Of a DNA stretch of 64,000 nucleotides, positions 1 through 64,000 are shown one piece after another. Within the stretch, counting starts at the first letter, position 1. Every line of letters begins with the position of its first letter. The translations under genes were made by a program, and so were the position numbers. This DNA is from Thermoanaerobaculia bacterium (GTDB taxonomy: Bacteria; Acidobacteriota; Thermoanaerobaculia; UBA5066). The notes under the pieces are model-generated. The model ran no database searches. It was not told the origin of the DNA and saw only the letters and a program-made list of their open reading frames with translations. Location of the stretch: assembly GCA_963719225.1 (NCBI GenBank), contig CAVRAY010000001.1, forward strand, positions 1,344,001 through 1,408,000, in the 5' to 3' direction.

Positions 1-191
1 CCATGTCGCTGCTGTTCACGGTCATGAAGCTCGTCGTCGAGCCCGGCGCGACCGCGGCGCTCGCGGGCGTTCTTTCAGGCCGCGTGCCCGCCCTCTCCGG
101 AAAGCGCGTGGGCGTCGTTCTCTCGGGCGGCAACATCGACCCGGAGACGTTCGGCCGCCTCGTGTCCGGTCTCGGAGCCGACGCCGTCTAG
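1..191 (+). CDS. PLP-dependent threonine/serine dehydratase family, C-terminal part (5' truncated by window)
   Basis: KLVVEPGATAALAGVL...GKRVGVVLSGGNID is the typical C-terminus of fold-type II PLP dehydratases/racemases. Confidence 0.8.
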   Translation, partial: MSLLFTVMKLVVEPGATAALAGVLSGRVPALSGKRVGVVLSGGNIDPETFGRLVSGLGADAV

Positions 192-760
192 AAGTAATAG
201 TTGAAGCCCGCCGCGACGCGGACGTAGTCGGCCTTCGGCTGATTCGGCAGCGCCTTGACTGCGCCGACGTCGAGAAAGACGTAACGGCCGTCGAGGAAGA
301 CCGACGTCCTGAAGCTGGTTCTCACGTCCACTCCGACGCCGCCGTGCAACGCGAAGAGGTTCTCCGCGGGAGTGGGCATGTCGGCATTCGGCCCCTGACC
401 TCTGGGCTTGGCCCACGTGTATCCGATGCCGGCCAGAACGTAGGGCTGGACGCGCCCGTCGTGCGGGAAGAAAAGGAGCAGCGACGCGGCGATGGGGACC
501 TCGTCGACCGTCAGGACGCGAACGCCGTCCGTCGCGAACGAGTCGTGGCGGTATCCCGCCGACACCTCGAGACCGATCCCGCCGGTGAGGCGAAAGCGCA
601 CATGGACCCCGCCGGTCGCGCCGCCCGACTCCGCGTCGTGCCCGCGCGCGTATCCGGCGCCCGCGCCGTACCCCGTGCCGGGGTCCGAATACGACTGGGC
701 GGCGGCTCGCGGGGCCACGGTGAGGACCACGGCGAGGAGAAGAAGGGTTGGCCCGCTCAT
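188..760 (-). CDS. Outer-membrane beta-barrel protein (OmpA/OmpW-like 8-strand porin family)
   Basis: Signal peptide MSGPTLLLLAVVLTVAPRAAA; amphipathic strands (QPYVLAGIGY, HGGVGVDV); ends in aromatic motif GFNYYF; start set at ATG 760. Confidence 0.75.
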   Translation of the reverse strand: MSGPTLLLLAVVLTVAPRAAAQSYSDPGTGYGAGAGYARGHDAESGGATGGVHVRFRLTGGIGLEVSAGYRHDSFATDGVRVLTVDEVPIAASLLLFFPHDGRVQPYVLAGIGYTWAKPRGQGPNADMPTPAENLFALHGGVGVDVRTSFRTSVFLDGRYVFLDVGAVKALPNQPKADYVRVAAGFNYYF

Positions 761-836
761 CGAGAAAGCGACTGTACCGCGGCCGTGGTCCGCCCGTCCG
801 CGCACGCCGCCGGGAATCGCTCATAATCGTGCACCC

Positions 837-3647
837 GTGGCGTCCAGAAACTGGAAAGACGACCTCCCGACCCTGGTTCTCGCGCTCGCCGCCCAGCTCG
901 GACTCGTGCGCGCGGTGGACTGGGCGCGCACCCATACGGAAACGAGCGATCTCGCACGCCGGCTCGTCGCGGAGCGCTTCTACTTCGCGCCGCAGATCGG
1001 GGCGGTGATCGTCGTCCTGATTCTCGGGCGGCTCATCGTGAAGGCCCTGAACCTGCGCGGAGTCGCGATCGGCGAGTGGCTCCGCTCCTCGATTCTCGTG
1101 CTCGTCGTGGGCGTCGGGTTCCTCGTGGCCGCGCATCTCGATCAGATCCTCGACGTCGTCGCTCTTCTCGCGCCCCAACCATCGCTGGACGCGGCATCGC
1201 GCGACCTGGGCGCCTCGGCGTTCTTCCAGCTCCTCGGGCGCACGGCCACGCTGCGCTACGCGATCGACATCGTGGGACTTCTCGTGTGTCTCTTCGCGAT
1301 CCGGCTCGGCCAGCCCGCGCACCCGGAGGTCTCGTCCGCGCAGGCGTTCCAGGACGGCCGCGACTGGGTTCACGCCGGCGAGGCATACCTGAAGGCGGGC
1401 GACTCGAAACGCGCGCGCCGGATGTTCAAGAAGGCGAGGGCATGGCCCCGGCTGGCTGCCCTCGAGCAGCGTGACGGAAGAGCTCGCGAGGCGGCGCGCC
1501 TCTATGGCGAGGCCGGCGACGGCTACACCTGGGAAGCTTCACGCGCGTGGGAGGCCGCCGGCGAGACCGGAGTCGCCGAGGAGCTCGGCAAGAAGGCGCT
1601 CCTCCTGGCGCGTGCGGGATCCCGCTGGGACCGGCTCGCCGAGATCGCCGACGTACTCGGCGATCATGCGTCTCTCGCAGAGGCGTGTCGCCGGCTCGCC
1701 GAGGGCACGCCGCAGGGGCCTGTCCGCTCGGCACTGTGGAAAAGGGCTGCAGACGCCTACCGCAACGCGGGGAAACCGGGCGATGCCGCTGAGGCCTACC
1801 GGAACGCGCAGGAATTCCTCCTCGCCGGCGAGCTCTTCGTGGAGAGCGGCCGATCCGTGGAAGCCGTCCAATCGTTCGAAAGGAGCGGCGCTCTCACGAA
1901 GGCCGCCCTTGCGGCGGCGCGCGCGGGCGACGAGAAGGGCGCACAGGAGCTTCTCGCGCGGGAGGCCGAGGGCCGGGGAGACCTCGTGTCCGCGGCCGAC
2001 GCCTGGCGGCGGTCGGGACAGGCACTGCGCGCCGCCGGCCTCTTCGAGAAAGCGGGAGACTTCGTCCGTGCTGCGGATGCGTGGAAAGAGGCGGGACGCC
2101 TCGAAAAAGCGGCCCCGCTCTACCAGCGCGGCGGGAATCGCGCCGCGGCCGCGGAGGCATACGCGGGCGCCGGACAGGTCGAGAAAGCCGCGGCGATCTT
2201 CAGCGAGCTCAAGGACTACGACCGCGCGGCGGCGCTCTTCCGCGGCGCGGGGCGCCTGCCCGCCGCGGCGGCCGCTCTCCAGGCCGGCGGAAAGTTCGAG
2301 GAAGCGGCCCAGCTCTTTCACCGAACAGGCCGGGATCTCGAGGCCGCGCGGTGCTCTCTCCTGGCAGGGCGTCGCGAGCAGGCGTGGGAGTTCCTCACCG
2401 GGGTGCCGCGCAGCGAGCCCGGCCTCGCCGACCTTTTTCTCGAGCTCGCGCGCTCGCATCTCGCCGCTGGCGAGAGCAAGGACGCCGTGCACGTCCTGCG
2501 CGCCCTGCTCGGGCGCGGGAAGGTCGACGCCGAGAACGTGCATCTTCACATGACGCTCCTCGAAGCTCTGCGCGCCTCGGGGGATTCCGAGGAGGGAGTG
2601 GAGCTCGGGCGGATCGCGGCTTTCGACCCTTCGGTGCTGGAGGGCGCCGCGGTGCAGCCCATGCCCTTCTCGGACGTGGCGCTCGACGATCCCATGCCGC
2701 CGGCGCTCATTCGGACGCCGGCCGTCCACAAGTCCGGACCCTACGCGGCGTTCACGCGGCCCGCTCCGCCGCCTCCCGCCCAGCCCCCGCCGCTCCGTAT
2801 CGCGGTGCCGGCGGCACCGCCGCCCGCCAAGCCCACGATGGGCTTCGGCCTGCCCGAAACCCCCGAGTCGCGATACGAGATTCTCGCCGAGCTCGGGCGC
2901 GGCGGCATGGGCGTCGTGCACAAGGCGCTCGACAAGAAGCTGGACCGGTTCGTGGCTCTCAAGATCCTGCCGTGGCAGCTCCGCGGAGACGAGACGGCGA
3001 TGCGCTATTTCAAGCGCGAGGCCAAGGCGATCGCGGCCCTCAAGCACCCGAACGTCGTCGCGCTCTACGACTACGGCGAGGGCTTCGGCAGCCTCTATCT
3101 CGCGATGGAATACCTCGAGGGGCCGAATCTCCAGAAGCTCATCAAGAAGGACTCGGAGAGGGTCCAGAAGAACTGGCGGACCTGGTTCGTCCAGGCGACG
3201 CGCGGGATCGCGGCGGCCCACGCGAAGGGCATCCTGCACCGCGACCTGAAGCCCGCGAACCTCATCCTCGACGAGCACGAGACGCTGCGCATCCTCGACT
3301 TCGGCCTCGCGCTTCCGCAGGCCGACGCGGGCGGCACGTCCAAGCTCATCGGCAGTCCGGCCTTCTTTCCGCCCGAAGTCCTGCGCGGCGAGATGCCGAG
3401 CCCCGCCTCGGACGTGTACTCGCTCGGCGCGGCGTTCTACACCCTCGCGACCGGGCGCTGGCCGTACATCGGCGACGATGTCCTCGTCGCGCGGCTCGAG
3501 CGCGATCCCGACGACCCGCGCCCGTACGCCCCGTTTCTCAGCGAGGGGGAAGTCGTGGTTCTCATGCGGACGCTCGCGCGGCACCGGCCCGATCGCTTCC
3601 CGGACGGTGGCGAGCTCCTCGCGGCGCTTCTCGCGCTCGAAGCGTAG
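837..3647 (+). CDS. Membrane-anchored TPR/alpha-solenoid repeat Ser/Thr protein kinase (kinase domain C-terminal)
   Basis: About 4 N-terminal hydrophobic helices, many AA-x-x-Y/F-x-x-AG repeats, Pro-rich linker, then LGRGGMGVV, VALK, HRDLKPAN, DFG. Start moved to GTG 837 because the upstream part of the ORF overlaps the divergent porin gene. Confidence 0.85.
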   Translation: MASRNWKDDLPTLVLALAAQLGLVRAVDWARTHTETSDLARRLVAERFYFAPQIGAVIVVLILGRLIVKALNLRGVAIGEWLRSSILVLVVGVGFLVAAHLDQILDVVALLAPQPSLDAASRDLGASAFFQLLGRTATLRYAIDIVGLLVCLFAIRLGQPAHPEVSSAQAFQDGRDWVHAGEAYLKAGDSKRARRMFKKARAWPRLAALEQRDGRAREAARLYGEAGDGYTWEASRAWEAAGETGVAEELGKKALLLARAGSRWDRLAEIADVLGDHASLAEACRRLAEGTPQGPVRSALWKRAADAYRNAGKPGDAAEAYRNAQEFLLAGELFVESGRSVEAVQSFERSGALTKAALAAARAGDEKGAQELLAREAEGRGDLVSAADAWRRSGQALRAAGLFEKAGDFVRAADAWKEAGRLEKAAPLYQRGGNRAAAAEAYAGAGQVEKAAAIFSELKDYDRAAALFRGAGRLPAAAAALQAGGKFEEAAQLFHRTGRDLEAARCSLLAGRREQAWEFLTGVPRSEPGLADLFLELARSHLAAGESKDAVHVLRALLGRGKVDAENVHLHMTLLEALRASGDSEEGVELGRIAAFDPSVLEGAAVQPMPFSDVALDDPMPPALIRTPAVHKSGPYAAFTRPAPPPPAQPPPLRIAVPAAPPPAKPTMGFGLPETPESRYEILAELGRGGMGVVHKALDKKLDRFVALKILPWQLRGDETAMRYFKREAKAIAALKHPNVVALYDYGEGFGSLYLAMEYLEGPNLQKLIKKDSERVQKNWRTWFVQATRGIAAAHAKGILHRDLKPANLILDEHETLRILDFGLALPQADAGGTSKLIGSPAFFPPEVLRGEMPSPASDVYSLGAAFYTLATGRWPYIGDDVLVARLERDPDDPRPYAPFLSEGEVVVLMRTLARHRPDRFPDGGELLAALLALEA

Positions 3648-3658
3648 GAAAGCGTCCC

Positions 3659-4864
3659 ATGAGGATCGCGGTCGTGGCCGGCGACGGGATCGGCCCGGAA
3701 GTGACGCGCGAGTCTCTGAAGGTGCTCGGTGCGCTGGCGTCGGTCGCCGAAGGCATGGCCCCTTCTCCTACTCGCGTGAACTCGCTTCGCTCAGACAGCA
3801 CGCTCGGGCGTCGAAGGGGTCATGCCTCCGGCTCCGATCCATTCATAGAAATCTCTCTATTCCCTTGGGGCGCAGATCACTATCTGAAAACGGGCGAGAC
3901 GCTTCCCCCGGGCGCGTTCGAGATGCTCGCGCGCGATTTCGACGCCGTCCTCGCTGGCGCCTTCGGCGACCCGCGTATCCCGGATGGGCGGCACGCGGAC
4001 GAGATCCTCCTCGGCATGCGCCACGGGCTCGACCTTTTCGCGAATGTCCGTCCCGTGCGCGCGCTCCACGACTCCCTCGTCCCGATTCGGAATGCGCGCG
4101 CCTCCGACGTCGACTTCGTCCTCTTCCGCGAGAACACCGAAGGAGCCTATTCGGGCCGGGGGCGCGTCGAAGGACCCGGGACCGCCGAGGAGGAGGCGGT
4201 GGAGGAGGATGTGACGACCCGGCGCGGCGTCGAGCGGATCTGCCGCGCGGCGTTCGCTTTCGCCGCGACCTTCGGGAAACCCCGGCGCCTTGGACGCCGG
4301 CCGCGCGTTCTCATGGCGGACAAGCACAACGTCCAGAAGCGCGGCGGCGGCCTGTGGCTGCGCGTCTTTCGCGAGGTGGCGAATGAATTTCCCGCCCTCG
4401 AGAGCCGGCACATGTTCGCGGACGCCCTCGCTCACGAGATGGTGAGGAACCCCGCCGCGCTGGACGTCGTCGTCACGAACAACCTCTTCGGCGACGTCCT
4501 GTCGGATCTCGGCGCCGCGCTGCAGGGAGGCCTCGGCCTCGCGCCATCCGGGAACGTGCGACCGAACAGCACGTCCGTCTTCGAACCGGTGCACGGCTCG
4601 GCGCCCGATCTCGCGGGGCAGGGGATCGCCAATCCCTTCGGCTCGATCCGGAGCCTCGGGATGCTGCTCGCGCACCTGGGCCGCGCGGATCTCGAGGGGC
4701 GGGTCGAAAACGCCGTCGCCGCCTGCGTGGCGGCGGGAGAGACGACGCGCGACCTGGGGGGAAAGCTCTCGACGGCAGAGGCCGGCGACGCCGTCGTCGC
4801 GCGGCTGGGCGACGGAACGGCTAGCAGGCTGCTGAAGAAAGGGCTCTTTTTCAAAGGAGCTTGA
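3659..4864 (+). CDS. leuB: Isocitrate/3-isopropylmalate dehydrogenase family (LeuB type 2-like); C-terminus supplied by IS end
   Basis: MRIAVVAGDGIGPEV, RENTEG, NLFGDVLSDL, FEPVHGSAPD; true start ATG 3659 inside ORF 2081..4864; substrate could also be tartrate/malate. Confidence 0.75.
   Translation: MRIAVVAGDGIGPEVTRESLKVLGALASVAEGMAPSPTRVNSLRSDSTLGRRRGHASGSDPFIEISLFPWGADHYLKTGETLPPGAFEMLARDFDAVLAGAFGDPRIPDGRHADEILLGMRHGLDLFANVRPVRALHDSLVPIRNARASDVDFVLFRENTEGAYSGRGRVEGPGTAEEEAVEEDVTTRRGVERICRAAFAFAATFGKPRRLGRRPRVLMADKHNVQKRGGGLWLRVFREVANEFPALESRHMFADALAHEMVRNPAALDVVVTNNLFGDVLSDLGAALQGGLGLAPSGNVRPNSTSVFEPVHGSAPDLAGQGIANPFGSIRSLGMLLAHLGRADLEGRVENAVAACVAAGETTRDLGGKLSTAEAGDAVVARLGDGTASRLLKKGLFFKGA
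3746..3832. repeat. 87-nt palindromic (REP/RPE-like) element inserted in frame in leuB
   Basis: GCCGAAGGCATGGCCCCTTC (3746-3765) pairs with GAAGGGGTCATGCCTCCGGC (3813-3832) at 18/20; inner GCGTG/CACGC stem; adds ~29 aa not typical of the family. Confidence 0.7.
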
Positions 4865-6153
4865 GCGGGAGAAGACACGTCAAGCTGAAAGAGGGGATTG
4901 CTTCGAGAGAGTGAGTCCGTGCTGCTCGCCTTTTTCGGCCCGCTTCGGTCGCACCGAGGGGCGCTTCAGGGGGAATCAGGCGGTCGAGGACTCCATTCGC
5001 GCCATTCGGACGAGGTTGTAGGCCGTCATCACGCTGAGGACGTGAGCCGCCACGCGGGCGAGTCCTCGGAAGCGCGTCTTGGCCAGGCCTCCGATGGTCT
5101 TACTCCAGCCGAAGATTTCTTCGACGCGCTTCCTGATTCGCTGGCTCACGGCGTAGCCCGCGTGTCTCGTCGTCCTTCGGTCGATGGCGCTGCGCCTGTT
5201 GGTGGTGTTCTGGGCCACGTGGGGCGTGACGCCTCTCTCTCGGAGCCTTTCGATGAAATCCCTCGTGTCGTAGCCCTTGTCGCCGGCCAGCGTGATGCGC
5301 TTGTCCGAGCCCAGCTCGTCGACCATGCCCAGTGCGGCCGACCTCTCCCCGTAGCCGTCGGCCGTCGTTACGCGCGCCTTCACGCACAGTCCGTTTCTGT
5401 TCTCCATCAAGACGTGGCCGAGGTAGCACAGCTGCGAAGGCTGGCCGTCTCCCTTCTTGTAGAGCTTGGCGTCGGGATCGGTCGTCGAGGCGTGCGTGTC
5501 GTTGCGCCTCTTCTGGCCGCGAAAGTCGACATCGGCGTTGCGGCCGCCAGGAGCTGGCGGCTCATCGCCGCCCTTACCGTCCTTGTCCTTCCGGGGCTGG
5601 AAGCTCTTCAAGGAGGCGTTCGCTTCGATCAGCGTGCCGTCCACGGTGAAGTGCTCGTCCGAGAGAAGAAACTTCTTGCGGGCCTGTGCGACGACTTCCG
5701 AGAAGAACTCCTCGAAGACCTCGGCCTCCAACAGTCTCTGGCGGTTCTTCGAGAAGGTCGTCGGATCGAAGGCCGGTGCAAGCCCCGGCATGTCCAGGAA
5801 CCAGCGGAAGAGAAAGTCGTACCCGAGCCGCTCGCAGAAGAGCCGCTCGCTTCTCACGCTGTACAGCGCGATGAGGATCTGCGCCTTGAGAAGCATCTCG
5901 GGCGGAATCGATGGACGCCCTCGCTCCGAGTACAGCCTGGCGAGCTTGGGCTCGAGACGCCTGAGCGCTTCGTCTGCAAGCGCCTTCACCTTGCGGATCG
6001 GGTGGTCCCGCGGCACGAGCTCCTCGGGCGTCATCGTCACGACAAGATCGACCTGCTTTTCGTTGTCTCCACGCATGCACATCAAGGTGCAGCCGCATCG
6101 CGCAGCAGTCAATGCCTCGCCGCGATTTTCAGGAGCCCTTTTTCAGCAGCCTG
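4825..6153 (-). mobile_element. IS5-family insertion sequence, 1329 bp, CTAG target duplication
   Basis: Left end CAGGCTGCTGAAGAAAGGGCTC vs reverse complement of right end CAGGCTGCTGAAAAAGGGCTC (12 bp perfect, then a 1-nt indel); CTAG at 4821-4824 and 6154-6157. Confidence 0.92.
4976..6076 (-). CDS. IS5-family DDE transposase
   Basis: MRG...VPRDHPIR, GRPSIPPE, TVDGTLIEA, ADKGYD-like GDKGYD, RKRVEEIFGW; TTGACT-17-CACCTT promoter just upstream on the minus strand. Confidence 0.9.
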   Translation of the reverse strand: MRGDNEKQVDLVVTMTPEELVPRDHPIRKVKALADEALRRLEPKLARLYSERGRPSIPPEMLLKAQILIALYSVRSERLFCERLGYDFLFRWFLDMPGLAPAFDPTTFSKNRQRLLEAEVFEEFFSEVVAQARKKFLLSDEHFTVDGTLIEANASLKSFQPRKDKDGKGGDEPPAPGGRNADVDFRGQKRRNDTHASTTDPDAKLYKKGDGQPSQLCYLGHVLMENRNGLCVKARVTTADGYGERSAALGMVDELGSDKRITLAGDKGYDTRDFIERLRERGVTPHVAQNTTNRRSAIDRRTTRHAGYAVSQRIRKRVEEIFGWSKTIGGLAKTRFRGLARVAAHVLSVMTAYNLVRMARMESSTA

Positions 6154-6477
6154 CTAGAGGACCCGGACGCGCACCTCGCGCATCGGCTCGGGCTCGTCGA
6201 GCTCCAGCTTCTCCTCGACGACGACGCGCTGAATGAGGCCCCGTTCCCCCTCGACGATCAGGGTGATGCCGGGCTCGATCTCGTCGAACGTCGCCTCGGC
6301 GACGGACTCGTCGGGGTTCTTCACGATGACCGACTCCACGACGGAGGGCTCGCCCGCGCGACCGGCGACGACGAGCCGGAACGTGGACGTCTCCTTGGCG
6401 TGCTTGTTTTTTTCCTTGCGGGCGAGCTCGCGGGCTCGCTTCTGCGCCCTTTTCTGGCGGATTTCCCAAGCCCTCAT
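6154..6477 (-). CDS. Hypothetical protein (basic N-terminus, acidic C-terminus)
   Basis: GGAAAGGAG SD 4 nt before ATG 6477; its TAG stop is the IS target CTAG. Confidence 0.65.
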   Translation of the reverse strand: MRAWEIRQKRAQKRARELARKEKNKHAKETSTFRLVVAGRAGEPSVVESVIVKNPDESVAEATFDEIEPGITLIVEGERGLIQRVVVEEKLELDEPEPMREVRVRVL

Positions 6478-6566
6478 GCCGCTCCTTTCCGGGCGCGAGA
6501 GAGCGCCGGAGCCCCGCATTATGACCGAGCCGGCTATCGGCTAATCTCGGCCGAGCGGAGGCAGCG

Positions 6567-7601
6567 ATGAAAGCAGTCTTCCTGACCGCCCACGGCGGCA
6601 ACGACGTTCTCTCCTTCGGCGAGCGGCCCGACCCGGTTCCGGGCGCCGGAGAGGTGCTCGTGAAGGTCGAGGCGGCCGCGCTCAACGGGCTCGACATCTT
6701 CGTGAGGAACGGCATTCCCGGCGTGCCCGTGACCTTTCCTCACGTGCCGGGCGCCGACGGGACGGGAGTCGTCGAGGCGCTCGGACCGGGCGTGAAGGGC
6801 CCCGCGCCCGGAACGCGCGTCGTCCTTCAGCCCGGTCTTTCCTGCGGCACCTGCGAGTTCTGTCTCGCCGGCGAGCGCAGCCTGTGCGTGACGTTCCGGA
6901 TTCTCGGAGAGCACCTCCCGGGCACGTTTGCCGAGAAGGTCGCCGTGCCCCGGGCGAACGTCTACCCGACGCCCGGCCGGCTTTCTCCGGAGCAGGCCGC
7001 GGCGTTTCCGCTCGTGGGGCTCACGGCGTGGCGCATGCTCGTGACCCGCGCCGCTCTCCGGCCGGGGGAGACCGTGCTCGTGCACGGCGTCGGCGGCGGC
7101 GTCTCGACGATGGCGGTGCAGATCGCGAAGCTGTGCGGGGCGTCCCGGGTCTTCGTCACGTCCTCGTCCGAGGAAAAGCTCCAGCGCGCGCGGGAGCTCG
7201 GGGCGGACGAGACGATCAACTACAAGACGGCGGATGTCGGCAAGGCGATCCGCGAGCTGACGAAAAAGCGCGGCGTGGACCTCGTCGTGGACTCGGTCGG
7301 GGCGGCCACGTGGCGTCACTCGCTCAATGCGGCCGCCAGGAATGGTCGCATCGTCACGTGCGGCGCGACGTCCGGCCCGAACCCCGAGGAGGAGATCCGC
7401 ACCATCTTCTGGAAGCAGCTCACGATCCTCGGGTCCACTATGGGCACGGACGCGGAGTTCACGGCGATGCTTTCGGCCGTCGAGGCCGGCCGGATCGATC
7501 CCGTCGTGGACAGCGTCTTCCCGCTCGCGGACGCGCGCCAGGCCTACGAGCGGATGGCTTCGGGGGCGGCCTTCGGGAAGATCGTCCTCAAGGTCGCCTG
7601 A
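6567..7601 (+). CDS. Zinc-binding alcohol dehydrogenase / quinone oxidoreductase (MDR family)
   Basis: PHVPGADGTGVV, CGTCEFC...C structural Zn site, VLVHGVGGGV Rossmann motif, FGKIVL end. Confidence 0.9.
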   Translation: MKAVFLTAHGGNDVLSFGERPDPVPGAGEVLVKVEAAALNGLDIFVRNGIPGVPVTFPHVPGADGTGVVEALGPGVKGPAPGTRVVLQPGLSCGTCEFCLAGERSLCVTFRILGEHLPGTFAEKVAVPRANVYPTPGRLSPEQAAAFPLVGLTAWRMLVTRAALRPGETVLVHGVGGGVSTMAVQIAKLCGASRVFVTSSSEEKLQRARELGADETINYKTADVGKAIRELTKKRGVDLVVDSVGAATWRHSLNAAARNGRIVTCGATSGPNPEEEIRTIFWKQLTILGSTMGTDAEFTAMLSAVEAGRIDPVVDSVFPLADARQAYERMASGAAFGKIVLKVA

Positions 7602-7615
7602 GACCGCCGGGCTCG

Positions 7616-7644
7616 TTGTCGCGTCCGCCTGTCGGGCGTAGAGT
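7616..7644 (+). promoter_or_regulatory. sigma70-type promoter for the dioxygenase gene
   Basis: TTGTCG-17 nt-TAGAGT, followed by GAGGAGG SD before ATG 7677. Confidence 0.6.
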
Positions 7645-7676
7645 GAGTCTCGAGTCGACCGCGCCGAGGAGGATGA

Positions 7677-8306
7677 ATGGCGTCACTCCTTTCCCGCCGC
7701 GAATTGGTGGAGCGTTGTCTCGCTACGGGAGCCCTCAAGCTCGCTCCGGCCCTTCCGCTCGGGTTCGCGGCGCCCCTCCTCGCGGACGAAGTCGCGCACG
7801 CGCCGACGCCGTCGAACGAGCTCGGTCCCTTCTACAAGCGGAGGGCGCCGAAGACGGCGGTCCTCGCGCCCGAGGGCGCCCCGGGCGTCCCTCTCACGGT
7901 GGAGGGCGTCGTCCTGGACACGCATGGCGAGCGGCTTGAAGGCGCGGTCCTCGAGCTCTGGCACGCTTCGGGCGCGGGCCTGTACGACAACGAGGGTTAC
8001 CTCTACCGGGGCGTCGTCGAAGCGGGCTCCAAGGGCGCATACGAGTTCCGATCCGTGCTCCCCGGACACTACGTCGGGCGCGTCTGCCAGCACATCCACT
8101 ATCGGGTGACGGCGCCGGGCCACAAGCCGCTCGTCACGCAGCTCTACTTCGCCACGGACCCCGCGTTCGACGGGGACCCGGACAGGAACTTCCGCAAGGA
8201 CCCGCTGATCACGAGCCGCGAGCTCGTGCGGCCCGTGTCCCTCGCGGCGGACGGCGCCACCGTGCGCGCGAAAGTGCGCTTCGAGATCACCCTCGAACGC
8301 GCCTGA
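7677..8306 (+). CDS. Intradiol ring-cleavage dioxygenase-like protein with Tat signal
   Basis: SRRELV twin-Arg leader; GPFY, LELWHA..G.Y, PGHY, HIHY, LVTQLYF motifs. Confidence 0.8.
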   Translation: MASLLSRRELVERCLATGALKLAPALPLGFAAPLLADEVAHAPTPSNELGPFYKRRAPKTAVLAPEGAPGVPLTVEGVVLDTHGERLEGAVLELWHASGAGLYDNEGYLYRGVVEAGSKGAYEFRSVLPGHYVGRVCQHIHYRVTAPGHKPLVTQLYFATDPAFDGDPDRNFRKDPLITSRELVRPVSLAADGATVRAKVRFEITLERA

Positions 8307-9235
8307 TGGGACGCCCGCCCGACCATCTTCTCCGGCTCGAAGCTCGCGCGAGCGCGGGTGCCAGTGAGCCGCTCGGCGACTCTCTCGCGGTTTCATTCGC
8401 GGACGGGACGCTGCGCGTCTACGGGCCCGGTGGCGAGGTGCGCCGGACGTGGAAAGCCGGCGACAAGGGGTTCGTCGCCCTTGCGTATTCTGGGGACGGC
8501 CGGCGACTCGTCGGGGGCGGCTCGGACGGCCGCGTTTCTGTCGTGGAGTCGGGCACGGGGCGCGAACTCGGCTCGTTTCCCGCAAACGCGGCGAAGATCG
8601 AAGCGCTCGTCTCCTCGCGCGACGGGAGCGTCGTCGCGACGGCCGCGGGGTCCGAGGCCGCCGCCTTCCGGACCGCGGACGGGACCCGTCTCTTCAAGAT
8701 CGGCTCGACTGTCTCGGAGGTGACGGATGTCGCCGTTGCGTCTGGAGGCGACCGCGTCGCCGTGGCGTTCACGGACGTCGACGTGCGTCTCGTGGATTCG
8801 TCGACAGGGCGCGTTCGCGCGACGATCGCCGACCTGGACATGGCGGCGTTCTGCCTCGCGTTCTCGCCGGACGGGCGGCAGCTCGCGTGCGGTTGTGCGG
8901 ATGGGTGCGTCACGATCCGCGACGTGGCGACGGGCTCGCGCGTCCGCGCCGACGTGCGCCACGCCGAGCCCGTCGGCGCGGTGAGGTTCTCGCCTGACGG
9001 GTCGTGGGTCACGAGCGTCGGACAGAGCATGAACCCGGCGACGCGCGAGGCATCGGTGAAGACGATATCGGTCGCGACGAGCATCGTCGCGACGGAGGTG
9101 CTCGGGGTCCTGCCGTTCGTGACGCTCGGCTTCTCGGAAGACGGGACGGCGCACGTCGCCTCGCCCGAGCGAGGGGTCGGAGTGCGCGTGTGGGACGTGC
9201 GGCGTCCGGGCGGAGCCGAATTCAGAAACTCCTGA
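8306..9235 (+). CDS. WD40-repeat beta-propeller protein
   Basis: Repeated AFSPDG/YSGDG...GxxDG.V.V units; TGATG coupling to the upstream gene. Confidence 0.75.
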   Translation: MGRPPDHLLRLEARASAGASEPLGDSLAVSFADGTLRVYGPGGEVRRTWKAGDKGFVALAYSGDGRRLVGGGSDGRVSVVESGTGRELGSFPANAAKIEALVSSRDGSVVATAAGSEAAAFRTADGTRLFKIGSTVSEVTDVAVASGGDRVAVAFTDVDVRLVDSSTGRVRATIADLDMAAFCLAFSPDGRQLACGCADGCVTIRDVATGSRVRADVRHAEPVGAVRFSPDGSWVTSVGQSMNPATREASVKTISVATSIVATEVLGVLPFVTLGFSEDGTAHVASPERGVGVRVWDVRRPGGAEFRNS

Positions 9236-9240
9236 GCGAA

Positions 9241-10311
9241 CTAAGAGTCGGCAAAGAGATCGAGCTGCGGCGCGGGCGGCCGCCGGAACGCGGCCGCCGA
9301 GAGACCCGGCGAGCGGGACGTGAAGCCGACCTTCCGCGCTGCGACGGCGAAAAGCGTTCGCATCTGGAGGGCATATGGTCCCTCTCCCGTCATGCGCGAG
9401 CCGAAGCGCGGGTCGTTCAGGGCACCGCCGCGGATCCCGCGCAGGAGCGAGAGGACCTTCTCCTTCCGCAGAGGAGTGTGCCGTTCGAGCCAGTCCTCGA
9501 AGAGCGGCGCGACCGCGAACGGCAGCCGGAGCGGGATGAACCCGGCCGAGCGGGCGCCGGCCTCCCACGCGGCCGCGAGGAGCGCGGGGACCTCGTGGTC
9601 CGTGAGGCCCGGGATGATCGGGGCGAGCATCACCCCGGCGGGCACGCCGACCTCCGCGACCGCGCGGATCGCGGCAAGCCGGCGGGCCGGGGTCGCCGCG
9701 CGCGGCTCCATCGCGCGGGCGAGCGCGTCGTCGAGCGTCGTGAGCGAGATCGACACGCCCGCAGCGCCGTGTACCGCGAGGCTGGCGAGCAGGTCGAGGT
9801 CGCGCGTCACGAGCTCGCTCTTCGTGATGACGGCGACGGGATGCCGGAGCGCCGCGAACACCTCGAGGCAGCGCCGTGTGACGCCGAGACGGCGTTCGAC
9901 GGGCTGGTAGCAGTCCGTCACTCCGCTCATGACGATCGTCTCGGGCGTCCAGGACGGAGCGAGGAGCGCTTCCGCGAGGAGCCGCGGTGCGTCCTCCTTC
10001 ACGAGGAGGCGCGTCTCGAAATCGAGCCCCGCCGAGAAGCCGAGGTATTCGTGCGTCGGGCGCGCATAGCAGTAGATGCAGCCGTGCTCGCAGCCGCGAT
10101 AGGGGTTCACGCTGTACGTGAACGGGACGTCGGGACTGTCGTTCTTCGAGAGGATCGAGCGCGTCGCGTCGCGGTAGAGCTCCGTCTTCGGCGTGCCCTG
10201 TTCGGCGGGCGCGTCCGGGTCCAGCTCGTAGTGCAGCCTCTCGAAGCGATTCGGCGGGTTGTCGGCCGCTCCGCGGCCCCGGAACCCCGGGGGAACATAC
10301 GCCTCACTCAC
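9241..10311 (-). CDS. Radical SAM protein, PA0069/SplB-like family
   Basis: RGRGA..NPPNRF, NPYRGCEHGCIYCYARPTHEYLG, TDCYQPVE, C-terminal QLDLF; start GTG 10311 inside ORF 9241..11439. Confidence 0.9.
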   Translation of the reverse strand: MSEAYVPPGFRGRGAADNPPNRFERLHYELDPDAPAEQGTPKTELYRDATRSILSKNDSPDVPFTYSVNPYRGCEHGCIYCYARPTHEYLGFSAGLDFETRLLVKEDAPRLLAEALLAPSWTPETIVMSGVTDCYQPVERRLGVTRRCLEVFAALRHPVAVITKSELVTRDLDLLASLAVHGAAGVSISLTTLDDALARAMEPRAATPARRLAAIRAVAEVGVPAGVMLAPIIPGLTDHEVPALLAAAWEAGARSAGFIPLRLPFAVAPLFEDWLERHTPLRKEKVLSLLRGIRGGALNDPRFGSRMTGEGPYALQMRTLFAVAARKVGFTSRSPGLSAAAFRRPPAPQLDLFADS

Positions 10312-10343
10312 GCCCCGATCCTGCCACGGCTCGGCGCGCGGCG

Positions 10344-12059
10344 CTACGCCGGAATCCAGAGGGTGAAGGTCGAGCCGGGACCGCTTTCGTTGTTCGCGAC
10401 GTCGAGGCGTCCGCGGTGGGCCTGCAGCACCTTCTGCACGACCGTCAGGCCGAGACCGGTGCCGGGTACTTTCTCGCTGCCCTGAAATCTCAGATAAGGG
10501 GTCGCGATTCTCGACTTCTCGGCGGCGGGGAAACCCGGCCCCTGGTCGGTCACGGAGATGCGCAGGAAAGGCCGTCCCTCGTCCGGCACCATCTCGACCT
10601 TGACGTGCACGATCCCGCCCGGCGGGCTGAACTTCACGGCATTGCCCAGGAGGTTCGCCGCAGCGCGCCGGAACATCGCGAGATCGAGCGGGACCTTCGG
10701 GAGATCCCTCGGCACGTCGGATTCGACGGTCACATGGCGTGCCACGGCGAGCCAGCGTGCCTCCTCGAGCGGCAGCGCGAGCGCGTCGGCCGGAGAGACC
10801 GGGCGCTTCTCCGTTTCCGGGGCGTCCGCCGGCCGGTAGACGAGGAGCGCGTCCTCGATGAGCCCCTGCAGCCCGCGGGCCGAGGCCAGCGAGCCGTCGA
10901 GCATCTTCGCGAGACGCTCGTCGCCAGTCCGGCGCTCCTTGTCGCGCGTGAGCTCGAGTGCGGCCGAGAGCGCCGAAAGCGGGTTTTTCATGTCGTGCAC
11001 GAGCATCGCGGTGAGGCGGCTCCGGTCGCGGTCGGCGAGCTCGCGGCGCCGCTGCTCGAGGGCGAGGGCCTCGAGCTGGCTCTGCAGGTTTCCGTAGAGG
11101 CGCGCCGCGCGGATCGCGAGAGCGAGCTGGTCGGCGGCGCGCCCGAAAAAGACGAGCTCGTCTGCCGGGAAGGCGCGCGGCTCGACCCAGGACATGCCGA
11201 GGACCCCCATCAGCTCGCCCTCGCGGTGAATCGGAATGCCCACGAGGCTCGCGGCCCCGAGGGCCTCGAGCGCGGCGAAAGCGAGCGACGTCGGATCGAG
11301 CTCGTTGCGGTCGGAGACGACGTACGGCTGACGCGAGGAGACGAGGGCGCGGAACGGCTCGCTGTCGGGCAGCGGCCGCTCGTATCCCACGAGGGACGAG
11401 CCCGCGTCGCCCTGGCGCCAGTCCATGAAGACCGTGCACGAGGTCGCGTCCTCGTTCAGGAACCAGATCTCGACCGAGTTCGCGGCGAATCGCGTGCCGA
11501 GGAGCGACGTCGCGGCGCCGAGCACTTCTTCGAGGTTGAGCGAATCCCTCGACGCGAGCGCGATGGACGCGAGGATGTCGTTGCGCTTGGCCTCCGTGCG
11601 AAGCCGTTCCTTGAACGCGTCTTCGTGCTCCTGCGAGCGGCGGCGCTGGAGAAGGAGGAGCCGTTCGAGTCGCATCGCCAGGAGCGGCCCTTCGTCGCGC
11701 TCGCGCACGACCTCGAAGGACTCGAGCGGAATCCGCCTGACGAGCTGGTCCGTGATCTCGTCGCCGGGCGGCACGACGACGAGACAGAGCGGCGGAGAAG
11801 GGGCGACATCGAGGATTGGCGGCCGCACCCGGACGAAGCCGCGACCGAAGGCGTCGGGTCTCGTCACCCAGACGAGAGGCCAGTGCGAAAAGAAATCCGG
11901 CTCCGTGATCTCCGTCTCGTCGTGGCGCTCGACGAGGAGGCCTCCCGCCGACAACGTCCGGGCCACCCAGGCCATCGCTTCCGGCTCGCCCACGAGCTTG
12001 ATCCTTCGCAGGATTCCATCGCGCTCCGTGCGCGCGGTGATTCCGCTGACCGGCTCCAT
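10344..12059 (-). CDS. GAF-domain sensor histidine kinase (cytoplasmic, orphan)
   Basis: GAF (LVGIPI..G...GVL), H-box VHDMKNPL, N-box NLLGNAVKFS, G1 DQGPG, G2 GTGLGL; start 12059 or 12107. Confidence 0.85.
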   Translation of the reverse strand: MEPVSGITARTERDGILRRIKLVGEPEAMAWVARTLSAGGLLVERHDETEITEPDFFSHWPLVWVTRPDAFGRGFVRVRPPILDVAPSPPLCLVVVPPGDEITDQLVRRIPLESFEVVRERDEGPLLAMRLERLLLLQRRRSQEHEDAFKERLRTEAKRNDILASIALASRDSLNLEEVLGAATSLLGTRFAANSVEIWFLNEDATSCTVFMDWRQGDAGSSLVGYERPLPDSEPFRALVSSRQPYVVSDRNELDPTSLAFAALEALGAASLVGIPIHREGELMGVLGMSWVEPRAFPADELVFFGRAADQLALAIRAARLYGNLQSQLEALALEQRRRELADRDRSRLTAMLVHDMKNPLSALSAALELTRDKERRTGDERLAKMLDGSLASARGLQGLIEDALLVYRPADAPETEKRPVSPADALALPLEEARWLAVARHVTVESDVPRDLPKVPLDLAMFRRAAANLLGNAVKFSPPGGIVHVKVEMVPDEGRPFLRISVTDQGPGFPAAEKSRIATPYLRFQGSEKVPGTGLGLTVVQKVLQAHRGRLDVANNESGPGSTFTLWIPA

Positions 12060-12105
12060 GGGCACATTCTCGCCGCCGGTTCGGGCCTCGTCCACCACGA
12101 CGGGC

Positions 12106-12990
12106 ATGAGATCATCCTTCGAGATGCCGGTCGGCCTCGTCTTTCTCGCCGCGGCTCTCGCGGCGCCCGCCCTGGAAGCTTCGCCGAGTGTCCCGCTCCC
12201 TCCGCTCGTGACGTACGAGCTCCTCGAATCCACGCGAAGCGTCACGCCCGCGGGCCAACGCGCCGTCTCGGCCGGCGGAACCGTGACGGTGCGCGCCTCC
12301 CGGGCACGCTGGGACCTCACGCACGGGACGTTTCCCCGCTCCACCGCGTCCTCCGTCGTCGCGGAAGCGGACGGCGTGACGTTGCTCGACCGTCAGGAAA
12401 AGCTCGCGGCCCAGGCTTCGGCCGCGGACTTCGTCGGGCTCTTTTCGGGGCGCCCCGCGGATAGTGGCGCGACGGTGCCTGCCGTGCGCGACGTGACCGT
12501 CGTCCTTCGGCCCGACGGCAGGGGGCGTCCGTTCCAGGACCTTTCCACGTCGCGCTTCCGGCTGGACGGGGCGTGGACCGTCGTCCTTTCGGCGCCCGGG
12601 CGCATCACGCGCGTGAAGACCGAGGTCGCCGGAGTCGTGGAGACGGCGGATCTTCCCGAAGCCCTCTCTCCCCTCGATTCCCTCGCGCGGCTTCTGCCCG
12701 CCCGCGGAGAGGCGCGCGAAGCCTTCGAGAAGGAGCTCGCGAAGGTGCCCGGCCTTCCCGTGTTCGTCGAGCTCACCGTGACATCGACGTCGAGCACCGA
12801 GATGCCGGGGATCCCGCCGGGCACCGAACCCCCGCCGAAGCCCGTGAGCGCGCGCTCGACGGCCACGCGCCGCGTCTCGAATCTCGCCGTTCGGCCCGGA
12901 ATCCGCGGCGACGAGGCGCTCGTTTCCGTCCCGGAGGATTTCCGGACGCGCGGCCTCGAGAGGCTCGTGAGGGAGCGCGAGCTACCTTGA
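12106..12990 (+). CDS. Secreted hypothetical protein (DUF4412/LolA-like beta fold suspected)
   Basis: Signal peptide VGLVFLAAALAAPALEA; beta-rich; ends with VSVPEDF-like motif; coupled to cobB. Confidence 0.6.
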   Translation: MRSSFEMPVGLVFLAAALAAPALEASPSVPLPPLVTYELLESTRSVTPAGQRAVSAGGTVTVRASRARWDLTHGTFPRSTASSVVAEADGVTLLDRQEKLAAQASAADFVGLFSGRPADSGATVPAVRDVTVVLRPDGRGRPFQDLSTSRFRLDGAWTVVLSAPGRITRVKTEVAGVVETADLPEALSPLDSLARLLPARGEAREAFEKELAKVPGLPVFVELTVTSTSSTEMPGIPPGTEPPPKPVSARSTATRRVSNLAVRPGIRGDEALVSVPEDFRTRGLERLVRERELP

Positions 12991-13739
12991 GCGAGCCCCT
13001 CCTCACGCCGCTCCTCGACCTCCTGCCCGAGCTCCTGTCGGGGCGCCCGCTCGCCGTGCTGACGGGAGCGGGTATCTCGGCCGAGAGCGGTCTTCCGACG
13101 TTTCGCGGGCCCGGCGGGCTGTGGGAAGGGAATCGCCCGGAGGACCTCGCGACACCCGAGGCGTTCCAGGGGGATCCCGAAAAAGTGTGGCGGTTTTATG
13201 CGTGGCGCATCGAGAAGCTGCGGAGCGCGCGGCCGAACGAGGGGCACCTCGCACTGGCGCGCATGGAGCGCCTCCTGCCGCGCATGACGCTCGCGACGCA
13301 GAACGTGGACGGCCTGCACGCCGCCGCGGGGAGCCGGAACATCCTCGAGCTGCACGGCACGCTGCTCCAGGCGCGCTGCACGAAATGCTCTCGCCGCTCG
13401 GCGGCGCCCGAAGGCGCGATCCCGCCCCTCCCGCGATGCCCATGCGGCGGTCTGCTTCGACCCGACGTCGTGTGGTTCGGGGAAGCCCTGGCGCCCGAGG
13501 TCTGGGAATCCGCGGCGCGCGCGGCGGAGGAATGCGCGGTCTTCTTCGTCGTCGGCACGTCCTCCGTCGTGGCGCCCGCTTCGTCGCTCGCGCTCCTGGC
13601 GGCGCGCAGCGGCGCCTACGTGTTCGAGATCAACCCGGAGGAAACACCCCTCGCCCCTCTTGCGACGGGAGTTTTCCGGTCGACCGCGGCTGAGGTCCTG
13701 CCGGCCATCGTGAGAGCGCTCGTGAGGTGCATCCCGTGA
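12987..13739 (+). CDS. cobB: NAD-dependent protein deacylase (sirtuin, class III)
   Basis: TGAGISAESGLPTFRG, YxxR (FYAWR), TQNVDGLH, HG, CxxC..CxC, RPDVVWFGE; TTG start overlaps the upstream stop. Confidence 0.92.
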   Translation: MSEPLLTPLLDLLPELLSGRPLAVLTGAGISAESGLPTFRGPGGLWEGNRPEDLATPEAFQGDPEKVWRFYAWRIEKLRSARPNEGHLALARMERLLPRMTLATQNVDGLHAAAGSRNILELHGTLLQARCTKCSRRSAAPEGAIPPLPRCPCGGLLRPDVVWFGEALAPEVWESAARAAEECAVFFVVGTSSVVAPASSLALLAARSGAYVFEINPEETPLAPLATGVFRSTAAEVLPAIVRALVRCIP

Positions 13740-14455
13740 CGGAGCGGCATCCGCGGCGCCGGCCCGGCCCGCAGGTCGGACGACTCTCCGAGACGAAGAA
13801 AGAAGAGAGACCCAGGGAGAAGATGCTTGGAAAGGGTCCCGAGCATCTGGACGACGAAGAGCTCCTCGCCATCGTTCTCGGCACGGGCAGCGTCCGTAGG
13901 CCGGTCCTCGAGATGGCGCACGACCTTCTCGCGGACGGCGGGTTCCCATCGCTGTTCGCGCGAGGCGCCGGCGATCTTCGCAGCCTCGTCCACGGAATCG
14001 GCCCGGCAAAGGCCACCCGCGTCGCGGCGATCCTCGAGATCGCGGCGCGTGTCTCCCATGATTCACTTTCTAAGAAAAATCTCCTCTCCGACCCTTCCTC
14101 CGTGAGCCGCTACCTCGTCGAGAGGCTCGCGCGCGAGACGCAGGAAGTCATGGGGGGCCTGCTCCTCGACTCCAAGAACCGCCTCGTGAAGGATGCTCTG
14201 TTGTTTCGCGGCACGGTGTCGCACGCGTCCGTCGCGCCCGCTCCGCTCTTCCGCCAGGCGATCCTCGCCGGAGCGGCAGGAGTGATCCTGTATCACAACC
14301 ACCCCTCGGGCGACCCCGAGCCTTCGCCCGAGGACCTCGCGACGACGCAGCGTTTCGCCGCGGCGGGCCGCGAGATCGGCATCGAGGTGAAGGACCACGT
14401 GATCGTGGGGCGCGGCCGGTGGGTCTCGTTCCACGATCGGGGGCTCCTGCGCTGA
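13736..14455 (+). CDS. radC: RadC/JAB-domain protein
   Basis: RPREKM..G...L.D.ELLAI.LGTG, GIGPAKA HhH, HNHPSGDPEPSPED, DHVIVG. Confidence 0.92.
   Translation: MTERHPRRRPGPQVGRLSETKKEERPREKMLGKGPEHLDDEELLAIVLGTGSVRRPVLEMAHDLLADGGFPSLFARGAGDLRSLVHGIGPAKATRVAAILEIAARVSHDSLSKKNLLSDPSSVSRYLVERLARETQEVMGGLLLDSKNRLVKDALLFRGTVSHASVAPAPLFRQAILAGAAGVILYHNHPSGDPEPSPEDLATTQRFAAAGREIGIEVKDHVIVGRGRWVSFHDRGLLR
13822..14089. repeat. Dispersed AT-rich motif pair (radC)
   Basis: Degenerate GATGCTTGGAAAGG (13822-35) ... CTTTCTAAGAAAAATCTCCTCTCC (14066-89). Confidence 0.45.
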
Positions 14456-14465
14456 GGGAAACGGC

Positions 14466-15671
14466 ATGAAGACCTACGACGTGGCGGTCGTCGGCGGCGG
14501 CATCGTCGGCCTCGCGACGGCGTGGCGCCTCCTCGAGAGCGACCCGAAGCTCTCGGTCCTCCTCCTCGAGAAGGAGGGCGAGGCCGGCGCCCACCAGACC
14601 GGCCACAACAGCGGCGTCATCCACTCGGGCCTCTACTACAGGCCCGGCTCCGAGAAGGCGCGTTTATGCGTCGAGGGCGGGAACCTGCTCGTCGATTTCT
14701 GCCGCGCTCACGAGGTCCCGTACGAGATCTGCGGCAAGCTCGTCGTCGCGACGTCGGATGAGGAGCTGCCGCGCCTCGACGAGCTGGCCCGCCGCGGCAG
14801 GGAGAACGGCGTCGCGGGCGTGAAGGAGATGGAGCCTCCGGAGTTCCGGAAGATCGAGCCGCACGCGGCGGGCGTGAAGGCCCTTCACGTGCCGCCGACG
14901 GGCATCACGAACTACGGACTGGTCGCGAAGACGCTCGCGCGCCTTCTCTCCGAGCGCGGGGCGGACGTCCGGTTCCGCTCGAAGGTGACGGCGCTCTCCT
15001 CGGCCGGCTCGGAGGTGAGGATCGTCGTGGGAGGCGAGCACCTGGCGGCGAAGCATGCCGTCGCGTGCGCGGGCCTTCAGGCCGACCGCGTCGCGCGCCT
15101 GGACGGCGTCGACGCGGGCGTGCGGATCGTCCCGTTCCGGGGCGAGTACTACACGCTCGCGCCCGGGCGCGAGGGGCTCGTGAAGGGGCTCCTCTATCCC
15201 GTGCCCGACCCGCGCTTCCCGTTCCTCGGCGTCCATTTCACGCGGCTCGTCGGCGGGGGCGCGGAGGCGGGCCCGAACGCCGTGCCCGCGCTCGCCCGGG
15301 AGGGCTACGCGAAGACTTCCTTCAATCTCTTCGACGCGCTCGAGGAGGCCGCATATCCCGGCGTCTGGAAGCTTCTCGCGAAGTACGGCGGAATGGCGGC
15401 GGGGGAGCTCTACCGCTCGTTCTGGAAGCCCGCCTTCGTGAAGGCTCTGCAGAGGCTCATGCCCGACATCCGGAGCGAGGACCTCACGAGGGGCGGCGCC
15501 GGCGTGCGCGCTCAGGCTCTGCGCCGCGACGGCACGCTCGAGGACGACTTCGTCCTCGTCCCCCACGGCCGCATCGTCCACGTCCTGAACGCGCCGTCGC
15601 CCGCGGCCACGGCCTCGCTCGCGATCGGCGGGAGGATCGCCGACCGCGTTCTCGCGATGCGGGGAACGTAG
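14466..15671 (+). CDS. lhgO: L-2-hydroxyglutarate oxidase (FAD-dependent)
   Basis: GGGIVGLA, HQTGHNSGVIHSGLYY.PGS.KA, YPVPDPRFPFLGVHFT, NAPSPAATASL. Confidence 0.92.
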   Translation: MKTYDVAVVGGGIVGLATAWRLLESDPKLSVLLLEKEGEAGAHQTGHNSGVIHSGLYYRPGSEKARLCVEGGNLLVDFCRAHEVPYEICGKLVVATSDEELPRLDELARRGRENGVAGVKEMEPPEFRKIEPHAAGVKALHVPPTGITNYGLVAKTLARLLSERGADVRFRSKVTALSSAGSEVRIVVGGEHLAAKHAVACAGLQADRVARLDGVDAGVRIVPFRGEYYTLAPGREGLVKGLLYPVPDPRFPFLGVHFTRLVGGGAEAGPNAVPALAREGYAKTSFNLFDALEEAAYPGVWKLLAKYGGMAAGELYRSFWKPAFVKALQRLMPDIRSEDLTRGGAGVRAQALRRDGTLEDDFVLVPHGRIVHVLNAPSPAATASLAIGGRIADRVLAMRGT

Positions 15672-15693
15672 GAACCTGCCTCGATCGAGCAGA

Positions 15694-16500
15694 CTATGGC
15701 AGTGTGAAGCTCGGCCCAGCCACCGGTGCCGCATACGGCCGCGACGCGGAGACTGCCTGCAAGGTCCACGTAAAGCTGCCTGATCCCACCGAAGGGCCGA
15801 TCGTGTACCACGACGGTGCTCCCGGGTGAAACAGGCATCCTGACGCGCAATAACCGGTTCCTCCTGTCAGCCATAAGTTGTAAGTCACGGCGTCCCCGGA
15901 CGTGAGATTGTCCGGCGGCGTCCAGCCGAGATTCCTGCTCGGAGACGCTTCCTTCGACAAGGCGGTCGGCGCGTGGAGCTGAGGCGAGATGAGTTTTTCC
16001 CCGTCGCTGTGGATCGATACCGCTACGGGCTGCGTCGATCCCGGCGGGATGAGCTCGGAAACGATCGTGTGGATCTTGCGGCCCTGATCGCTGAGAACGA
16101 ACATGAGCTTGATCACCGCACCGGTCGAGCCGGGAGGCGCAGCGAGATCGATTTCGGCATTGCCGGTACAGTCGGAATTGACGTGATACGTCCCCGTCTC
16201 GTCTATGTGGAAGCCGGTGACGGGATCGGTCGGGCCGGAAAGGGGCACGCCGTTGGACATGACGAAGTCGGCCTGAGTGAGCCTGCCCTGACCATCGAAG
16301 GAAGTCATCGCGACTCCGTCGCGCAGGGTGACAGAGCCATTGGGTCCGAAGATCTGCCCGGAAACCGTGAAACCATAAGAACCGGTCAATGTGGCGTCGG
16401 TGCAGCCGTCGCCGTCGGCTTGGGCGCGCGCGACGCTTGTTGCCAGCGTCAATACCGCCGCGAACGCCATCATGACTTTCTTCCCGAGCGAGATTCTCAT
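15694..16500 (-). CDS. Secreted protein: beta-barrel (lipocalin-like) domain plus C-terminal fibronectin-III-like domain
   Basis: AAGGAG SD, signal peptide, C..ATL.GSYGF...GTY.VNSDCTG domain, then APT.L....LGWTPP...TYNLW Fn3-like segment with lower GC. Confidence 0.6.
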   Translation of the reverse strand: MRISLGKKVMMAFAAVLTLATSVARAQADGDGCTDATLTGSYGFTVSGQIFGPNGSVTLRDGVAMTSFDGQGRLTQADFVMSNGVPLSGPTDPVTGFHIDETGTYHVNSDCTGNAEIDLAAPPGSTGAVIKLMFVLSDQGRKIHTIVSELIPPGSTQPVAVSIHSDGEKLISPQLHAPTALSKEASPSRNLGWTPPDNLTSGDAVTYNLWLTGGTGYCASGCLFHPGAPSWYTIGPSVGSGSFTWTLQAVSASRPYAAPVAGPSFTLP

Positions 16501-16567
16501 TTTGTTCTCCTTTCGACCATGCACCGGAATCTGGCGCCCGGATCGCTCGCGCGCCTCTATGGCGGAC

Positions 16568-16586
16568 TCACGTTTCGATCACGTTT
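16568..16586. promoter_or_regulatory. Tandem direct repeat TCACGTTT x2 with 11-bp period (winged-helix operator)
   Basis: TCACGTTT at 16568 and 16579, in the divergent intergenic region next to an OmpR-type wHTH gene. Confidence 0.55.
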
Positions 16587-16629
16587 ACTTGGGGCTTCGT
16601 TAGAGCAAGAATCGTTGCCGGAAAAGGAG

Positions 16630-17322
16630 ATGAAGGCCTCCGACGATTCGATCTGGGAGTTCGGGGCCTTTCGCCTGGACGCCCGAGAGCACGTTCTTCT
16701 CAGAGCCGGGACAGAAATCTGCCTGACCCCGAAGGTCTTCGATGCGCTCGTGCTCCTGGTCCGGCGCTCCGGGGAGCTGCTGGATCGCGAGGGGCTGCTC
16801 AGGATGCTCTGGCCCGGCACGATCGTCACCGATGCGACGCTGACCCAGACGATCTGGCTCCTCCGAAAGGCGCTCGGAGACGTGAGCGAGGGCGGCGAGC
16901 TCATCGAGACGGTGCCGCGCGTCGGCTATCGCTTCGTCGGCGCCGTGAGGCGGCGGCCGCGCCCCGCCGGCTCGATCCGGTCGCCGGAGGAGCTTGGCGA
17001 GTGTTACCTTCACCGCGATCGCGAGAAGTTCCGGCTGGTCAAGGGCGAAAACGTCGTGGGCCGGGATCCGGACGCGGCGTTCCAGGTCGACCTCGACACC
17101 GTCTCCCGCCGGCACGCGCGGATCCTTCTGACAGGGGATACCGCGGTGCTCGAGGATCTCGGGAGCAAGAACGGTACGTTCGTGCGCGGCATGCGCATCG
17201 GCGCTCCAACCACGCTCGCGGACCGCGACGTGATCCTCCTGGGTGAAGTCGCGCTCCTTTTTCGGACGTCGCCGCGAAGCGCCACGACGAGATCGGCGGT
17301 CCGCCGGCCCGGCCGATCATAG
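16630..17322 (+). CDS. Transcriptional regulator: OmpR/CadC-type winged helix plus FHA domain (EmbR-like)
   Basis: FGAFRLD...LTPKVFDAL...LWPG...IETVPRVGYRF; FHA GR...VSRRHA...EDLGSKNGT; start could be TTG 16615. Confidence 0.88.
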   Translation: MKASDDSIWEFGAFRLDAREHVLLRAGTEICLTPKVFDALVLLVRRSGELLDREGLLRMLWPGTIVTDATLTQTIWLLRKALGDVSEGGELIETVPRVGYRFVGAVRRRPRPAGSIRSPEELGECYLHRDREKFRLVKGENVVGRDPDAAFQVDLDTVSRRHARILLTGDTAVLEDLGSKNGTFVRGMRIGAPTTLADRDVILLGEVALLFRTSPRSATTRSAVRRPGRS

Positions 17323-17340
17323 AATGAGACTCCTCCTAAC

Positions 17341-20017
17341 TTGACGCTCGCACCAGGTTCGAAGCTCGGCCCGTACGAAATCCTCTCGCCCCTCGGTGCC
17401 GGCGGAATGGGAGAGGTTTACAGAGCCCGTGACGCGCGCCTCGGTCGCGAGGTTGCGGTCAAGGTCCTGCCGGAAGAATTCTTCGAAGACAAGGAACGGG
17501 TCACCCGCTTCGAAAGGGAAGCGAAGCTGCTTGCGGCGCTGAATCACCCGAACATCGCGGCCGTCTATTCATTCGAAGAAATCCCCGGTTCTCCGGGGTC
17601 TCCTGGTTCCTCCAGCCGTCACCTGCTCGTCATGGAGCTCGTGGCGGGCGACACGCTGCGCGAGCGGATGCGAGACGGGGCGCTGCCGGCGCGCAAAGCC
17701 GTGGAGATCGCCGTTCAGATCGCGGAGGGCCTGGCCGCCGCGCACGAGAAAGGGATCGTCCACCGGGACCTCAAGCCCGAGAACATCGTCCTGTCGAGAG
17801 ACGGCCGGGTCAAGATCCTCGACTTTGGCCTCGCGAAGCTCTTGCCGCGGGCCACCGCCGGTGACGACCCCACATCGGCCGGGACGCGGTCGCTTCTCAC
17901 GGAAGCCGGAACCGTGTTCGGGACCGTAAGCTACATGTCGCCGGAGCAGGTGTTCGGAGAGCCCGTCGACGGGCGCTCCGACATCTTCACCTTCGGGACG
18001 ATCCTCTACGAGCTGCTCTCGGGGACGAACCCCTTCCGGTCCGCGACGTCCGCCGAGACGATGACGGCGATCCTCAGGCACGAGCCGCCGCCGCTTTCGG
18101 AGCCGCCGCTCGCCGTGGCGCCGGCGCTCTCGGAGATCGTCGCGCGCTGCCTCGACAAGAGGCCGGAAAAGCGCTTTCAGACGGCGGAGGATCTCGCCTT
18201 CGGCCTGGAGATGTCGTCAGGCGCTTCGCTCTCGGCGGCGCCTGTTACGGGCCGGCACCCGGGTCGCCGCGTCGTCTGGGCGGTCGCAGGAGCCTGTGTC
18301 GCCGGCCTAGTTCTCGGCGCCTCGGCCGCTTTTCTGCTGAGGAGCCACTCGCGCGTCGCGCCGGCGAAGTCCATCCGCTTCACGATTCCGCCCCCTGAGA
18401 ACGGCTCCTTCTCTTTTGGGATCGAGTCGACGAGCCTCGCCTTCTCGCCGGACGGATCGCAGCTCGCATACATTGCCTCGGATCCGAAAGTAGGGCGACG
18501 CATCTGGCTCCGGGCCCTGTCCGGCTTCGAGGCGCGGCCGCTGGCGGGCACTGAGGAAGCCTGGTCGGTTTTCTGGTCCCCCGGCGGGTCGTCGATCGGG
18601 TTCTTCGCCGAGAACAAGCTGAAGCGTCTCGACCTTCCGGGAGGTGCGCCCGTTTCGGTCTGCGAGGTCGCCGGTGGAAGCGGCAAGTCGGGCACCTGGG
18701 GACGCGGTGGCGACATCCTTTTCGCCAGCGCCCAGGGCGATGCGATCTATCGCGTCTCTGCGTCCGGCGGTACTCCGGCCGCCATTCTGAAGCCCGACGC
18801 CTCGGTCGGCGAAACGCGGGTCGTCTGGCCCTGGTTCCTGCCGGACGGCGAGAGGTTCCTCTATTACGCGCGCGTCTTGGGCGGAGGAAAAGTCATGCTG
18901 AAAGAGCCCGGACGGCCTCCGCGTCTCGTGCTGACCGCGGCCTCGATGGCTCAGTACTCCGACCCGGGCTATCTCGTTTTCGTGAAAGACGGCGTTCTCC
19001 TCGGCCAGCCGTTCGACGCGGGCAGCGGGCGTCTGTCGGGACGTCCGTTTTCGATCGCCGATCACGTCCGCTACTTCATGTCGACGGCCGCCGGGTCGTT
19101 CGCCACGTCTCGGGGGGGCACCCTCGCGTTTCAGCCGCAGAACGACGTCCATCGCCTCGTGTGGTTCGACCGGACGGGCCGTGAGCTCGGGACGATCGGG
19201 ATGCCCGCCGAATATCTCGGCGTCCGGATCCCGGCGGACGGCAGCCCCGTTCTCTTCGATCGCGCCCGAGCCGACCTCGGGACGTTCGACGTCTGGTCGT
19301 ACGACGTCGAACGAAACGTCGAGACGCGCGTGACGTCTTCGCCGGACAGCGAGTTCGCGGCAATCTGGCTTCCCCGGCGGAAAGAGCGTTCTTTTCTCGG
19401 CGGTGAGGGGGTCGCCCCCTCGTCTCGTGCGTCGGGACCTCGCGACGGGCACGGAGAAGGAGCTCCTCCCGGAGGGCGGCTTTCAGAACGTCGGTGACAT
19501 CTCGCCGGACGGCCGGACGCTCGTGTACTTCGAGAGGAGCGACAGGAGTCCCTTCGCAATGTGGGCGCTTCCGCTCTCGGGGGAGGGAAAGCCGCGCCGC
19601 CTCCTCGAAGGGGCTTCCCTGGAGGACGATGCACGATTTTCGCCCGACGGCCGCTTCCTCGCGTTCATCTCCGGCGAGTCGGGGCAGCCCGAGGCCTACG
19701 TGATGCCGTTTCCGGGACCCGGGGAGAAGACACGGGTCTCGACGGGAGGCGCGAGCGTCGTGCGCTGGAGCCGAGACGGTCACGAGCTTCTCTACCTGGC
19801 CGGCGACCGGCGCATGACGTCGGTGCCGGTCAGGACCTACCCGTCGCTCCAGCTGGGTGCGTCCAAACCGCTTTTCGAGCTGAAGGGGCGGTTGAGCTGG
19901 ATCGCCTTCGATGTCTCCCCGGACGGCAAGCGTTTCCTCGCCGTGGTCCCGGAAGCGCTGGCCGACGATCTTCCCCTGAGCGTCGTCGTCAACTGGTCGT
20001 CCGACGTGGAGAAGTAG
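17341..20017 (+). pseudogene. Ser/Thr kinase with TM helix and TolB-like beta-propeller, split by a +1 frameshift
   Basis: Kinase motifs (GAGGMGEV, HRDLKPEN, DFG, GTVSYMSPE). Removing one C from the CCCC run at 19372-19375 joins ORFs 17341..19497 and 19403..20017 as WLPGGKSVLFSAVRG. Confidence 0.8.
17473..17586. repeat. Inverted pair of dispersed AT-rich TTC-N3-GAA motif (kinase gene)
   Basis: GAAGAATTCTTCGAAG (17473-88) ... TTCGAAGAAATCCCC (17572-86). Confidence 0.55.
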
Positions 20018-20039
20018 CCCGCGGTATCCTCGATTCTTC

Positions 20040-22214
20040 ATGGCGCGCCGCTACTTCACGACCCCGATCTACTACGTCAACGACCGGCCCCACATCGGGC
20101 ATCTCTACACCACGGTCGTCACGGACACGCTTGCCCGTTATTTCCGCCTCGCGGGGGAGGACGTGCGTCTTCTGACCGGCACGGACGAGCACGGGCAAAA
20201 CATCGAGAAGGTCGCGAAGAAGGAGGGCGTCGCCCCCATCGTCGTGGCCGACCGGCACGCGCCGACGTTCCGGAACCTGTGGAAGGAGTTCGGGATCGCG
20301 AACGACGACTTCATCCGGACGACCGAGCCGAGGCACCGCGTGGGCGTCGAGGAGATCATCCGACGCATCGACGCGGCGGGCGACCTCTATACCGCCTCTC
20401 ACGAAGGCTGGTATTGCGCGCCGTGCGAGGCGTTCTACCCGGAGAAGGACCTCGTGGACGGCAAGTGCCCCGTCCACGGGACGACGCTCGAGCTGCAGAA
20501 GGAAGAGAACGTCTTCTTCCGCCTCTCACGTTATGCCGGCCGCCTCCTCGAGCTGTATGGCGCAAAGAACGCCGACGGTCAGCCGTTCGTCTATCCCGAG
20601 AGCCGTCTCAACGAGGTTCGATCGTTCGTGGAATCCGGTCTCAAGGATCTCTCGGTGTCGCGGACGTCCATCACGTGGGGCATCCCGTTCCCGGGCCGGC
20701 CGGGCCACGTCGTCTACGTGTGGCTCGACGCGCTCGTGAACTACATCACCGCGCTCGGATTCGGCTCGAAGGACGAGACGCTCTACGAACGCTACTGGCC
20801 GGGCATCCACGTGATCGGGAAGGACATCCTGAGGTTCCACGCGGTCTACTGGCCCGCGTTCCTCATGTCGGCAGGTCTCGACGTTCCGCGGCAGGTCGTG
20901 AGCCACGGCTGGTGGCTGCGCGACGCGAAGAAGATGTCCAAGTCCACGGGCAACGTCGTCAAGCCCGACGAGCTCGTCGCCGCGTTCGGCGTCGACGCGC
21001 TGCGCTGGCACCTCGTCTCGGCGATGTCGTTCGGGCAGGACGCGAGCTTCTCCGACGAGGACTTTCTCGCCGGGTACAACGCGGATCTCGCGAACGGAAT
21101 CGGGAACACGCTCTCGCGCGCGGTGAAGATGTCGAGGGATTTCTTCGAAGGTAGAACGCCGCCGGAGAGGGATTCGAAGAAAAATTCCTTCGAATGGCCG
21201 AAGACCGCCACGGATCGGATCGCGAGATGGCGCACGGCATTCGAGGGCTACCGCCTTCATGAGGCCGCCGGCGAGATCCGATCGTTCCTGCAGCTCGTGG
21301 ACAGCTACATCACGACCAACCAGCCGTGGCGCACCCCGGCAGATCTTTCGCTCGAAGAAATCTCCCGGTTCCGCTCGCACGTGCTTTTCGACTGCCTCGA
21401 AGCTCTGCGCATCGCGGCCTGCCTTCTCGCGCCCATCGCGCCGCGCGCCGCGACGGAGATCTTCCGACGTCTCGGCGTCGACAAGCGCGCAGAAGACGTC
21501 CGCGGAGCCGACCTCGCGTGGGGCCAGCTTCCGCTCAGCGCCCCGCTCCCGTCCGCGCCGCCGCTCTTTCCGAGGGCGGACGCGAAAGAATATTTTGCTT
21601 CCAGAGGCGAATCCACGGGCAGTGCCTCCAAGGAGAGATCAGTGGCAGACGAAAGGTCCGAAGGTTCTTCGAAAGGTGTGTCTCAGGCAGGTGCCGCGGC
21701 GGGCGGCGGGGCTGATGGTGGCGCATCGCCCGCGCCGTCGCCGGCGGCCGGCGGCAGCGCGGGCGCGCTGACAGCGCCCGAGGCTGGTCGTTCTTCTCTT
21801 AATTCCCCTTCTAAGCAAAATCCACCATCGCCATCCGCTCCACCGCAGCAGGCGACGACTCCTGCTTCGCCCGGCGCGTCCGAAAGCAAAATCCCAATCT
21901 CCGACTTCCTGAGGATCGACCTTCGCGTGGGAGAGGTGATCGCGGCGGAGAAGGTGGAAAAGTCGAAGAAGCTGATGAAGATGACGGTGAAGCTCGGCGA
22001 CGAGGTGCGGACGATCGTCGGCGGCATCGCGACCGCATACACGGCCGAGCAGCTCGTCGGGAAGAAGTTCGCCTTCGTCGCGAACCTTCAGCCCGCGAAG
22101 CTCATGGGCGTCGAGTCGAACGGCATGATCCTCGCCGCCACCTTCCCGGAGACCGGCGAGCCGTCGCTCCTCATGGTCGATCCCTCGGTGCCTTCGGGAG
22201 CGAAGGTCAAGTAG
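20040..22214 (+). CDS. metG: Methionyl-tRNA synthetase with C-terminal tRNA-binding OB domain
   Basis: TTPIYYVN..PHIGH, GTDEHG, KMSKS, C-terminal IDLRVG...ANL.PAKLMGVESNGM; unusually long linker. Confidence 0.97.
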   Translation: MARRYFTTPIYYVNDRPHIGHLYTTVVTDTLARYFRLAGEDVRLLTGTDEHGQNIEKVAKKEGVAPIVVADRHAPTFRNLWKEFGIANDDFIRTTEPRHRVGVEEIIRRIDAAGDLYTASHEGWYCAPCEAFYPEKDLVDGKCPVHGTTLELQKEENVFFRLSRYAGRLLELYGAKNADGQPFVYPESRLNEVRSFVESGLKDLSVSRTSITWGIPFPGRPGHVVYVWLDALVNYITALGFGSKDETLYERYWPGIHVIGKDILRFHAVYWPAFLMSAGLDVPRQVVSHGWWLRDAKKMSKSTGNVVKPDELVAAFGVDALRWHLVSAMSFGQDASFSDEDFLAGYNADLANGIGNTLSRAVKMSRDFFEGRTPPERDSKKNSFEWPKTATDRIARWRTAFEGYRLHEAAGEIRSFLQLVDSYITTNQPWRTPADLSLEEISRFRSHVLFDCLEALRIAACLLAPIAPRAATEIFRRLGVDKRAEDVRGADLAWGQLPLSAPLPSAPPLFPRADAKEYFASRGESTGSASKERSVADERSEGSSKGVSQAGAAAGGGADGGASPAPSPAAGGSAGALTAPEAGRSSLNSPSKQNPPSPSAPPQQATTPASPGASESKIPISDFLRIDLRVGEVIAAEKVEKSKKLMKMTVKLGDEVRTIVGGIATAYTAEQLVGKKFAFVANLQPAKLMGVESNGMILAATFPETGEPSLLMVDPSVPSGAKVK
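21134..21823. repeat. Cluster of dispersed AT-rich TTC-N3-GAA motifs (metG)
   Basis: GAGGGATTTCTTCGAAGGTA (21134), TTCGAAGAAAAATTCC (21173), CTCGAAGAAATCTCC (21351), GGTTCTTCGAAAGG (21663), CCTTCTAAGCAAAATCC (21807). Confidence 0.6.
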
Positions 22215-23039
22215 ATGGCCGAGTCCCACGGCGGCGACAACGACACCCACCGGCCTCCGCCGCCGTCGCCTCCCGTCCCGGCCGACCCGGCCGCGAAGGC
22301 GAACCTCGAGGCCAGCCTCGCGTCGCCGACGTACGCGCTGGCGCAGGAAGACCTCGTTTTCCTCGCGCACCGCCAGCTGCGGGGCGTGCGCCTCATGCTC
22401 GAGCTCGAGAAGGCCGACATGCAGATGGATCTGGAGGGGATCCGGACCACGATCGTCGTTTTCGGCGGCGCGCGGCTCAAGGAGGGGGACCGCTGGTACG
22501 CGGAGGCGCGAGAGTTCGGACGCATCGTCTCGACGAGCTGCCAGATGGACGGAGCGAGCGACTTCGTGATCACGACCGGCGGCGGCCCGGGTGCGATGGA
22601 GGCCGCGAACCGTGGTGCGTGGGACGCCGGCGCCAAGACCGTGGGCTTCAACATCCAGCTTCCGCACGAGCAGTGGCCGAACGCCTACATCACGCCCTCG
22701 CTCTGCTTCCGATTTCACTACTTCGGCATCCGCAAGATGCACCTCCTGATGCGCGCTCGTGCGCTCGTCGCGTTCCCGGGCGGCTACGGCACGCTGGACG
22801 AGCTCTTCGAAACGCTCACGCTCGTCCAGACCGGGAAGATGAAACGCGTCCCGATCGTCCTCGTGGGCCGCGCGTACTGGGAGAAGCTCATCAACTGGCA
22901 GCTCCTCGTCGACGAGGGCGGGATCGCGCCCGAGGACCTGAATCTCATTTCCTGGGCCGAGGGCGGCGCCGAGGCGTGGAACGCGATCGTGGACTTCTAC
23001 ATCCGGCATCCGGCGCCGCCCGGTTCGCGCCTGCGCTGA
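22215..23039 (+). CDS. LOG family protein (TIGR00730 Rossmann fold)
   Basis: TGGGPGAMEAANRGA, PHEQ, FHYF..RK, PGGYGTLDE. Confidence 0.9.
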   Translation: MAESHGGDNDTHRPPPPSPPVPADPAAKANLEASLASPTYALAQEDLVFLAHRQLRGVRLMLELEKADMQMDLEGIRTTIVVFGGARLKEGDRWYAEAREFGRIVSTSCQMDGASDFVITTGGGPGAMEAANRGAWDAGAKTVGFNIQLPHEQWPNAYITPSLCFRFHYFGIRKMHLLMRARALVAFPGGYGTLDELFETLTLVQTGKMKRVPIVLVGRAYWEKLINWQLLVDEGGIAPEDLNLISWAEGGAEAWNAIVDFYIRHPAPPGSRLR

Positions 23040-23052
23040 TGGCCCTCTTCGA

Positions 23053-23877
23053 ATGACCCCCGAGTACGCGGACTCGCACGGGCACCTCACGATGGTGTTC
23101 GAAGGCGGCGAGATGAAGGGCGCGCCGCGGGACGCGACCGCGGCCGAGGTGAAAGAGCTCGTGAACCGTGCGCGGGACGCCGGCGTCACGCGCATCCTCG
23201 TGCCCGGAACCCATCGCGGCGACCTGCGTCTGGCGGTCGACATCGCCGAGCGGTACGAGGGCGTCTTCGCCGCCGTCGGAATCCATCCGCACGAGGCGAA
23301 TGAGTTCGACGAGGACGGGGACCTGAAGATCTTCGAGGAGCTTTCGGCGTCGAAAAAGGTCGTCGCGGTCGGGGAGATCGGCCTCGACTACCACTACGAC
23401 CATTCTCCGAAGGAGGCACAGCGCTACGCGCTCGAGGCTCAACTGCGCTTCGCAATGGAGAAACGTCTGCCCGTCCTCCTTCACAACCGCGAATCCGAGC
23501 AGGACCTCCTTCCGATCCTCGAGAGTCTCGCGCCCGGCGACCCCGGGAATCTGCGAGGCGTCTTCCACTCCTTTTGCGCGGACGCGGCGACGGGGGAGCG
23601 GGCGCTCGCGCTCGGGTACCTCGTCAGCTTCTCGGGGATGCTCACGTTCAAGTCCGCCGAGAACGTCCGCGACGCGGCATCGGCCCTGCCGCTCGATTCG
23701 ATGCTCCTCGAAACGGACGCACCGTATCTCGCGCCCGCTCCGTTCCGGGGCAAGCCGAACGAGTCCTCGTTCCTGCCGAGGACGGCGGTGAGACTGGCCG
23801 AATTGAAAGGCGTGCCCGTCGAAGAGATCGCGCGCGTCACGACGGACAACTTCAAGCGGCTGTTCCGGGTGCCCTAG
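23053..23877 (+). CDS. tatD: TatD family hydrolase
   Basis: DSHGHL, GIHPH, GEIGLDY, HNRE, GVFHSF, ETDAPY. Confidence 0.92.
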   Translation: MTPEYADSHGHLTMVFEGGEMKGAPRDATAAEVKELVNRARDAGVTRILVPGTHRGDLRLAVDIAERYEGVFAAVGIHPHEANEFDEDGDLKIFEELSASKKVVAVGEIGLDYHYDHSPKEAQRYALEAQLRFAMEKRLPVLLHNRESEQDLLPILESLAPGDPGNLRGVFHSFCADAATGERALALGYLVSFSGMLTFKSAENVRDAASALPLDSMLLETDAPYLAPAPFRGKPNESSFLPRTAVRLAELKGVPVEEIARVTTDNFKRLFRVP

Positions 23878-23888
23878 AAACGGTTCCC

Positions 23889-24263
23889 ATGGCCCGCCCG
23901 CCGCGTCTCTCCCGCGCCGAGTTCGAGAAGCTGGTGGAAAAGGCGATCGAAGAGCTGCCGGAAGCGTTCCAGGAGCGCCTCGAGAACGTCGTCATCGCGG
24001 TCGAGGACGAGCCGACCGACGAGGACTACGAGCTCACGGACACGCCCGACGACGAAGACCTCTTCGGCATCTTCCGCGGACCGATGCGCACGGAGATGTC
24101 GTGGGACATGCTCCCCTCGCTCCCGCCGCAGGCCGTCGTCTTTCGCGGGCCCATCCTGCGCAACACAAAGAGCAGCCGGGAAGCCGTCAAGGAGATAAAG
24201 GACACTCTCGTCCACGAGCTCGGGCACTACTTCGGCCTCGAGGACGACGAGATGCCGTGTTGA
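23889..24263 (+). CDS. Zincin-like metallopeptidase family protein (DUF1025-like)
   Basis: FE.LV..A...LPE.F...L.NV, C-terminal HELGHYFGL. Confidence 0.85.
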   Translation: MARPPRLSRAEFEKLVEKAIEELPEAFQERLENVVIAVEDEPTDEDYELTDTPDDEDLFGIFRGPMRTEMSWDMLPSLPPQAVVFRGPILRNTKSSREAVKEIKDTLVHELGHYFGLEDDEMPC

Positions 24264-24278
24264 GGGACCTCCTCTCTG

Positions 24279-24308
24279 CGTACGCTTTGAAGTACACTCA
24301 AACGTACG
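24279..24308. promoter_or_regulatory. Palindromic TA operator overlapping the -10 box (TACACT)
   Basis: CGTACG-C-TTTGA-agtacac-TCAAA-CGTACG, directly upstream of the antitoxin SD. Confidence 0.65.
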
Positions 24309-24319
24309 AGAGGACTCCT

Positions 24320-24601
24320 ATGCGCCGAACGCACTTGAAAGAAGACGTTCACCCCATTTCCGAGTTTCGTTCCAATGCGGCCACTCTCGTCCGGAAAGTT
24401 AGGGAAAGCCGCCGGGCGCTCATCCTCACGCAGCGCGGACGTAGCGCGGCGGTCCTCCTCGATGCCGAAGACTACGAGGATCTTCTCGAGGAAATCGACA
24501 TCCTCCGCGACGTTCAGACGTCATTGAAGGAGCTCGAAGCCGGCAAGGGCGTCACTCACGCCAAAGCTCGCGACCAGGTTCTCAAGACACTTTCGCGGTG
24601 A
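24320..24601 (+). CDS. Phd/YefM-family antitoxin
   Basis: PISEFRSN...V......ILTQRGRSAAVLL..EDYE; GAGAGGA SD; GTGA overlap with toxin. Confidence 0.88.
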   Translation: MRRTHLKEDVHPISEFRSNAATLVRKVRESRRALILTQRGRSAAVLLDAEDYEDLLEEIDILRDVQTSLKELEAGKGVTHAKARDQVLKTLSR

Positions 24602-24897
24602 GAGTGAAATGGTCGCCCCTCGCGATCAAACGGGCGTCGGAAGCAGCTGCCTTCCTCGCTCGAGACAACCCCGAAGCCGCCGAACGGTGGACCAAGGAGC
24701 TCTTCGAGGCAGTCAAACGGCTCGAGAGCTTCCCGGAGTCGGGCCGCATGATTCCGGAAATCGGGCGACCCGAGTTCCGCGAGATCCAATACGGACGCTA
24801 TCGGGTTCTTTACCGCTTTCAGCGATCTGCGGTTTCGATTCTGACCGTACGACATGCCCGGCGACTATTCGATCCGACCGACGTGCGACCTCGCTAG
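24598..24897 (+). CDS. RelE/ParE-family toxin
   Basis: VKWSPLA......FLA.DNP.AA, L..FPESGR.IPE, YRVLYR, ILTVRH.RR. Confidence 0.88.
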   Translation: MRVKWSPLAIKRASEAAAFLARDNPEAAERWTKELFEAVKRLESFPESGRMIPEIGRPEFREIQYGRYRVLYRFQRSAVSILTVRHARRLFDPTDVRPR

Positions 24898-25017
24898 CCT
24901 CTCGTGCGAAGCGCGTAACGCTAAACTAACGCGCTTGAAATTCCTTTCCGTCGAGTGGGGTCCGGAACTTGCACCCCCGCTTCCTGCACCGGGGTCTGTC
25001 CCGGTCCCGAGGAACAA

Positions 25018-26382
25018 ATGAGCCCGATCGAGACCGAAGATCCCCCGGCCCTGCCCGCGGCGAAGCCGGTCGAAACGCCCGAAACACGCGCGCTACAGAA
25101 GACCGCGAAGGCGCTCCCGGAAGCTCACCGGCCGGAAGAAAAGCGGGACGAAAGGGACGCGAAGCCGCCCGACCAACCCTCCGGCAAGCCGCACCGGTGG
25201 CCGTGGATCGTGGGCGCCGTGGTCCTCGCGATCATCGCGATCATCTTTCTGGCGGGCGCTCGCAACAAGCGCGCCCAGCGCGAGGCGGACGCGAGGGCGC
25301 GTCCTAAAGCGGTGTCGGTCATGACCTCCGTCGCGCGCACGGGCGACATGCCGGTCTACCTCACGGGACTCGGAACCGTCACGGCGCTGAACACCGTCAC
25401 GGTGAGGAGCCGTGTCGACGGCCAGCTCCTGAACGTGGCCTACCGGGAAGGGGAGAACGTCCGGAAAGGCGACCTTTTGGCCGAGATCGACCCGCGCCCG
25501 TTCGAGGTGCAGCTCGCGCAGGCGGAAGGACAGAAGGCAAAGGACGAAGCAATCCTCAGGAACGCAAGGCTGGACCTGGAGCGCTATCGCATCCTGGCGG
25601 CGCAGGACGCGATTCCGAAGCAGCAGCTCGACACGCAGGCCGCCGCCGTCGCGCAGGGCGAAGCGGTGCTCATGACCGATCAAGCGCAGGTCGACGCCGC
25701 GCGGCTGAATCTCGTGTACACCCGCATCACGGCACCGATCAGCGGCCGCGCCGGGCTCCGCCTCGTCGACATCGGCAACATGGTGCACGCCGCAGATCCG
25801 AACGGCCTCGTCGTCCTCACGCAAGTGCAGCCCATTGCCGTCATCTTCACGCTGCCAGAGGACCAGCTCAACGCGGTGCGCGACCGGCTGCGCCAGGGCC
25901 GGAAGCTGCCTGTCGACGCGTTCGACCGCGACCTCAGGCACAAGCTCGGAACGGGCGAACTCGCGACGGTGGACAACCAGATCGACCCGGCGACGGGCAC
26001 GGTGAAGCTCAAGGCCATCTTTCAGAACTCAGACGACGGGCTCTTTCCGAACCAGTTCGTGAACCCGCGGCTCCTCATCGACACGTGGAAGGGCGTCGTC
26101 CTCGTGCCGAACGCCGCGATCCAGCGCAGCACGCAGTCCACGTTCGTCTTCGTCGTGAAAGAGGATCAGACCGTCGAGGCGCGCCCCGTCGAGGTGCGGC
26201 TGACGGAAGGCGACACGAGCGCGATCGCCAAAGGCATTGCCGCGGGCGAGACCGTGGTGACGGAAGGCGTCGACAAACTGCAGACCGGCGCGAAAGTGGA
26301 GACCGGAAAAGCCGGGGCGCCCGGTGCTCCCGCCGCGACCGCGCCGCAGACGAAGGGCGCCGCCGCCACCAGGAAGAAATGA
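25018..26382 (+). CDS. mdtA: RND efflux periplasmic adaptor subunit (MdtA/MuxA)
   Basis: N-terminal [48 protein letters not shown]. Confidence 0.9.
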
Positions 26383-29300
26383 ACCCTTCCCGCCCGTTCA
26401 TCCTGCGGCCGGTCGCGACGTCGCTCCTGATGGCCGGGCTGCTCCTGGTGGGCGTCGTGGGATTCCATTTCCTCCCGGTCTCGGCGTTGCCCCAGGTCGA
26501 CTACCCGACGATCCAGGTCCTGACGTTCTATCCGGGCGCGAGCCCGGACGTCATGGCCTCCTCAGTCACCGCTCCTCTCGAGAGGCAGTTCGGCCAGGTC
26601 CCGGGCCTCAACCAGATGACGTCGACGAGCTCGCAGGGAGCGTCGGTCATCACGCTCCAGTTCACGCTCGAGCTCAACATCGACGTGGCCGAGCAGCAGG
26701 TGCAGGCCGCGATCAACGCCGCGGGGACTTTCCTCCCGCGTGATCTGCCGAACCCGCCCATCTACAGCAAGACGAACCCGGCCGACGCCCCGATCCTCAC
26801 GCTCGCCCTCACGTCCAAGACGATGCCGCTCTCCCAGGTGGAGGACATCGCGGACACGCGCCTCGCCCAGAAGATCTCGCAGCTCCCGGGAGTGGGTCTC
26901 GTGTCGATCAGCGGCGGCCAGAAGCCGGCGGTGCGGGTCCAGGTCAATCCCGCGGCTCTGTCCTCCTACGGCCTCACGATGGAGGACGTCCGGACGGCTC
27001 TCGCCCAGGCGAACGTCAACCAGGCGAAAGGGAGCTTCGACGGCTCCACGCAGGCCTACACGATCGGCGCGAATGACCAGCTCCTCAAGAGCGCCGACTA
27101 TCGGCCGCTCGTCATTGCCTACAAGAACGGCGCCCCCGTCCATCTCTCGGACGTCGCGGCCGTCGTCGACGGCGCCGAGAACGTGAAGCAGGCGGCCTGG
27201 ATGAACCAGACACCGGCCGTGATCGTGAACATCCAGCGACAGCCGGGCGCGAACATCATCGCGGTCGTCGACCGCATCAAGGCGCTCCTCCCGCAGCTCA
27301 AGAGCGGACTGCCGGCCGCGATCGACCTCGCGATCCTGACGGACCGCACGACGACGATCCGCGCGTCGGTCAAGGACGTCGAGTTCGAGCTGATGCTCGT
27401 GGTCGCGCTCGTCGTCATGGTCATCTTCCTCTTCCTGAGGAGCGTCGCCGCCACCATCATCCCGAGCGTCGCGGTTCCGCTCTCGCTCGTGGGCACGTTC
27501 GCGGCGATGTACGCCCTCGGCTACAGCCTGAACAACCTCACGCTCATGGCGTTGACGATCTCGACCGGCTTCGTCGTGGACGACGCGATCGTCATGATCG
27601 AGAACATCACGCGCTACATCGAGGAAGGGGAGAAGCCCCTCGAGGCCGCGCTGAAGGGATCCGAGCAGATCGGGTTCACGATCCTGTCGCTGACGGTGTC
27701 TCTCATCGCCGTTCTCATACCGCTCCTCTTCATGGGCGACATCGTGGGGCGGCTCTTCCGCGAGTTTGCGGTGACGCTCTCGGTGACGATCCTCATCTCC
27801 GCGGCCGTCTCGCTCACGCTCACGCCGATGATGTGCGCGCGCCTCCTGCGCCACAAATCCGATTCGGAGCGGACCCGCTTCTACCGGGCGTCCGAGCGCG
27901 TCTTCAAGGGGATCATCGCCTTCTACGACCGCACGCTTCGCTGGGTCCTCGGGCACCAGACGGCCACGCTCGTCGTCGCCGTCGTCACGTTCGTCGCGAC
28001 GATCCTCCTGTACGTCGTGATCCCGAAGGGTTTCTTCCCGGTTCAGGACACGGGCGTCCTCCTCGGCATCTCAGAGGCCCCGCAGTCCGCCTCCTTCGAG
28101 ACGATCTCCGAGAGGCAGCAGCAGCTCGCGGCGGTCATCCTGAAGGATCCCGCCGTCGAGAGCCTCTCGTCGTTCATCGGCGTCGACGGCACGAACCAGA
28201 CGCTCAACAGCGGGCGGATCCAGATCAACCTCAAGCCGCTCGACGAGCGCAAGATCCGCGCGGAGGACCTCATCCGCCGGCTTCAGCCGGAGCTGCAGAA
28301 GGTCGGCGGAATGACGCTCTTCCTCCAGCCCGTGCAGGACCTGACCGTGGAGGACCGGGTCAGCCGGACGCAGTACCAGTACAGCCTCGAGGACCCGGAC
28401 GCCGCCGAGCTGAACGCGTGGGTGCCACGATTCGTCGAGAAGCTGAAAGGGCTCCCGGAGCTGCGCGACGTCACGAGCGACCAGCAGAACGCCGGGCTTC
28501 AGGCGCGCGTGATCATCGACCGGAACGCGGCTTCACGCTTCGGCATTACGCCCCAGCAGATCGACGACGCGCTCTACGACACTTTCGGGCAGCGCCAGGT
28601 CTCGACGATGTTCACGCAGCTCAACCAGTACCGCGTCGTGCTCGAAGGGAGGCCCGAACTCCAGGTCCGGCCCGAGGACCTCCAGAACGTCTACCTGCGC
28701 TCCTCGGCCGGGGGCTCGGTGCCGCTGCGGTCGCTCGCGGTCATCGAGACGGCGTCGACGCCTCTTTCCGTGAACCACCAGGGGCAGTTTCCGGTCGCCA
28801 CGGTCTCCTTCAACCTCGCTCCGGACGCTTCGCTCGGAGGAGCGGTCAGGGCGATCGAGAAAGCGCGCAAGGAGCTCGGCCTGCCGGAGAGCATCCAGGC
28901 GGGATTCCAGGGAACCGCGCGGGCGTTCGGCGCGTCGCTCACGAACACTCCGCTCCTCATTCTCGCCTCGCTCGTGACGGTCTACATCCTCCTCGGCGTC
29001 CTCTACGAGAGCACGATCCACCCGATCACGATCCTGTCGACGCTTCCGTCCGCGGGCGTCGGGGCTCTCCTCTCGCTCATCCTGTGCCGCCACGACTTCT
29101 CGGTCGTCGCGCTCATCGGAATCATCCTTCTCATCGGCATCGTCGAGAAGAACGCGATCATGATGATCGACTTCGCCCTCGACGCCGAGCGCCGCGACAA
29201 GAAGAAGCCCGAGGACGCGATCACGCAGGCCGCGCTCCTGAGGTTCCGGCCGATCATCATGACGACGATGGCCGCGCTGCTCGCGGGAATCCCGCTCGCG

Positions 29301-29513
29301 CTCGGCGGCGGCACCGGCTCGGAGCTGAGGAAGCCGCTCGGGATCGCGATCGTGGGCGGGCTCATCTTCAGCCAGCTCCTGACGCTCTACACGACGCCAG
29401 TCATCTACCTCGCTTTCGACCGCCTCGCGGCCCGGCTCTCGAAGGGGCGCGGCCGGACGGCCGGGAGAGCGCCGGGCCCCGTGCCCGAGCCGGCGCCGGC
29501 GGAGAGCCGGTGA
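26379..29513 (+). CDS. mdtB: RND efflux permease (MdtB/MuxB)
   Basis: [51 protein letters not shown]; ATGA overlap with mdtA. Confidence 0.93.
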
Positions 29514-32500
29514 GGCTCTCCGGGGGGCTGAGCTCCGGACGCCCGGGTCCCAACCCGGTCGTCCCCCCGGACCCCCGTCCAGAGGTGTCGGCGGGCTCTG
29601 CTGCTCGTCACGGAGGACCGTCGGCTCCGTTCATCCGCCGTCCGATCGGCACGAGCCTTCTCACGATCGCGCTCGCGCTCGCCGGCGGCATCGCCTACTT
29701 CTTCCTTCCCGTCGCGCCGCTCCCGCAGGTCGAGTTCCCGACGATCTCGGTTTCGGCGAACCTGCCCGGCGCGAGCCCGGAGACGATGGCCTCGTCGGTC
29801 GCGACGCCGCTCGAGCGGCAGTTCGGGCGAATCGCGGGGATCACGGAGATGACGTCGCAGAGCTCGCTCGGCTCGACGTCGATCACGATCCAGTTCGACC
29901 TGTCCCGGAACATCGACGCCGCCGGAAGGGACGTCCAGGCCGCGATCAACGCGGCGCGCGGCCAGCTCCCCTCGAATCTTCCGAACAACCCCCGCTACCG
30001 GAAGGTGAACCCCGCCGACGCTCCGATCATGCTGATCGGTCTGACTTCGGACAGCGTTCAAAGGTCGCGCATGTACGACCTCGCGTCTTCCATCCTGCAG
30101 CAGAAGCTCGCGCAGGTTCCAGGCGTCGGGCAGGTGTTCGTGGGCGGGGGCGCGCTCCCGGCGGTGCGCGTGGACGTGAACCCGACGGCTCTCGCGCGCA
30201 CCGGCCTCGGCCTCGAGGACCTGAGGAGCTTCCTCTTCAGCGTGAATACGAACCGGCCCAAGGGCGACGTCGGCCGCGGGGACCGCCTCTGGTCCATCGC
30301 AGCGACGGACCAGCTCTTCAAGGCGGACCAGTACAAGCCGCTGGTCGTCTCGTACAAAAAGGGCGCGGCCCTCCGGCTCTCCGACATCGCCACGGTCACG
30401 GATTCCGTCGAGGACGTGAGGACCACCGGCCTCGCGAACGGCAAGCCCGCGATTCTCATCATCGTGTTCCGGCAACCGGGCGCGAACATCATCGCGACCG
30501 TCGACCGCATCTACGCGCTCCTGCCGCAGCTCCAGGCCGAGCTGCCGCCCACGATCGCTCTCACCGTCATGCTCGACCGGACGACGACGATCCGCGCGTC
30601 CGTGAAGGACGTCCAGATCACGCTCCTGATCTCGATCTCCCTCGTCGTCCTCGTCGTCTTCGTGTTCCTGAGGAGCGTCCGTTCGACGATCATCCCGAGC
30701 GTTGCCGTGCCCGTCTCGCTCATCGGTACGTTCGGCGCGATGTATCTCCTCGGCTACTCGATCGACAATCTGTCGCTCATGGCCATGACGATCGCGACGG
30801 GCTTCGTCGTGGACGACGCGATCGTCGTGATCGAGAACATCACACGGCACGTCGAAGGGGGGATGAAACCGTTCGACGCCGCGCTCGAGGGTGCGCGCGA
30901 GATCGGGTTCACGGTCTTCTCGATGAGCATGTCGCTCATCGCGGTGTTCATTCCGATCCTCCTCATGGGCGGCATCGTGGGCCGGCTCTTCCGCGAGTTC
31001 GCCGTGACGCTTTCGGTCGCGATCTTCATCTCGATGCTCATCTCGCTCACGACGACCCCGATGATGTGCGCCTGGCTGCTCAAGGGAAAAGAGGAGCAGC
31101 AGCACGGCCGCCTGTACGCCCTGAGCGAGCGCGGCTTCCAGCGGATTCTCGGCCGCTACGACGCGTCGCTGCGCTGGGTGCTGCGTCACCAGCCGCTCAC
31201 GCTCGCCGTCACGCTCGTGACGATGGCGGCGACGGTCTTCCTCTACGTCAAGGTGCCGAAGGGCTTCTTCCCGCAGCAGGACACCGGCCGCCTTTCAGGG
31301 TCCATCCTGGGCGACCAGAACACGTCTTTCGCGGCGATGCGAAAGCGTGTCGCCTCATTCGTGGATGTCGTCATGAAGGACCCGGACGTCCTCTACGTGC
31401 AGGCTTTCGCGGGTGGCCAGGGGGTGTTGAACCAGGGCCGGATGTTCGCCACGCTGAAGCCGCGCCGCGAGCGCAAAGCCACCGCGGACCAGATCATCGG
31501 ACGCCTGCGCGGACAGCTCGGTTCCGTGCCCGGCGGCAGTTTGTTCCTGCAGGCCGTCCAGGACCTCCGCATCGGCGGCTTCGCCTCGAGCGCGCAGTAT
31601 CAGTACACGCTTTCGGCGGACGACCCGAAGGACCTCGCGGAGTGGGCGCCCAAGGTGCTCCAGAAGCTGCGCTCCGTCAAGGGCCTCGCGGACCTCAACA
31701 GCGACCAGCAGATGAAGGGCCTCGAAGCGACCGTCGTCATCGACCGGGCGACGGCCTCGCGCTTCGGCATCGCGCCGCAGCAGATCGACGACGCCCTGTA
31801 CGACGCCTTCGGTCAGCGGCAGGTATCGACGATGTACACGCCCCTGAATCAGTACCACGTCGTGATGGAGGTCGATCCGAAGTTCTGGCAGGATCCCGAG
31901 AGCCTGAAGTCGATCTGGGTGAAGGCGAAGGACGGGACGCAGGTTCCTCTATCCGCCTTCACGCGATTCCAGCGTTCCACGGCGCCGCTCGCGATCACCC
32001 ACCAGGGACAGTTCCCGTCCGTGACTCTCTCGTTCAACCTGGCGCCCGGACTCGCCCTTGGCGACGCGGTGAACGAGATCCACCGCGCCCAGCGCGAGAT
32101 CGGCGTCCCTTCCGGAATCCGCTCGAACTTCCTGGGGACGGCGAAGGCGTTTCAGGAGTCGCTCCGCAACGAGCCGCTTCTCATTCTCGCGGCGATCGTG
32201 ACGGTGTACATCGTCCTCGGCATCCTTTACGAGAGCCTGATCCACCCGGTCACGATTCTCTCGACGCTGCCGTCGGCAGGCGTGGGCGCGCTCCTGGCGC
32301 TCCTGCTCACGGGCACGGACCTCAGCGTGATCGCGCTCATCGGGATCATCCTTCTCATCGGGATCGTGAAGAAGAACGCGATCCTGATGATCGACTTCGC
32401 TCTGGAGGCCGAGCGCAAGGAGAACAAGAAGCCCGAGGAGGCGATCTTCCAGGCCTGCCTCCTGCGATTCCGGCCGATCACGATGACGACGATGGCGGCG

Positions 32501-32725
32501 CTCCTCGGCGGCCTGCCGCTCGCTCTCGGTGCAGGCACGGGCTCGGAGCTGCGCCGCCCGCTCGGCATCGCGATCGTGGGCGGCCTGATCTTCAGCCAGA
32601 TGCTGACGCTCTACACGACGCCCGTCGTCTATCTCTACCTCGACCGCATGCGCCTGCGCTGGGAGAAGACCCGGCGTCGCCGCGTCGCCGCTCGGGACCT
32701 CTCTCATGAGCAACCGGCGACCTGA
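29510..32725 (+). CDS. mdtC: RND efflux permease (MdtC/MuxC)
   Basis: [48 protein letters not shown]; GTGA overlap with mdtB; extended N-terminus. Confidence 0.9.
29519..29576. repeat. GC-rich palindromic REP-like element at the 5' end of mdtC
   Basis: TCCGGGGGG (29519-27) / CCCCCCGGA (29563-71); alternative inner stems GGACG/CGTCC and CCGGGT/ACCCGG; ends CCCCCCGGACCCCC. Confidence 0.55.
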
Positions 32726-34196
32726 ACCGCTGCGCGGCGTCGTCGCCGCGGCTCTCGCTTCCACTCTCGCGCTGCTTTTGCCGGCGTGCGCCGTGGGCCC
32801 GAATTACCGGACGCCGTCGGTGGCGGAGCCGGCCACGTTCAAGGAGGCGAGCGTCGAGCCTTCGGAGTGGAAGCCGGCGCAGCCGGGAGACGCGCTGCCC
32901 AGGGACGGGTGGTGGAGGCTCTTCGGAGATCCCGGTCTCGATGCGCTCGAGGAGCAGGTCTCCCCGGCGAACCAGAGCGTCGCGCAGGCCGAGGCCCGCT
33001 ACCGTGCCGCGCGGGCGGCCGTGAGGCAGGCGCGCGCGGACTTCTTTCCGACCGTGACGGGCTCCGCTTCCGTGACGCGGTCGCGTTCGGGATCCGCGCG
33101 CTCTTCGTCCGCGACCCCGGCGAGCGGCACGACGGCGTCGTCTCCGGTCACGACGACGCTCTACGGCGTCTCGGCGGAGGCTTCGTGGGAGCTAGACGTC
33201 TGGGGGCGGGTGAGGCGCAGCGCCGAGTCGAGCGTCGCGAGCGCCGAGGCCACCGCGGCGGACCTCGAGAACGTCCGCCTTTCCATGCAGGCCGAGCTCG
33301 CGGTGGACTGGTTCCTGCTCCACGGGTTCGACGCTCAGAGGGAGCTGTTGGAGACGAACGTCGCGGCTCAGGAAAGGGCGCTCCACCTCACGCAGAACCG
33401 GCACGATCAGGGCGTCGTCTCCGGTGTGGACGTCGCGCAGGCCGAGACGCTCCTCGAAACGACGCGCGCGCAGGCGATCGACCTCGGCATCGCGCGCGCG
33501 CAGACCGAGCACGCGATCGCGGTCCTCGTCGGCAAGGCTCCGGCTGACCTGACGATCCCGCCCGCGAAGATCGGCGTCGTTCCGCCCGCCCTTCCCGTTC
33601 TCCTGCCGTCCGAGCTCCTCGAGCGCCGTCCCGACGTGGCGGCCGCCGAGAGGCGCACGGCCGCCGCGAACGCCCTCATCGGGGTCGCCGTCGCCGCCTA
33701 CTTCCCGAAGCTCTCTCTCGACGCCTCGGCGGGTTTCCTCAGCGACACGCTCTCGAAGCTTTTCTCGGCCCCGGCGTTCGTCTGGTCCGTCGGGCCGTCC
33801 GCGCTCGCGACGCTGTTCGACGCGGGGCGCCGCCGCGCCGTCACCCGGTAGCGGCGGGCGGAGTACGACGAGGCGGTCGCCGCCTACCGTCAGACCGTGC
33901 TCACGGCGTTCCAGGAAGTCGAGGACCAGCTCGTCGCGATTCGCCTCCTCGCGCGCGAGGAAGCGCAGCAGGCCCGTGCCGTCGCGGCGGCCGAGCGCTC
34001 CCTCGAGCTCGCCGAGAGCCGCTACCAGGGGGGCATCACGACGTACCTCGAGGTCGTCACGGCGCAGAGCGTCGCCCTCTCGAACGAGCGCACGGCCGTC
34101 GACCTCCTCACGCGCCGTATGACCGCGAGCGTGAGTCTCGTCAGGGCTCTGGGAGGCGGCTTCGACGGGTTGCGAGGGTCCACTTCCGCCCGCTGA
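32706..34196 (+). pseudogene. NodT/OpmB-family outer-membrane efflux lipoprotein with in-frame TAG at 33849-33851
   Basis: Lipobox LPAC-AVGPNY, WW..F.DP.L, PSELLERRPDV. The same frame continues after TAG as RRAEYDEAVAAYRQTVLTAFQEVED...LVRALGGG. Confidence 0.85.
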
Positions 34197-34205
34197 CCGC
34201 CGGCG

Positions 34206-34737
34206 TCAACGGATCGACTCGAGAAGGCGCTTCGCTTCCTCGCTCGAGGGATCGCGCTTGAGCGCCTTCTCCACCGCCTTGCGCGCGGCGGCGGGTCGGC
34301 CCCGCATCAGCTCGGCGCGCGCGATCGCGAGCCACGGCTCGACGAGCGTCGAGTCGGCCGCGGCGGCCTTCCGATAGTTCGCGATCGCCTGCCCGACCCT
34401 TCCACCCGCGATCTCGAGGTTTCCGCGCACGAGCAAGGCATACGGGGATGCCCGCCGGGCTTCTCGGCGCCCTGAAAGAAGTCGGCGCCTGGCGGAGGCG
34501 CTCGAGGCGTTCGCTCTCGGTTCCGGCGCCGGCCAGACCGCGTGCGGCGAGCGCCATCGCGCGTGTCAAAGCCATGGGGTTCGGGGCCTGGGCGGAACTG
34601 ACGCCCCGGCGCGCGAGTCGCGCGTTCCAACGCTCGGTGGAGACCGCGTAGCCCGGGGGCGGTTCGAACGTCACGCACCCGAACAGCGCGGCGAGCGCCA
34701 CGAGCCCCGGAAACGCGAGCTTCGCCGTCGACCTCAT
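34206..34737 (-). pseudogene. Remnant of a TPR lipoprotein (N-terminus and last TPRs in different frames)
   Basis: Lipobox LFGC after ATG 34737. A TPR-like C-terminus (RGNLE...QAIANYRKA...EPWLAIARAEL...KALKRDP) lies in another frame; junction near 34450-34490. Confidence 0.55.
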
Positions 34738-34805
34738 GAAAGAGCTACGGTGCCACGGTTCTCGGAGTTGCGCGTCGAGGCCGGGTTCTTGCTTCAGACT
34801 GAGGC

Positions 34806-36407
34806 GTGGGGAAGAGTCTTCGAAGCGCGGCGAGGGCGTTCAGCCTGGGCCTCCTGATCGCGCTTCGCCTCGGCGCCGAGGAGACGGAGAGCCCCTCTCT
34901 CCGCGTCGGCAAGATCACGATCCGGACCGTACCCGTGTTCTCTCGCGAAGAGGCGACGTCCGGCCTCTATCGCACGATGAACCGGGCGCACGTCACGACG
35001 CGCCCGTCCGTGATCCGGAAGTTCCTGCTCTTCAAGGAAGGGGAACCTTACGACTCCGGAAAGCTGAAGGAGACCGAGAAGAACCTCAGAGAGCTCGGCT
35101 TTCTCAAGTCCGCATCCGTGACCTCCGGCCCGCCGCACGGAGGCCTCGTCGACGTCCTCGTGGTCACACAGGATTCCTGGTCGCTTCTTCCCGGCATCCC
35201 GATCGCGAGCGCCGGAGGGCAGACGACGTACGGCTTCCAGCTCCTCGAGAGGAACCTCCTGGGGACCGGGCGCGAGCTTTCGCTGAGCTACAACAAGGAG
35301 ATCGAGCGCATCACGCGCATCGTAGAGTACGTCGACCCGTACCTCTTCGGCTCTTACTGGAGCGGGCGCTTCTCGCAGGCCTGGAACTCCGACGGCGAGA
35401 GGACGCGCGCGGAGGTGAGCCACCCGTTCTCCTCCCTGTCGAGTCCCGTGTCTCACGACTTCCGCCTGGATGTCTTCGGCCAGACGACGCGCACGTATGC
35501 GGCGGGCGAAGTCGACGCCGCGTACCACCAGGATCACCGCGGCGGGGGCCTGGAAGCGGGCTGGGCGGTCTCCACGTCGCGGACGCGCGCCCATCGTCTC
35601 ACCGCCGGAATGGAAGTCCTCGAGGACCGGTTCGAAGCGCTCCCCGAGAGGCCGGGAGATCTCCTTCCCGATCCGCGAACGTTCCGCACCGTCTTCGTCG
35701 GCTACGAGCTCGCCGAGAGCGACCTGATGAAGCTGAGCTACGTGAACCGCGACCTCCGGGTGGAGGACTTCAACCTGGGGTGGGCGCTCGACGCGCGGTT
35801 CGGCGTCGCCCCCGAATTCCTGGGCTCGGCGGGAAACACCGTCTTCGTGCGGCTCAAGGCCGGAAAAGGCGCTCGGCTCGGGGGACAAGGGTTCGTCCTG
35901 GCCTCTGTGTCCTACGAGACGCGGCTGAGAGGCGGCCCGGGAAACCAGATCGTCTCGGCCTCCCTCGACGTCGTCGAAAAGCTCCGCACGCGTCATCTCC
36001 AGACGCTCGTCGCGAAGCTCCGCTACGACCAGGGCTGGAACCTCGACCGGGACGTCCAGTTCATCGCGGACGGGCTCGTGGGACTTCGCGGCTACCGGCT
36101 CTTCTCGTTCGTCGGCGACAAACGGATGATCCTGAATCTCGAGCACCGTCTCTTCCGCGGCAAGGAAATGCTGCATCTCTTCTCACCGGGCGTCGTGTTT
36201 TTCGTGGACACCGGCGCCGCGGTGCCCGAGGGCACGCCCCTTCGACCGTCGGAGTTCAAGACCGACCTCGGAATGGGCCTCAGGATGTCGATCAGCCGCG
36301 CCCCCACGAGCAACGTCTACAGGATCGACTTCGCGTACGCGCTGAACCGGGACCCGAAAGGACGCCGGGGCCTGATCGTTTCTTTTTCGGCGTCGCAGGG
36401 TTTCTAG
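34806..36407 (+). CDS. Omp85/BamA-TamA superfamily outer-membrane protein (single POTRA plus barrel)
   Basis: Signal peptide; POTRA TRPSVIRKFLLFKEGEPYD...ETEKNLRELGF; ERNLLGTG; GLRGY motif; DLGMGLR; terminal F. Confidence 0.82.
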   Translation: MGKSLRSAARAFSLGLLIALRLGAEETESPSLRVGKITIRTVPVFSREEATSGLYRTMNRAHVTTRPSVIRKFLLFKEGEPYDSGKLKETEKNLRELGFLKSASVTSGPPHGGLVDVLVVTQDSWSLLPGIPIASAGGQTTYGFQLLERNLLGTGRELSLSYNKEIERITRIVEYVDPYLFGSYWSGRFSQAWNSDGERTRAEVSHPFSSLSSPVSHDFRLDVFGQTTRTYAAGEVDAAYHQDHRGGGLEAGWAVSTSRTRAHRLTAGMEVLEDRFEALPERPGDLLPDPRTFRTVFVGYELAESDLMKLSYVNRDLRVEDFNLGWALDARFGVAPEFLGSAGNTVFVRLKAGKGARLGGQGFVLASVSYETRLRGGPGNQIVSASLDVVEKLRTRHLQTLVAKLRYDQGWNLDRDVQFIADGLVGLRGYRLFSFVGDKRMILNLEHRLFRGKEMLHLFSPGVVFFVDTGAAVPEGTPLRPSEFKTDLGMGLRMSISRAPTSNVYRIDFAYALNRDPKGRRGLIVSFSASQGF

Positions 36408-36412
36408 CGTTT

Positions 36413-36429
36413 CTGGCACGAGGCTTGTA
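36413..36429 (+). promoter_or_regulatory. Candidate sigma54 (-24/-12) promoter
   Basis: CTGGCACG-AGGC-TTGTA vs consensus TGGCACG-N4-TTGCW (one mismatch at -12 C); GGAGGT SD follows. Confidence 0.55.
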
Positions 36430-36457
36430 ACAAAAGGGCGAGAGGGAGGTGAAAAAA

Positions 36458-37711
36458 ATGCGATTGAAAAATCGTGTCTTTTTCCTCGTGCTCGTTCTCG
36501 CGCTCGCCGCCGGGCTCTTCGTGCCCGCGCAAGCGGCGCGCGCGAGCGTGAGCGTCACGTTCTTCTACGACTCGCTCTCCCCATACGGAGACTGGATCAC
36601 GGTCTCGACTTACGGCCGCTGCTGGCGCCCCGCGCACGTCGCCGTGGGCTGGCAGCCTTACCTCGACGGAGAGTGGATCTACACGGACGCCGGATGGACC
36701 TGGGTGTCGTTCGATCCGTGGGGCGGCGACCCCTACCACTACGGAACCTGGGTCTTCACCGCCCGGTACGGCTGGATCTGGATTCCCGGGACCATCTGGG
36801 CGCCCGCGTGGGTGACGTGGTGCATCACGGACGACGCCTTCGGATGGGCTCCCGTGCCGCCGAGCTTCGCCGTCGGGATCTCGGGTTACGTCGGGCCGGC
36901 GCTGACGGTCTCACGGAGGGCGTACGTCTTCGTGCCGGCACGCCAATTCGCGGGCGTCAACGTGAGCTCGGTGCGCGTGCCCATCACCCAGAATGCGACT
37001 CTCGTCTCGCGTTCGCGTCCGCTGACGCGGTTCGCCGTCCAGGGCGGCGTACTTTCCGCCGGCGGCCCGGCGCTGCCCCAGGTGGAACGTGTCACTGGAA
37101 GGCGGATCGAGCGCGTGAACATCGCCCAGGCGAAAACCGAGCCGGTCCCGATCCGGACTTCCCTTCAGGGAAGGCGAGGTCGGGCTCCGGTCGTTGTCCC
37201 GGCAGTCGAACGGGCGAAGGCGATCACGGCCCACGAGAGGCGCGGCCCGCAGCAGGTATCGCGGTCGAAGACGGACGCCGTGACGACGGAGCGGGCGGTT
37301 CGCACTCTACCGCCACCCGCAAAGCGCGAGAAACATGAGAGAGCCACGGTCAACCAGTCGCCACCCCCGCCTCCCATGCGCGAGAAGCACGAGAAGCACG
37401 AGAAGGCCACCGTTCATCAGCCGCCACCTCCGCCGCCCCCCGCGGCCTCGAACGAGAAGCGCGAGCGCGTGATTCGCTCGCAGCCGGCTCAACCTCATTC
37501 CCCGCCGCCGCCGGTGCACGAGCGCCACGAAAGGGCAGTCACGCAGGCGCAGGTGAAACCCGAAAGGAACATCGGAAAGCGGCCGCAGGGGCCTCCTCCT
37601 GCTCAAGTCGAAAAACAACCCAACGTCCAGCCCAAGCCGCAAGGAGCTCCGCCCGCGCACGCGAACCCGCCGGGGAAGGAGAAGGAAAAGGAGCACGGCA
37701 AGGACCGCTGA
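36458..37711 (+). CDS. Secreted DUF6600-type Trp-rich protein with long Pro/charged disordered tail
   Basis: Signal peptide; LSPYGDW...W.PY..G.W....GWTWVS..PWG..PYHYG.W.....GW.W.PG..WAPAWV; tail with KxEKHE/QPPPPP repeats. Confidence 0.8.
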   Translation: MRLKNRVFFLVLVLALAAGLFVPAQAARASVSVTFFYDSLSPYGDWITVSTYGRCWRPAHVAVGWQPYLDGEWIYTDAGWTWVSFDPWGGDPYHYGTWVFTARYGWIWIPGTIWAPAWVTWCITDDAFGWAPVPPSFAVGISGYVGPALTVSRRAYVFVPARQFAGVNVSSVRVPITQNATLVSRSRPLTRFAVQGGVLSAGGPALPQVERVTGRRIERVNIAQAKTEPVPIRTSLQGRRGRAPVVVPAVERAKAITAHERRGPQQVSRSKTDAVTTERAVRTLPPPAKREKHERATVNQSPPPPPMREKHEKHEKATVHQPPPPPPPAASNEKRERVIRSQPAQPHSPPPPVHERHERAVTQAQVKPERNIGKRPQGPPPAQVEKQPNVQPKPQGAPPAHANPPGKEKEKEHGKDR

Positions 37712-37720
37712 TCCCGGCGT

Positions 37721-37749
37721 TTGATCCCCTTCCGTGGGCGTGATATGAA
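37721..37749 (+). promoter_or_regulatory. Promoter of the giant-protein operon
   Basis: TTGATC-17 nt-TATGAA with extended TG; overlapped by inverted repeat TGAACCCG..CGGGTTCA (37746-37770). Confidence 0.45.
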
Positions 37750-37899
37750 CCCGGGCTAGTCTCGGGTTCAAAGTCTGTTCTTCGTGTGGGACGAGGTCAA
37801 TCGATGGGTTCGCCCTCCGGCAGGGCTCCCGTGATTCGCCCCGCTTCGGCGGGTCGTGATGCCGTGCGCCTGCGCTGCCAAAGGGCAAGAACTCCCGAG

Positions 37900-40800
37900 T
37901 TGAGAACTGTTCGCACAATCGCCGTCCTTGCCTCCTTGTGCGTTCTCGCGTCATTCGACGCCGTCGCCCAGCCGGGCGGTCCTTTCGGCACGGCCCAACT
38001 CCAGATCTCGGGCGCCCGGCTCACGATCTACACCGACTCGCTGACGAACGACGCCGACCAGACGCTGAACGTCGGCGAGCCGGGTCGCGTGAGAACGTGT
38101 TATGGCGCGGGAGCCGCTTGCGGTTCCACGACCGCCGGCGCGGTTCCCGGGCTCAAGGTCGTCGGCGAGCTGAGCGGTCCCGAGCTTCCGCAGGCCGTGA
38201 CTTACGAGATTGCGCCGGGCGGAACCTTCTTCCTGCCGGGCTTTCAGCGCGAGGGTGATTACCTTCTCGAGAACATCCGCCTCGTCGAGATGGCGACGGA
38301 TCGCGTCCTGGCGAACGCGGAGCCGTCGCTCGCGACGCTTCACGTCCGCCAGATCCTGCTCGCGTCGGCCACCGTCACGCGGCTCACGCTCGCGGAGCTT
38401 CAGGCGCGTGGCATCGCGCTGACTCAGCAGAATTTCCAGGCCTTCAGCTTCTCGGTCGGTTTTCTCTTCGCCGGCCAGCTCGTGAACATCGAGCTGCCCG
38501 TTCTCTTCCAGACCGACGGGAAGATCCTGCCGCTCGACAAGCAGAAGGTGAAGCTGGACGACCTTCCCGACAGCGTGAGGCACGAAGTGCGCCGCTGGGA
38601 GCCTCCGCAGATCGTCCCGTTCTCGCTGAACCTGCCCCCGAAGGACGCCAAAGATCCCCCGGACGTGGAGCCCGAGGTCCTCAGCGTGCCTCTGTATGGC
38701 GCCATCGTCATTCCCGGCAACGTCTCCTTCCTGAATCAGTTCTTCGACGCGCGCCTCATCGTGGCGAACGGCGCGCCGAACGGGTCGAACGCGACCCTTC
38801 AGAACGTGACGGGTGCGCTGAGGCTGCCCACGGACGGCTCCTTGCGGATCGCCGCGACGACGCCGCCCGTGTCGGTCGGACAGAAGCTTCCGCTCACGAA
38901 GGCGAACGGCAGCGGCGTCGTCGGTCCCGGCGAGCAGGGGACGGCGGGCTGGACCGTGGAGGGGCTCGTCGCCGGGACGCAGACGCTCCGGATGGAGATC
39001 GCCGCGGACCTCGTGAGGCCGGGGCACCTGACCCTGCCGCTCGTGGGCTCCGTGCAGGCCGCCGTGGAAGTGGTCGACGCGCGCTTCAACCTCACGTTCA
39101 ACCACCCGGACGTCGTGCGCGAGGGGGAGGCATACAGCCTTTACGTCACGGTCACGAATCTCTCCCGCGCGGCGCAGAACCTCGTGACCGTCGAGCTCCT
39201 CTCCCAGAACATCACGGGCGCGCACCAGGCCGATCCGACCGATCCGTTCCGGCAGACGATCGCGACGCTCGATCCGGGCGCCTCCGAGACGCTGGAGTTC
39301 CGCCTCGTTTCCGATACGACGGGCAAGTGTGTCGCGACGACGTTCCAGTCGAGCTCGCCGGGCCTTTCGGGCACCATTCACCTGCGCACGGGCGTGGGCG
39401 AGCTGGGCATTCCGCTCTCTCCGGCCTCGCTCGTTCTCCCTCGCTTTTCCGAGCTCCTTCCGCGCGCGCTCCTCACGGCGGACGTGCGCCTGCTCGGGCT
39501 CGCCTACAGCCTCGCGGTTGCGCCCGCGGGGGCCGCGCCTCCAGGGCTGCCGCACGTCGTCAAGAGCGACGTCGTGCGCCGTGCGGTGGATCTGGGCGAA
39601 GCGGGCCAGCGGCTCTACCTCCAGGAGCGCCTCCTCGAATCGCTCGAGGTGCTGGCCCTCGACCAGATGGGGAATCGCGACGATCTCGCCGACTACGACA
39701 CGCTACGGCGCTCGCTCGCAAAAGGAGCCGCCGCCGCGACTGCGCTGTCCGACCTTTTCCGGCAGGAGCAGCAGAACCGGAATCTGGCCGCGGCGGACTT
39801 CGTCGACCACTTCGCCTCCACGACGGACTACGGGCGGCCGTATCTCGCGGCGGGGCTCGTGCCGAACGGCACGCAGCCTTTGCCCGTCCTCGAGGTGCGC
39901 CAGGTCGGGGCCTCCGGCACGAGCTTTCTCGCGCGCACGAGCGACGACGCCACGCGACTGCGGACGGTTCCGTACGGGGAGGTCTATGCGCTCGCCGACG
40001 TCCCGGGCGGTACGACGAGAGCTCCGTTCGCGCTCGTGGGGCGGCTCGATTCCGCGACGTCCTACCGGGTCGACCTCCATGCGCCCGCGACGGGCGCCTC
40101 GGGCCGGTTGATCCTCGTCGTTCCGACGGACGATCTCGCGGGCTTCCGCAAGGTGGACTTCGGCTTCGTCACGATGGGCGCGAACGAGGTCTGGGAGGTG
40201 CGCGCGGTCGGGGCGGCGGGGGACACGCCGCTCTCGTTCGGTCTCTACTTTCCGACGAGCGGAATACCCGTGCCGGGCGTTTCGGCGCCGGCGATCACGG
40301 TACTCCAGCTTCCGCCGTTCCGCGTCATCGGCGCCGTCGAGGACTTCACGCTCGACCGGTATGGCCTCGGCCTGTCGTATCTCTTCAACCGTCCGCCGGA
40401 CAAGGCCGCGGCCGAAACGGCGTCGAGCTACACGATCCGTTCGACGTTCCACGGACAGGACACCTCCTCGCCGCCACTCACGTTCGACAAGGTCGTGACG
40501 AAATCCGGCGGCGCCGCGTTCTGGCAGCCCAACAGCGAGCGCGTCGTGGACGTGCGCTATCAAAGTCCGATCAGCGCGTTGAACGGGCTCGTGGACGGGA
40601 TTCCCGTCATCCGGCACGAGCACCTGCTCGCCACGAATGCGATCCGCGACACGCACGGCACGCCTCTCGAGCCCCAGGTGCCGGCCGCGCTCATCGAACC
40701 GAACCACACGGGCGGACTCGTGGACGGCAGGGTCCTGCTCGGCACGGGAGAGCCGGCGGCCGGGGCGATCGTTCAGCTCATCCGCTATCACAGCGTCGGG

Positions 40801-43800
40801 ACCGAGCCCGGCGGGAGCCCGCTCATCGTGCCGGATCTCGTCGCCGAGACCACGACCTCGAGCGACGGAGCCTTCTATTTCGACTTCATCGAGGAGCCGC
40901 CGCAGAACGCGGTCCTCAGCGGCTTCCATATCAGGGCCACCGTGCCGCCCGGGAGCGACCCGACCCAGCAGCCGGGCGGCTCCGAAGAGGTCTCCTCCAC
41001 CATTCGGCTGCAGAACCGGCTCGTCCACGTGAACATCGCCCTCCTCGGGCGCGGCACGGTCAAGGGGACGCTCGTCTATGCCGACAACGGCGCGCCGGTT
41101 CCGAACGGCCACGTTGCGGCGGCGAGCACCCTCTTCAGCGAAGTGAAGGACGTGGTGGTCGCTTCGGACGGCTCGTTCACGATCAGCGCCCTTCCCGTCG
41201 GACCGATCACGCTGACCGGAAGCGACGCCTCGGGCAATCGCGTCTACCAGACGGTCGCGCTCCAGCAGCCGGGACAGACGGTGAACGTCGCCCTGCGGAT
41301 CCCGCGGACGACTCCCCCGAAGACCGGGACGGTGATCGGGCGCGTGCTCAGGCAGCGAAGCGGGACTCCGCTCCCTCTCCCGGACCCGTCGCCCGGAGCG
41401 CAGGTGGCGGTGTACTCGAACGGCGCCTTCATCGGGCAGGCCGTCTCGGACGCTTCGGGCAGCTTCCGTTTCGAAAAAGTTCCGGAAGGGCAGGTCCAGG
41501 TGCAGGCCGCCGACTTTTCGATCTCGCGGACGCGCGCGATCGGCGGCGCGGTCCTTCCCGCGGACGGCACCGTCTCGATCACCCTCACCCTTTCCGATGC
41601 GGCTCCTCGCGTCGTGACAGGCCGTGTTCTCTTCCACGAGTCGGCGACCAACACGGACGTGCCTGTCCAGGGAGCGGTCGCCTTCATCGTCGGTCCCGGC
41701 GTCTTTGCCTACACGGACGCGAGCGGCACGTACCGCATCGAGGCCGTTCCGGTGCAGGGAGCTTTCGACCCGCCCTACGGGGTGACGGCCATCGACTTCA
41801 CGCGCCAGCTTCAGGGGATCGCGAATCTGCCTCCGATCCTCGACGTGGGAGACGGGTCGCCGATCCGCGCCCCCGACATCGTCCTGAGAGCCATGACGGG
41901 AGGGGTCGACGGCGTCGTGCTCGATCCTCTCGGGCATCCGATCGGGGGAATCAGCGTTCAGATCCCGTTCGGGCCCTCCACGACGACCCGGTCCGACGGG
42001 CATTTTTCCTTCGATGACGTCGGCGTCGGGGGTGTTTCGCTCGTGGCGCACGCGGGCAACGGGCTTTCCCCGGGCAAAGTCGGGTTCTTCGGGACGGGCT
42101 TCGCCGCCATCGTCTTCGGCGGGCACCGCCCGTTCGCGACGATCCGGCTCCAGGGCTCGGGCGTCGTGAACATCCACACGCGGACGGCGACGTCGACCGG
42201 TGTGCTCAGCCCGATCCACTACAAGCCGACCATCTACCGTGACGACACGTACTCCATCGAGGGGAAGCCGGACCCGCCCATCGAGACGACCACGGACCAG
42301 GACGGCCGGCTGCAGCTCATCGTGCCGCTCGGCTCGACGGCCGTCACCGCGTTCTCGGGATTCGGGAGCAAGTCGGTCACCGCCACCCTCAGGTATCCGG
42401 GTGAGGTCGTCAATCTCGAGATCGTCTTCGACTCGTTGTCCACGGTCACCGGCCACGTCGTCGGCGTGGACGGCGTGACGCCCGTTCCGGACGTAGATGT
42501 TTTCCTCACGGCGACGGGCCTCCTGCCGCAAAGGCAGCGCGCCGACGGGCAGGGAGGCTTTCGATACGAGCTCGTACCCTCGGGCTCCGTGTCGGTCACG
42601 ACGGAGGCGCTCGTGGGCTCGGTCGATCGGGTGGGCCGTGCCGACGGCCGCCTCACCTCCGGGCAGACGATCGACCTGACGGTCGTCCTGCGCGCGCAAG
42701 GCACCGTCAAAGGGCGCGTTTTCCAGCTGGTCGGAAGCACCCTCGTGCCCATTCCGTTCGCGCGGTACACCATCAGCGAGAGCGCGTATCCGAATCGGCG
42801 CCTTCCCGGAGGTGTCGCCACGTACGCGACGGACGCGAACGGCGCATACGAGGTGTCACACCTTTTCGCGGGGCCGATCACCGTCGTGGCGGCCGATCCG
42901 GGCCAGGTGACGCGTCAGGGCCGCGCGACGGCGGAGATCACATCGGATTTCCAGGTTCTTCAGATGCCGGACATCGTCCTCGCGACGTCCGTCGGCTCCC
43001 TGAGCGTTCTCGTGCGCGATCCCGAAACCGGGAGTCCCGTGCCCGACTGCCAGATCACCCTCTCGAACGGCGACGTGACCGTGTCCGACGCGCAGGGCCA
43101 GGCCTCGTTCGACGCCCTGCCGCTCGGAACGTACTCCGTCTACGCCTTCCACGCTCCCACGGGGCAGGGAGGCGTCGTGAACGGCCTGCGGCTCCTGAAC
43201 CCCGGCGACCACGTGGACGGCACGATCATCCTCGACACCCGCGGCCAGATCTCGGGCACGCTCTGGGACGACCCGCCGAAGAGCCGGGGCGTCGGGAACG
43301 GTACCGTTCAGCTGACGGGCCGCGTGAACGGACGGCTCTGGGGCACGTCGTTGACGGCGCTCGCGTCCACGTCGTCCGATGCCGCCACACTCGGACGATT
43401 CCTCTTCGACGGCATCCCCGTGGGCAGCTTCACCCTCGTCGCCGCCGTGTCCGATTCCGCCCGCCGCGCCTCCACGTCCCTGGACCTGACGACGACCGCG
43501 CCGGTGGCCGCCGTGGACCTCGTCCTCGAGCAGCTCGAGGACCGCTACGTGCGCATCTTCCAGAATCTCACGGCGGCGCCGCATCTCTTCGAGATCGACC
43601 CGTCCGGCGGCGTTTTCAACGTCGAGCTCACGCAGCCGCCGGGAACCTGCAATCCGAACTGCACGTACGACTTCCTCCTGAGCGTTCCGACGTCGCCCTA
43701 TCCGAATCACCTCTTCAAGTTCCCGGCCGTCTACGCATCCCGCCCGCTTCTCGTCGACGTGCGCGAGGCGAGCGGCGAGCAGCGCAGGGGATCCATTTCG

Positions 43801-46800
43801 GGCCTCGCGAGCCTGCCGGGCGCGGGAAGCGCGAGCGATCCCTACCGCGTGGTGCTGGGCGCGAAGGGCACCGTGAACGTGCTCGTCAGGGACGGCGGGG
43901 GCAATCCCGTTTCCGGCGCGACCGTGACGCTGACCTCGTCCGCCATCAGCCAGTTCGGATCGGCGACGGACGGCAGCGGCCGCGTGACGTTCAACGCGGT
44001 TCCGGGGGGGAACCTCATGGTCTCGGCGAAGCTCAGCTCCACGGGCTTCGGAGGGATCGCGACCGGCGTTCTGACGTACGACGACGAGACCGTCGACTTC
44101 ATCGTGAACCTCGCCCCGGCCGTCTCGGCGCACGGCATCGTCTACCACCCGCTTGCGGGTGACGTCTACACCGGCGATCCCTCCTCCCTCGTGCCCGAGG
44201 ACAAGGCGATCGTCCAGATCCGCGATTCCAGCAACCAGCTCCAGATCGTCCAGACGGGGCCGGACGGGAAATACCGCTTCAACGTCCTCAGGACCGGCGC
44301 CTATGCGATCTCGGCCTCGAACCAGACGGGCGAGTCGGTTGCGGCGGGGGCGGGGACGCTCGCCGGTCCGGACGGGAACGACAACGCCCTGCCCGACCTC
44401 CTCCTGGACGCGTCCCGCCCGCTGATCGTCTCTCTGACGCCTTCGCCGGGGCAGGCTGGCGTCTCGCGCGGCGCGCTCGTGGAGATCGTTTTTTCGGAGC
44501 CGCTTCTCTCCGCCGTCCTCCCGACCGGAGCTCCCTCGTCGCCGTACTTCACCCTGAGGTCGGGCGCGACGGGGCTGATCGCCGTTGGTACGTGGAACAG
44601 TTTGCTGAACACCCAGGGGCAGCAGATCGTCCGCTTCACGCCCTCCGCGCTCTACGACAACTCCACCGTCTACAGCCTCACGATCGCGGGCGGCCCGGGC
44701 GGCGTCCGCGATCGCGCGGGCCGTCCGCTCACCGACTCGGGTGACGTCGGTTCCAACTTCACGACGTCGGACACGGTCGGCGCGAGCGTCGTCGGTTCGG
44801 TTCCGCCCATCACGGTGCCGGTCGATCCCGCGGGAGAGATCCGCTTCGACTTCAGCGAGGTCGTGTCGGGCACGGCCTCGGAGCTGGACGGCGACGGCGT
44901 GGGCGACGCCGCCGAGCTGTTCTGGCAGCAGAACGGAAGCCCGACGTGGCAGCCGATCCCCATCACCATGTTCCTCACGCGCGGCGGCTATTCGCTGACG
45001 GTTCAGCCGCCGTCCGGCGTGACCTATCCGAACGACAGCCTGAAACGGCGCATCCACATCTCGAGGCTGCGGGACGTCTCCGGCAATCCGATGGCCGGCT
45101 ACGACCAGACGTTCCGCATCTGGGACACGAACGCGCCGCACGTGGACGTCGCCTTCCCGCCGGGCGCTCCGGGCGGAGACCTCTTCGGCGGCAACAACTA
45201 CGTGTTGACGCCGGCGCTTTCGAGCCTGGACGACCCTTCGAACGGTCCCGGGGGCGACATCGACCGCGTGGACTACTTCCTCGCCTCGGCCGGCGACCCG
45301 ATCTCGCCGTCCCCGACGCCCGTCTACTCGGGGCGCGTCAGCCCGTTCGCGTTCTCGTTCGTGGCGGCATACGTCGGGAACGGCGTCGACCCGCGTCCGT
45401 TCCCGGTCTGGGTGCAGGCCGTGGACACCTCGACGAACAAGAGCAACGTCGTCAAGCTCGCGATGCAGGTCGTGCCGAATGCGCCGCCCGTCGTCGCGTC
45501 CGTCGGCGCGGCGGCCCTTTCGCCGGTGGCGGGTACCTTCTACGCGGGCTCGGCCGTGAGGGCCACCGCGTTCGGCGTGGCGGATCCCGACGGCTCACAG
45601 GTGACGCTCGCCGTGGAGCTCCGCAGGGATCATCCGGGAGTTCCGAACGATCCCACCGACCTCGTCGCGACGCCGGCGTCGCGTCTCGTCACCCGGCCGC
45701 CGACCGGCTGGCTCGACCTCGTTCCGCCGGACTTCGACACCTCGATCCCCGTCTCGATGGCGGAAGGAACGAGCCTCTTCTTCCGCGTAAAGGCGACCGA
45801 TACGCTCGGCGCTGCGGCGACCGTCGAGAGCCTGCGCTTCGCGGTCGCCCACGATCCGAATCCGCCCACGATCGACAGCTTCGTCGCCCGCGCGGCGGGC
45901 GCGTCGAGCCCCGCCACACGGTTCACGATCGGCCAGAAGTTCGTCGTGGAGTTCCGCGCGCGGGACGCCGAGACCGCCGTGCAGACCGTGTCGCTCGCCC
46001 TGAGCGACGTTTTCGCTTCTCCGCAAGCGGCCACGCTCGTGGCCGGCACGACGAACCTCTACCGCACGGGCGAGCTGACCGTGCCGACCGGTCTGCCGCC
46101 GGCGGGCACGGCGGTCACGGCGACCGCGTCCGCCACGGACTGGGGCGCGAACACGGGGACCGGCACGTTGTCGTTCCTCGTTTCCCCTTCACCCGATCCG
46201 TACGCCCCGGCGGTGGAGTGGATTTCGCCGTGGGAAGGCTCGCTCTGGCCGGCTGCGTACACGTCGGTTCTGTCGGCGCAGGGCGCCGCGCTGCTGCTCC
46301 GCGCGAGCGTCACGGACAAGGACCAGGATGCCTCGGGAGACATTCCCGGCACGATCGTGAGCGTGGAGTTCCGCGGGCCCGCGGACGCGGCGGGGACGCT
46401 CGCGGCGGCGTTCACCCCCGGCATTCTCGTGCCCGGCACGAACGCACCCGGCGCGGGCACTTATCAACTCCAGTGGCGCGTCCCGAACGGCGTCGTGGAC
46501 GGCGCCTCGCTCCCGTTCGAGGTCCGCGCCACCGACACCGGCGGCAACGTCACGACGCAGAGCATGAGGATGCGCGCGTCGAAGTTCCGCAAGGTGTACG
46601 AGGGAGCCCAGACCGCCGCGCTTCCGGGCGACGCCATTCTTGCGCCCGGCGGCGCGGCGTCGGGGCCGGTCTTCCTTCTCGACGGGGCCACTCTCAGCGT
46701 CTACCCGCAGACCGACTCGACGGTGCGGACCCTGACGAGCCTCTTCATCTGGGCGGGCGCGCAGGATGGGACTCTCGTCGTGAACCCGAGCGTGCTCACG

Positions 46801-49800
46801 GCTCCCGAGGTGACCTCCTACGCGTCCTCGGTCCTCTTCTATGCGCTCGAGCTCACCGTCACGGACACGATGGGCCTCGGCGCGGCCTGTCGGATCGACA
46901 TGAGCGCGAGGGGTCTTCTGGGATCGACTCCAACGCAGTCGATGATCCTTCCGGGGCAGACGGGTTCGCAGCAGTACGCGGGCGGCTCGCACGGGGGTTC
47001 GGGCACGCCCGGCTCTCCGAGCGGGGGCTTCGCCCGGACGGATCTCAGCCCCGCCGGCTCCGTCTACGACGCGGTCAAGGATCCATCGCTGCCGGGGGGC
47101 GGCGGCGGCTATGCGACGGGAGGGACCGGCACGACGCCGACGGGCGGCGGGACGGGCGGCGGCGTCGTGAGGCTGCTCGCGCCCGGCGCGACTATGCACC
47201 TCGGTGGCGACGTTCTCGCGGACGGCGGCGACGGACCGGGAGGCTTCACCGGCGGCGGCGGGGCCGGGGGGGCGATCCGCATCGTGGCGGCGCGGATCGA
47301 GGGCGCGGGCACCTTGTCGGCGGGAGGCGGCCGGGGAACGAACGGGAACACCGCGGGCGGCGGAGGCGGCGGCCGCGTGTCGTTGTCCTTCGCGGATCCG
47401 CCGTCGGCCGCTCTCGCCCTGAAGCTCTCCGCCGCCGGCGCACTGAATGCTCCGCCGCCGGACGCGAACGCGCAGCAGCGCGCCGGTGCGGGCACGATTT
47501 ACGTCGAGGAGACGGATGCTTTCGGCGTGCCGAAGGCGCCGGGAAAGCTCATCGTCACGAACGGTTCCGGGAAGCCCGCCTGGCCCACGCCCTTCTCCGG
47601 CGCACAGCGCTTCGGGGCGGTCGAGGCGCACGGCGCGGCGCGACTCGTCTTCGACGACGACCTCTCCGTGGGTCCCGTCGACCCGGGCGCGCTCAACGAT
47701 CGTGCGTCCCTCGCGCTCGACCTGGAAGCGCGAGCCCTGCTGAAGCCCGACCTGCCTCAGATCGCGCTGACGGCTTCGCCGGATGGCGGCGACGTGAAGA
47801 CCGGCCAGCAGCTGTCGGCCTCGTACACGCTCTCGGATCCGCTCGGCTTGTTCGGTTGGATGACTGCGTTTTCACCGTCGGGCTCCACTGCGTCCACGTT
47901 TGCCGACGAGCCCGTCACCTTCTCGAGCGGCGTGCTGTCCTTGCAGGTGCCAGCCAGTCAGCCTCCCGGGCCGATCACGTATTCGTTGCAGGTCAGCGAT
48001 CGGGCGGGACGCTCGCAGTCCGTCACGAAATCGTGGACCGTCCTGCCGGACTCGCCGCCGTCACTCGCGCTGACCGCGCTGACACCCGGTCCGTCGGTCC
48101 TCCCCGGCACCGTGCTCACGGCCACGGCGACCGCCTCTGACGACGTCGGACTCACGCGAGTCGTGTTCACGCTCTCGGGCGCGATCGCGACGTCCGACAC
48201 GCGCAACGTCAATACCGCGTCGACAGTTCAGGTCTTCTCTTACACGTTGCCGAACAACCTCGCGGCGGGCCAGACCGTGGCGCTCCAGGTGGACGCGTTC
48301 GACACGTTCGGCCACAAGACCTCGGCGTCGCCGGTGACGTACACGATCGTCGCCGACACTGTACCGCCCGTGATCACATCGGTAGCGCTCTCGCCCGTGA
48401 AAGCCGGAGACGTCTACACGACGGGAGACGACGTCACGTTCACGGTGACCGCGACCGACAATGTCGCGCTCGCGCGCATCAACCTCACGATCGGCGGCAA
48501 CACGACCCCCTTCACCTCGTCGCCGGCCGTCATCATTTTCCGCGCTCCGAACGTGACCGGCTCGACCCCCTTCACGCTCGACGTGGAAGTGTTCGACGTA
48601 GCGGGCAATCGGTCGACGGCGTCGAGAACGATCAGCGTCGTGCCCGCGGGCGGTGGAACGTTCCCGGTCGTCTCGTTCACGTGCCCCACCGCGGGTGCGT
48701 ACCTGCCGTCGACCTATGCGGCGTTCCAGCTTGTTGCGACGGCCAGCGACGGGGCCGGCATCACGAAGATCGAGTTCTTCCGCCCCGGCGATTCGACGCC
48801 GTTCTCGACCTCCACGCCACCTTCCGGAGCGCCGACCTCGTACGTCGGGACGTCCACGGCGATTACGTTGCCCACGGTCCCGGGCGACACGATCGTGACC
48901 TACCGCGCGCGGGCGTGGAACGCGGCGAGTCATTCCACCGACGTGTCCGTGGACGTCCACGTCGTGCCGACGGTCGACATCGCGACGGCCAAAGCGTCGG
49001 ACGTCGCGGTGGTGCGGACGGGCACCGTCACGCTCGACACCCCGAAGACGTTCGCGGGCCTGGTCATTCTGAAGGGCGCTGCATTGACGCACTCGGCGAC
49101 GTTGGCGGTCGGTGCGGAAAAGTCTCTCAACCTGACGGTGAACGGGCCGACCTACGTCGAGTGCGGCGGGGCGATCAACGTTACGGGGAAGGGATACCCG
49201 TCGGGTATGACGTACCCGGGAGCCGCCCTTTCGGGAGCGGGTGGACATCTCGGGAAAGGGGGCCCCGGCGATACGTATGGGAGCGTCGCTCGGCCGCAGG
49301 AGGCGGGCTCGAACAACGGCGGCGGCATCGTACGGATCTCCTCGTTCTCGGCCTTCGTCGTGGATGGGACGATCGCGGCAGATGGAGCGAACGGAGCGAG
49401 CGGAGCAGCCGGAGGCGCAGGTGGATCGGTCTGGCTGACGACGAGCGGCCTTCTCGCCGGGAGTGGAATCGTCCAGGCGCGGGGGAGCTTGGGTTCTGCC
49501 TCCGCGGGCGGAGGCGGAGGCGGCGCGGTCGCCCTTGAGTTCGGCTCCTCGTCCGGCGGCGTGGTTGCGAATTCGCGCGCGGACGCGCCGAATGCGGGGT
49601 CTAGTGCCACGGGCGGAGCCGGGACGGTTCTCATCAAGGGCCCGGCGTCCCAGTTGGGCGAACTGCGAATCGACCCGCGCGGAGTCTTTTCTGGTCCGCC
49701 TCAAACGGTCCTGCCGTCTTTCGGCTCGGGAACGGCGCAGCCGGGGACGAGCGGCCCGACGCTCGTGACCGACCGTTCGGCTAACGTCCCCGCGTACTTC

Positions 49801-52800
49801 GCGGGCCACTGGGTCGAGGTGCGCGCCTCGTCCGGCGTCCTGAAGGGTACGTGGCGCATCGGGACCACGCCGGGCGCGATCAACGCCAAGACGGTCACGC
49901 TCGTCCCGAACGACGTGGAGACGTTGTCGCTCGCCCCCGGCGATTCCTGGCAGGGTCTCTATCGTTTCGACTCGATGCGTGCCTCAGCCGCCGCCTTGGT
50001 CAGCAGCGGCGACCCGATCGAAGTTGTGGCCGCAGCAGGAACTACGATCACGGGTTCGGGCGACAGCACTGCTCCCTTCCAGGTGCGAGCGCCGCTGCGG
50101 GGCGCGAACCTGACGCTCGAGGCGGCCGTCGCGCTCGGGAAACCCGTCGACGGAGGAAACCTCACGGTGAAGTCCGGAGCGATCGTCACGCCCGCCTTCG
50201 GCATCGGCCTGTCGCGGCCCTTTGGCCTCTCGATCAGCCTCTCCGGAGCTCTCGTGGTCGAGAGCGGAGGCGCAATCGACACGAGCACTTATGGCTATGG
50301 ATCCGTCGAGACATATCCGGGAGCCGTGACGGCGGGATCCGGGGTGGGGGGTGGACATCTGGGCCTCGGAGGGCTTGGTACTCCCGGAGGGACGTTCGGG
50401 AGTGTGACGCGTCCGCAGGAAGCTGGCGGAGGGGGATGGGCGTACTCCGGCGGCGGAATCGTCAGAGTGGTCGCCCCTGCGGGAATTACGATCGACGGTG
50501 CAATTCGGGCGAACGGACAGGACGTCGCTGCCCCCGGCGTTTTCGGGGCGGGGGCGGGTGGCTCCGTATGGTTGACGACGTCCGCGACGCTTGCAGGAGC
50601 GGGTGTAATCGAAGCGAGCGGAGGCAAGCTGGTCGTCGCGGGGGCTGCCGCTGGAGGCGGCGGCGGTGCCGTCGCGCTGGAATACGGGTCGGTCATCGGA
50701 ACGGTCGTCGCCAACTCTCGCGCGACCGGGGGCACGGGAGCGGGTGCAGCGCGCAGCGCTGGAGCGGGGACGATCTGGACGAAGGGGGCCGCGTCGACGT
50801 TTGGCGACCTTCTGATCGACAACGGAGGGACGACAGGTCAGGCGACGGTCCTGCCGTCGCTCGGGAGCGGGATTGTGCAGGCCGGCAGTGCCGGAACGAC
50901 GCTCGTGACGGACCGGGCCGCAGACATCCCGGCGTACTTCGCTGGGCACTGGGTGGAGATCTCGAACTCTTCGAGCGCCTTGAAGGGCACGTGCCGGATC
51001 TCGACGGCACCGGGCGGGATCGTCGCCAGGACCGTCACGCTGACGTCGTGCAGCTCGTCCTTCTCCGTCGATCCTCTCGACAAATGGCAGGGCGTTTACA
51101 TTTTCGATTCGGTCACGACTCCCAACAACGAACTCTTTCAGAGCATCGACCCGTTCCGCCTCGGCGGAAACAGGCCGATCACACTCAACGGCCCCACGGC
51201 CGCAGGAAAATATCTCGAGGTGCCGGGAACCGTCTTGGGCACGGCAGTGACGGTGACCGGAAACGTCTCGGTCCTCTCCATCGCCGCGACGAGTCTCACC
51301 GTGAAGTCAGGAGCAATTCTGACGCACCCGGTCACGACCGCGAGCACGACGAACAGCCTCGCGATCGCCGTGTCGGGAGCGCTCACGCTCGAATCCGGCG
51401 CCTCGATCGACGCGACGGGGCGCGGCTACCCGTTCGGAAAGACGTATCCGGGCGTCGCTCCTACCAACCCGGGCGCGAGCCACGTGGGCCTCGGCGGACA
51501 GAACGTGAACCCGGCCCTCGCCTACGGCAGCGTGTACCGTCCCGCCGAGAACGGCGCGGGAGTGTTGGCCGGCGGCGGCGCGGTGCGCGTGACCGCCGAC
51601 TCGATTTCGTTCGCCGACGCGACGAGCCTCATCCGCGCGAACGGAACGGACGATCCTTCGACCGGCGGCTCCGGCGGCGCGGGCGGCTCCGTCTGGATCA
51701 CGGCGGCATCCGTTTCGGGGAACGGAAAGATCGAAGCCCGCGGCGGCGACAGCCAGTCGTTCACCGGGACCGGCGGCGGCGGCGGGGCGGTCGTCGTGGA
51801 ATACGGGACCGCGGCCGGGACGTGGACATCCGGCGTCCTCGCGCGCGGGGGCGCGGGCAGTGGCGGCTCCGGCGTGAACCGCGATGGAGGGGCGGGCACC
51901 GCACTCCTGAAGAGCGCGTCGTCCACGTTCGGGGATCTGACCGTGGACGACAGCGGCAGGAACGCACCGACCGTGCTGCCGGCCCTCGGGAGCGGCGTTG
52001 CCCACGCGGGAAGCACGGGCGGCACACTCGTACTCGACCGGCTCTCGTGGGTGGCGCCGTTCTTCTCTGGGAACTTCGTGGAAGTCCGGAATTCGTCAGG
52101 CGGCCTGAAGGGGACGTGGCGCGTCGAGTCGATCTTCGTGCCTCAGGCGACCCAGGTCGTCGCGGATCTCGAGATCGACACACAGCCGAACCTCGCCTAC
52201 GACGGTTACTTCTTCAACTCGGGCCTCACGCTCACGCAGCACTTCGGAGGAAGCGCTCAGCCGGGCTTCGGAAACAGCCACTTCTTCGCGGCCCGCTTCT
52301 TCAACGGCCTGTGGCAGTACGACAACAAGACCGCATTCGTCACATTTACTCCCGATCCGTCTGACCGCGTTTTCGCGTCGTTCCACAAGGGCAACGGCAC
52401 GCCGACGATGACGTCGAGCCCCTGCCCCGGCGGCGCTTGTGCGCCCGTGAATGGCGTCCAGACGATCGCGGCGGCCCGCGGCCGCGTCCGAATGGGTACC
52501 TTCCTCAATGGCACGACCGACCTCAACAACATTGCGCTGGTTCTTCTGGACCTGATCCTGGCCTCGGAACCGCAGCGTCTCGTGCTCGAAGCCCCCGCGG
52601 ACGTCCAGCCCGGCGACGGCTGGCAGGGCGTCTACCGGTTCGATTCGCTGAAATCCCCGAACGGCGCGACGCTCGTGAGCGCCGACCTCATCCGGCTCGG
52701 GACCTCCAGCGCGAGCACGATCTCGGGAGCGACGGCCGGAACCCAGTATCTCGACATCGCGGGCGCGTCCATCTCGGGGCCGGCTGGCTTCAACTCGGAC

Positions 52801-55800
52801 ATCGCGATGAGCGGGCGCGTCCTCGCGGCGTCGATCGCCGGCTCGAGTCTCACGATCAAGTCCGGCGCGACGTTGACGCATCCCGCCACCGGGAACACCA
52901 GCGGCGGGCCCAAGAACCTGACGGTAAACGTGAGCGGTGCCCTGACCCTCGAGTCGAACGCCACCATCGATGTCTCGGGCCGCGGCTACTCGGCGGTCGT
53001 CTCCTACCCGAATACCCCGATCCCGGGCGCGGGAAGCGGCGGCAGCCACCTCGGATCCGGAGGGCTGGCGGGGTCGCCCCTTGGCGCCACCTACGGCAGC
53101 ATCGAACACCCGTCGGAGAACGGCAGCGGCGGACGGGACGACGCCGGAAACGCCGGCTACGGTGCCGGCGGAGGCGCCATCCGGATACAGGCGGGCTCCG
53201 TCGTTTTCACGGACGCCACCTCGACCGTTCGCGCGAACGGCAACAGCCTCTGCGGGTCGCCGGCGGGCGGCGCAGCGGGCGCGGGCGGGTCGGTGTGGCT
53301 CACCGCCACCGGCGCGATTTCCGGAGACGGGAAGATCGAGGCGAAGGGCGGGGACTGTGCCATCGCGCGGGGTGGTGGCGGCGGAGCGGTCTCCCTTGAA
53401 TACGCCACGACGTCGGGCACCGTCCTCGCGAACGCTTCGGCCGCCGGGGGCGCGGGCTTCGCGACGGCCGCGACGAACTCTGGCGGAGCAGGCTCGGTCT
53501 TCTTCCGTGGTCCGACCTCCGTCTACGGCGACCTCCTCCTGAACAACGCGGTCCGCACGGGAGAGACAACGGTCCTTCCGACGCTCGGAAGCGGTGTCGC
53601 CCAGCCAGGGAGCGCCGGAGCGGCCCTGATCGTGCTCACCTTTTCGCCGGTCCCCGCGTACGCGGTCGGACGGTGGATCGACGTCTCGACTTCGGCCGGA
53701 GCGCTCAAGGGAACGTGGCGGATCGGCTCCATCACGAACCAGGCGCCGTCGGGTTCCTTCACGAAGCAGACCTTGAACCTCCTCCAGAACCAGTCGGAGA
53801 CGATCGCCGTCGCTCCACTCGACAAGTGGCAGGCCGTTTATCTCCTGGACTCGTTGTCGATCAAGAACGGGGCGAGCCTCGTGAGCGCGGATCCGGTCCG
53901 CACGGCCTCCGTCACACTCGACGGCACCGCCGTTCCCGTCGTCGGAGATGTCGTGGCGGCGTCGGGCAGCGCGGAGGTCAAGGGAGCCGTCACGGCGCGC
54001 CGCATCGACGCGGCGTCGCTCGCGATCCGTGCGGGCGCCACGTTGTCACATCCGGCGATCGGCACGGACCCCACGAAGCCGGAGCGCCTCACGCTCAACG
54101 TCGCCGGCACGCTCACGATCGAGAGCGGCGCGACCATCGACGTCACGGGGAAGGGCTACGTCCTCGCGACGACGTATCCGGGGGCGACCGTCTCGGGGAC
54201 CGGCGCCGGTGGCAGTCACTTCGGCGTCGGCGGAACGGGAACGGGCGCCGGCGGATCCACGTTCGGGAATCCGGAATGGCCGGCGGAAGCGGGCGGCGGT
54301 GCCGGCGGCGGCTTCGGAAGCTCCGGAGGCGGCAGCGTGCGGATCGTCGCCGGGACTCTCGCGTTCGGAGACGCCACGAGCGCGATCCGGGCCAACGGCG
54401 GCATCACGAGCTACCGGACGGGCGCGGGCGGCTCGGTCTGGATCACCGCGGGCGCGCTCTCCGGCGACGGGGTCATCGAGGCGCGGGGCGGCGACACGAC
54501 GGGCGTCGGCGACGGGCGCGGCGGCGGCGGCGCGATCGCCATCGAATATGCTTCGGCGTCCGGGACCGCCCTCTCGAACCTTTCCGCGCGCGGCGGAAAC
54601 GGCTCCAGCAACGGCGGCCCGGGTACGATCCTCGTCAAGGGTCCCGGCTCGTTGTTCGGCGATCTGACGATCGACCGGAAGGGCGTGATCGGGGCGGGGA
54701 CGATCCTTCCCTCTCTCGGGTTCGGCTTTGCACAGGGTGGAACCAACGGCACCACGCTGGTCACGGACCACCTCACCGAGCAGCCGAAGTATTTCGTCGG
54801 ACGCTGGGTGGAGATCCGCGATGCGAGCGGCACGACCCTGAAGGGCACCTGGAGGATCACGGCGGCGTCGTTCGGCGGACCCTTCGAGCAGCAATTCTTC
54901 ACGCTCGCGCCGAACGAAGCCGAGGTGATCGACATCCTGGTCGGCGACCGGTGGCAAGCCGTTTATCGCTTCGACAACCCCCCGACGCTCCTCGGCGGAG
55001 CGACGCTCGCGAGCGTCGATCCGATCCGCATCGGCGGCACGCTGCTGAGGGCCGGGCCCTCCGCCGCGTCGATCCCGGCCGCCCAGACGATCCGCTCGGT
55101 CTCGCTCTGCACGGACATCGGCGAGGCGCTCAAGCCCGGCGGATCCTTCGCCATTTGCGCCGATTCGATCGCGCGCGATCTCACGCTCGAGATCTCGGGC
55201 GCGTTCGAGGCGCGGATCGCCGCATACGGTAACTGCCGCGATCCGATCGCGATTCCGGGCTCGGCGAAGCCGGGGCCGCTGACGATCGTCGCGAGCGCGC
55301 GGGACGCCGAGGGCCGGACGGCTTCGGCCACGGCACACGCGCTCGTCGTCGCGGACGAACGCGCGCCCGTCCTCGTGTCCGTCGAGCCGGCGCCTTCGGC
55401 GGCGCTCCGGTCGGGCGATCCGCTGCGCGTCGCGGTCGAGGCGTGGGACGACGTCGGGATCGCGTCTGTCGCCATCACCCTCGGCGGGAAGCGGGCGATC
55501 CTCACGGCGCCGCCGTACGAGATCTTCGCGCTCGCGCCGCCGGTCGCGTCGAAGGAGTCGCTGCAAGTCGTCGTCGAGGTCTTCGATCCGTCGGGCAATG
55601 TCTCGCGCCGCGAGATCGACCTCGGCGTCCTGCCGTCCGGCGCACCGCTGCCCGCGTTGGCGGCGGCGCCTGGGACGCCGGCGGAGGGCATCTCGCTCGC
55701 GGACGGCAGGCTCGCGGTGGACGGCGGCTGGCCATGGCGCGACGCCGACGGCGAGACGCGAGGCCGCACGCTCGAGCTGCCCGCGATCGGCACGCACACG

Positions 55801-56229
55801 GTTCTCGCGGTCGGCGGCACGGACGGAACGGTCGTCGCGCTCGACGGCCCGGTCGCGCGCGCCGCGGTGCATGGGGGATCGGTGGACGTTTCTCGCAGCG
55901 GCGTTCTCGTGGGGCGCTTCAGAATTCTTTCTGTTTCGGAGGATGGGACGGCCATGGGCCTCGAGGGCGAGGCGTCGGGGAAGATCAGAGAGGGGGATTT
56001 CTTAGAAGGTAATTGGGCTTTCGGAAACATCGATCTTTCGCGCGGCGCGATTTTGCGTGCGGTGGACGCTGTCGAGGCGCGATCCATCCACGTCGACGCC
56101 TCGTCCCTCTTCCTTTCTAAGAATCTTCAAATCCCCTCTCCGGGTCCCGCGCCTCGCGAATGCGTTTCGCGCGGGGCACGCCCCGATCCTCCGGGCACTC
56201 CGCCTACGCCTGCCGGGAGCGCGCCATGA
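37900..56229 (+). CDS. Giant (~6100 aa) secreted multidomain protein: carboxypeptidase-regulatory-like repeats, Big_5/Ig-like domains and Gly-rich repeat array
   Basis: Uninterrupted ORF with strong GC3 coding bias; signal peptide after TTG 37900 (alternative start 37786); G.V.G.V....G.PV..A.V repeats; FSEP..; D..PP Ig linkers; five ~320-aa GGGAVRI/GAGGSVW repeats. Confidence 0.88.
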   Translation: MRTVRTIAVLASLCVLASFDAVAQPGGPFGTAQLQISGARLTIYTDSLTNDADQTLNVGEPGRVRTCYGAGAACGSTTAGAVPGLKVVGELSGPELPQAVTYEIAPGGTFFLPGFQREGDYLLENIRLVEMATDRVLANAEPSLATLHVRQILLASATVTRLTLAELQARGIALTQQNFQAFSFSVGFLFAGQLVNIELPVLFQTDGKILPLDKQKVKLDDLPDSVRHEVRRWEPPQIVPFSLNLPPKDAKDPPDVEPEVLSVPLYGAIVIPGNVSFLNQFFDARLIVANGAPNGSNATLQNVTGALRLPTDGSLRIAATTPPVSVGQKLPLTKANGSGVVGPGEQGTAGWTVEGLVAGTQTLRMEIAADLVRPGHLTLPLVGSVQAAVEVVDARFNLTFNHPDVVREGEAYSLYVTVTNLSRAAQNLVTVELLSQNITGAHQADPTDPFRQTIATLDPGASETLEFRLVSDTTGKCVATTFQSSSPGLSGTIHLRTGVGELGIPLSPASLVLPRFSELLPRALLTADVRLLGLAYSLAVAPAGAAPPGLPHVVKSDVVRRAVDLGEAGQRLYLQERLLESLEVLALDQMGNRDDLADYDTLRRSLAKGAAAATALSDLFRQEQQNRNLAAADFVDHFASTTDYGRPYLAAGLVPNGTQPLPVLEVRQVGASGTSFLARTSDDATRLRTVPYGEVYALADVPGGTTRAPFALVGRLDSATSYRVDLHAPATGASGRLILVVPTDDLAGFRKVDFGFVTMGANEVWEVRAVGAAGDTPLSFGLYFPTSGIPVPGVSAPAITVLQLPPFRVIGAVEDFTLDRYGLGLSYLFNRPPDKAAAETASSYTIRSTFHGQDTSSPPLTFDKVVTKSGGAAFWQPNSERVVDVRYQSPISALNGLVDGIPVIRHEHLLATNAIRDTHGTPLEPQVPAALIEPNHTGGLVDGRVLLGTGEPAAGAIVQLIRYHSVGTEPGGSPLIVPDLVAETTTSSDGAFYFDFIEEPPQNAVLSGFHIRATVPPGSDPTQQPGGSEEVSSTIRLQNRLVHVNIALLGRGTVKGTLVYADNGAPVPNGHVAAASTLFSEVKDVVVASDGSFTISALPVGPITLTGSDASGNRVYQTVALQQPGQTVNVALRIPRTTPPKTGTVIGRVLRQRSGTPLPLPDPSPGAQVAVYSNGAFIGQAVSDASGSFRFEKVPEGQVQVQAADFSISRTRAIGGAVLPADGTVSITLTLSDAAPRVVTGRVLFHESATNTDVPVQGAVAFIVGPGVFAYTDASGTYRIEAVPVQGAFDPPYGVTAIDFTRQLQGIANLPPILDVGDGSPIRAPDIVLRAMTGGVDGVVLDPLGHPIGGISVQIPFGPSTTTRSDGHFSFDDVGVGGVSLVAHAGNGLSPGKVGFFGTGFAAIVFGGHRPFATIRLQGSGVVNIHTRTATSTGVLSPIHYKPTIYRDDTYSIEGKPDPPIETTTDQDGRLQLIVPLGSTAVTAFSGFGSKSVTATLRYPGEVVNLEIVFDSLSTVTGHVVGVDGVTPVPDVDVFLTATGLLPQRQRADGQGGFRYELVPSGSVSVTTEALVGSVDRVGRADGRLTSGQTIDLTVVLRAQGTVKGRVFQLVGSTLVPIPFARYTISESAYPNRRLPGGVATYATDANGAYEVSHLFAGPITVVAADPGQVTRQGRATAEITSDFQVLQMPDIVLATSVGSLSVLVRDPETGSPVPDCQITLSNGDVTVSDAQGQASFDALPLGTYSVYAFHAPTGQGGVVNGLRLLNPGDHVDGTIILDTRGQISGTLWDDPPKSRGVGNGTVQLTGRVNGRLWGTSLTALASTSSDAATLGRFLFDGIPVGSFTLVAAVSDSARRASTSLDLTTTAPVAAVDLVLEQLEDRYVRIFQNLTAAPHLFEIDPSGGVFNVELTQPPGTCNPNCTYDFLLSVPTSPYPNHLFKFPAVYASRPLLVDVREASGEQRRGSISGLASLPGAGSASDPYRVVLGAKGTVNVLVRDGGGNPVSGATVTLTSSAISQFGSATDGSGRVTFNAVPGGNLMVSAKLSSTGFGGIATGVLTYDDETVDFIVNLAPAVSAHGIVYHPLAGDVYTGDPSSLVPEDKAIVQIRDSSNQLQIVQTGPDGKYRFNVLRTGAYAISASNQTGESVAAGAGTLAGPDGNDNALPDLLLDASRPLIVSLTPSPGQAGVSRGALVEIVFSEPLLSAVLPTGAPSSPYFTLRSGATGLIAVGTWNSLLNTQGQQIVRFTPSALYDNSTVYSLTIAGGPGGVRDRAGRPLTDSGDVGSNFTTSDTVGASVVGSVPPITVPVDPAGEIRFDFSEVVSGTASELDGDGVGDAAELFWQQNGSPTWQPIPITMFLTRGGYSLTVQPPSGVTYPNDSLKRRIHISRLRDVSGNPMAGYDQTFRIWDTNAPHVDVAFPPGAPGGDLFGGNNYVLTPALSSLDDPSNGPGGDIDRVDYFLASAGDPISPSPTPVYSGRVSPFAFSFVAAYVGNGVDPRPFPVWVQAVDTSTNKSNVVKLAMQVVPNAPPVVASVGAAALSPVAGTFYAGSAVRATAFGVADPDGSQVTLAVELRRDHPGVPNDPTDLVATPASRLVTRPPTGWLDLVPPDFDTSIPVSMAEGTSLFFRVKATDTLGAAATVESLRFAVAHDPNPPTIDSFVARAAGASSPATRFTIGQKFVVEFRARDAETAVQTVSLALSDVFASPQAATLVAGTTNLYRTGELTVPTGLPPAGTAVTATASATDWGANTGTGTLSFLVSPSPDPYAPAVEWISPWEGSLWPAAYTSVLSAQGAALLLRASVTDKDQDASGDIPGTIVSVEFRGPADAAGTLAAAFTPGILVPGTNAPGAGTYQLQWRVPNGVVDGASLPFEVRATDTGGNVTTQSMRMRASKFRKVYEGAQTAALPGDAILAPGGAASGPVFLLDGATLSVYPQTDSTVRTLTSLFIWAGAQDGTLVVNPSVLTAPEVTSYASSVLFYALELTVTDTMGLGAACRIDMSARGLLGSTPTQSMILPGQTGSQQYAGGSHGGSGTPGSPSGGFARTDLSPAGSVYDAVKDPSLPGGGGGYATGGTGTTPTGGGTGGGVVRLLAPGATMHLGGDVLADGGDGPGGFTGGGGAGGAIRIVAARIEGAGTLSAGGGRGTNGNTAGGGGGGRVSLSFADPPSAALALKLSAAGALNAPPPDANAQQRAGAGTIYVEETDAFGVPKAPGKLIVTNGSGKPAWPTPFSGAQRFGAVEAHGAARLVFDDDLSVGPVDPGALNDRASLALDLEARALLKPDLPQIALTASPDGGDVKTGQQLSASYTLSDPLGLFGWMTAFSPSGSTASTFADEPVTFSSGVLSLQVPASQPPGPITYSLQVSDRAGRSQSVTKSWTVLPDSPPSLALTALTPGPSVLPGTVLTATATASDDVGLTRVVFTLSGAIATSDTRNVNTASTVQVFSYTLPNNLAAGQTVALQVDAFDTFGHKTSASPVTYTIVADTVPPVITSVALSPVKAGDVYTTGDDVTFTVTATDNVALARINLTIGGNTTPFTSSPAVIIFRAPNVTGSTPFTLDVEVFDVAGNRSTASRTISVVPAGGGTFPVVSFTCPTAGAYLPSTYAAFQLVATASDGAGITKIEFFRPGDSTPFSTSTPPSGAPTSYVGTSTAITLPTVPGDTIVTYRARAWNAASHSTDVSVDVHVVPTVDIATAKASDVAVVRTGTVTLDTPKTFAGLVILKGAALTHSATLAVGAEKSLNLTVNGPTYVECGGAINVTGKGYPSGMTYPGAALSGAGGHLGKGGPGDTYGSVARPQEAGSNNGGGIVRISSFSAFVVDGTIAADGANGASGAAGGAGGSVWLTTSGLLAGSGIVQARGSLGSASAGGGGGGAVALEFGSSSGGVVANSRADAPNAGSSATGGAGTVLIKGPASQLGELRIDPRGVFSGPPQTVLPSFGSGTAQPGTSGPTLVTDRSANVPAYFAGHWVEVRASSGVLKGTWRIGTTPGAINAKTVTLVPNDVETLSLAPGDSWQGLYRFDSMRASAAALVSSGDPIEVVAAAGTTITGSGDSTAPFQVRAPLRGANLTLEAAVALGKPVDGGNLTVKSGAIVTPAFGIGLSRPFGLSISLSGALVVESGGAIDTSTYGYGSVETYPGAVTAGSGVGGGHLGLGGLGTPGGTFGSVTRPQEAGGGGWAYSGGGIVRVVAPAGITIDGAIRANGQDVAAPGVFGAGAGGSVWLTTSATLAGAGVIEASGGKLVVAGAAAGGGGGAVALEYGSVIGTVVANSRATGGTGAGAARSAGAGTIWTKGAASTFGDLLIDNGGTTGQATVLPSLGSGIVQAGSAGTTLVTDRAADIPAYFAGHWVEISNSSSALKGTCRISTAPGGIVARTVTLTSCSSSFSVDPLDKWQGVYIFDSVTTPNNELFQSIDPFRLGGNRPITLNGPTAAGKYLEVPGTVLGTAVTVTGNVSVLSIAATSLTVKSGAILTHPVTTASTTNSLAIAVSGALTLESGASIDATGRGYPFGKTYPGVAPTNPGASHVGLGGQNVNPALAYGSVYRPAENGAGVLAGGGAVRVTADSISFADATSLIRANGTDDPSTGGSGGAGGSVWITAASVSGNGKIEARGGDSQSFTGTGGGGGAVVVEYGTAAGTWTSGVLARGGAGSGGSGVNRDGGAGTALLKSASSTFGDLTVDDSGRNAPTVLPALGSGVAHAGSTGGTLVLDRLSWVAPFFSGNFVEVRNSSGGLKGTWRVESIFVPQATQVVADLEIDTQPNLAYDGYFFNSGLTLTQHFGGSAQPGFGNSHFFAARFFNGLWQYDNKTAFVTFTPDPSDRVFASFHKGNGTPTMTSSPCPGGACAPVNGVQTIAAARGRVRMGTFLNGTTDLNNIALVLLDLILASEPQRLVLEAPADVQPGDGWQGVYRFDSLKSPNGATLVSADLIRLGTSSASTISGATAGTQYLDIAGASISGPAGFNSDIAMSGRVLAASIAGSSLTIKSGATLTHPATGNTSGGPKNLTVNVSGALTLESNATIDVSGRGYSAVVSYPNTPIPGAGSGGSHLGSGGLAGSPLGATYGSIEHPSENGSGGRDDAGNAGYGAGGGAIRIQAGSVVFTDATSTVRANGNSLCGSPAGGAAGAGGSVWLTATGAISGDGKIEAKGGDCAIARGGGGGAVSLEYATTSGTVLANASAAGGAGFATAATNSGGAGSVFFRGPTSVYGDLLLNNAVRTGETTVLPTLGSGVAQPGSAGAALIVLTFSPVPAYAVGRWIDVSTSAGALKGTWRIGSITNQAPSGSFTKQTLNLLQNQSETIAVAPLDKWQAVYLLDSLSIKNGASLVSADPVRTASVTLDGTAVPVVGDVVAASGSAEVKGAVTARRIDAASLAIRAGATLSHPAIGTDPTKPERLTLNVAGTLTIESGATIDVTGKGYVLATTYPGATVSGTGAGGSHFGVGGTGTGAGGSTFGNPEWPAEAGGGAGGGFGSSGGGSVRIVAGTLAFGDATSAIRANGGITSYRTGAGGSVWITAGALSGDGVIEARGGDTTGVGDGRGGGGAIAIEYASASGTALSNLSARGGNGSSNGGPGTILVKGPGSLFGDLTIDRKGVIGAGTILPSLGFGFAQGGTNGTTLVTDHLTEQPKYFVGRWVEIRDASGTTLKGTWRITAASFGGPFEQQFFTLAPNEAEVIDILVGDRWQAVYRFDNPPTLLGGATLASVDPIRIGGTLLRAGPSAASIPAAQTIRSVSLCTDIGEALKPGGSFAICADSIARDLTLEISGAFEARIAAYGNCRDPIAIPGSAKPGPLTIVASARDAEGRTASATAHALVVADERAPVLVSVEPAPSAALRSGDPLRVAVEAWDDVGIASVAITLGGKRAILTAPPYEIFALAPPVASKESLQVVVEVFDPSGNVSRREIDLGVLPSGAPLPALAAAPGTPAEGISLADGRLAVDGGWPWRDADGETRGRTLELPAIGTHTVLAVGGTDGTVVALDGPVARAAVHGGSVDVSRSGVLVGRFRILSVSEDGTAMGLEGEASGKIREGDFLEGNWAFGNIDLSRGAILRAVDAVEARSIHVDASSLFLSKNLQIPSPGPAPRECVSRGARPDPPGTPPTPAGSAP
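55988..56140. repeat. Inverted pair of dispersed AT-rich TTC-N3-GAA motif (end of giant gene)
   Basis: GAGAGGGGGATTTCTTAGAAGG (55988-56009) ... CCTTTCTAAGAATCTTCAAATCCCCTCTC (56112-56140). Confidence 0.6.
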
Positions 56230-57086
56230 AGAAGCTCGTCGTCGCGTCTCTCTGCCTCCTGGCGCTCTTTGCTGTCGCCGCACCTGCTTCAGATGCGCCG
56301 GGCGTCCTCTTTCCCGTGTCGTTCTCGGTCGAGCATGCGCTCGTACAAACCGGCCTCGACGGGTCCGAGTTCCGGACGGACGCGGTCACGGATACGTACG
56401 GCGGCTCGCACCTCGTGTCGGTCCGGCCGGGCGGAAGCCGCGTGATCGTGGACTTCGCGAGGCGCGAGCTCACCGAGGTGAGCGTGGAGAAGTCCACGTA
56501 CTGGACGCTCTCCTTCTCCCAGATGGGCGACCTGTCGCGGCGTCTCGCCGCCGCCGAGGAAAGGCCGACGATCGCGAAGGACAGGAGGGCGTCCGTATCG
56601 CCGGCCCCGCCCGTCGTCAAGGTCGAGGAGATCGACGCGGCTCGCGAGAGGCAGGCTCTCGCGACGGGGCTTCCCGCCTCGCGCGCGGGGGTCCGCCACT
56701 TCCGCGCTTCCGTCGAAGGGGGTCCCATCGCAGACGTGTGGGTCGACGGCACGCTTCGCCTCACGCCGGCCGCCCTGGACGCGCTCGAGAGCTTCGAGCG
56801 CGACGTCCTCGGATCCGCGTCGAGGGGCGAGGTCAACGTCTCCTCTCTTGCCGCGGCGGCGCGCCGCGCCGCGGGCGGCGCCGTGCCCGTACGCGTCCGG
56901 CGCTCGCTCGGAGCGGACCGCGGCACCTCAGACGACACCGCGCTTTCGCTGACGCCGCTGCCGGCCTTTCCGCAGAAGCTCCTCGTCGTGGGCGACGGCT
57001 TCCGCCGCGTCGCGAGCCCGCTCGAGGTCATGGTCGCGTTCGCCGAGGAAGAGGCCTCGCACGACTCGTCGAGGCTCGTGAAGTGA
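56226..57086 (+). CDS. Secreted hypothetical protein (beta-rich, DUF4412/LolA-like suspected)
   Basis: ATGA overlap with the giant gene; MKKLVVASLCLLALFAVA signal; RVIVDF..RELTEV...KSTYW. Confidence 0.7.
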   Translation: MKKLVVASLCLLALFAVAAPASDAPGVLFPVSFSVEHALVQTGLDGSEFRTDAVTDTYGGSHLVSVRPGGSRVIVDFARRELTEVSVEKSTYWTLSFSQMGDLSRRLAAAEERPTIAKDRRASVSPAPPVVKVEEIDAARERQALATGLPASRAGVRHFRASVEGGPIADVWVDGTLRLTPAALDALESFERDVLGSASRGEVNVSSLAAAARRAAGGAVPVRVRRSLGADRGTSDDTALSLTPLPAFPQKLLVVGDGFRRVASPLEVMVAFAEEEASHDSSRLVK

Positions 57087-60000
57087 AGAATCGCACGCTC
57101 TCGCTCGCGCTCGGCGTCGCCCTCCTCGGGGCCGGTGCCGCTCGCGGGGAGTCGCCGTTTTCGATCGGCGCCCCTCTCGCGGCGCGCGCGATCTTCGGGT
57201 GCTCGGAAGTGACCGTCGCGGACGGCGCGACCGTGCGTTCGGAAGGCGTCTCGTCGTACTCCGCGAAGGAAGGGCGAGGGCACGTGGCCTCGAACGGCGA
57301 CATCGCCGTCTCCTCGCGGGCCGTCGTCATGGGCGACGTCGCGGCCGGGCCAGGACATACCGTCACCGTGGCGGCCGACGCGGCCGTTTCTGGCCTGACG
57401 ACGCCGGCGGCCGCCGCCGTGGACTGCCGTCCCGTCGACCTCGTGAAGCTCGCGGCGGCAATCGGCCCGAACGACAACGCGAAGATCCCGAAGACCGCGC
57501 TGGGAAAGAGCGCCCTGTCTGGCCCAGCGGGGGACGCGCTCGTCCTCGCCGGGCGCGACTCGGTCACGCTCCCCGCGGGGACGTACGTGTTCTCGTCGAT
57601 CGACCTTTCGAGCCGGGCGCACGTGATGGTGGCGGGAGAGGCTCGCGTCTTCGTTATGGGCGACGTCCACCTCGCGGGCAACAGCGCGTTGAATGCCGCG
57701 GGCGGAGCTTTCCGGCTGCGGCTCTTCACGTCGGGTCCGCGCCTGACGGTCGAATCGTCCTCGACGCTCGGCGCGTTCGTGTACGCGCCGTCCGCCGCGG
57801 TGTTCGTGGACACGGAGAGCCGCGTGCTCGGGACTCTTTTCGCGAGCGCGGTGACTGTTCGCCACGCCTCCGCGGTGATCCGGGTCGTGGACGACACGCC
57901 GCCCGTGCTCACGCTTCTCGAGCCCGGAACGTCCGGCGCGCCCGTGCTCTCCGCGGTGCGCGTGCGCGGCCTCGTGCGCGATCCCGAGACCGCCGTGACG
58001 AGCGCCAAGGTGAACGGGCAGGTCTTGGCGCTGGCGGACGACGGGTCCTTCGACACGACGGTCGACGCGACCTCGTCCGCCGAGGTGCGTCTCGACGGCG
58101 AGAACGCCATGGGCCTCGTGTCGACGGTACGCGTGTCGCTGTGCAGCGGACCTCCTCAACTCGTGATCCAGTCGCCCGCGAACGGCTCCCTCGTGGGCGA
58201 TCGGATCGGATCCGTCACCGGAACCTGCGGCACGGCCTCGTCGGTCGCCGTGAACGGCCGGCCTGCCGCCGTCGCGAACGGTGCGTTCCGGCTCGACGGC
58301 ATCGACTTCGGGCCCGACGGCCTCGTCGTGCTCAACGTCGTCGCCTCCAGCGTTTGCGCCCAGACGGCCCTCGCGACGGCGTTCACGCTCGACACGCAGC
58401 CGCCGGCCGTCGCCATCGACACGCCGACCTCGGGTTCCGTCGTGGGCGCCTCGCCCCTCGCCGTGAGCGGCACGTTCGTGGAGCCGAACCTCGCCTCGAT
58501 CACGGTGAACGGCGTCGCTGCGGCGATCTCGGGCAGCCGCTTCACGGCCACCGTGCCGGTTCCCGCCGGCATCTCGACGCTCATCGCCGAAGCGCGGGAC
58601 AAGATCGGACACGTCGGCCTCTCGACTCCCGTGAGCGTCACGCTCGACACGCAGGCGGCCTCCGTCGTCATCACGAGCCCCGCTTCCGGCACGCTCACGG
58701 GCGACGCGACGGCGACCGTCTCGGGCACCGCGGACATGCCCGGGCTCGCGAGCGTTCGCGTCGCGGGGCGCACGGCGACTCTTTCGGGAAAGAGCTTCAC
58801 CGTTTCGGGCGTCCCTCTCGTGGAAGGCGACAACCGGCTCGTAGCGGAGGCGATCGACGCGAGCAGCCGGTCGTTCCTCTCGCAGCCGGTCGTCGTGACG
58901 CTGGATTCGCTGCCGCCGGACGTGGCGCTCGATACGACTTCCTTCCCGCTCCTCACGAAGAGCACGGCGATCACCGTCTCGGGGACGGTCTCGGATCCCC
59001 ACCTCGGTCCCGTCACGGTCAACGGCGTGGCGGCGCTCGTCTCCGGCGGGCGTTTCACGGCGACGAACGTGCCGCTCGTCGAAGGCGACAATCCGGTCCG
59101 CGCGCATGCCGTCGACACGCTCGGGCACTCGGCCGACTCGGCGGCGGCCACCGTGAACCGCGACACGCAGGGCCCGGCGGTGACGATCACCTCGCCCGCC
59201 TCGGGTGCCCAGCTCGCGAACGCGAGCCTCGTCGTCACCGGCACCGCGTCCGATCCCCACCTCGCCGGCGTGACGGTGAACGGCGTTTCTGCGCCCGTGA
59301 CGAACGGGACGTTCACCACAAGCCTGACGCTCGGCGAGGGAGATTCGACCCTCGTCGCGAGCGCGGTGGACTCGCTCGGGAATTCGGGCGCCTCGCCGGG
59401 CGTGCCCGTCACGGTCGACACGATCGCGCCCGTCGTCTCGATCGACGCGCCGGCCAACACTCTCACGGGCTCGGCGTTCGTGACCGTCACGGGCACGGTC
59501 CTCGAACCGCACCTCCTGTCCGTCACGGTGGCCGGCGTCCCGGCGGCCGCCTCGGGCGGGCGCTTCGTGGCCACGAACGTGCCGCTCGTCGAAGGCACGC
59601 AGCAGATCACCGCGGTCGCGCTCGACACGTTCGGCCACCGCAGCGAGTCCGGGCCGGTCACGTACCGACTGGACTCGACGCCGCCGGTTTTGACGATCGA
59701 CAAGCCGCCACCCGACTCCGCCTGCTTCGCCTCGGGCGCGCCGATCGCGGTCTCGGGGCACGTCGGCGTCCCCGGGTCCGCGAGCGCGCGGCCCGCCGTC
59801 TCCCTCGTCGTGAAGCCTTCCGGCGGCGCGCCACAGACGTTCGCGGCGGTCCTGGATGCGGCCGGCACGACCTGGAGCGTGGCGGCGGTGGATCCCGGCT
59901 CGTCCGACGGCTTCGCCGTCCTGACCGCCTCAACAGGCGACGCGCTGGGACACGACGTCAGGGTCGTCCGCAGCGTGCGCGTGAAAGCCTCGACTCCAGC

Positions 60001-63000
60001 GGTCTCGCTGCTCCTCGACGGCAGCGCCTTCCCGGGCAGCGCCGCGGGCGCGACGGCGGCGCCGGGCGAGACGCCCGTGCTCCTCGGCCGCGTCGTGAAG
60101 CCGCGCGCGCTCGTGACGGACGGCCCCGGCGCGGCGCCTCCGGTGCCGGTCCTCACGCTCGACGGCGCGCCTTACACGGGAGCCGTCATCGACGCCGAGG
60201 GCACGCATCTTCTCGCCGCAACCGTGAGCGACTGCGCGGGGCACTCCGCCTCCCGGCACGCGCTCTTCACGATCGACGTGACGCCACCGCGGCTTCTCTC
60301 GACGGTGCCGGCCGACGGTGTGACTCTCGGCGCGGCTGTCACCTCCTTCAGCGGAACGTCCGATCCGGACCTCGCCTCGGCTGCGGTCGACGGCGTGGCC
60401 GCGGGAGTGAGCGGCGGAGCGTTCTCGCTCGTTCCTTTCTCTTCGAAGGAAGGCACGAACGCCCTCGCGATCGTCCTCGTCGATCGGGCGGGGAACCGCT
60501 CGGTCTTCTCGCGCTCCTTCAATGTGAAGTCCCTGGCCCCCTCCGTCGAGATCCTCGAAGGGGGAGTGCCCCTCGGCACCGGCGCGACGTTTTTCCGCAC
60601 GGTGACGCCGGTCGTCCGCGCGAACGATCCCTCCGCGACGGTCGCCGCCACGCTCAACGGCTCGCCGTTCGTCTCCGGCACTCCGGTGAGCGCGGCCGGA
60701 ACCTACACGGTCAGCGCCACGGCCACCGACGCGCTCGGCCACGCGGGAAACGCGACCGCCAGCTTCAAGATCGACCTTTCCGCGCCGCCCACGATCGACA
60801 TTACGGCGCCGCCCGACCGCGCCGTCCTCCCGGGCCCCGCGATCGCGGTGACCGGCACGGCCAGCGCGTCCGTCACGAGCGTCACCGTGAACGGCCGGGC
60901 CGCGACGCTCGCGGGGGCCGCCTGGACGGTGCCGGACCTGGTCCTCCCACCCGACGTCCCGGTCGAGATCATCGCGATCGGCGCGGATGCCCTCGGCCGC
61001 ACCGCGACCGCGATACGTCAGGTCACGGTGCGATCCGTCGGGCCGCAGGTTCAGATTCTCGATCCGCCCAACGGCTTCCGGACGAACCGCAAGAAGATCG
61101 ACGTCGTGGGCGCCGTCGTCGGCGGGCCTTCCATGACCGCGAACGGCACGGTCGTCGTCGCGGGAGCGACGCTTCCGCTCGACGCGCTCGGCACCTTCCG
61201 CGCGAAGGACGTCGCCCTCATCGACGGCGCCAACACGCTCGTCGCGTCCGCCGTCGACTCGCAGGGCCGCACGGGGAACGCGCAGGTCGTCGTCACGACG
61301 GACACGCTCGCGCCGCTCATCGCGATCATGGCCGAGGGCCAGCCTCTCGTCGACGGCGCGAGCTTCGCGCGCGCGTTCACGGTGCACGTCGAGATCACCG
61401 ACAACACGCTGCCTCTCCCGATTCCGGTCATCCGTCTCAACGGGCTGGACCGCGGCGCCACCGCGGCCGCCACGGACCTTCCGATCGCGCAGAACGGCGG
61501 CTACATCCTCTCCGTCGTCGCGCGCGACGCGGCGGGCAACGAGAGCCGCGCGGAGCGCAGCTTCGTCCTGGCGTCGGGCGGCTGCTCGGTGAGCGCCCTC
61601 GATCCTTCGGACGGGGCGGTCGTGGCGGCCTCCGCGATCACGCTGCACGGGAAGAGCGGCGACGCGCAGACCGTGAAGGTGACCGTGGGCGGCCAGACCT
61701 TCACCGCGCAGCTCGCCGACGGCACGTTCGCCGCGGGCGGCGTCCCGCTTCCCATCGTGGGCGACAACACTCTGCAGATCGCGTGCACGGACCGCTCGGG
61801 GGCGACCACGACGACGAACCTGAAGCTCACGCGGCTCGCGGACGGCCCCGGTCCCGTCGTGCGCATCACGGCCCCGGCGAACGGCGCGCGGCAGACCGTT
61901 CCGACCGCGCCCGTCGCCGGGACGGTTTCCGATCCGTCCGCGACCGTCCTGGTGAACGGCGTGAAGGCGCTCGTGGCGCCGGCCGGCACGTTCTCGCTGG
62001 CGTCGCTGCCGCTCGTAGAGGGCCCGAACGTGTTCGCGGCGCGCGCCCTCGACGCCGCCGGACGCTCGGGGGAAGACCGCGTCGTCATTTATCGCGACTC
62101 GGCCCCGCCGAAGGTCACGATCACATCGCCTCCGGACGGCGCGCACGTGGGCCTGCCGGGCGCGGGCCCGGCCGCGGTCACGGTGACGGGCGCCGTGGAC
62201 CTCACGAACGAGCCGAACCTCTCTTCCGTCGTCGTCTCCAGCGCGGCGGGCTCCGTGACGGCGACCGTGGATCCGGATTCCGGCGCGTTCTTCGCCGCCG
62301 GTGTGCCGCTCGTGACGTCGACGCCCGGCTCGCCGCAGACGCTCACGGCGACCGCCACGGACACGCTTTCACAGGTCGGCTCGGCGAGCGTGTCCGTCAT
62401 CTTCGATCCTGCCGCCCCCGCGCTCGTTCTCTCGCTCCCGATCGACCTGACGCGCTTCACCGAGACGTCGCCGCCCTCCTTCCCGGTCGCCGGCGAGGCG
62501 TGGGCGAAGGACGGCGCGCAGATCTCGCTGAACGGCGGCGCCCTCGATCCCGCGACCCTGAGCTGGGAACCGGCCGCAGCCGACGGCCGGCGGCATGTGT
62601 CGTTCGCGGCGCAGGTGACGGTGCCCGCGCAGGAGGGGCCGTTCGGGCTCATCGCGCGCGTGGAAGAGCCGGCGGGCGCGTACGCGAACGATCGGCGCCT
62701 CCTCTACAAGGACGTGACCGCGCCGACGGTGATCGAGCTTTCGCCCGCCGACGGGGCGAAACAGGTGGACGCGAACGAGATTCCGCTCGCGCTCTTCAGC
62801 GAGCCGGTGAAGCCGTCCTCGCTCGGAACCGTGGACGGACTCACGCTCACGCGCGTCGCGACAGGCGACAAGTCCGTCGGCACGTTCACGGTCGCCGGCA
62901 ACGCCGTCGCGTTCGTTCCGGGCGCGGCGCTCGCGCGAGGCGAGGTCTATCTCTTCCGGGCCGGCCCGGGCGTGACGGATCTCGCCGGGCATCCGCTCGC

Positions 63001-64000
63001 GGCCGCGAAGGAAGCACGCTTCACGGTCGCGACTCTCTCCACGGGCGTGCCTCCCGTGCTCGATCCGGTCCCCCCCGTGATCTGCGCGACCCAGATCGCG
63101 ATCACGGGCACGGCGGCGCCGAACGCGGCCGTGCGCCTCAAGGACGGCGACCTCACGTTCTCGGGCAACGCGGACGCCTCGGGCCGTTTCTCGATCACGA
63201 TTCCCCTCTCCGGCAACGGCTTCCACGCCGTTCATGCCTCGACGCTCGACCGCGACGGCGCGGGAGCCTCTCCCGAGGCGACGGTGCTCTTTCGCGTGGA
63301 CTGCAGCTCTCCCTCCGTCCTCGGCGCCTCGTTCGACCGGTCCTCGGGGAAGATCACGGTTGCCTTCAGCGAGGCGATGGGCGCCGCGTCGCTCACGGTC
63401 GGCGGGACCGGGAGCGCGATCACGGTCTCCAAGGCCGACGATCCGACGCACGCGCCGCAGGCCGCGACTGTCGCTCTCTCTGCGGACGGCGCGACGGCCA
63501 CGCTGGATCTCGGCACGGCGCCCGGGGCGTGGTGGCAGAACGTCTCCGTGCGCCTTCTCGTGGGGCCGCCCGCGGCGGACGCGTCGGGGAACGCCCTCGG
63601 CTCTTCCTTCGAGACCGTCTTCTTCGCGGGCGGCGGCGGAGATCTCTCCGGAGGCTTCCTCTCGGGTGAGGCGTACGACGACGAAAGCGGCCGCCCGCTC
63701 GCGGGCGCGGAAGTAAAGCTCTTCGCGTCCGGCGCCGCCCTGCCGGGCTCGGTACCGGCGGTGCAGGTGGGCACGCCCGTCGCCTCCAGCGTGACGGACG
63801 GCCGCGGGCGGTTCAGCCTCGTGGGCGACGTCGCGGCCGGGCGCTACGCGCTCGTGCTTTCGCGGAGCGGGTATTCGCGCGCCGTTCGCCGTCTCGCGCT
63901 CGAGCCGGCCGTGGGCGCCGTGCCGTTCGACAGCCGGCTCACGCCGCTCGGCGCGCAGGGGGCCGCGCTCCTCCACGCCGCGACGGGCGGAACGTACGAC
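57083..64000 (+). CDS. Second giant secreted Ig-repeat protein (>2306 aa, runs off window; absent from ORF track)
   Basis: GTG 57083 overlaps the upstream TGA. Reads MKNRTLSLALGVALLGAGAARGESPF..., a beta-helix-like region, about 20 or more DT.PP.V.I.SP/VTVNG/L.EG.N Ig repeats and Big_5 (FSEPV). No ORF listed in this frame, consistent with no stop before 64000. Confidence 0.88.
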   Translation, partial: MKNRTLSLALGVALLGAGAARGESPFSIGAPLAARAIFGCSEVTVADGATVRSEGVSSYSAKEGRGHVASNGDIAVSSRAVVMGDVAAGPGHTVTVAADAAVSGLTTPAAAAVDCRPVDLVKLAAAIGPNDNAKIPKTALGKSALSGPAGDALVLAGRDSVTLPAGTYVFSSIDLSSRAHVMVAGEARVFVMGDVHLAGNSALNAAGGAFRLRLFTSGPRLTVESSSTLGAFVYAPSAAVFVDTESRVLGTLFASAVTVRHASAVIRVVDDTPPVLTLLEPGTSGAPVLSAVRVRGLVRDPETAVTSAKVNGQVLALADDGSFDTTVDATSSAEVRLDGENAMGLVSTVRVSLCSGPPQLVIQSPANGSLVGDRIGSVTGTCGTASSVAVNGRPAAVANGAFRLDGIDFGPDGLVVLNVVASSVCAQTALATAFTLDTQPPAVAIDTPTSGSVVGASPLAVSGTFVEPNLASITVNGVAAAISGSRFTATVPVPAGISTLIAEARDKIGHVGLSTPVSVTLDTQAASVVITSPASGTLTGDATATVSGTADMPGLASVRVAGRTATLSGKSFTVSGVPLVEGDNRLVAEAIDASSRSFLSQPVVVTLDSLPPDVALDTTSFPLLTKSTAITVSGTVSDPHLGPVTVNGVAALVSGGRFTATNVPLVEGDNPVRAHAVDTLGHSADSAAATVNRDTQGPAVTITSPASGAQLANASLVVTGTASDPHLAGVTVNGVSAPVTNGTFTTSLTLGEGDSTLVASAVDSLGNSGASPGVPVTVDTIAPVVSIDAPANTLTGSAFVTVTGTVLEPHLLSVTVAGVPAAASGGRFVATNVPLVEGTQQITAVALDTFGHRSESGPVTYRLDSTPPVLTIDKPPPDSACFASGAPIAVSGHVGVPGSASARPAVSLVVKPSGGAPQTFAAVLDAAGTTWSVAAVDPGSSDGFAVLTASTGDALGHDVRVVRSVRVKASTPAVSLLLDGSAFPGSAAGATAAPGETPVLLGRVVKPRALVTDGPGAAPPVPVLTLDGAPYTGAVIDAEGTHLLAATVSDCAGHSASRHALFTIDVTPPRLLSTVPADGVTLGAAVTSFSGTSDPDLASAAVDGVAAGVSGGAFSLVPFSSKEGTNALAIVLVDRAGNRSVFSRSFNVKSLAPSVEILEGGVPLGTGATFFRTVTPVVRANDPSATVAATLNGSPFVSGTPVSAAGTYTVSATATDALGHAGNATASFKIDLSAPPTIDITAPPDRAVLPGPAIAVTGTASASVTSVTVNGRAATLAGAAWTVPDLVLPPDVPVEIIAIGADALGRTATAIRQVTVRSVGPQVQILDPPNGFRTNRKKIDVVGAVVGGPSMTANGTVVVAGATLPLDALGTFRAKDVALIDGANTLVASAVDSQGRTGNAQVVVTTDTLAPLIAIMAEGQPLVDGASFARAFTVHVEITDNTLPLPIPVIRLNGLDRGATAAATDLPIAQNGGYILSVVARDAAGNESRAERSFVLASGGCSVSALDPSDGAVVAASAITLHGKSGDAQTVKVTVGGQTFTAQLADGTFAAGGVPLPIVGDNTLQIACTDRSGATTTTNLKLTRLADGPGPVVRITAPANGARQTVPTAPVAGTVSDPSATVLVNGVKALVAPAGTFSLASLPLVEGPNVFAARALDAAGRSGEDRVVIYRDSAPPKVTITSPPDGAHVGLPGAGPAAVTVTGAVDLTNEPNLSSVVVSSAAGSVTATVDPDSGAFFAAGVPLVTSTPGSPQTLTATATDTLSQVGSASVSVIFDPAAPALVLSLPIDLTRFTETSPPSFPVAGEAWAKDGAQISLNGGALDPATLSWEPAAADGRRHVSFAAQVTVPAQEGPFGLIARVEEPAGAYANDRRLLYKDVTAPTVIELSPADGAKQVDANEIPLALFSEPVKPSSLGTVDGLTLTRVATGDKSVGTFTVAGNAVAFVPGAALARGEVYLFRAGPGVTDLAGHPLAAAKEARFTVATLSTGVPPVLDPVPPVICATQIAITGTAAPNAAVRLKDGDLTFSGNADASGRFSITIPLSGNGFHAVHASTLDRDGAGASPEATVLFRVDCSSPSVLGASFDRSSGKITVAFSEAMGAASLTVGGTGSAITVSKADDPTHAPQAATVALSADGATATLDLGTAPGAWWQNVSVRLLVGPPAADASGNALGSSFETVFFAGGGGDLSGGFLSGEAYDDESGRPLAGAEVKLFASGAALPGSVPAVQVGTPVASSVTDGRGRFSLVGDVAAGRYALVLSRSGYSRAVRRLALEPAVGAVPFDSRLTPLGAQGAALLHAATGGTYD

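Follow-up and report, generated by a model that had tools for sequence, protein, structure and literature searches.

The same AT-rich motif recurs inside unrelated genes of a 64-kb stretch of Thermoanaerobaculia DNA (the window, by which we mean the whole of that stretch), and an earlier note had suggested a DNA-level signal written onto coding sequence. Is there such a signal, and what might read it? We addressed this in the window and in the genome that holds it (G000; 4.75 Mb in two contigs, C1 and C2; 97% complete), in which our own dicodon model called 3,922 genes, whose start positions may be off.

The arm and its copies

An iterated matrix found 910 sites of at least 16 bits genome-wide, 465 in reverse (R) and 445 in forward (F) orientation. 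The site, hereafter the arm, is asymmetric and about 30 bp long (F-strand consensus CCCTCTTCACC-TTC[T/G]AAGAA-A(A)TCTTCTCT; 28 bits in total), with a sharp 9-bp core, whose columns stand at 86–99%, and a pyrimidine-rich tail of TCTTC-like units that fades over 30–40 bp. The word TTCTAAGAA and its complement occur 273 times in the genome, and the window has 5 copies of YYTTCKAAGAAW where 0.05 ± 0.22 are expected, a count reached in 0 of 100 shuffles; 800 kb of a motif-free relative gave a single match to the matrix. The bare TTC-N3-GAA, previously given as the motif core, is not itself the signal: the window holds 28 such cores, 8 of them of the KAA type. The approximately 910 sites comprise 893 distinct 29-mers, and the only long identical copies are those borne by insertion sequences (IS). 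Thirty-two of the sites lie in the second half of C2 (C2:460000-871796), which is probably a chimeric join. This half mirrors the first at about 82% identity, with two tmRNAs and a duplicated tRNA-Pro, and foreign-looking genes stand at its end.

In the window, motif-like sequence was present at all 12 positions quoted earlier, and Pfam backed the host genes named there (leuB-like, radC, kinase, and metG). Arms were scored with the genome-trained matrix, and partners were accepted at a score of 7 or more. The copy in the leuB-like gene (Pfam Iso_dh) is a real forward arm (3828..3864, + strand; core 3842–3850; score 24.7), but no partner was found at that cut-off. In radC (Pfam RadC), a forward arm encoding LSKKN (14054..14090, +; core 14068–14076; score 33.9) has its partner at 244 bp, a weak reverse arm at the start of the gene (13810..13846, −; core 13824–13832; score 10.9). 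The Ser/Thr kinase gene carries a reverse arm (17465..17501, −; core 17479–17487; score 17.5; EEFFE) and a forward arm (17558..17594, +; core 17572–17580; score 30.5; SFEEIP), and their 93-bp spacing is common to kinase paralogues. The most crowded gene is metG, where a reverse arm (21127..21163, −; core 21141–21149; score 25.5) encodes DFFEG, against DAFGG in the alignment of motif-free relatives. A copy reported as forward at 21173 has no forward score; the matrix instead places a second reverse arm there (21172..21208, −; core 21186–21194; score 20.6). A forward arm encoding LSLEEI (21337..21373, +; core 21351–21359; score 16.0) closes the pair over the anticodon-binding domain. The metG linker holds another reverse arm (21651..21687, −; core 21665–21673; score 13.7) and, 144 bp from this partner, a forward arm encoding PSKQN (21795..21831, +; core 21809–21817; score 30.2); the linker contains a forward arm in 7 of 7 aligned genus relatives as well.

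Between 21809 and 55999 the matrix gave no score of 7 or more, in agreement with the claim that most of the giant gene lacks copies. Near the 3′ end of this 6,098-codon gene, a reverse arm (55985..56021, −; core 55999–56007; score 30.8; DFLEG) and a forward arm (56101..56137, +; core 56115–56123; score 31.5; LSKN) form a 116-bp pair, whose spacer (56008..56114) is coding and unrelated to other spacers. The copies at 21136–21153 and 55994–56011 are indeed 17/18 identical. Two giant genes stand in tandem (37936–56229, 6,098 codons; 57083–64000, 6,418 codons), motif-free except for this one pair. One arm in the window was additional to those reported before: a reverse arm (4885..4921, −; core 4899–4907; score 20.0) in the downstream end of an IS5-type element (4820–6156; DUF772/DDE), an element with 9 near-identical copies in the genome. 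An IS110/IS1111-like element with 5 genome copies also carries one arm.

Paired arms and the DNA between them

When adjacent sites lay 55–300 bp apart (n = 359), the reverse arm preceded the forward arm (RF) in 278 cases, as against 37 FF, 34 RR, and 10 FR; in the genus relative G019, RF made up 135 of 167 pairs. Orientation is therefore non-random and RF-dominant in both genomes. The claim that copies are always paired with the reverse copy first stood as a rule but not as a universal: 72.5% of 600 strong sites have an opposite arm inward of them, and 1.8% have one outward. Spacings from about 20 nt had also been proposed, but those below 55 bp are rare. RF spacing begins near 68 bp, peaks at 75–77 bp, and tails to 300 bp (median 110), and additional arms occur in tandem 20–40 bp outward of pairs. 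In other genomes, 34 of the 80 strict pairs among the matches listed were spaced 75–77 bp apart, under a pattern that admits only spacings of about 63–91 bp. Helical phasing of the spacing was not detected (1.7 versus a null 95% limit of 4.5), which counts against a rigid short loop. A 30-bp step was unsupported, and a 25-bp period (P = 0.0025 in G000) was absent in G019.

Could the pairs reflect DNA or RNA structure rather than recognition? A cruciform, intramolecular triplex, or mRNA stem, or a local mutational bias, would involve no sequence-specific reader; arms have a purine-rich strand and a TCTTC-like tail, and consensus arms are able to pair across the spacer. However, the two arms of a pair match the consensus and resemble each other no more than they do arms from other pairs (z = 0.33 for 278 pairs; 2.4 for the 9-bp core alone), and positions within arms covaried neither as palindromes nor as mirror repeats, the fixed TTC/GAA core aside. 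Swapping arms left single-strand folding energy unchanged. The sharpness of the core, a minimum spacing not required for hairpins, and a clade limit that is abrupt at similar GC also oppose this explanation. The BoxC/PIT/TM triplex motif is likewise purine/pyrimidine-rich and can occur in inverted tandem copies, but comparison by eye with the published consensus (PMC4666352) showed that BoxC/TM has a different one, and its hairpin-plus-third-strand layout is absent here; TM is intergenic in E. coli, in 23 copies (PMC4666352). We regard a purely structural or mutational origin as very improbable. Terminators, templated writing of a fixed copy, invertons, and triplexes were each rejected; in the case of invertons, there were no locus-specific matching inverted repeats, consistent with the arm-to-arm z value above.

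The sharp core, the lack of covariation, the fixed polarity, and the minimum distance together point to a protein that reads each arm in duplex DNA, with a bend between the two. It is likely that the arms are protein-read sites. Each would be read independently in double-stranded DNA, and two complexes might fit only with about 68–76 bp between cores, the GpC-rich spacer being bent or wrapped between the bound arms.

The spacers are mutually unrelated, except for kinase paralogues, assembly duplicates, and short weak matches (64 of 278 had any match), and yet their silent sites are remodeled too. GC at codon positions 1/2/3 was 0.74/0.58/0.79 in spacers versus 0.70/0.50/0.88 in the same genes, and at residues identical to the outgroup GC3 was 0.791 (n = 201) versus 0.879 (n = 5,895; P = 6.5e-4). 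Enriched spacer words were GpC-rich (GCGCC, GCCGC, and GCAGC). An arm-anchored GpC signal of 10–11 bp reached 112 against a null maximum of 31 in 150 draws, a weak signal in that it spans only 2–3 cycles and pools two related genomes.

Codon overwriting and its clade limits

The motif had been described as lying inside genes. This applies to 633 of the 910 sites, 581 of which are at least 60 nt from both gene ends, but the other 277 lie outside gene calls, in only 11% of the genome. Transcribed-strand bias was absent (315 F versus 318 R in genes). Two synonymous nulls, genome-wide and within-gene, were shuffled 20 times each, and genes showed a strong excess over both: TTCTAAGAA occurred 75 times versus 1.0 and 2.0, respectively, and TTCTTAGAA 92 times versus 0.4 and 1.2. 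Of the 269 genome copies of the rare TTA codon, 76 fall in motif windows. In an alignment of MetG from 29 genomes, sites were confined to genus g1 and two rows of the sister genus g12; motif-free genera have DAFGG(K/R)TP, and 5 of 8 genus members have D(F/Y)F(E/G)G(K/R)TP. The imposed peptides are thus absent from orthologues in motif-free relatives. Shuffle excess, pair orientation, and these missing peptides uphold the proposal of a DNA-level signal written onto coding sequence. Many aminoacyl-tRNA synthetase, tRNA-modifying, and DNA-repair genes, recognized by eye on C1, carry pairs.

Sites are conserved in position. In G019 orthologues of genes with compared sites, which differ by about 35% at synonymous positions, 36 of 49 sites were kept at 16 bits and 45 of 49 at 8 bits. 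Amino-acid difference from G019 was 0.31–0.41 beside arms versus 0.22 elsewhere, and gaps took up 4–12% of columns beside arms versus about 1% or less elsewhere.

Did whole units insert and then decay? REP/REPIN with RAYT and Rickettsia palindromic elements are inverted doublets of a lineage-specific repeat, some of them in genes. Ends of such non-autonomous repeats, or of MITEs, could be mobilized in trans by a transposase or nuclease, their insertions then becoming blurred through decay and amelioration; inverted arms, a modal size near 85 bp, the indels beside arms, and the tandem outward arms would fit. Comparison with orthologues in the motif-free outgroup G070 was divided: among 20 whole in-gene pairs, 3 were mostly inserted and 5 mixed, but 12 enclose native coding sequence, and 29 of 36 scored arms (one place entered twice in this count) align with at most two gaps, the remaining 7 lying in insertions. 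An inserted unit with a shared interior was not apparent, since, with the exceptions named above, spacers have no copies elsewhere, and the diversity of 29-mers tells against copying. The arms, moreover, are not hairpins and mostly overwrite, and Y1 transposase (PF01797) had no match in G000. We consider this origin improbable. A single reverse transcriptase was found, at the end of C2 among the foreign-looking genes.

The pair pattern was present in 28 of 28 genomes of g1, 5 of 8 of g12, and 0 of 26 in eight other genera of the family, genomes that are kin rather than independent points. In the MetG tree, the two genera group together as a clade (94/95). A 12-bp arm pattern had 27–245 copies in 24 of 24 genus genomes and none in 16 genomes of the order’s other families; five g12 genomes have 5–58 copies of a single-arm pattern. 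When 401 genomes of the phylum were drawn, four g1 genomes had 84–181 copies and the other 397 had 6 or fewer. A one-genome-per-species scan gave at least 119 loci, and the 80 among the matches listed were all Acidobacteriota or Thermoanaerobaculia. No other AT-rich motif was prominent in 400 kb around dif of G070, and no pair was found in viral contigs. The sequencing runs among the matches listed included no RNA set, only contigs of relatives with 5–10% of words. A solitary pair spaced like that of the kinase, at 93 bp, occurs in a genome of another family (G237:C33:12206-12311), perhaps through transfer or mis-binning.

With this boundary inside one family, genome subtraction should be able to find the cognate gene, and motif-free orthologues allow the protein cost of the motif to be measured.

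A gradient toward dif and its possible causes

A dif-like site lies at C1:2,037,583, at the turn of GC skew; on C2, dnaA lies at 326 kb and a probable parS at 334 kb, dif and parS having been located by their general sequence patterns. Sites per 300 kb fall from 92 and 101 beside dif to 33 and 44 at 1.5–1.8 Mb on the two chromosome arms. From dif to the origin, density drops 3–6-fold in core genes, in intergenic DNA, and in two other genomes, and it correlates with distance from dif (Spearman’s rho = −0.77, 38 bins). With 14 IS-borne sites removed, coding density declines outward as 23.6, 9.5, and 3.5 per 100 kb at constant GC3, and intergenic density as 9.8, 4.3, and 2.2 per 10 kb. Genes shared with G019 (930 orthologues, from the 1.5 of its 3.9 Mb analyzed) hold 32.0/30.1 sites per 100 kb in the terminus block versus 7.0/4.1 in the origin block. 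The gradient was repeated in a third genome, G079, with 24/19/14/8 strict copies per 0.5-Mb distance class (the last class spans 674 kb, the others 1,000 kb). Asked where copies lie relative to ori and ter, the data thus give a graded answer, highest near dif. Unpaired sites have no strand bias (85 R and 76 F left of dif; 92 R and 70 F right of it).

Gene class also matters: shared genes exceed unshared ones 3–5-fold (28.8 versus 10.1 and 10.6 versus 1.9 sites per 100 kb), and density is 49.8 per 100 kb in proteins of 65–75% identity against 11.5 above 85%. Some features were counted against a chromosomal role. Sites are clumped rather than evenly spread (CV of gaps 1.27), arms beside dif were found in 7 of 10 genus genomes, the sister genus has low copy numbers, and no factor was found. 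In G019, a dense terminus-type block adjoins parS with its density retained, either by recent rearrangement or by mis-join; density hence tracks block history (or the mis-join) rather than present distance. Few genes were relocated between G000 and G019, and those are site-poor.

Known systems share some of these traits. Noc sites belong with matS and SlmA sites among position-biased sites, and KOPS become more abundant toward the terminus. The Lactococcus highly repetitive motif and cyanobacterial HIP1 are over-represented genome-wide in genes, with unexplained function; to our knowledge, neither has fixed-polarity spaced pairs or a terminus gradient, which would set the present motif apart. 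Macrodomain-biased sites are known and can lie in coding regions (PMC3116907). The motif resembles matS/MatP and SlmA sites in its position bias, including toward the terminus, its tolerance of coding DNA, and its lack of replichore polarity, but those are single 12–13-bp palindromes in 23–50 copies, and MatP binds the Ter macrodomain only (PMC3116907); the motif is a two-arm site whose spacer varies, it numbers about 900 arms, and its density changes smoothly, with no cognate protein found. AIMS also rise in abundance to the terminus but are 8-mers with leading-strand bias (PMC5993296), whereas our motif is unbiased and symmetric as a pair. In E. coli, Ter is poor in Topo IV sites (PMC10117906), which hence lend no support. 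DUS of Neisseria and USS of Pasteurellaceae come close in another respect: they are asymmetric, number hundreds of copies in both orientations, and impose peptides (PMC2817400, PMC7811141), lying in shared genes at poorly conserved residues and rarely in unshared genes (PMC2817400). The present motif has the same high-copy, asymmetric, peptide-imposing character in shared, moderately conserved genes, but differs in its fixed-polarity pairs 60–300 bp apart in genes, remodeled spacer, clumping, and dif-directed grading. It fits no described family tested, as judged from these comparisons and from a full-text literature search of incomplete coverage, with no description of the motif among the matches listed.

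Our tentative first choice, to which we give somewhat less than even chances, is that RF pairs are putative two-arm sites of a lineage-specific DNA-binding protein, with a bent spacer, that handle terminus-side DNA. Pairs would accumulate by stepwise substitution and small in-frame indels where the protein tolerates them, the benefit per pair would increase toward the last-replicated DNA, and bound pairs might assist in organizing or segregating the chromosome’s terminus side. This chromosomal role is less certain than the reading of arms by a protein. It is favored because the gradient survives gene-class and composition controls and is foreign to uptake sequences, whose spread is more even than random (PMC2817400). 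Selection at the level of the organism is hard to credit, in turn, since about 900 sites of 28 bits alter residues in essential enzymes; E. coli has 23 matS or 50 SlmA sites (PMC3116907).

Because it best accounts for this cost and for the core-gene bias, molecular drive is the main rival, albeit an unlikely one. An uptake or export machine would prefer pair-bearing fragments, perhaps with the duplex folded into a U-turn between two bound arms, and better alleles would replace residents by homologous recombination without any chromosomal function. As a conjecture of our own, fixation might be more frequent toward the terminus, since DNA there is least often accompanied by a sister copy. The motif shares the proteome signature of DUS/USS, namely core-gene bias and a peak in moderately conserved proteins (PMC2817400), as well as their scale of copy number and information content. 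Two IS families bear an arm in a non-coding end, uptake is thought to begin at kinked duplex (PMC7811141), and comEC-, dprA-, comM-, and type IV pilus-like genes are present, as recognized by eye or by short patterns. On the other hand, DUS/USS are spaced more evenly than random (PMC2817400), unlike the clumped and graded sites here, and close USS pairs are reported to give no better uptake, the tight ones being terminators (PMC7811141). Tight terminator dyads at gene ends are not what we see: 178 of 278 RF pairs are entirely coding, and convergent genes flank just 3 of the 52 intergenic pairs. The sequence patterns used detected no lineage-specific pilin or ComEA. The terminus gradient favors the chromosome-organizing branch over a plain uptake signal.

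A bolder form of the chromosomal reading seems to us rather doubtful. It holds that the pairs are a new bacterial chromosome code of divergently paired polar protein sites, each holding a small bent loop and serving as a two-way boundary or anchor element. Hundreds per chromosome would be graded from origin to terminus, with a single origin that predates the split of two Thermoanaerobaculia genera, and would be strong enough to rewrite essential enzymes. In any event, the motif joins proteome rewriting on the scale of uptake sequences with the terminus bias of architecture sites, and its two-arm geometry occurs in neither. A chromosomal role, if true, would be a new way of organizing a bacterial chromosome; drive, if true, would make this the third lineage in which drive has built such signals, and one whose recognition geometry is new.

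The search for a cognate protein took in six candidates, all of which failed (among them the Y1 transposase and the reverse transcriptase above), and two by-eye screens that cover part of the proteome. A possible likeness of the core to parS and Noc half-sites led nowhere. A ParB paralogue beside dif was rejected, being present in 28 of 30 genomes of the order, including motif-free genera with the same recognition helix. A ParC-like subunit had strong matches in all ten genera, motif-free ones included, and a histone fold was found in 0 of 63 genomes. A basic 164-aa protein (C1:3836045-3836539) was found in 56 of 63 family genomes, including 17 of 17 of motif-free genus g18, and was likewise rejected as reader; it has no Pfam family, Atlas matches below 0.9, and an AT-hook-like stretch, and is a possible nucleoid protein. 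A by-eye screen of 250 basic soluble proteins (part of the proteome) and a by-eye comparison of the dif-proximal block with one outgroup gave no better candidate.

Other features of these chromosomes were noted in passing. A second parA/parB pair directly adjoins dif (C1:2037865-2039524), the usual parAB and parS being at the origin, and a dif-like sequence lies within about 300 bp after the ParB paralogue in most loci among the matches listed. One sister-genus contig (G050:C1) has two dif-like sequences about 1 Mb apart. In G000, repeated attC-like sites with IS110-like insertions occur at C1:2195000-2210000 and at about C1:1103000-1116000, and an integron-integrase-like gene was recognized by eye at C1:1,115,037.

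Follow-up and report, generated by a model that had tools for sequence, protein, structure and literature searches.

The operon described here encodes two putatively secreted chains of more than 6,000 aa each and raises the question of how such chains could cross the outer membrane without a linked translocator. A preliminary description of the window, the 64,000-nucleotide stretch of a Thermoanaerobaculia genome that was analysed, had proposed an undescribed surface-filament, adhesin or toxin-carrier system, with an adjacent Omp85 protein as a possible translocator.

Organization of the operon

Three genes are chained on the forward strand in the order giant 1, small gene and giant 2, as seen in the ORF listing and in overlaps read in the sequence. 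Giant 1 (37786-56229) has 6147 aa from its first GTG and 6141 aa in the database call (37804..56229, start ATG 37804); it shares an ATGA overlap (56226-56229) with the small gene (56226-57086, 286 aa), which in turn shares a GTGA overlap (57083-57086) with giant 2. From its GTG at 57083, giant 2 extends 12 kb beyond the window end to extended coordinate 76336, for a total of 6,417 aa, with the first 2,306 codons inside the window (57083..64000). These ORFs are not chance occurrences, because their GC3 is 0.84–0.88 and long open frames homologous to them occur in many genomes, and the chained operon reported earlier is real. Each of the three proteins has, at its N-terminus, a hydrophobic run (mean Kyte-Doolittle 2.25–2.96 over 12 aa) and then small residues, in agreement with the signal peptides first ascribed to them; the N-termini are called signal-like by this hydropathy heuristic, not by SignalP. 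The n-region of giant 1 is unusually long.

Two genes lie upstream on the same strand, an Omp85-family gene (34806..36407) and a DUF6600 gene (36449..37711), both confirmed by domain scan. In the Pfam/NCBIfam scan the former has one POTRA above cut-off and an Omp85 domain below cut-off. We regard both as flanking backbone genes outside the system.

Giant 2 and its variable tip

The N-terminal part of giant 2 contains a signal-like N-terminus, a DUF7305-like domain, a long Ig array, Big_5 and transthyretin-like domains, and the part beyond the window contains DUF6531 (aa ~4390–4465), YD repeats, an RHS core, a DPxG motif (aa 6112–6120) and a tip. DUF6531, the RHS repeat, TIGR01643 and TIGR03696 are all above cut-off (PF05593, 117 bits; TIGR01643, 102 bits; TIGR03696, 48.7 bits with a cut-off of 32.5), and the RHS-associated core ends in PxxxxDPxG, the motif starting at aa 6112. 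Searched against PDB sequences, the RHS part has 11 matches, which are Rhs effectors (T6SS Rhs proteins), with no teneurin among them. A hydrophobic translocation segment was looked for in giant 2 and not found.

The tip (75443-76333, extended coordinates, rightwards) has 297 aa and a GC content of 0.62, and is followed, with an ATGA overlap, by a rightwards candidate immunity ORF of 157 aa (76333-76806, extended; GC 0.56), GC dropping at both. The tip contains what we take to be a nuclease-like motif. Domain scans gave no family match for the tip or the ORF, and the latter has no homologue among 53 candidates. Four of the 14 foreign tips scanned belong to named toxin families (XOO_2897 deaminase, YwqJ deaminase, AHH, and Ntox47 with PT-HINT), two match DUF2380 or Stv, two match DUF6765 weakly and six have no match. 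The genes at the immunity position also vary among relatives (SUKH-4, ankyrin, TPR and others), with a SUKH-4 gene directly after the XOO_2897-type tip. Orphan cassettes are found behind the RHS gene in this genome and in G021, G222 and G299; here the cassette zone (84101-93527, extended) includes two RHS-core cassettes along with genes resembling primase and XerC. In G207 and G299 C25, giant 2 comes as two parts, a scaffold and an RHS half, and the latter seems to have its own signal-like start.

Variable tips and trailing orphan cassettes indicate a polymorphic RHS toxin system. Judged from its sequence, giant 2 is a predicted polymorphic RHS toxin, with RHS/YD repeats, a DPxG core, a variable tip, an immunity-position gene and orphan cassettes, and the 157-aa ORF is likely the immunity gene of its tip. 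The downstream sequence, in which the preliminary description had advised looking for RHS/DUF6531 and toxin-immunity genes, thus contained DUF6531, the RHS core, the tip and the overlapping ORF, and its toxin-carrier option is borne out by these and by the wide co-occurrence of the giants.

Giant 1 and its pairing with giant 2

Giant 1 is adhesin-like and is composed of a signal-like N-terminus, a conserved N-module, a transthyretin-like (carboxypeptidase-regulatory) array, Big_5/Big_7 Ig domains, six Gly-rich modules and a variable C-terminus. The N-module (37969..39885, rightwards; aa 62–700) is predicted to form three beta-sandwich domains and a helical bundle (pLDDT 83.5, pTM 0.67). Its conservation is strong, an alignment of 48 sequences having 16 invariant columns; structure comparison returned generic Ig-like matches only (best Z 11.7 over 102 aligned residues), there is no Pfam or NCBIfam match, and a profile search against PDB sequences gave nothing significant. 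The Gly-rich modules (46894..54650, rightwards; 25–32% Gly) start near aa 3037, 3797, 4164, 4541, 5061 and 5451 and differ in number among relatives; one module scanned alone matches no Pfam family. The C-halves of relatives differ in their modules, which include LVIVD, Calx-beta and F5/8-type ones. The earlier observation that giant 1 lacks a recognisable export or anchor domain holds: Pfam and NCBIfam gave no autotransporter, RTX, T9SS-CTD, PEP-CTERM or TPS family, and a string search found no LPxTG, NPNG or PAAR.

The N-terminus of giant 1 is matched in 111 of 301 Thermoanaerobaculia genomes, the family is present in other Acidobacteriota classes too, and there is a distant match in Acanthopleuribacter pedis. 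Among 34 foreign giant-1 loci, which were picked for long contigs and include kin that are not independent, an RHS giant comes next in 25 and a giant-2-type scaffold in four; two are too short to tell. In the remaining three (G040, G066, G532), 30+ kb of sequence contains neither an RHS gene nor a scaffold gene, so giant 1 can stand alone. The order of the giants is kept across classes at 25–35% identity. In G161 C8, two pairs lie in tandem, and each of them comprises both giants. Giant 1 is a conserved partner of the RHS giant across Acidobacteriota classes.

The small secreted protein

The 286-aa protein encoded between the giants is predicted to adopt a LolA/RseB-like (DUF4412-like) fold (model pLDDT 91), with the open beta half-barrel and helical lid that define the LolA superfamily and DUF4412. 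Its structure matches are 2yzy (Z 9.8, rmsd 3.4, 141 aligned), LolA 6f3z (Z 8.8) and MucB (Z 7.5), together with an Atlas DUF4412 cluster match of 0.92; the common predicted fold comes with low identity to LolA, RseB (MucB) and DUF4412 (6–9%). The protein itself has no Pfam match, and a remote family member matches DUF4412. The suggestion that it is a periplasmic chaperone agrees with the predicted fold, but the gene went undetected in many giant loci, and on the strength of the model we consider it likely to be an accessory periplasmic carrier. As the giants show no evident lipobox, a segment of protein would be a likelier cargo than lipid.

Export routes and alternative explanations

That the neighbouring Omp85 (or DUF6600) protein is the dedicated translocator of a CDI/two-partner-like system, a link that was at first only positional, is highly improbable and already largely refuted. 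Both genes are directly upstream of giant 1 on the same strand in this genome, G007 and G019, but neither is matched in the 34 other giant loci (some with only ~3 kb of upstream sequence), and in G017, where the entire 56-kb island is missing, both are present. Each of the 61 genomes searched contains Omp85 relatives; with this Omp85 as query, no match was found in carriers G233 (97% complete) and G354 (100%), and only a weak POTRA match in G161. We therefore reject the two genes as system components, and also a T5bSS route, there being neither a TPS domain nor a conserved linked TpsB/Omp85 gene. Still less credible is a T6SS route, with giant 2 as a PAAR-less cargo. A T6SS cluster is present in this genome, and the PDB matches are T6SS Rhs proteins, yet giant 2 has a signal-like N-terminus and no PAAR family or string, one of the two tssC-like copies here is spread over several frames, and TssC, the T6SS sheath protein, was not found in three of five near-complete carriers (G128, G222 and G161, all 99% complete). 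A T9SS route is likewise rejected, with no CTD family matched and no PorV found in G000 (97% complete).

It is unlikely that giant 2 is a self-sufficient Sec-exported RHS toxin in the style of WapA or the teneurin-like proteins, with giant 1 an independent adhesin or surface filament that is merely co-transcribed. The signal-like N-terminus and Ig stalk of giant 2 and the three loci where giant 1 has no RHS neighbour favor such independence, as do the bacterial teneurin-like proteins, which the available part of PMC13018210 describes as Sec-signal YD toxins without obvious delivery machinery; against it are the giant order conserved between classes, the tandem pairs of G161 C8 and the invariant N-module columns of giant 1. 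Targeting of a eukaryote or a prey surface, with giant 1 resembling a Tc-type carrier, would suit the extreme size, the variable carbohydrate-binding-type modules and an RHS cocoon resembling TcB-TcC, and we judge it very unlikely. Pfam scans gave no SpvB or Tc family match, Tc-type (TcdB/TcaC) RHS is rejected at the sequence level by the lack of SpvB/propeller matches in giant 2 or in seven foreign giant-2 middles, and cognate immunity-type genes with nucleic-acid-targeting tips point to competition among bacterial kin. Such cocoons are known from TcB-TcC.

For outer-membrane passage the giants may instead depend on machinery with genes elsewhere in the genome, most likely a T2SS-like secretin system, a proposal that we place a little short of an even chance. 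Two secretins were found in all five near-complete carriers tested, and in G000 a T2SS-like cluster surrounds a secretin (read from ORFs). The secretins do not discriminate, because they are present in every genome tested, all giant carriers. To our knowledge, T2SS substrates are far smaller than 6,000 aa.

Comparison with known systems

WapA of Bacillus and Streptococcus is a Sec-exported YD-repeat toxin with a variable tip and immunity, a single chain with wall-binding repeats in monoderms; giant 2, in contrast, comes with a partner giant in a diderm. Teneurins have a superfold of FN-plug, NHL and YD shell, and, as noted above, the PDB matches of the RHS part of giant 2 are to Rhs effectors.

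A close class in print is the 'T2SS/Sec-dependent' polymorphic RHS toxins without a signature neighbour gene, as tabulated by Zhang et al. 2012 (PMC3482391). As far as that table goes, the class shares with our operon a signal peptide as the sole export signature, RHS repeats, optional HINT, variable tips, immunity-type neighbours and orphan cassettes, whereas the giant partner, the LolA-fold accessory and a ~4,400-aa scaffold ahead of DUF6531 mark the operon as a distinct family. Bacterial teneurin-like proteins, in the available part of their description (PMC13018210), have a Sec-type signal, a YD-shell toxin, a polymorphic C-terminus, immunity genes and no obvious delivery machine, but no giant partner as described there, and their lipoprotein or S-layer anchors are not seen in the operon. 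The Streptomyces umbrella toxins UmbA/B/C, as outlined in part of PMC11062931, are a functional analogy, being secreted polymorphic toxins built from several subunits, namely a large one bearing the toxin, a small adaptor and one that engages the target; unlike them, the operon has an RHS shell, a diderm host and no ALF repeats or trypsin-like domain in Pfam. Literature searches, with subscription journals mostly outside their reach and supplements not included, found no description of a two-giant operon or of such a system in Acidobacteriota. Within those searches, 'undescribed' therefore applies to the two-giant architecture and not to the RHS toxin class, which was already known.

Recurrent deletions starting in giant 1

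Seven related loci in two families have giant 1 broken at or next to the same codon and joined to differing downstream points, some of the joins being out of frame. The equivalent position here (38445..38446, rightwards) is intact. Related loci have thus repeatedly lost most of the operon by deletions from the same giant 1 codon. Direct-repeat slippage is unsupported, exact matches between the site and the RHS region being no longer than background in 19 loci; so are a DNA-level constraint, with synonymous conservation mid-range in 29 close sequences, and domain-boundary selection, as the site falls within a strand of predicted domain 2 and the reading frame is broken at some joins. Microhomologies of 2–7 nt look possible by eye at some junctions. 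Public sequencing runs listed as matches include no RNA and only small-share DNA contigs of relatives, with no joint at the hotspot among them. A term search of a 2025 plant-pathogen Rhs preprint found no recombinase, primase, SymE or integrase.

A bolder interpretation, which we offer tentatively and consider doubtful, is a new delivery class in Acidobacteriota, in which two chains of 5,000–8,000 aa would form a long-reach, T6SS-independent apparatus with a LolA-fold chaperone, and a site-specific rearrangement at a single codon of giant 1 would act as a disarmament switch, dropping up to ~38 kb while the immunity genes stay behind the operon promoter.

Proposed mechanism and significance

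We consider it reasonably probable that the RHS giant, with its exchangeable toxin-type tip and likely immunity gene, forms with giant 1 an antibacterial weapon in two parts, exported by Sec and independent of both a T6SS and the adjacent Omp85. Gene order and overlaps, the RHS shell, core and DPxG motif, variation of tips and their partners, orphan cassettes, pairing of the giants across classes and absence of the Omp85 gene from related loci are its directly observed components. All three proteins would cross the inner membrane via Sec, and in the periplasm the LolA-fold protein may shield a hydrophobic stretch in one of the giants before the giants pass the outer membrane, most likely by the secretin route. 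Giant 1 could then serve as the subunit that binds the target, or as a long stalk, its adhesion modules being variable, and giant 2 would dock onto it. The RHS core would cut at DPxG, and the tip, probably a nuclease in this genome, would be released into an adjacent bacterium, the 157-aa protein would protect the producer, and tips may be renewed from the downstream cassettes.

Acidobacteriota are abundant in soil. The giant operon costs its carriers ~39 kb per locus, and the family is a reservoir of toxin and immunity domains that are as yet unclassified.

Operon organization

The three chained genes of the preliminary description are real: giant 1, encoding an adhesin-like protein of ~6,140 aa (37786/37804–56229), and the 286-aa small gene (56226–57086) overlap at ATGA, and the small gene overlaps giant 2, which starts at 57083 and runs past the window end, at GTGA. 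All three proteins have the signal-like hydrophobic N-termini described earlier (simple hydropathy check), and family searches detected no export or anchor family in giant 1. The window corresponds to G000:C1:1344001-1408000, G000 being the source genome; close relatives carry the titles Thermoanaerobaculia or Acidobacteriota.

A predicted RHS toxin

Read beyond the window, giant 2 is 6417 aa long and bears out the toxin-carrier option. A long scaffold of Ig, Big_5 and transthyretin-like domains leads into DUF6531, RHS repeats, the RHS core and a PxxxxDPxG motif, and the PDB sequence matches of the RHS part are all Rhs-type proteins (11/11). GC drops to 0.62 in the 297-aa tip behind the core and to 0.56 in the overlapping 157-aa ORF, a likely immunity gene, versus 0.63–0.74 in the preceding gene body; neither tip nor ORF matched a family. 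The last ~150 aa of the tip are also present on three other RHS-type database proteins (65–68%) and recur on a tip of relative G019 (32% over 146 aa), with a common E / R-x-D / D-x-T pattern that we take to resemble restriction-endonuclease-like nucleases. Tips vary among relatives: of 14 scanned, four match named toxin families, two DUF2380 or Stv, two DUF6765 under the cut-off, and six gave no match; matches of the ORFs downstream of relatives' RHS genes (n=15) include SUKH-4, ankyrin (2), TPR and DUF7919. By every criterion that sequence can address, giant 2 is a predicted polymorphic RHS toxin.

Giant 2 is split into scaffold and RHS half in G207 and on contig C25 of G299, where the RHS half seems to begin with a signal-like sequence of its own, an arrangement that fits non-covalent assembly outside the cytoplasm; giant 2 is also split in G248. 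Frameshifts, which may reflect assembly errors, break up the G028 and G256 loci. Two further RHS cores lie on contig 2 of the source genome (G000:C2:549991-555615), with no conserved giant 1 N-terminal module nearby.

Giant 1 and the small protein

The N-terminal 800 aa of giant 1 have matches in 111 of 301 class genomes (including the source genome and unpublished G205 and G202), and the first 400 aa in 37/63 family and 39/301 phylum genomes; Vicinamibacterales, Desulfuromonadales and Acanthopleuribacter also appear among the labels of database homologues. Among 34 foreign loci, picked for long contigs and excluding G329 (wrong side fetched) and remnant loci, an RHS giant lies downstream of giant 1 in 25, a giant-2-type scaffold without an RHS part in reach in four, and neither in three; two are too short. 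We note that no RHS giant follows giant 1 for 30+ kb at L058-L060 (G040), L100-L101 (G066) and L128-L129 (G532), and that G161 C8 (L043-L047) carries two tandem pairs of giant 1 and giant RHS genes, spanning more than 75 kb, behind one small gene, the second RHS gene running off the contig, with more copies on other contigs of that genome.

The N-terminal module is modelled as three beta-sandwiches and a helical bundle (pLDDT 83.5), and structure comparison gives generic Ig-like matches only, barely covering the helical part. Six Gly-rich modules follow transthyretin-like and Ig arrays in giant 1, and adhesion-type modules differ among the C-terminal halves.

As a single query the small protein matched 14 of 61 relatives, one weakly and partially, and as a profile 45 of 301 class genomes. 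In the close clade, 11 of the foreign loci retrieved have its gene sandwiched by the two giants, and 28 of 32 weak profile matches (one in unpublished G205) lie directly upstream of the giant 1 start, the others being in G186, G253, G236 and G180. None was detected at many other giant loci, so the protein would be either accessory or too diverged for detection. Its model (pLDDT 91, 78 sequences) has a LolA/RseB fold (2yzy, Z 9.8, rmsd 3.4, 141 aligned; LolA, Z 8.8), LolA-like entries fill the top ranks, and Atlas assigns it, with low recognition, to a DUF4412 cluster (0.92); the model suggests a periplasmic carrier.

Export route

The Omp85 protein, proposed as translocator, proved to be a neighbour only: Omp85 and DUF6600 were matched at 0/34 giant loci, and the genes upstream of giant 1 change from locus to locus. 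Omp85 relatives occur in 61/61 genomes (including unpublished G037), and the small gene was matched in none of the four with the closest orthologues (G011, G007, G017, G019). The 56-kb island of giant operon and downstream cassettes is absent from G017 (94% complete), because Omp85 and DUF6600 there run ~2.4 kb later into sequence equivalent to 93.7 kb.

Five near-complete carriers each have two secretins (5/5), TssC was not found in three of them, the source-genome Omp85 as query was not found in two and matched weakly in one, and no PorV was found in the source genome; Sec followed by T2SS is therefore our default guess and not a result. In the source genome, ORFs read by eye form a T2SS-like cluster and a PilMNOQ-like one. 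That genome also has a T6SS cluster (G000:C1:3140000-3167500), with one tssC-like copy spread over several frames and a second intact, and an outer-membrane efflux (OEP) gene (32706-34196) with an in-frame stop at 33849-33851 beyond which OEP-like sequence continues in frame, either a pseudogene or a sequencing error.

A recurrent deletion endpoint

Collapsed operons that keep the giant 1 5' end break after the same codon (38445/38446) in G019 (L083:11983-15798) and G007 (L085:10227-13271), of one genus, and in G313 (L103:4979-5524) and G171 (L104:1830-2141), of another family. Each collapse needs a separate event at the site, because the right ends differ, falling near giant 2 aa 5380, 4990 and 4540 in G019, G007 and G313 and, in G171, immediately upstream of an Imm26-like ORF (weak match). 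An independent scan of metagenomes gave 38 usable loci (a 39th, with a 20-aa match, was left out), of which 35 are intact through the site and three (L138, L139, L142) break at or next to it; the break may lie one base before the site in L139 and up to ~5 codons after it in L142. The junction keeps the reading frame in G019, G007, L138 and L139, whereas in G313, G171 and L142 it is out of frame or lies past the RHS gene; G001 and G143 break elsewhere, and remnants in G033, G122, G217 and G181, whose joins were not placed, are not counted. Under a uniform model, six of nine breaks in one codon of 270 gives P ~6e-11, a post hoc value for which five of the seven loci are close kin and the metagenome query under-samples earlier breaks. 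The usual result is that tip and/or immunity genes are retained behind the operon start.

Neither direct repeats nor synonymous constraint nor a domain boundary accounts for the shared breakpoint. The fixed left end and variable right ends suggest a recombinase or nuclease acting at a primary site and secondary sites, a tentative reading to which we give a little under even probability.

Downstream cassettes

Orphan cassettes follow giant 2 at 88316-93527 (window coordinates extended along the contig), one bearing a colicin/pyocin DNase and another sharing 96% identity with the giant 2 core across 552 nt and followed by an SMI1/KNR4-like ORF; others occur in G021, G222 and G299. Among those of the source genome are a primase-like gene and a XerC-like recombinase; G019 has this arrangement in two copies, and G233 has a primase match. 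The recurring primase-like, XerC-like and signal-peptide-like RHS-core cassette (L118:4101-9794, extended 84101-89794; two copies in L084; L032) is a candidate tip-delivery element behind RHS genes. An ~85-nt hairpin-forming repeat (-27 kcal/mol, w/o shuffle control), possibly an att-like site or terminator, has only two copies in the source genome, both inside the island (L002:1810-1896 and 6527-6601), and in G019 and G007 it also follows cassette genes (L083, L084, L085). A Ser/Thr kinase gene lies in the island behind the likely immunity gene (L002:1923-5841, extended 76922-80840), beside ORFs resembling Vsr, restriction and methylase genes (by eye), and RAYT/IS200-type transposase-like ORFs (by eye) lie directly 3' of RHS ends in L064 (G248), L074 (G256) and L104 (G171).

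Relation to known systems

Membership in the T6SS, CDI, T9SS, Tc or umbrella families was rejected. By its sequence features the operon falls in the Sec-dependent class of polymorphic RHS toxins as set out by Zhang et al. (PMC3482391), whose table gives no signature neighbour for that class. Teneurin-like toxins, as presented in PMC13018210, share with it the lack of linked delivery machinery, and the umbrella particles of PMC11062931 may work alike by analogy only. The giant pair itself was not found described in the literature covered, mainly open-access main texts (Additional File 1 of Zhang et al. could list such architectures), and the operon is a variant of the known polymorphic RHS toxin class.
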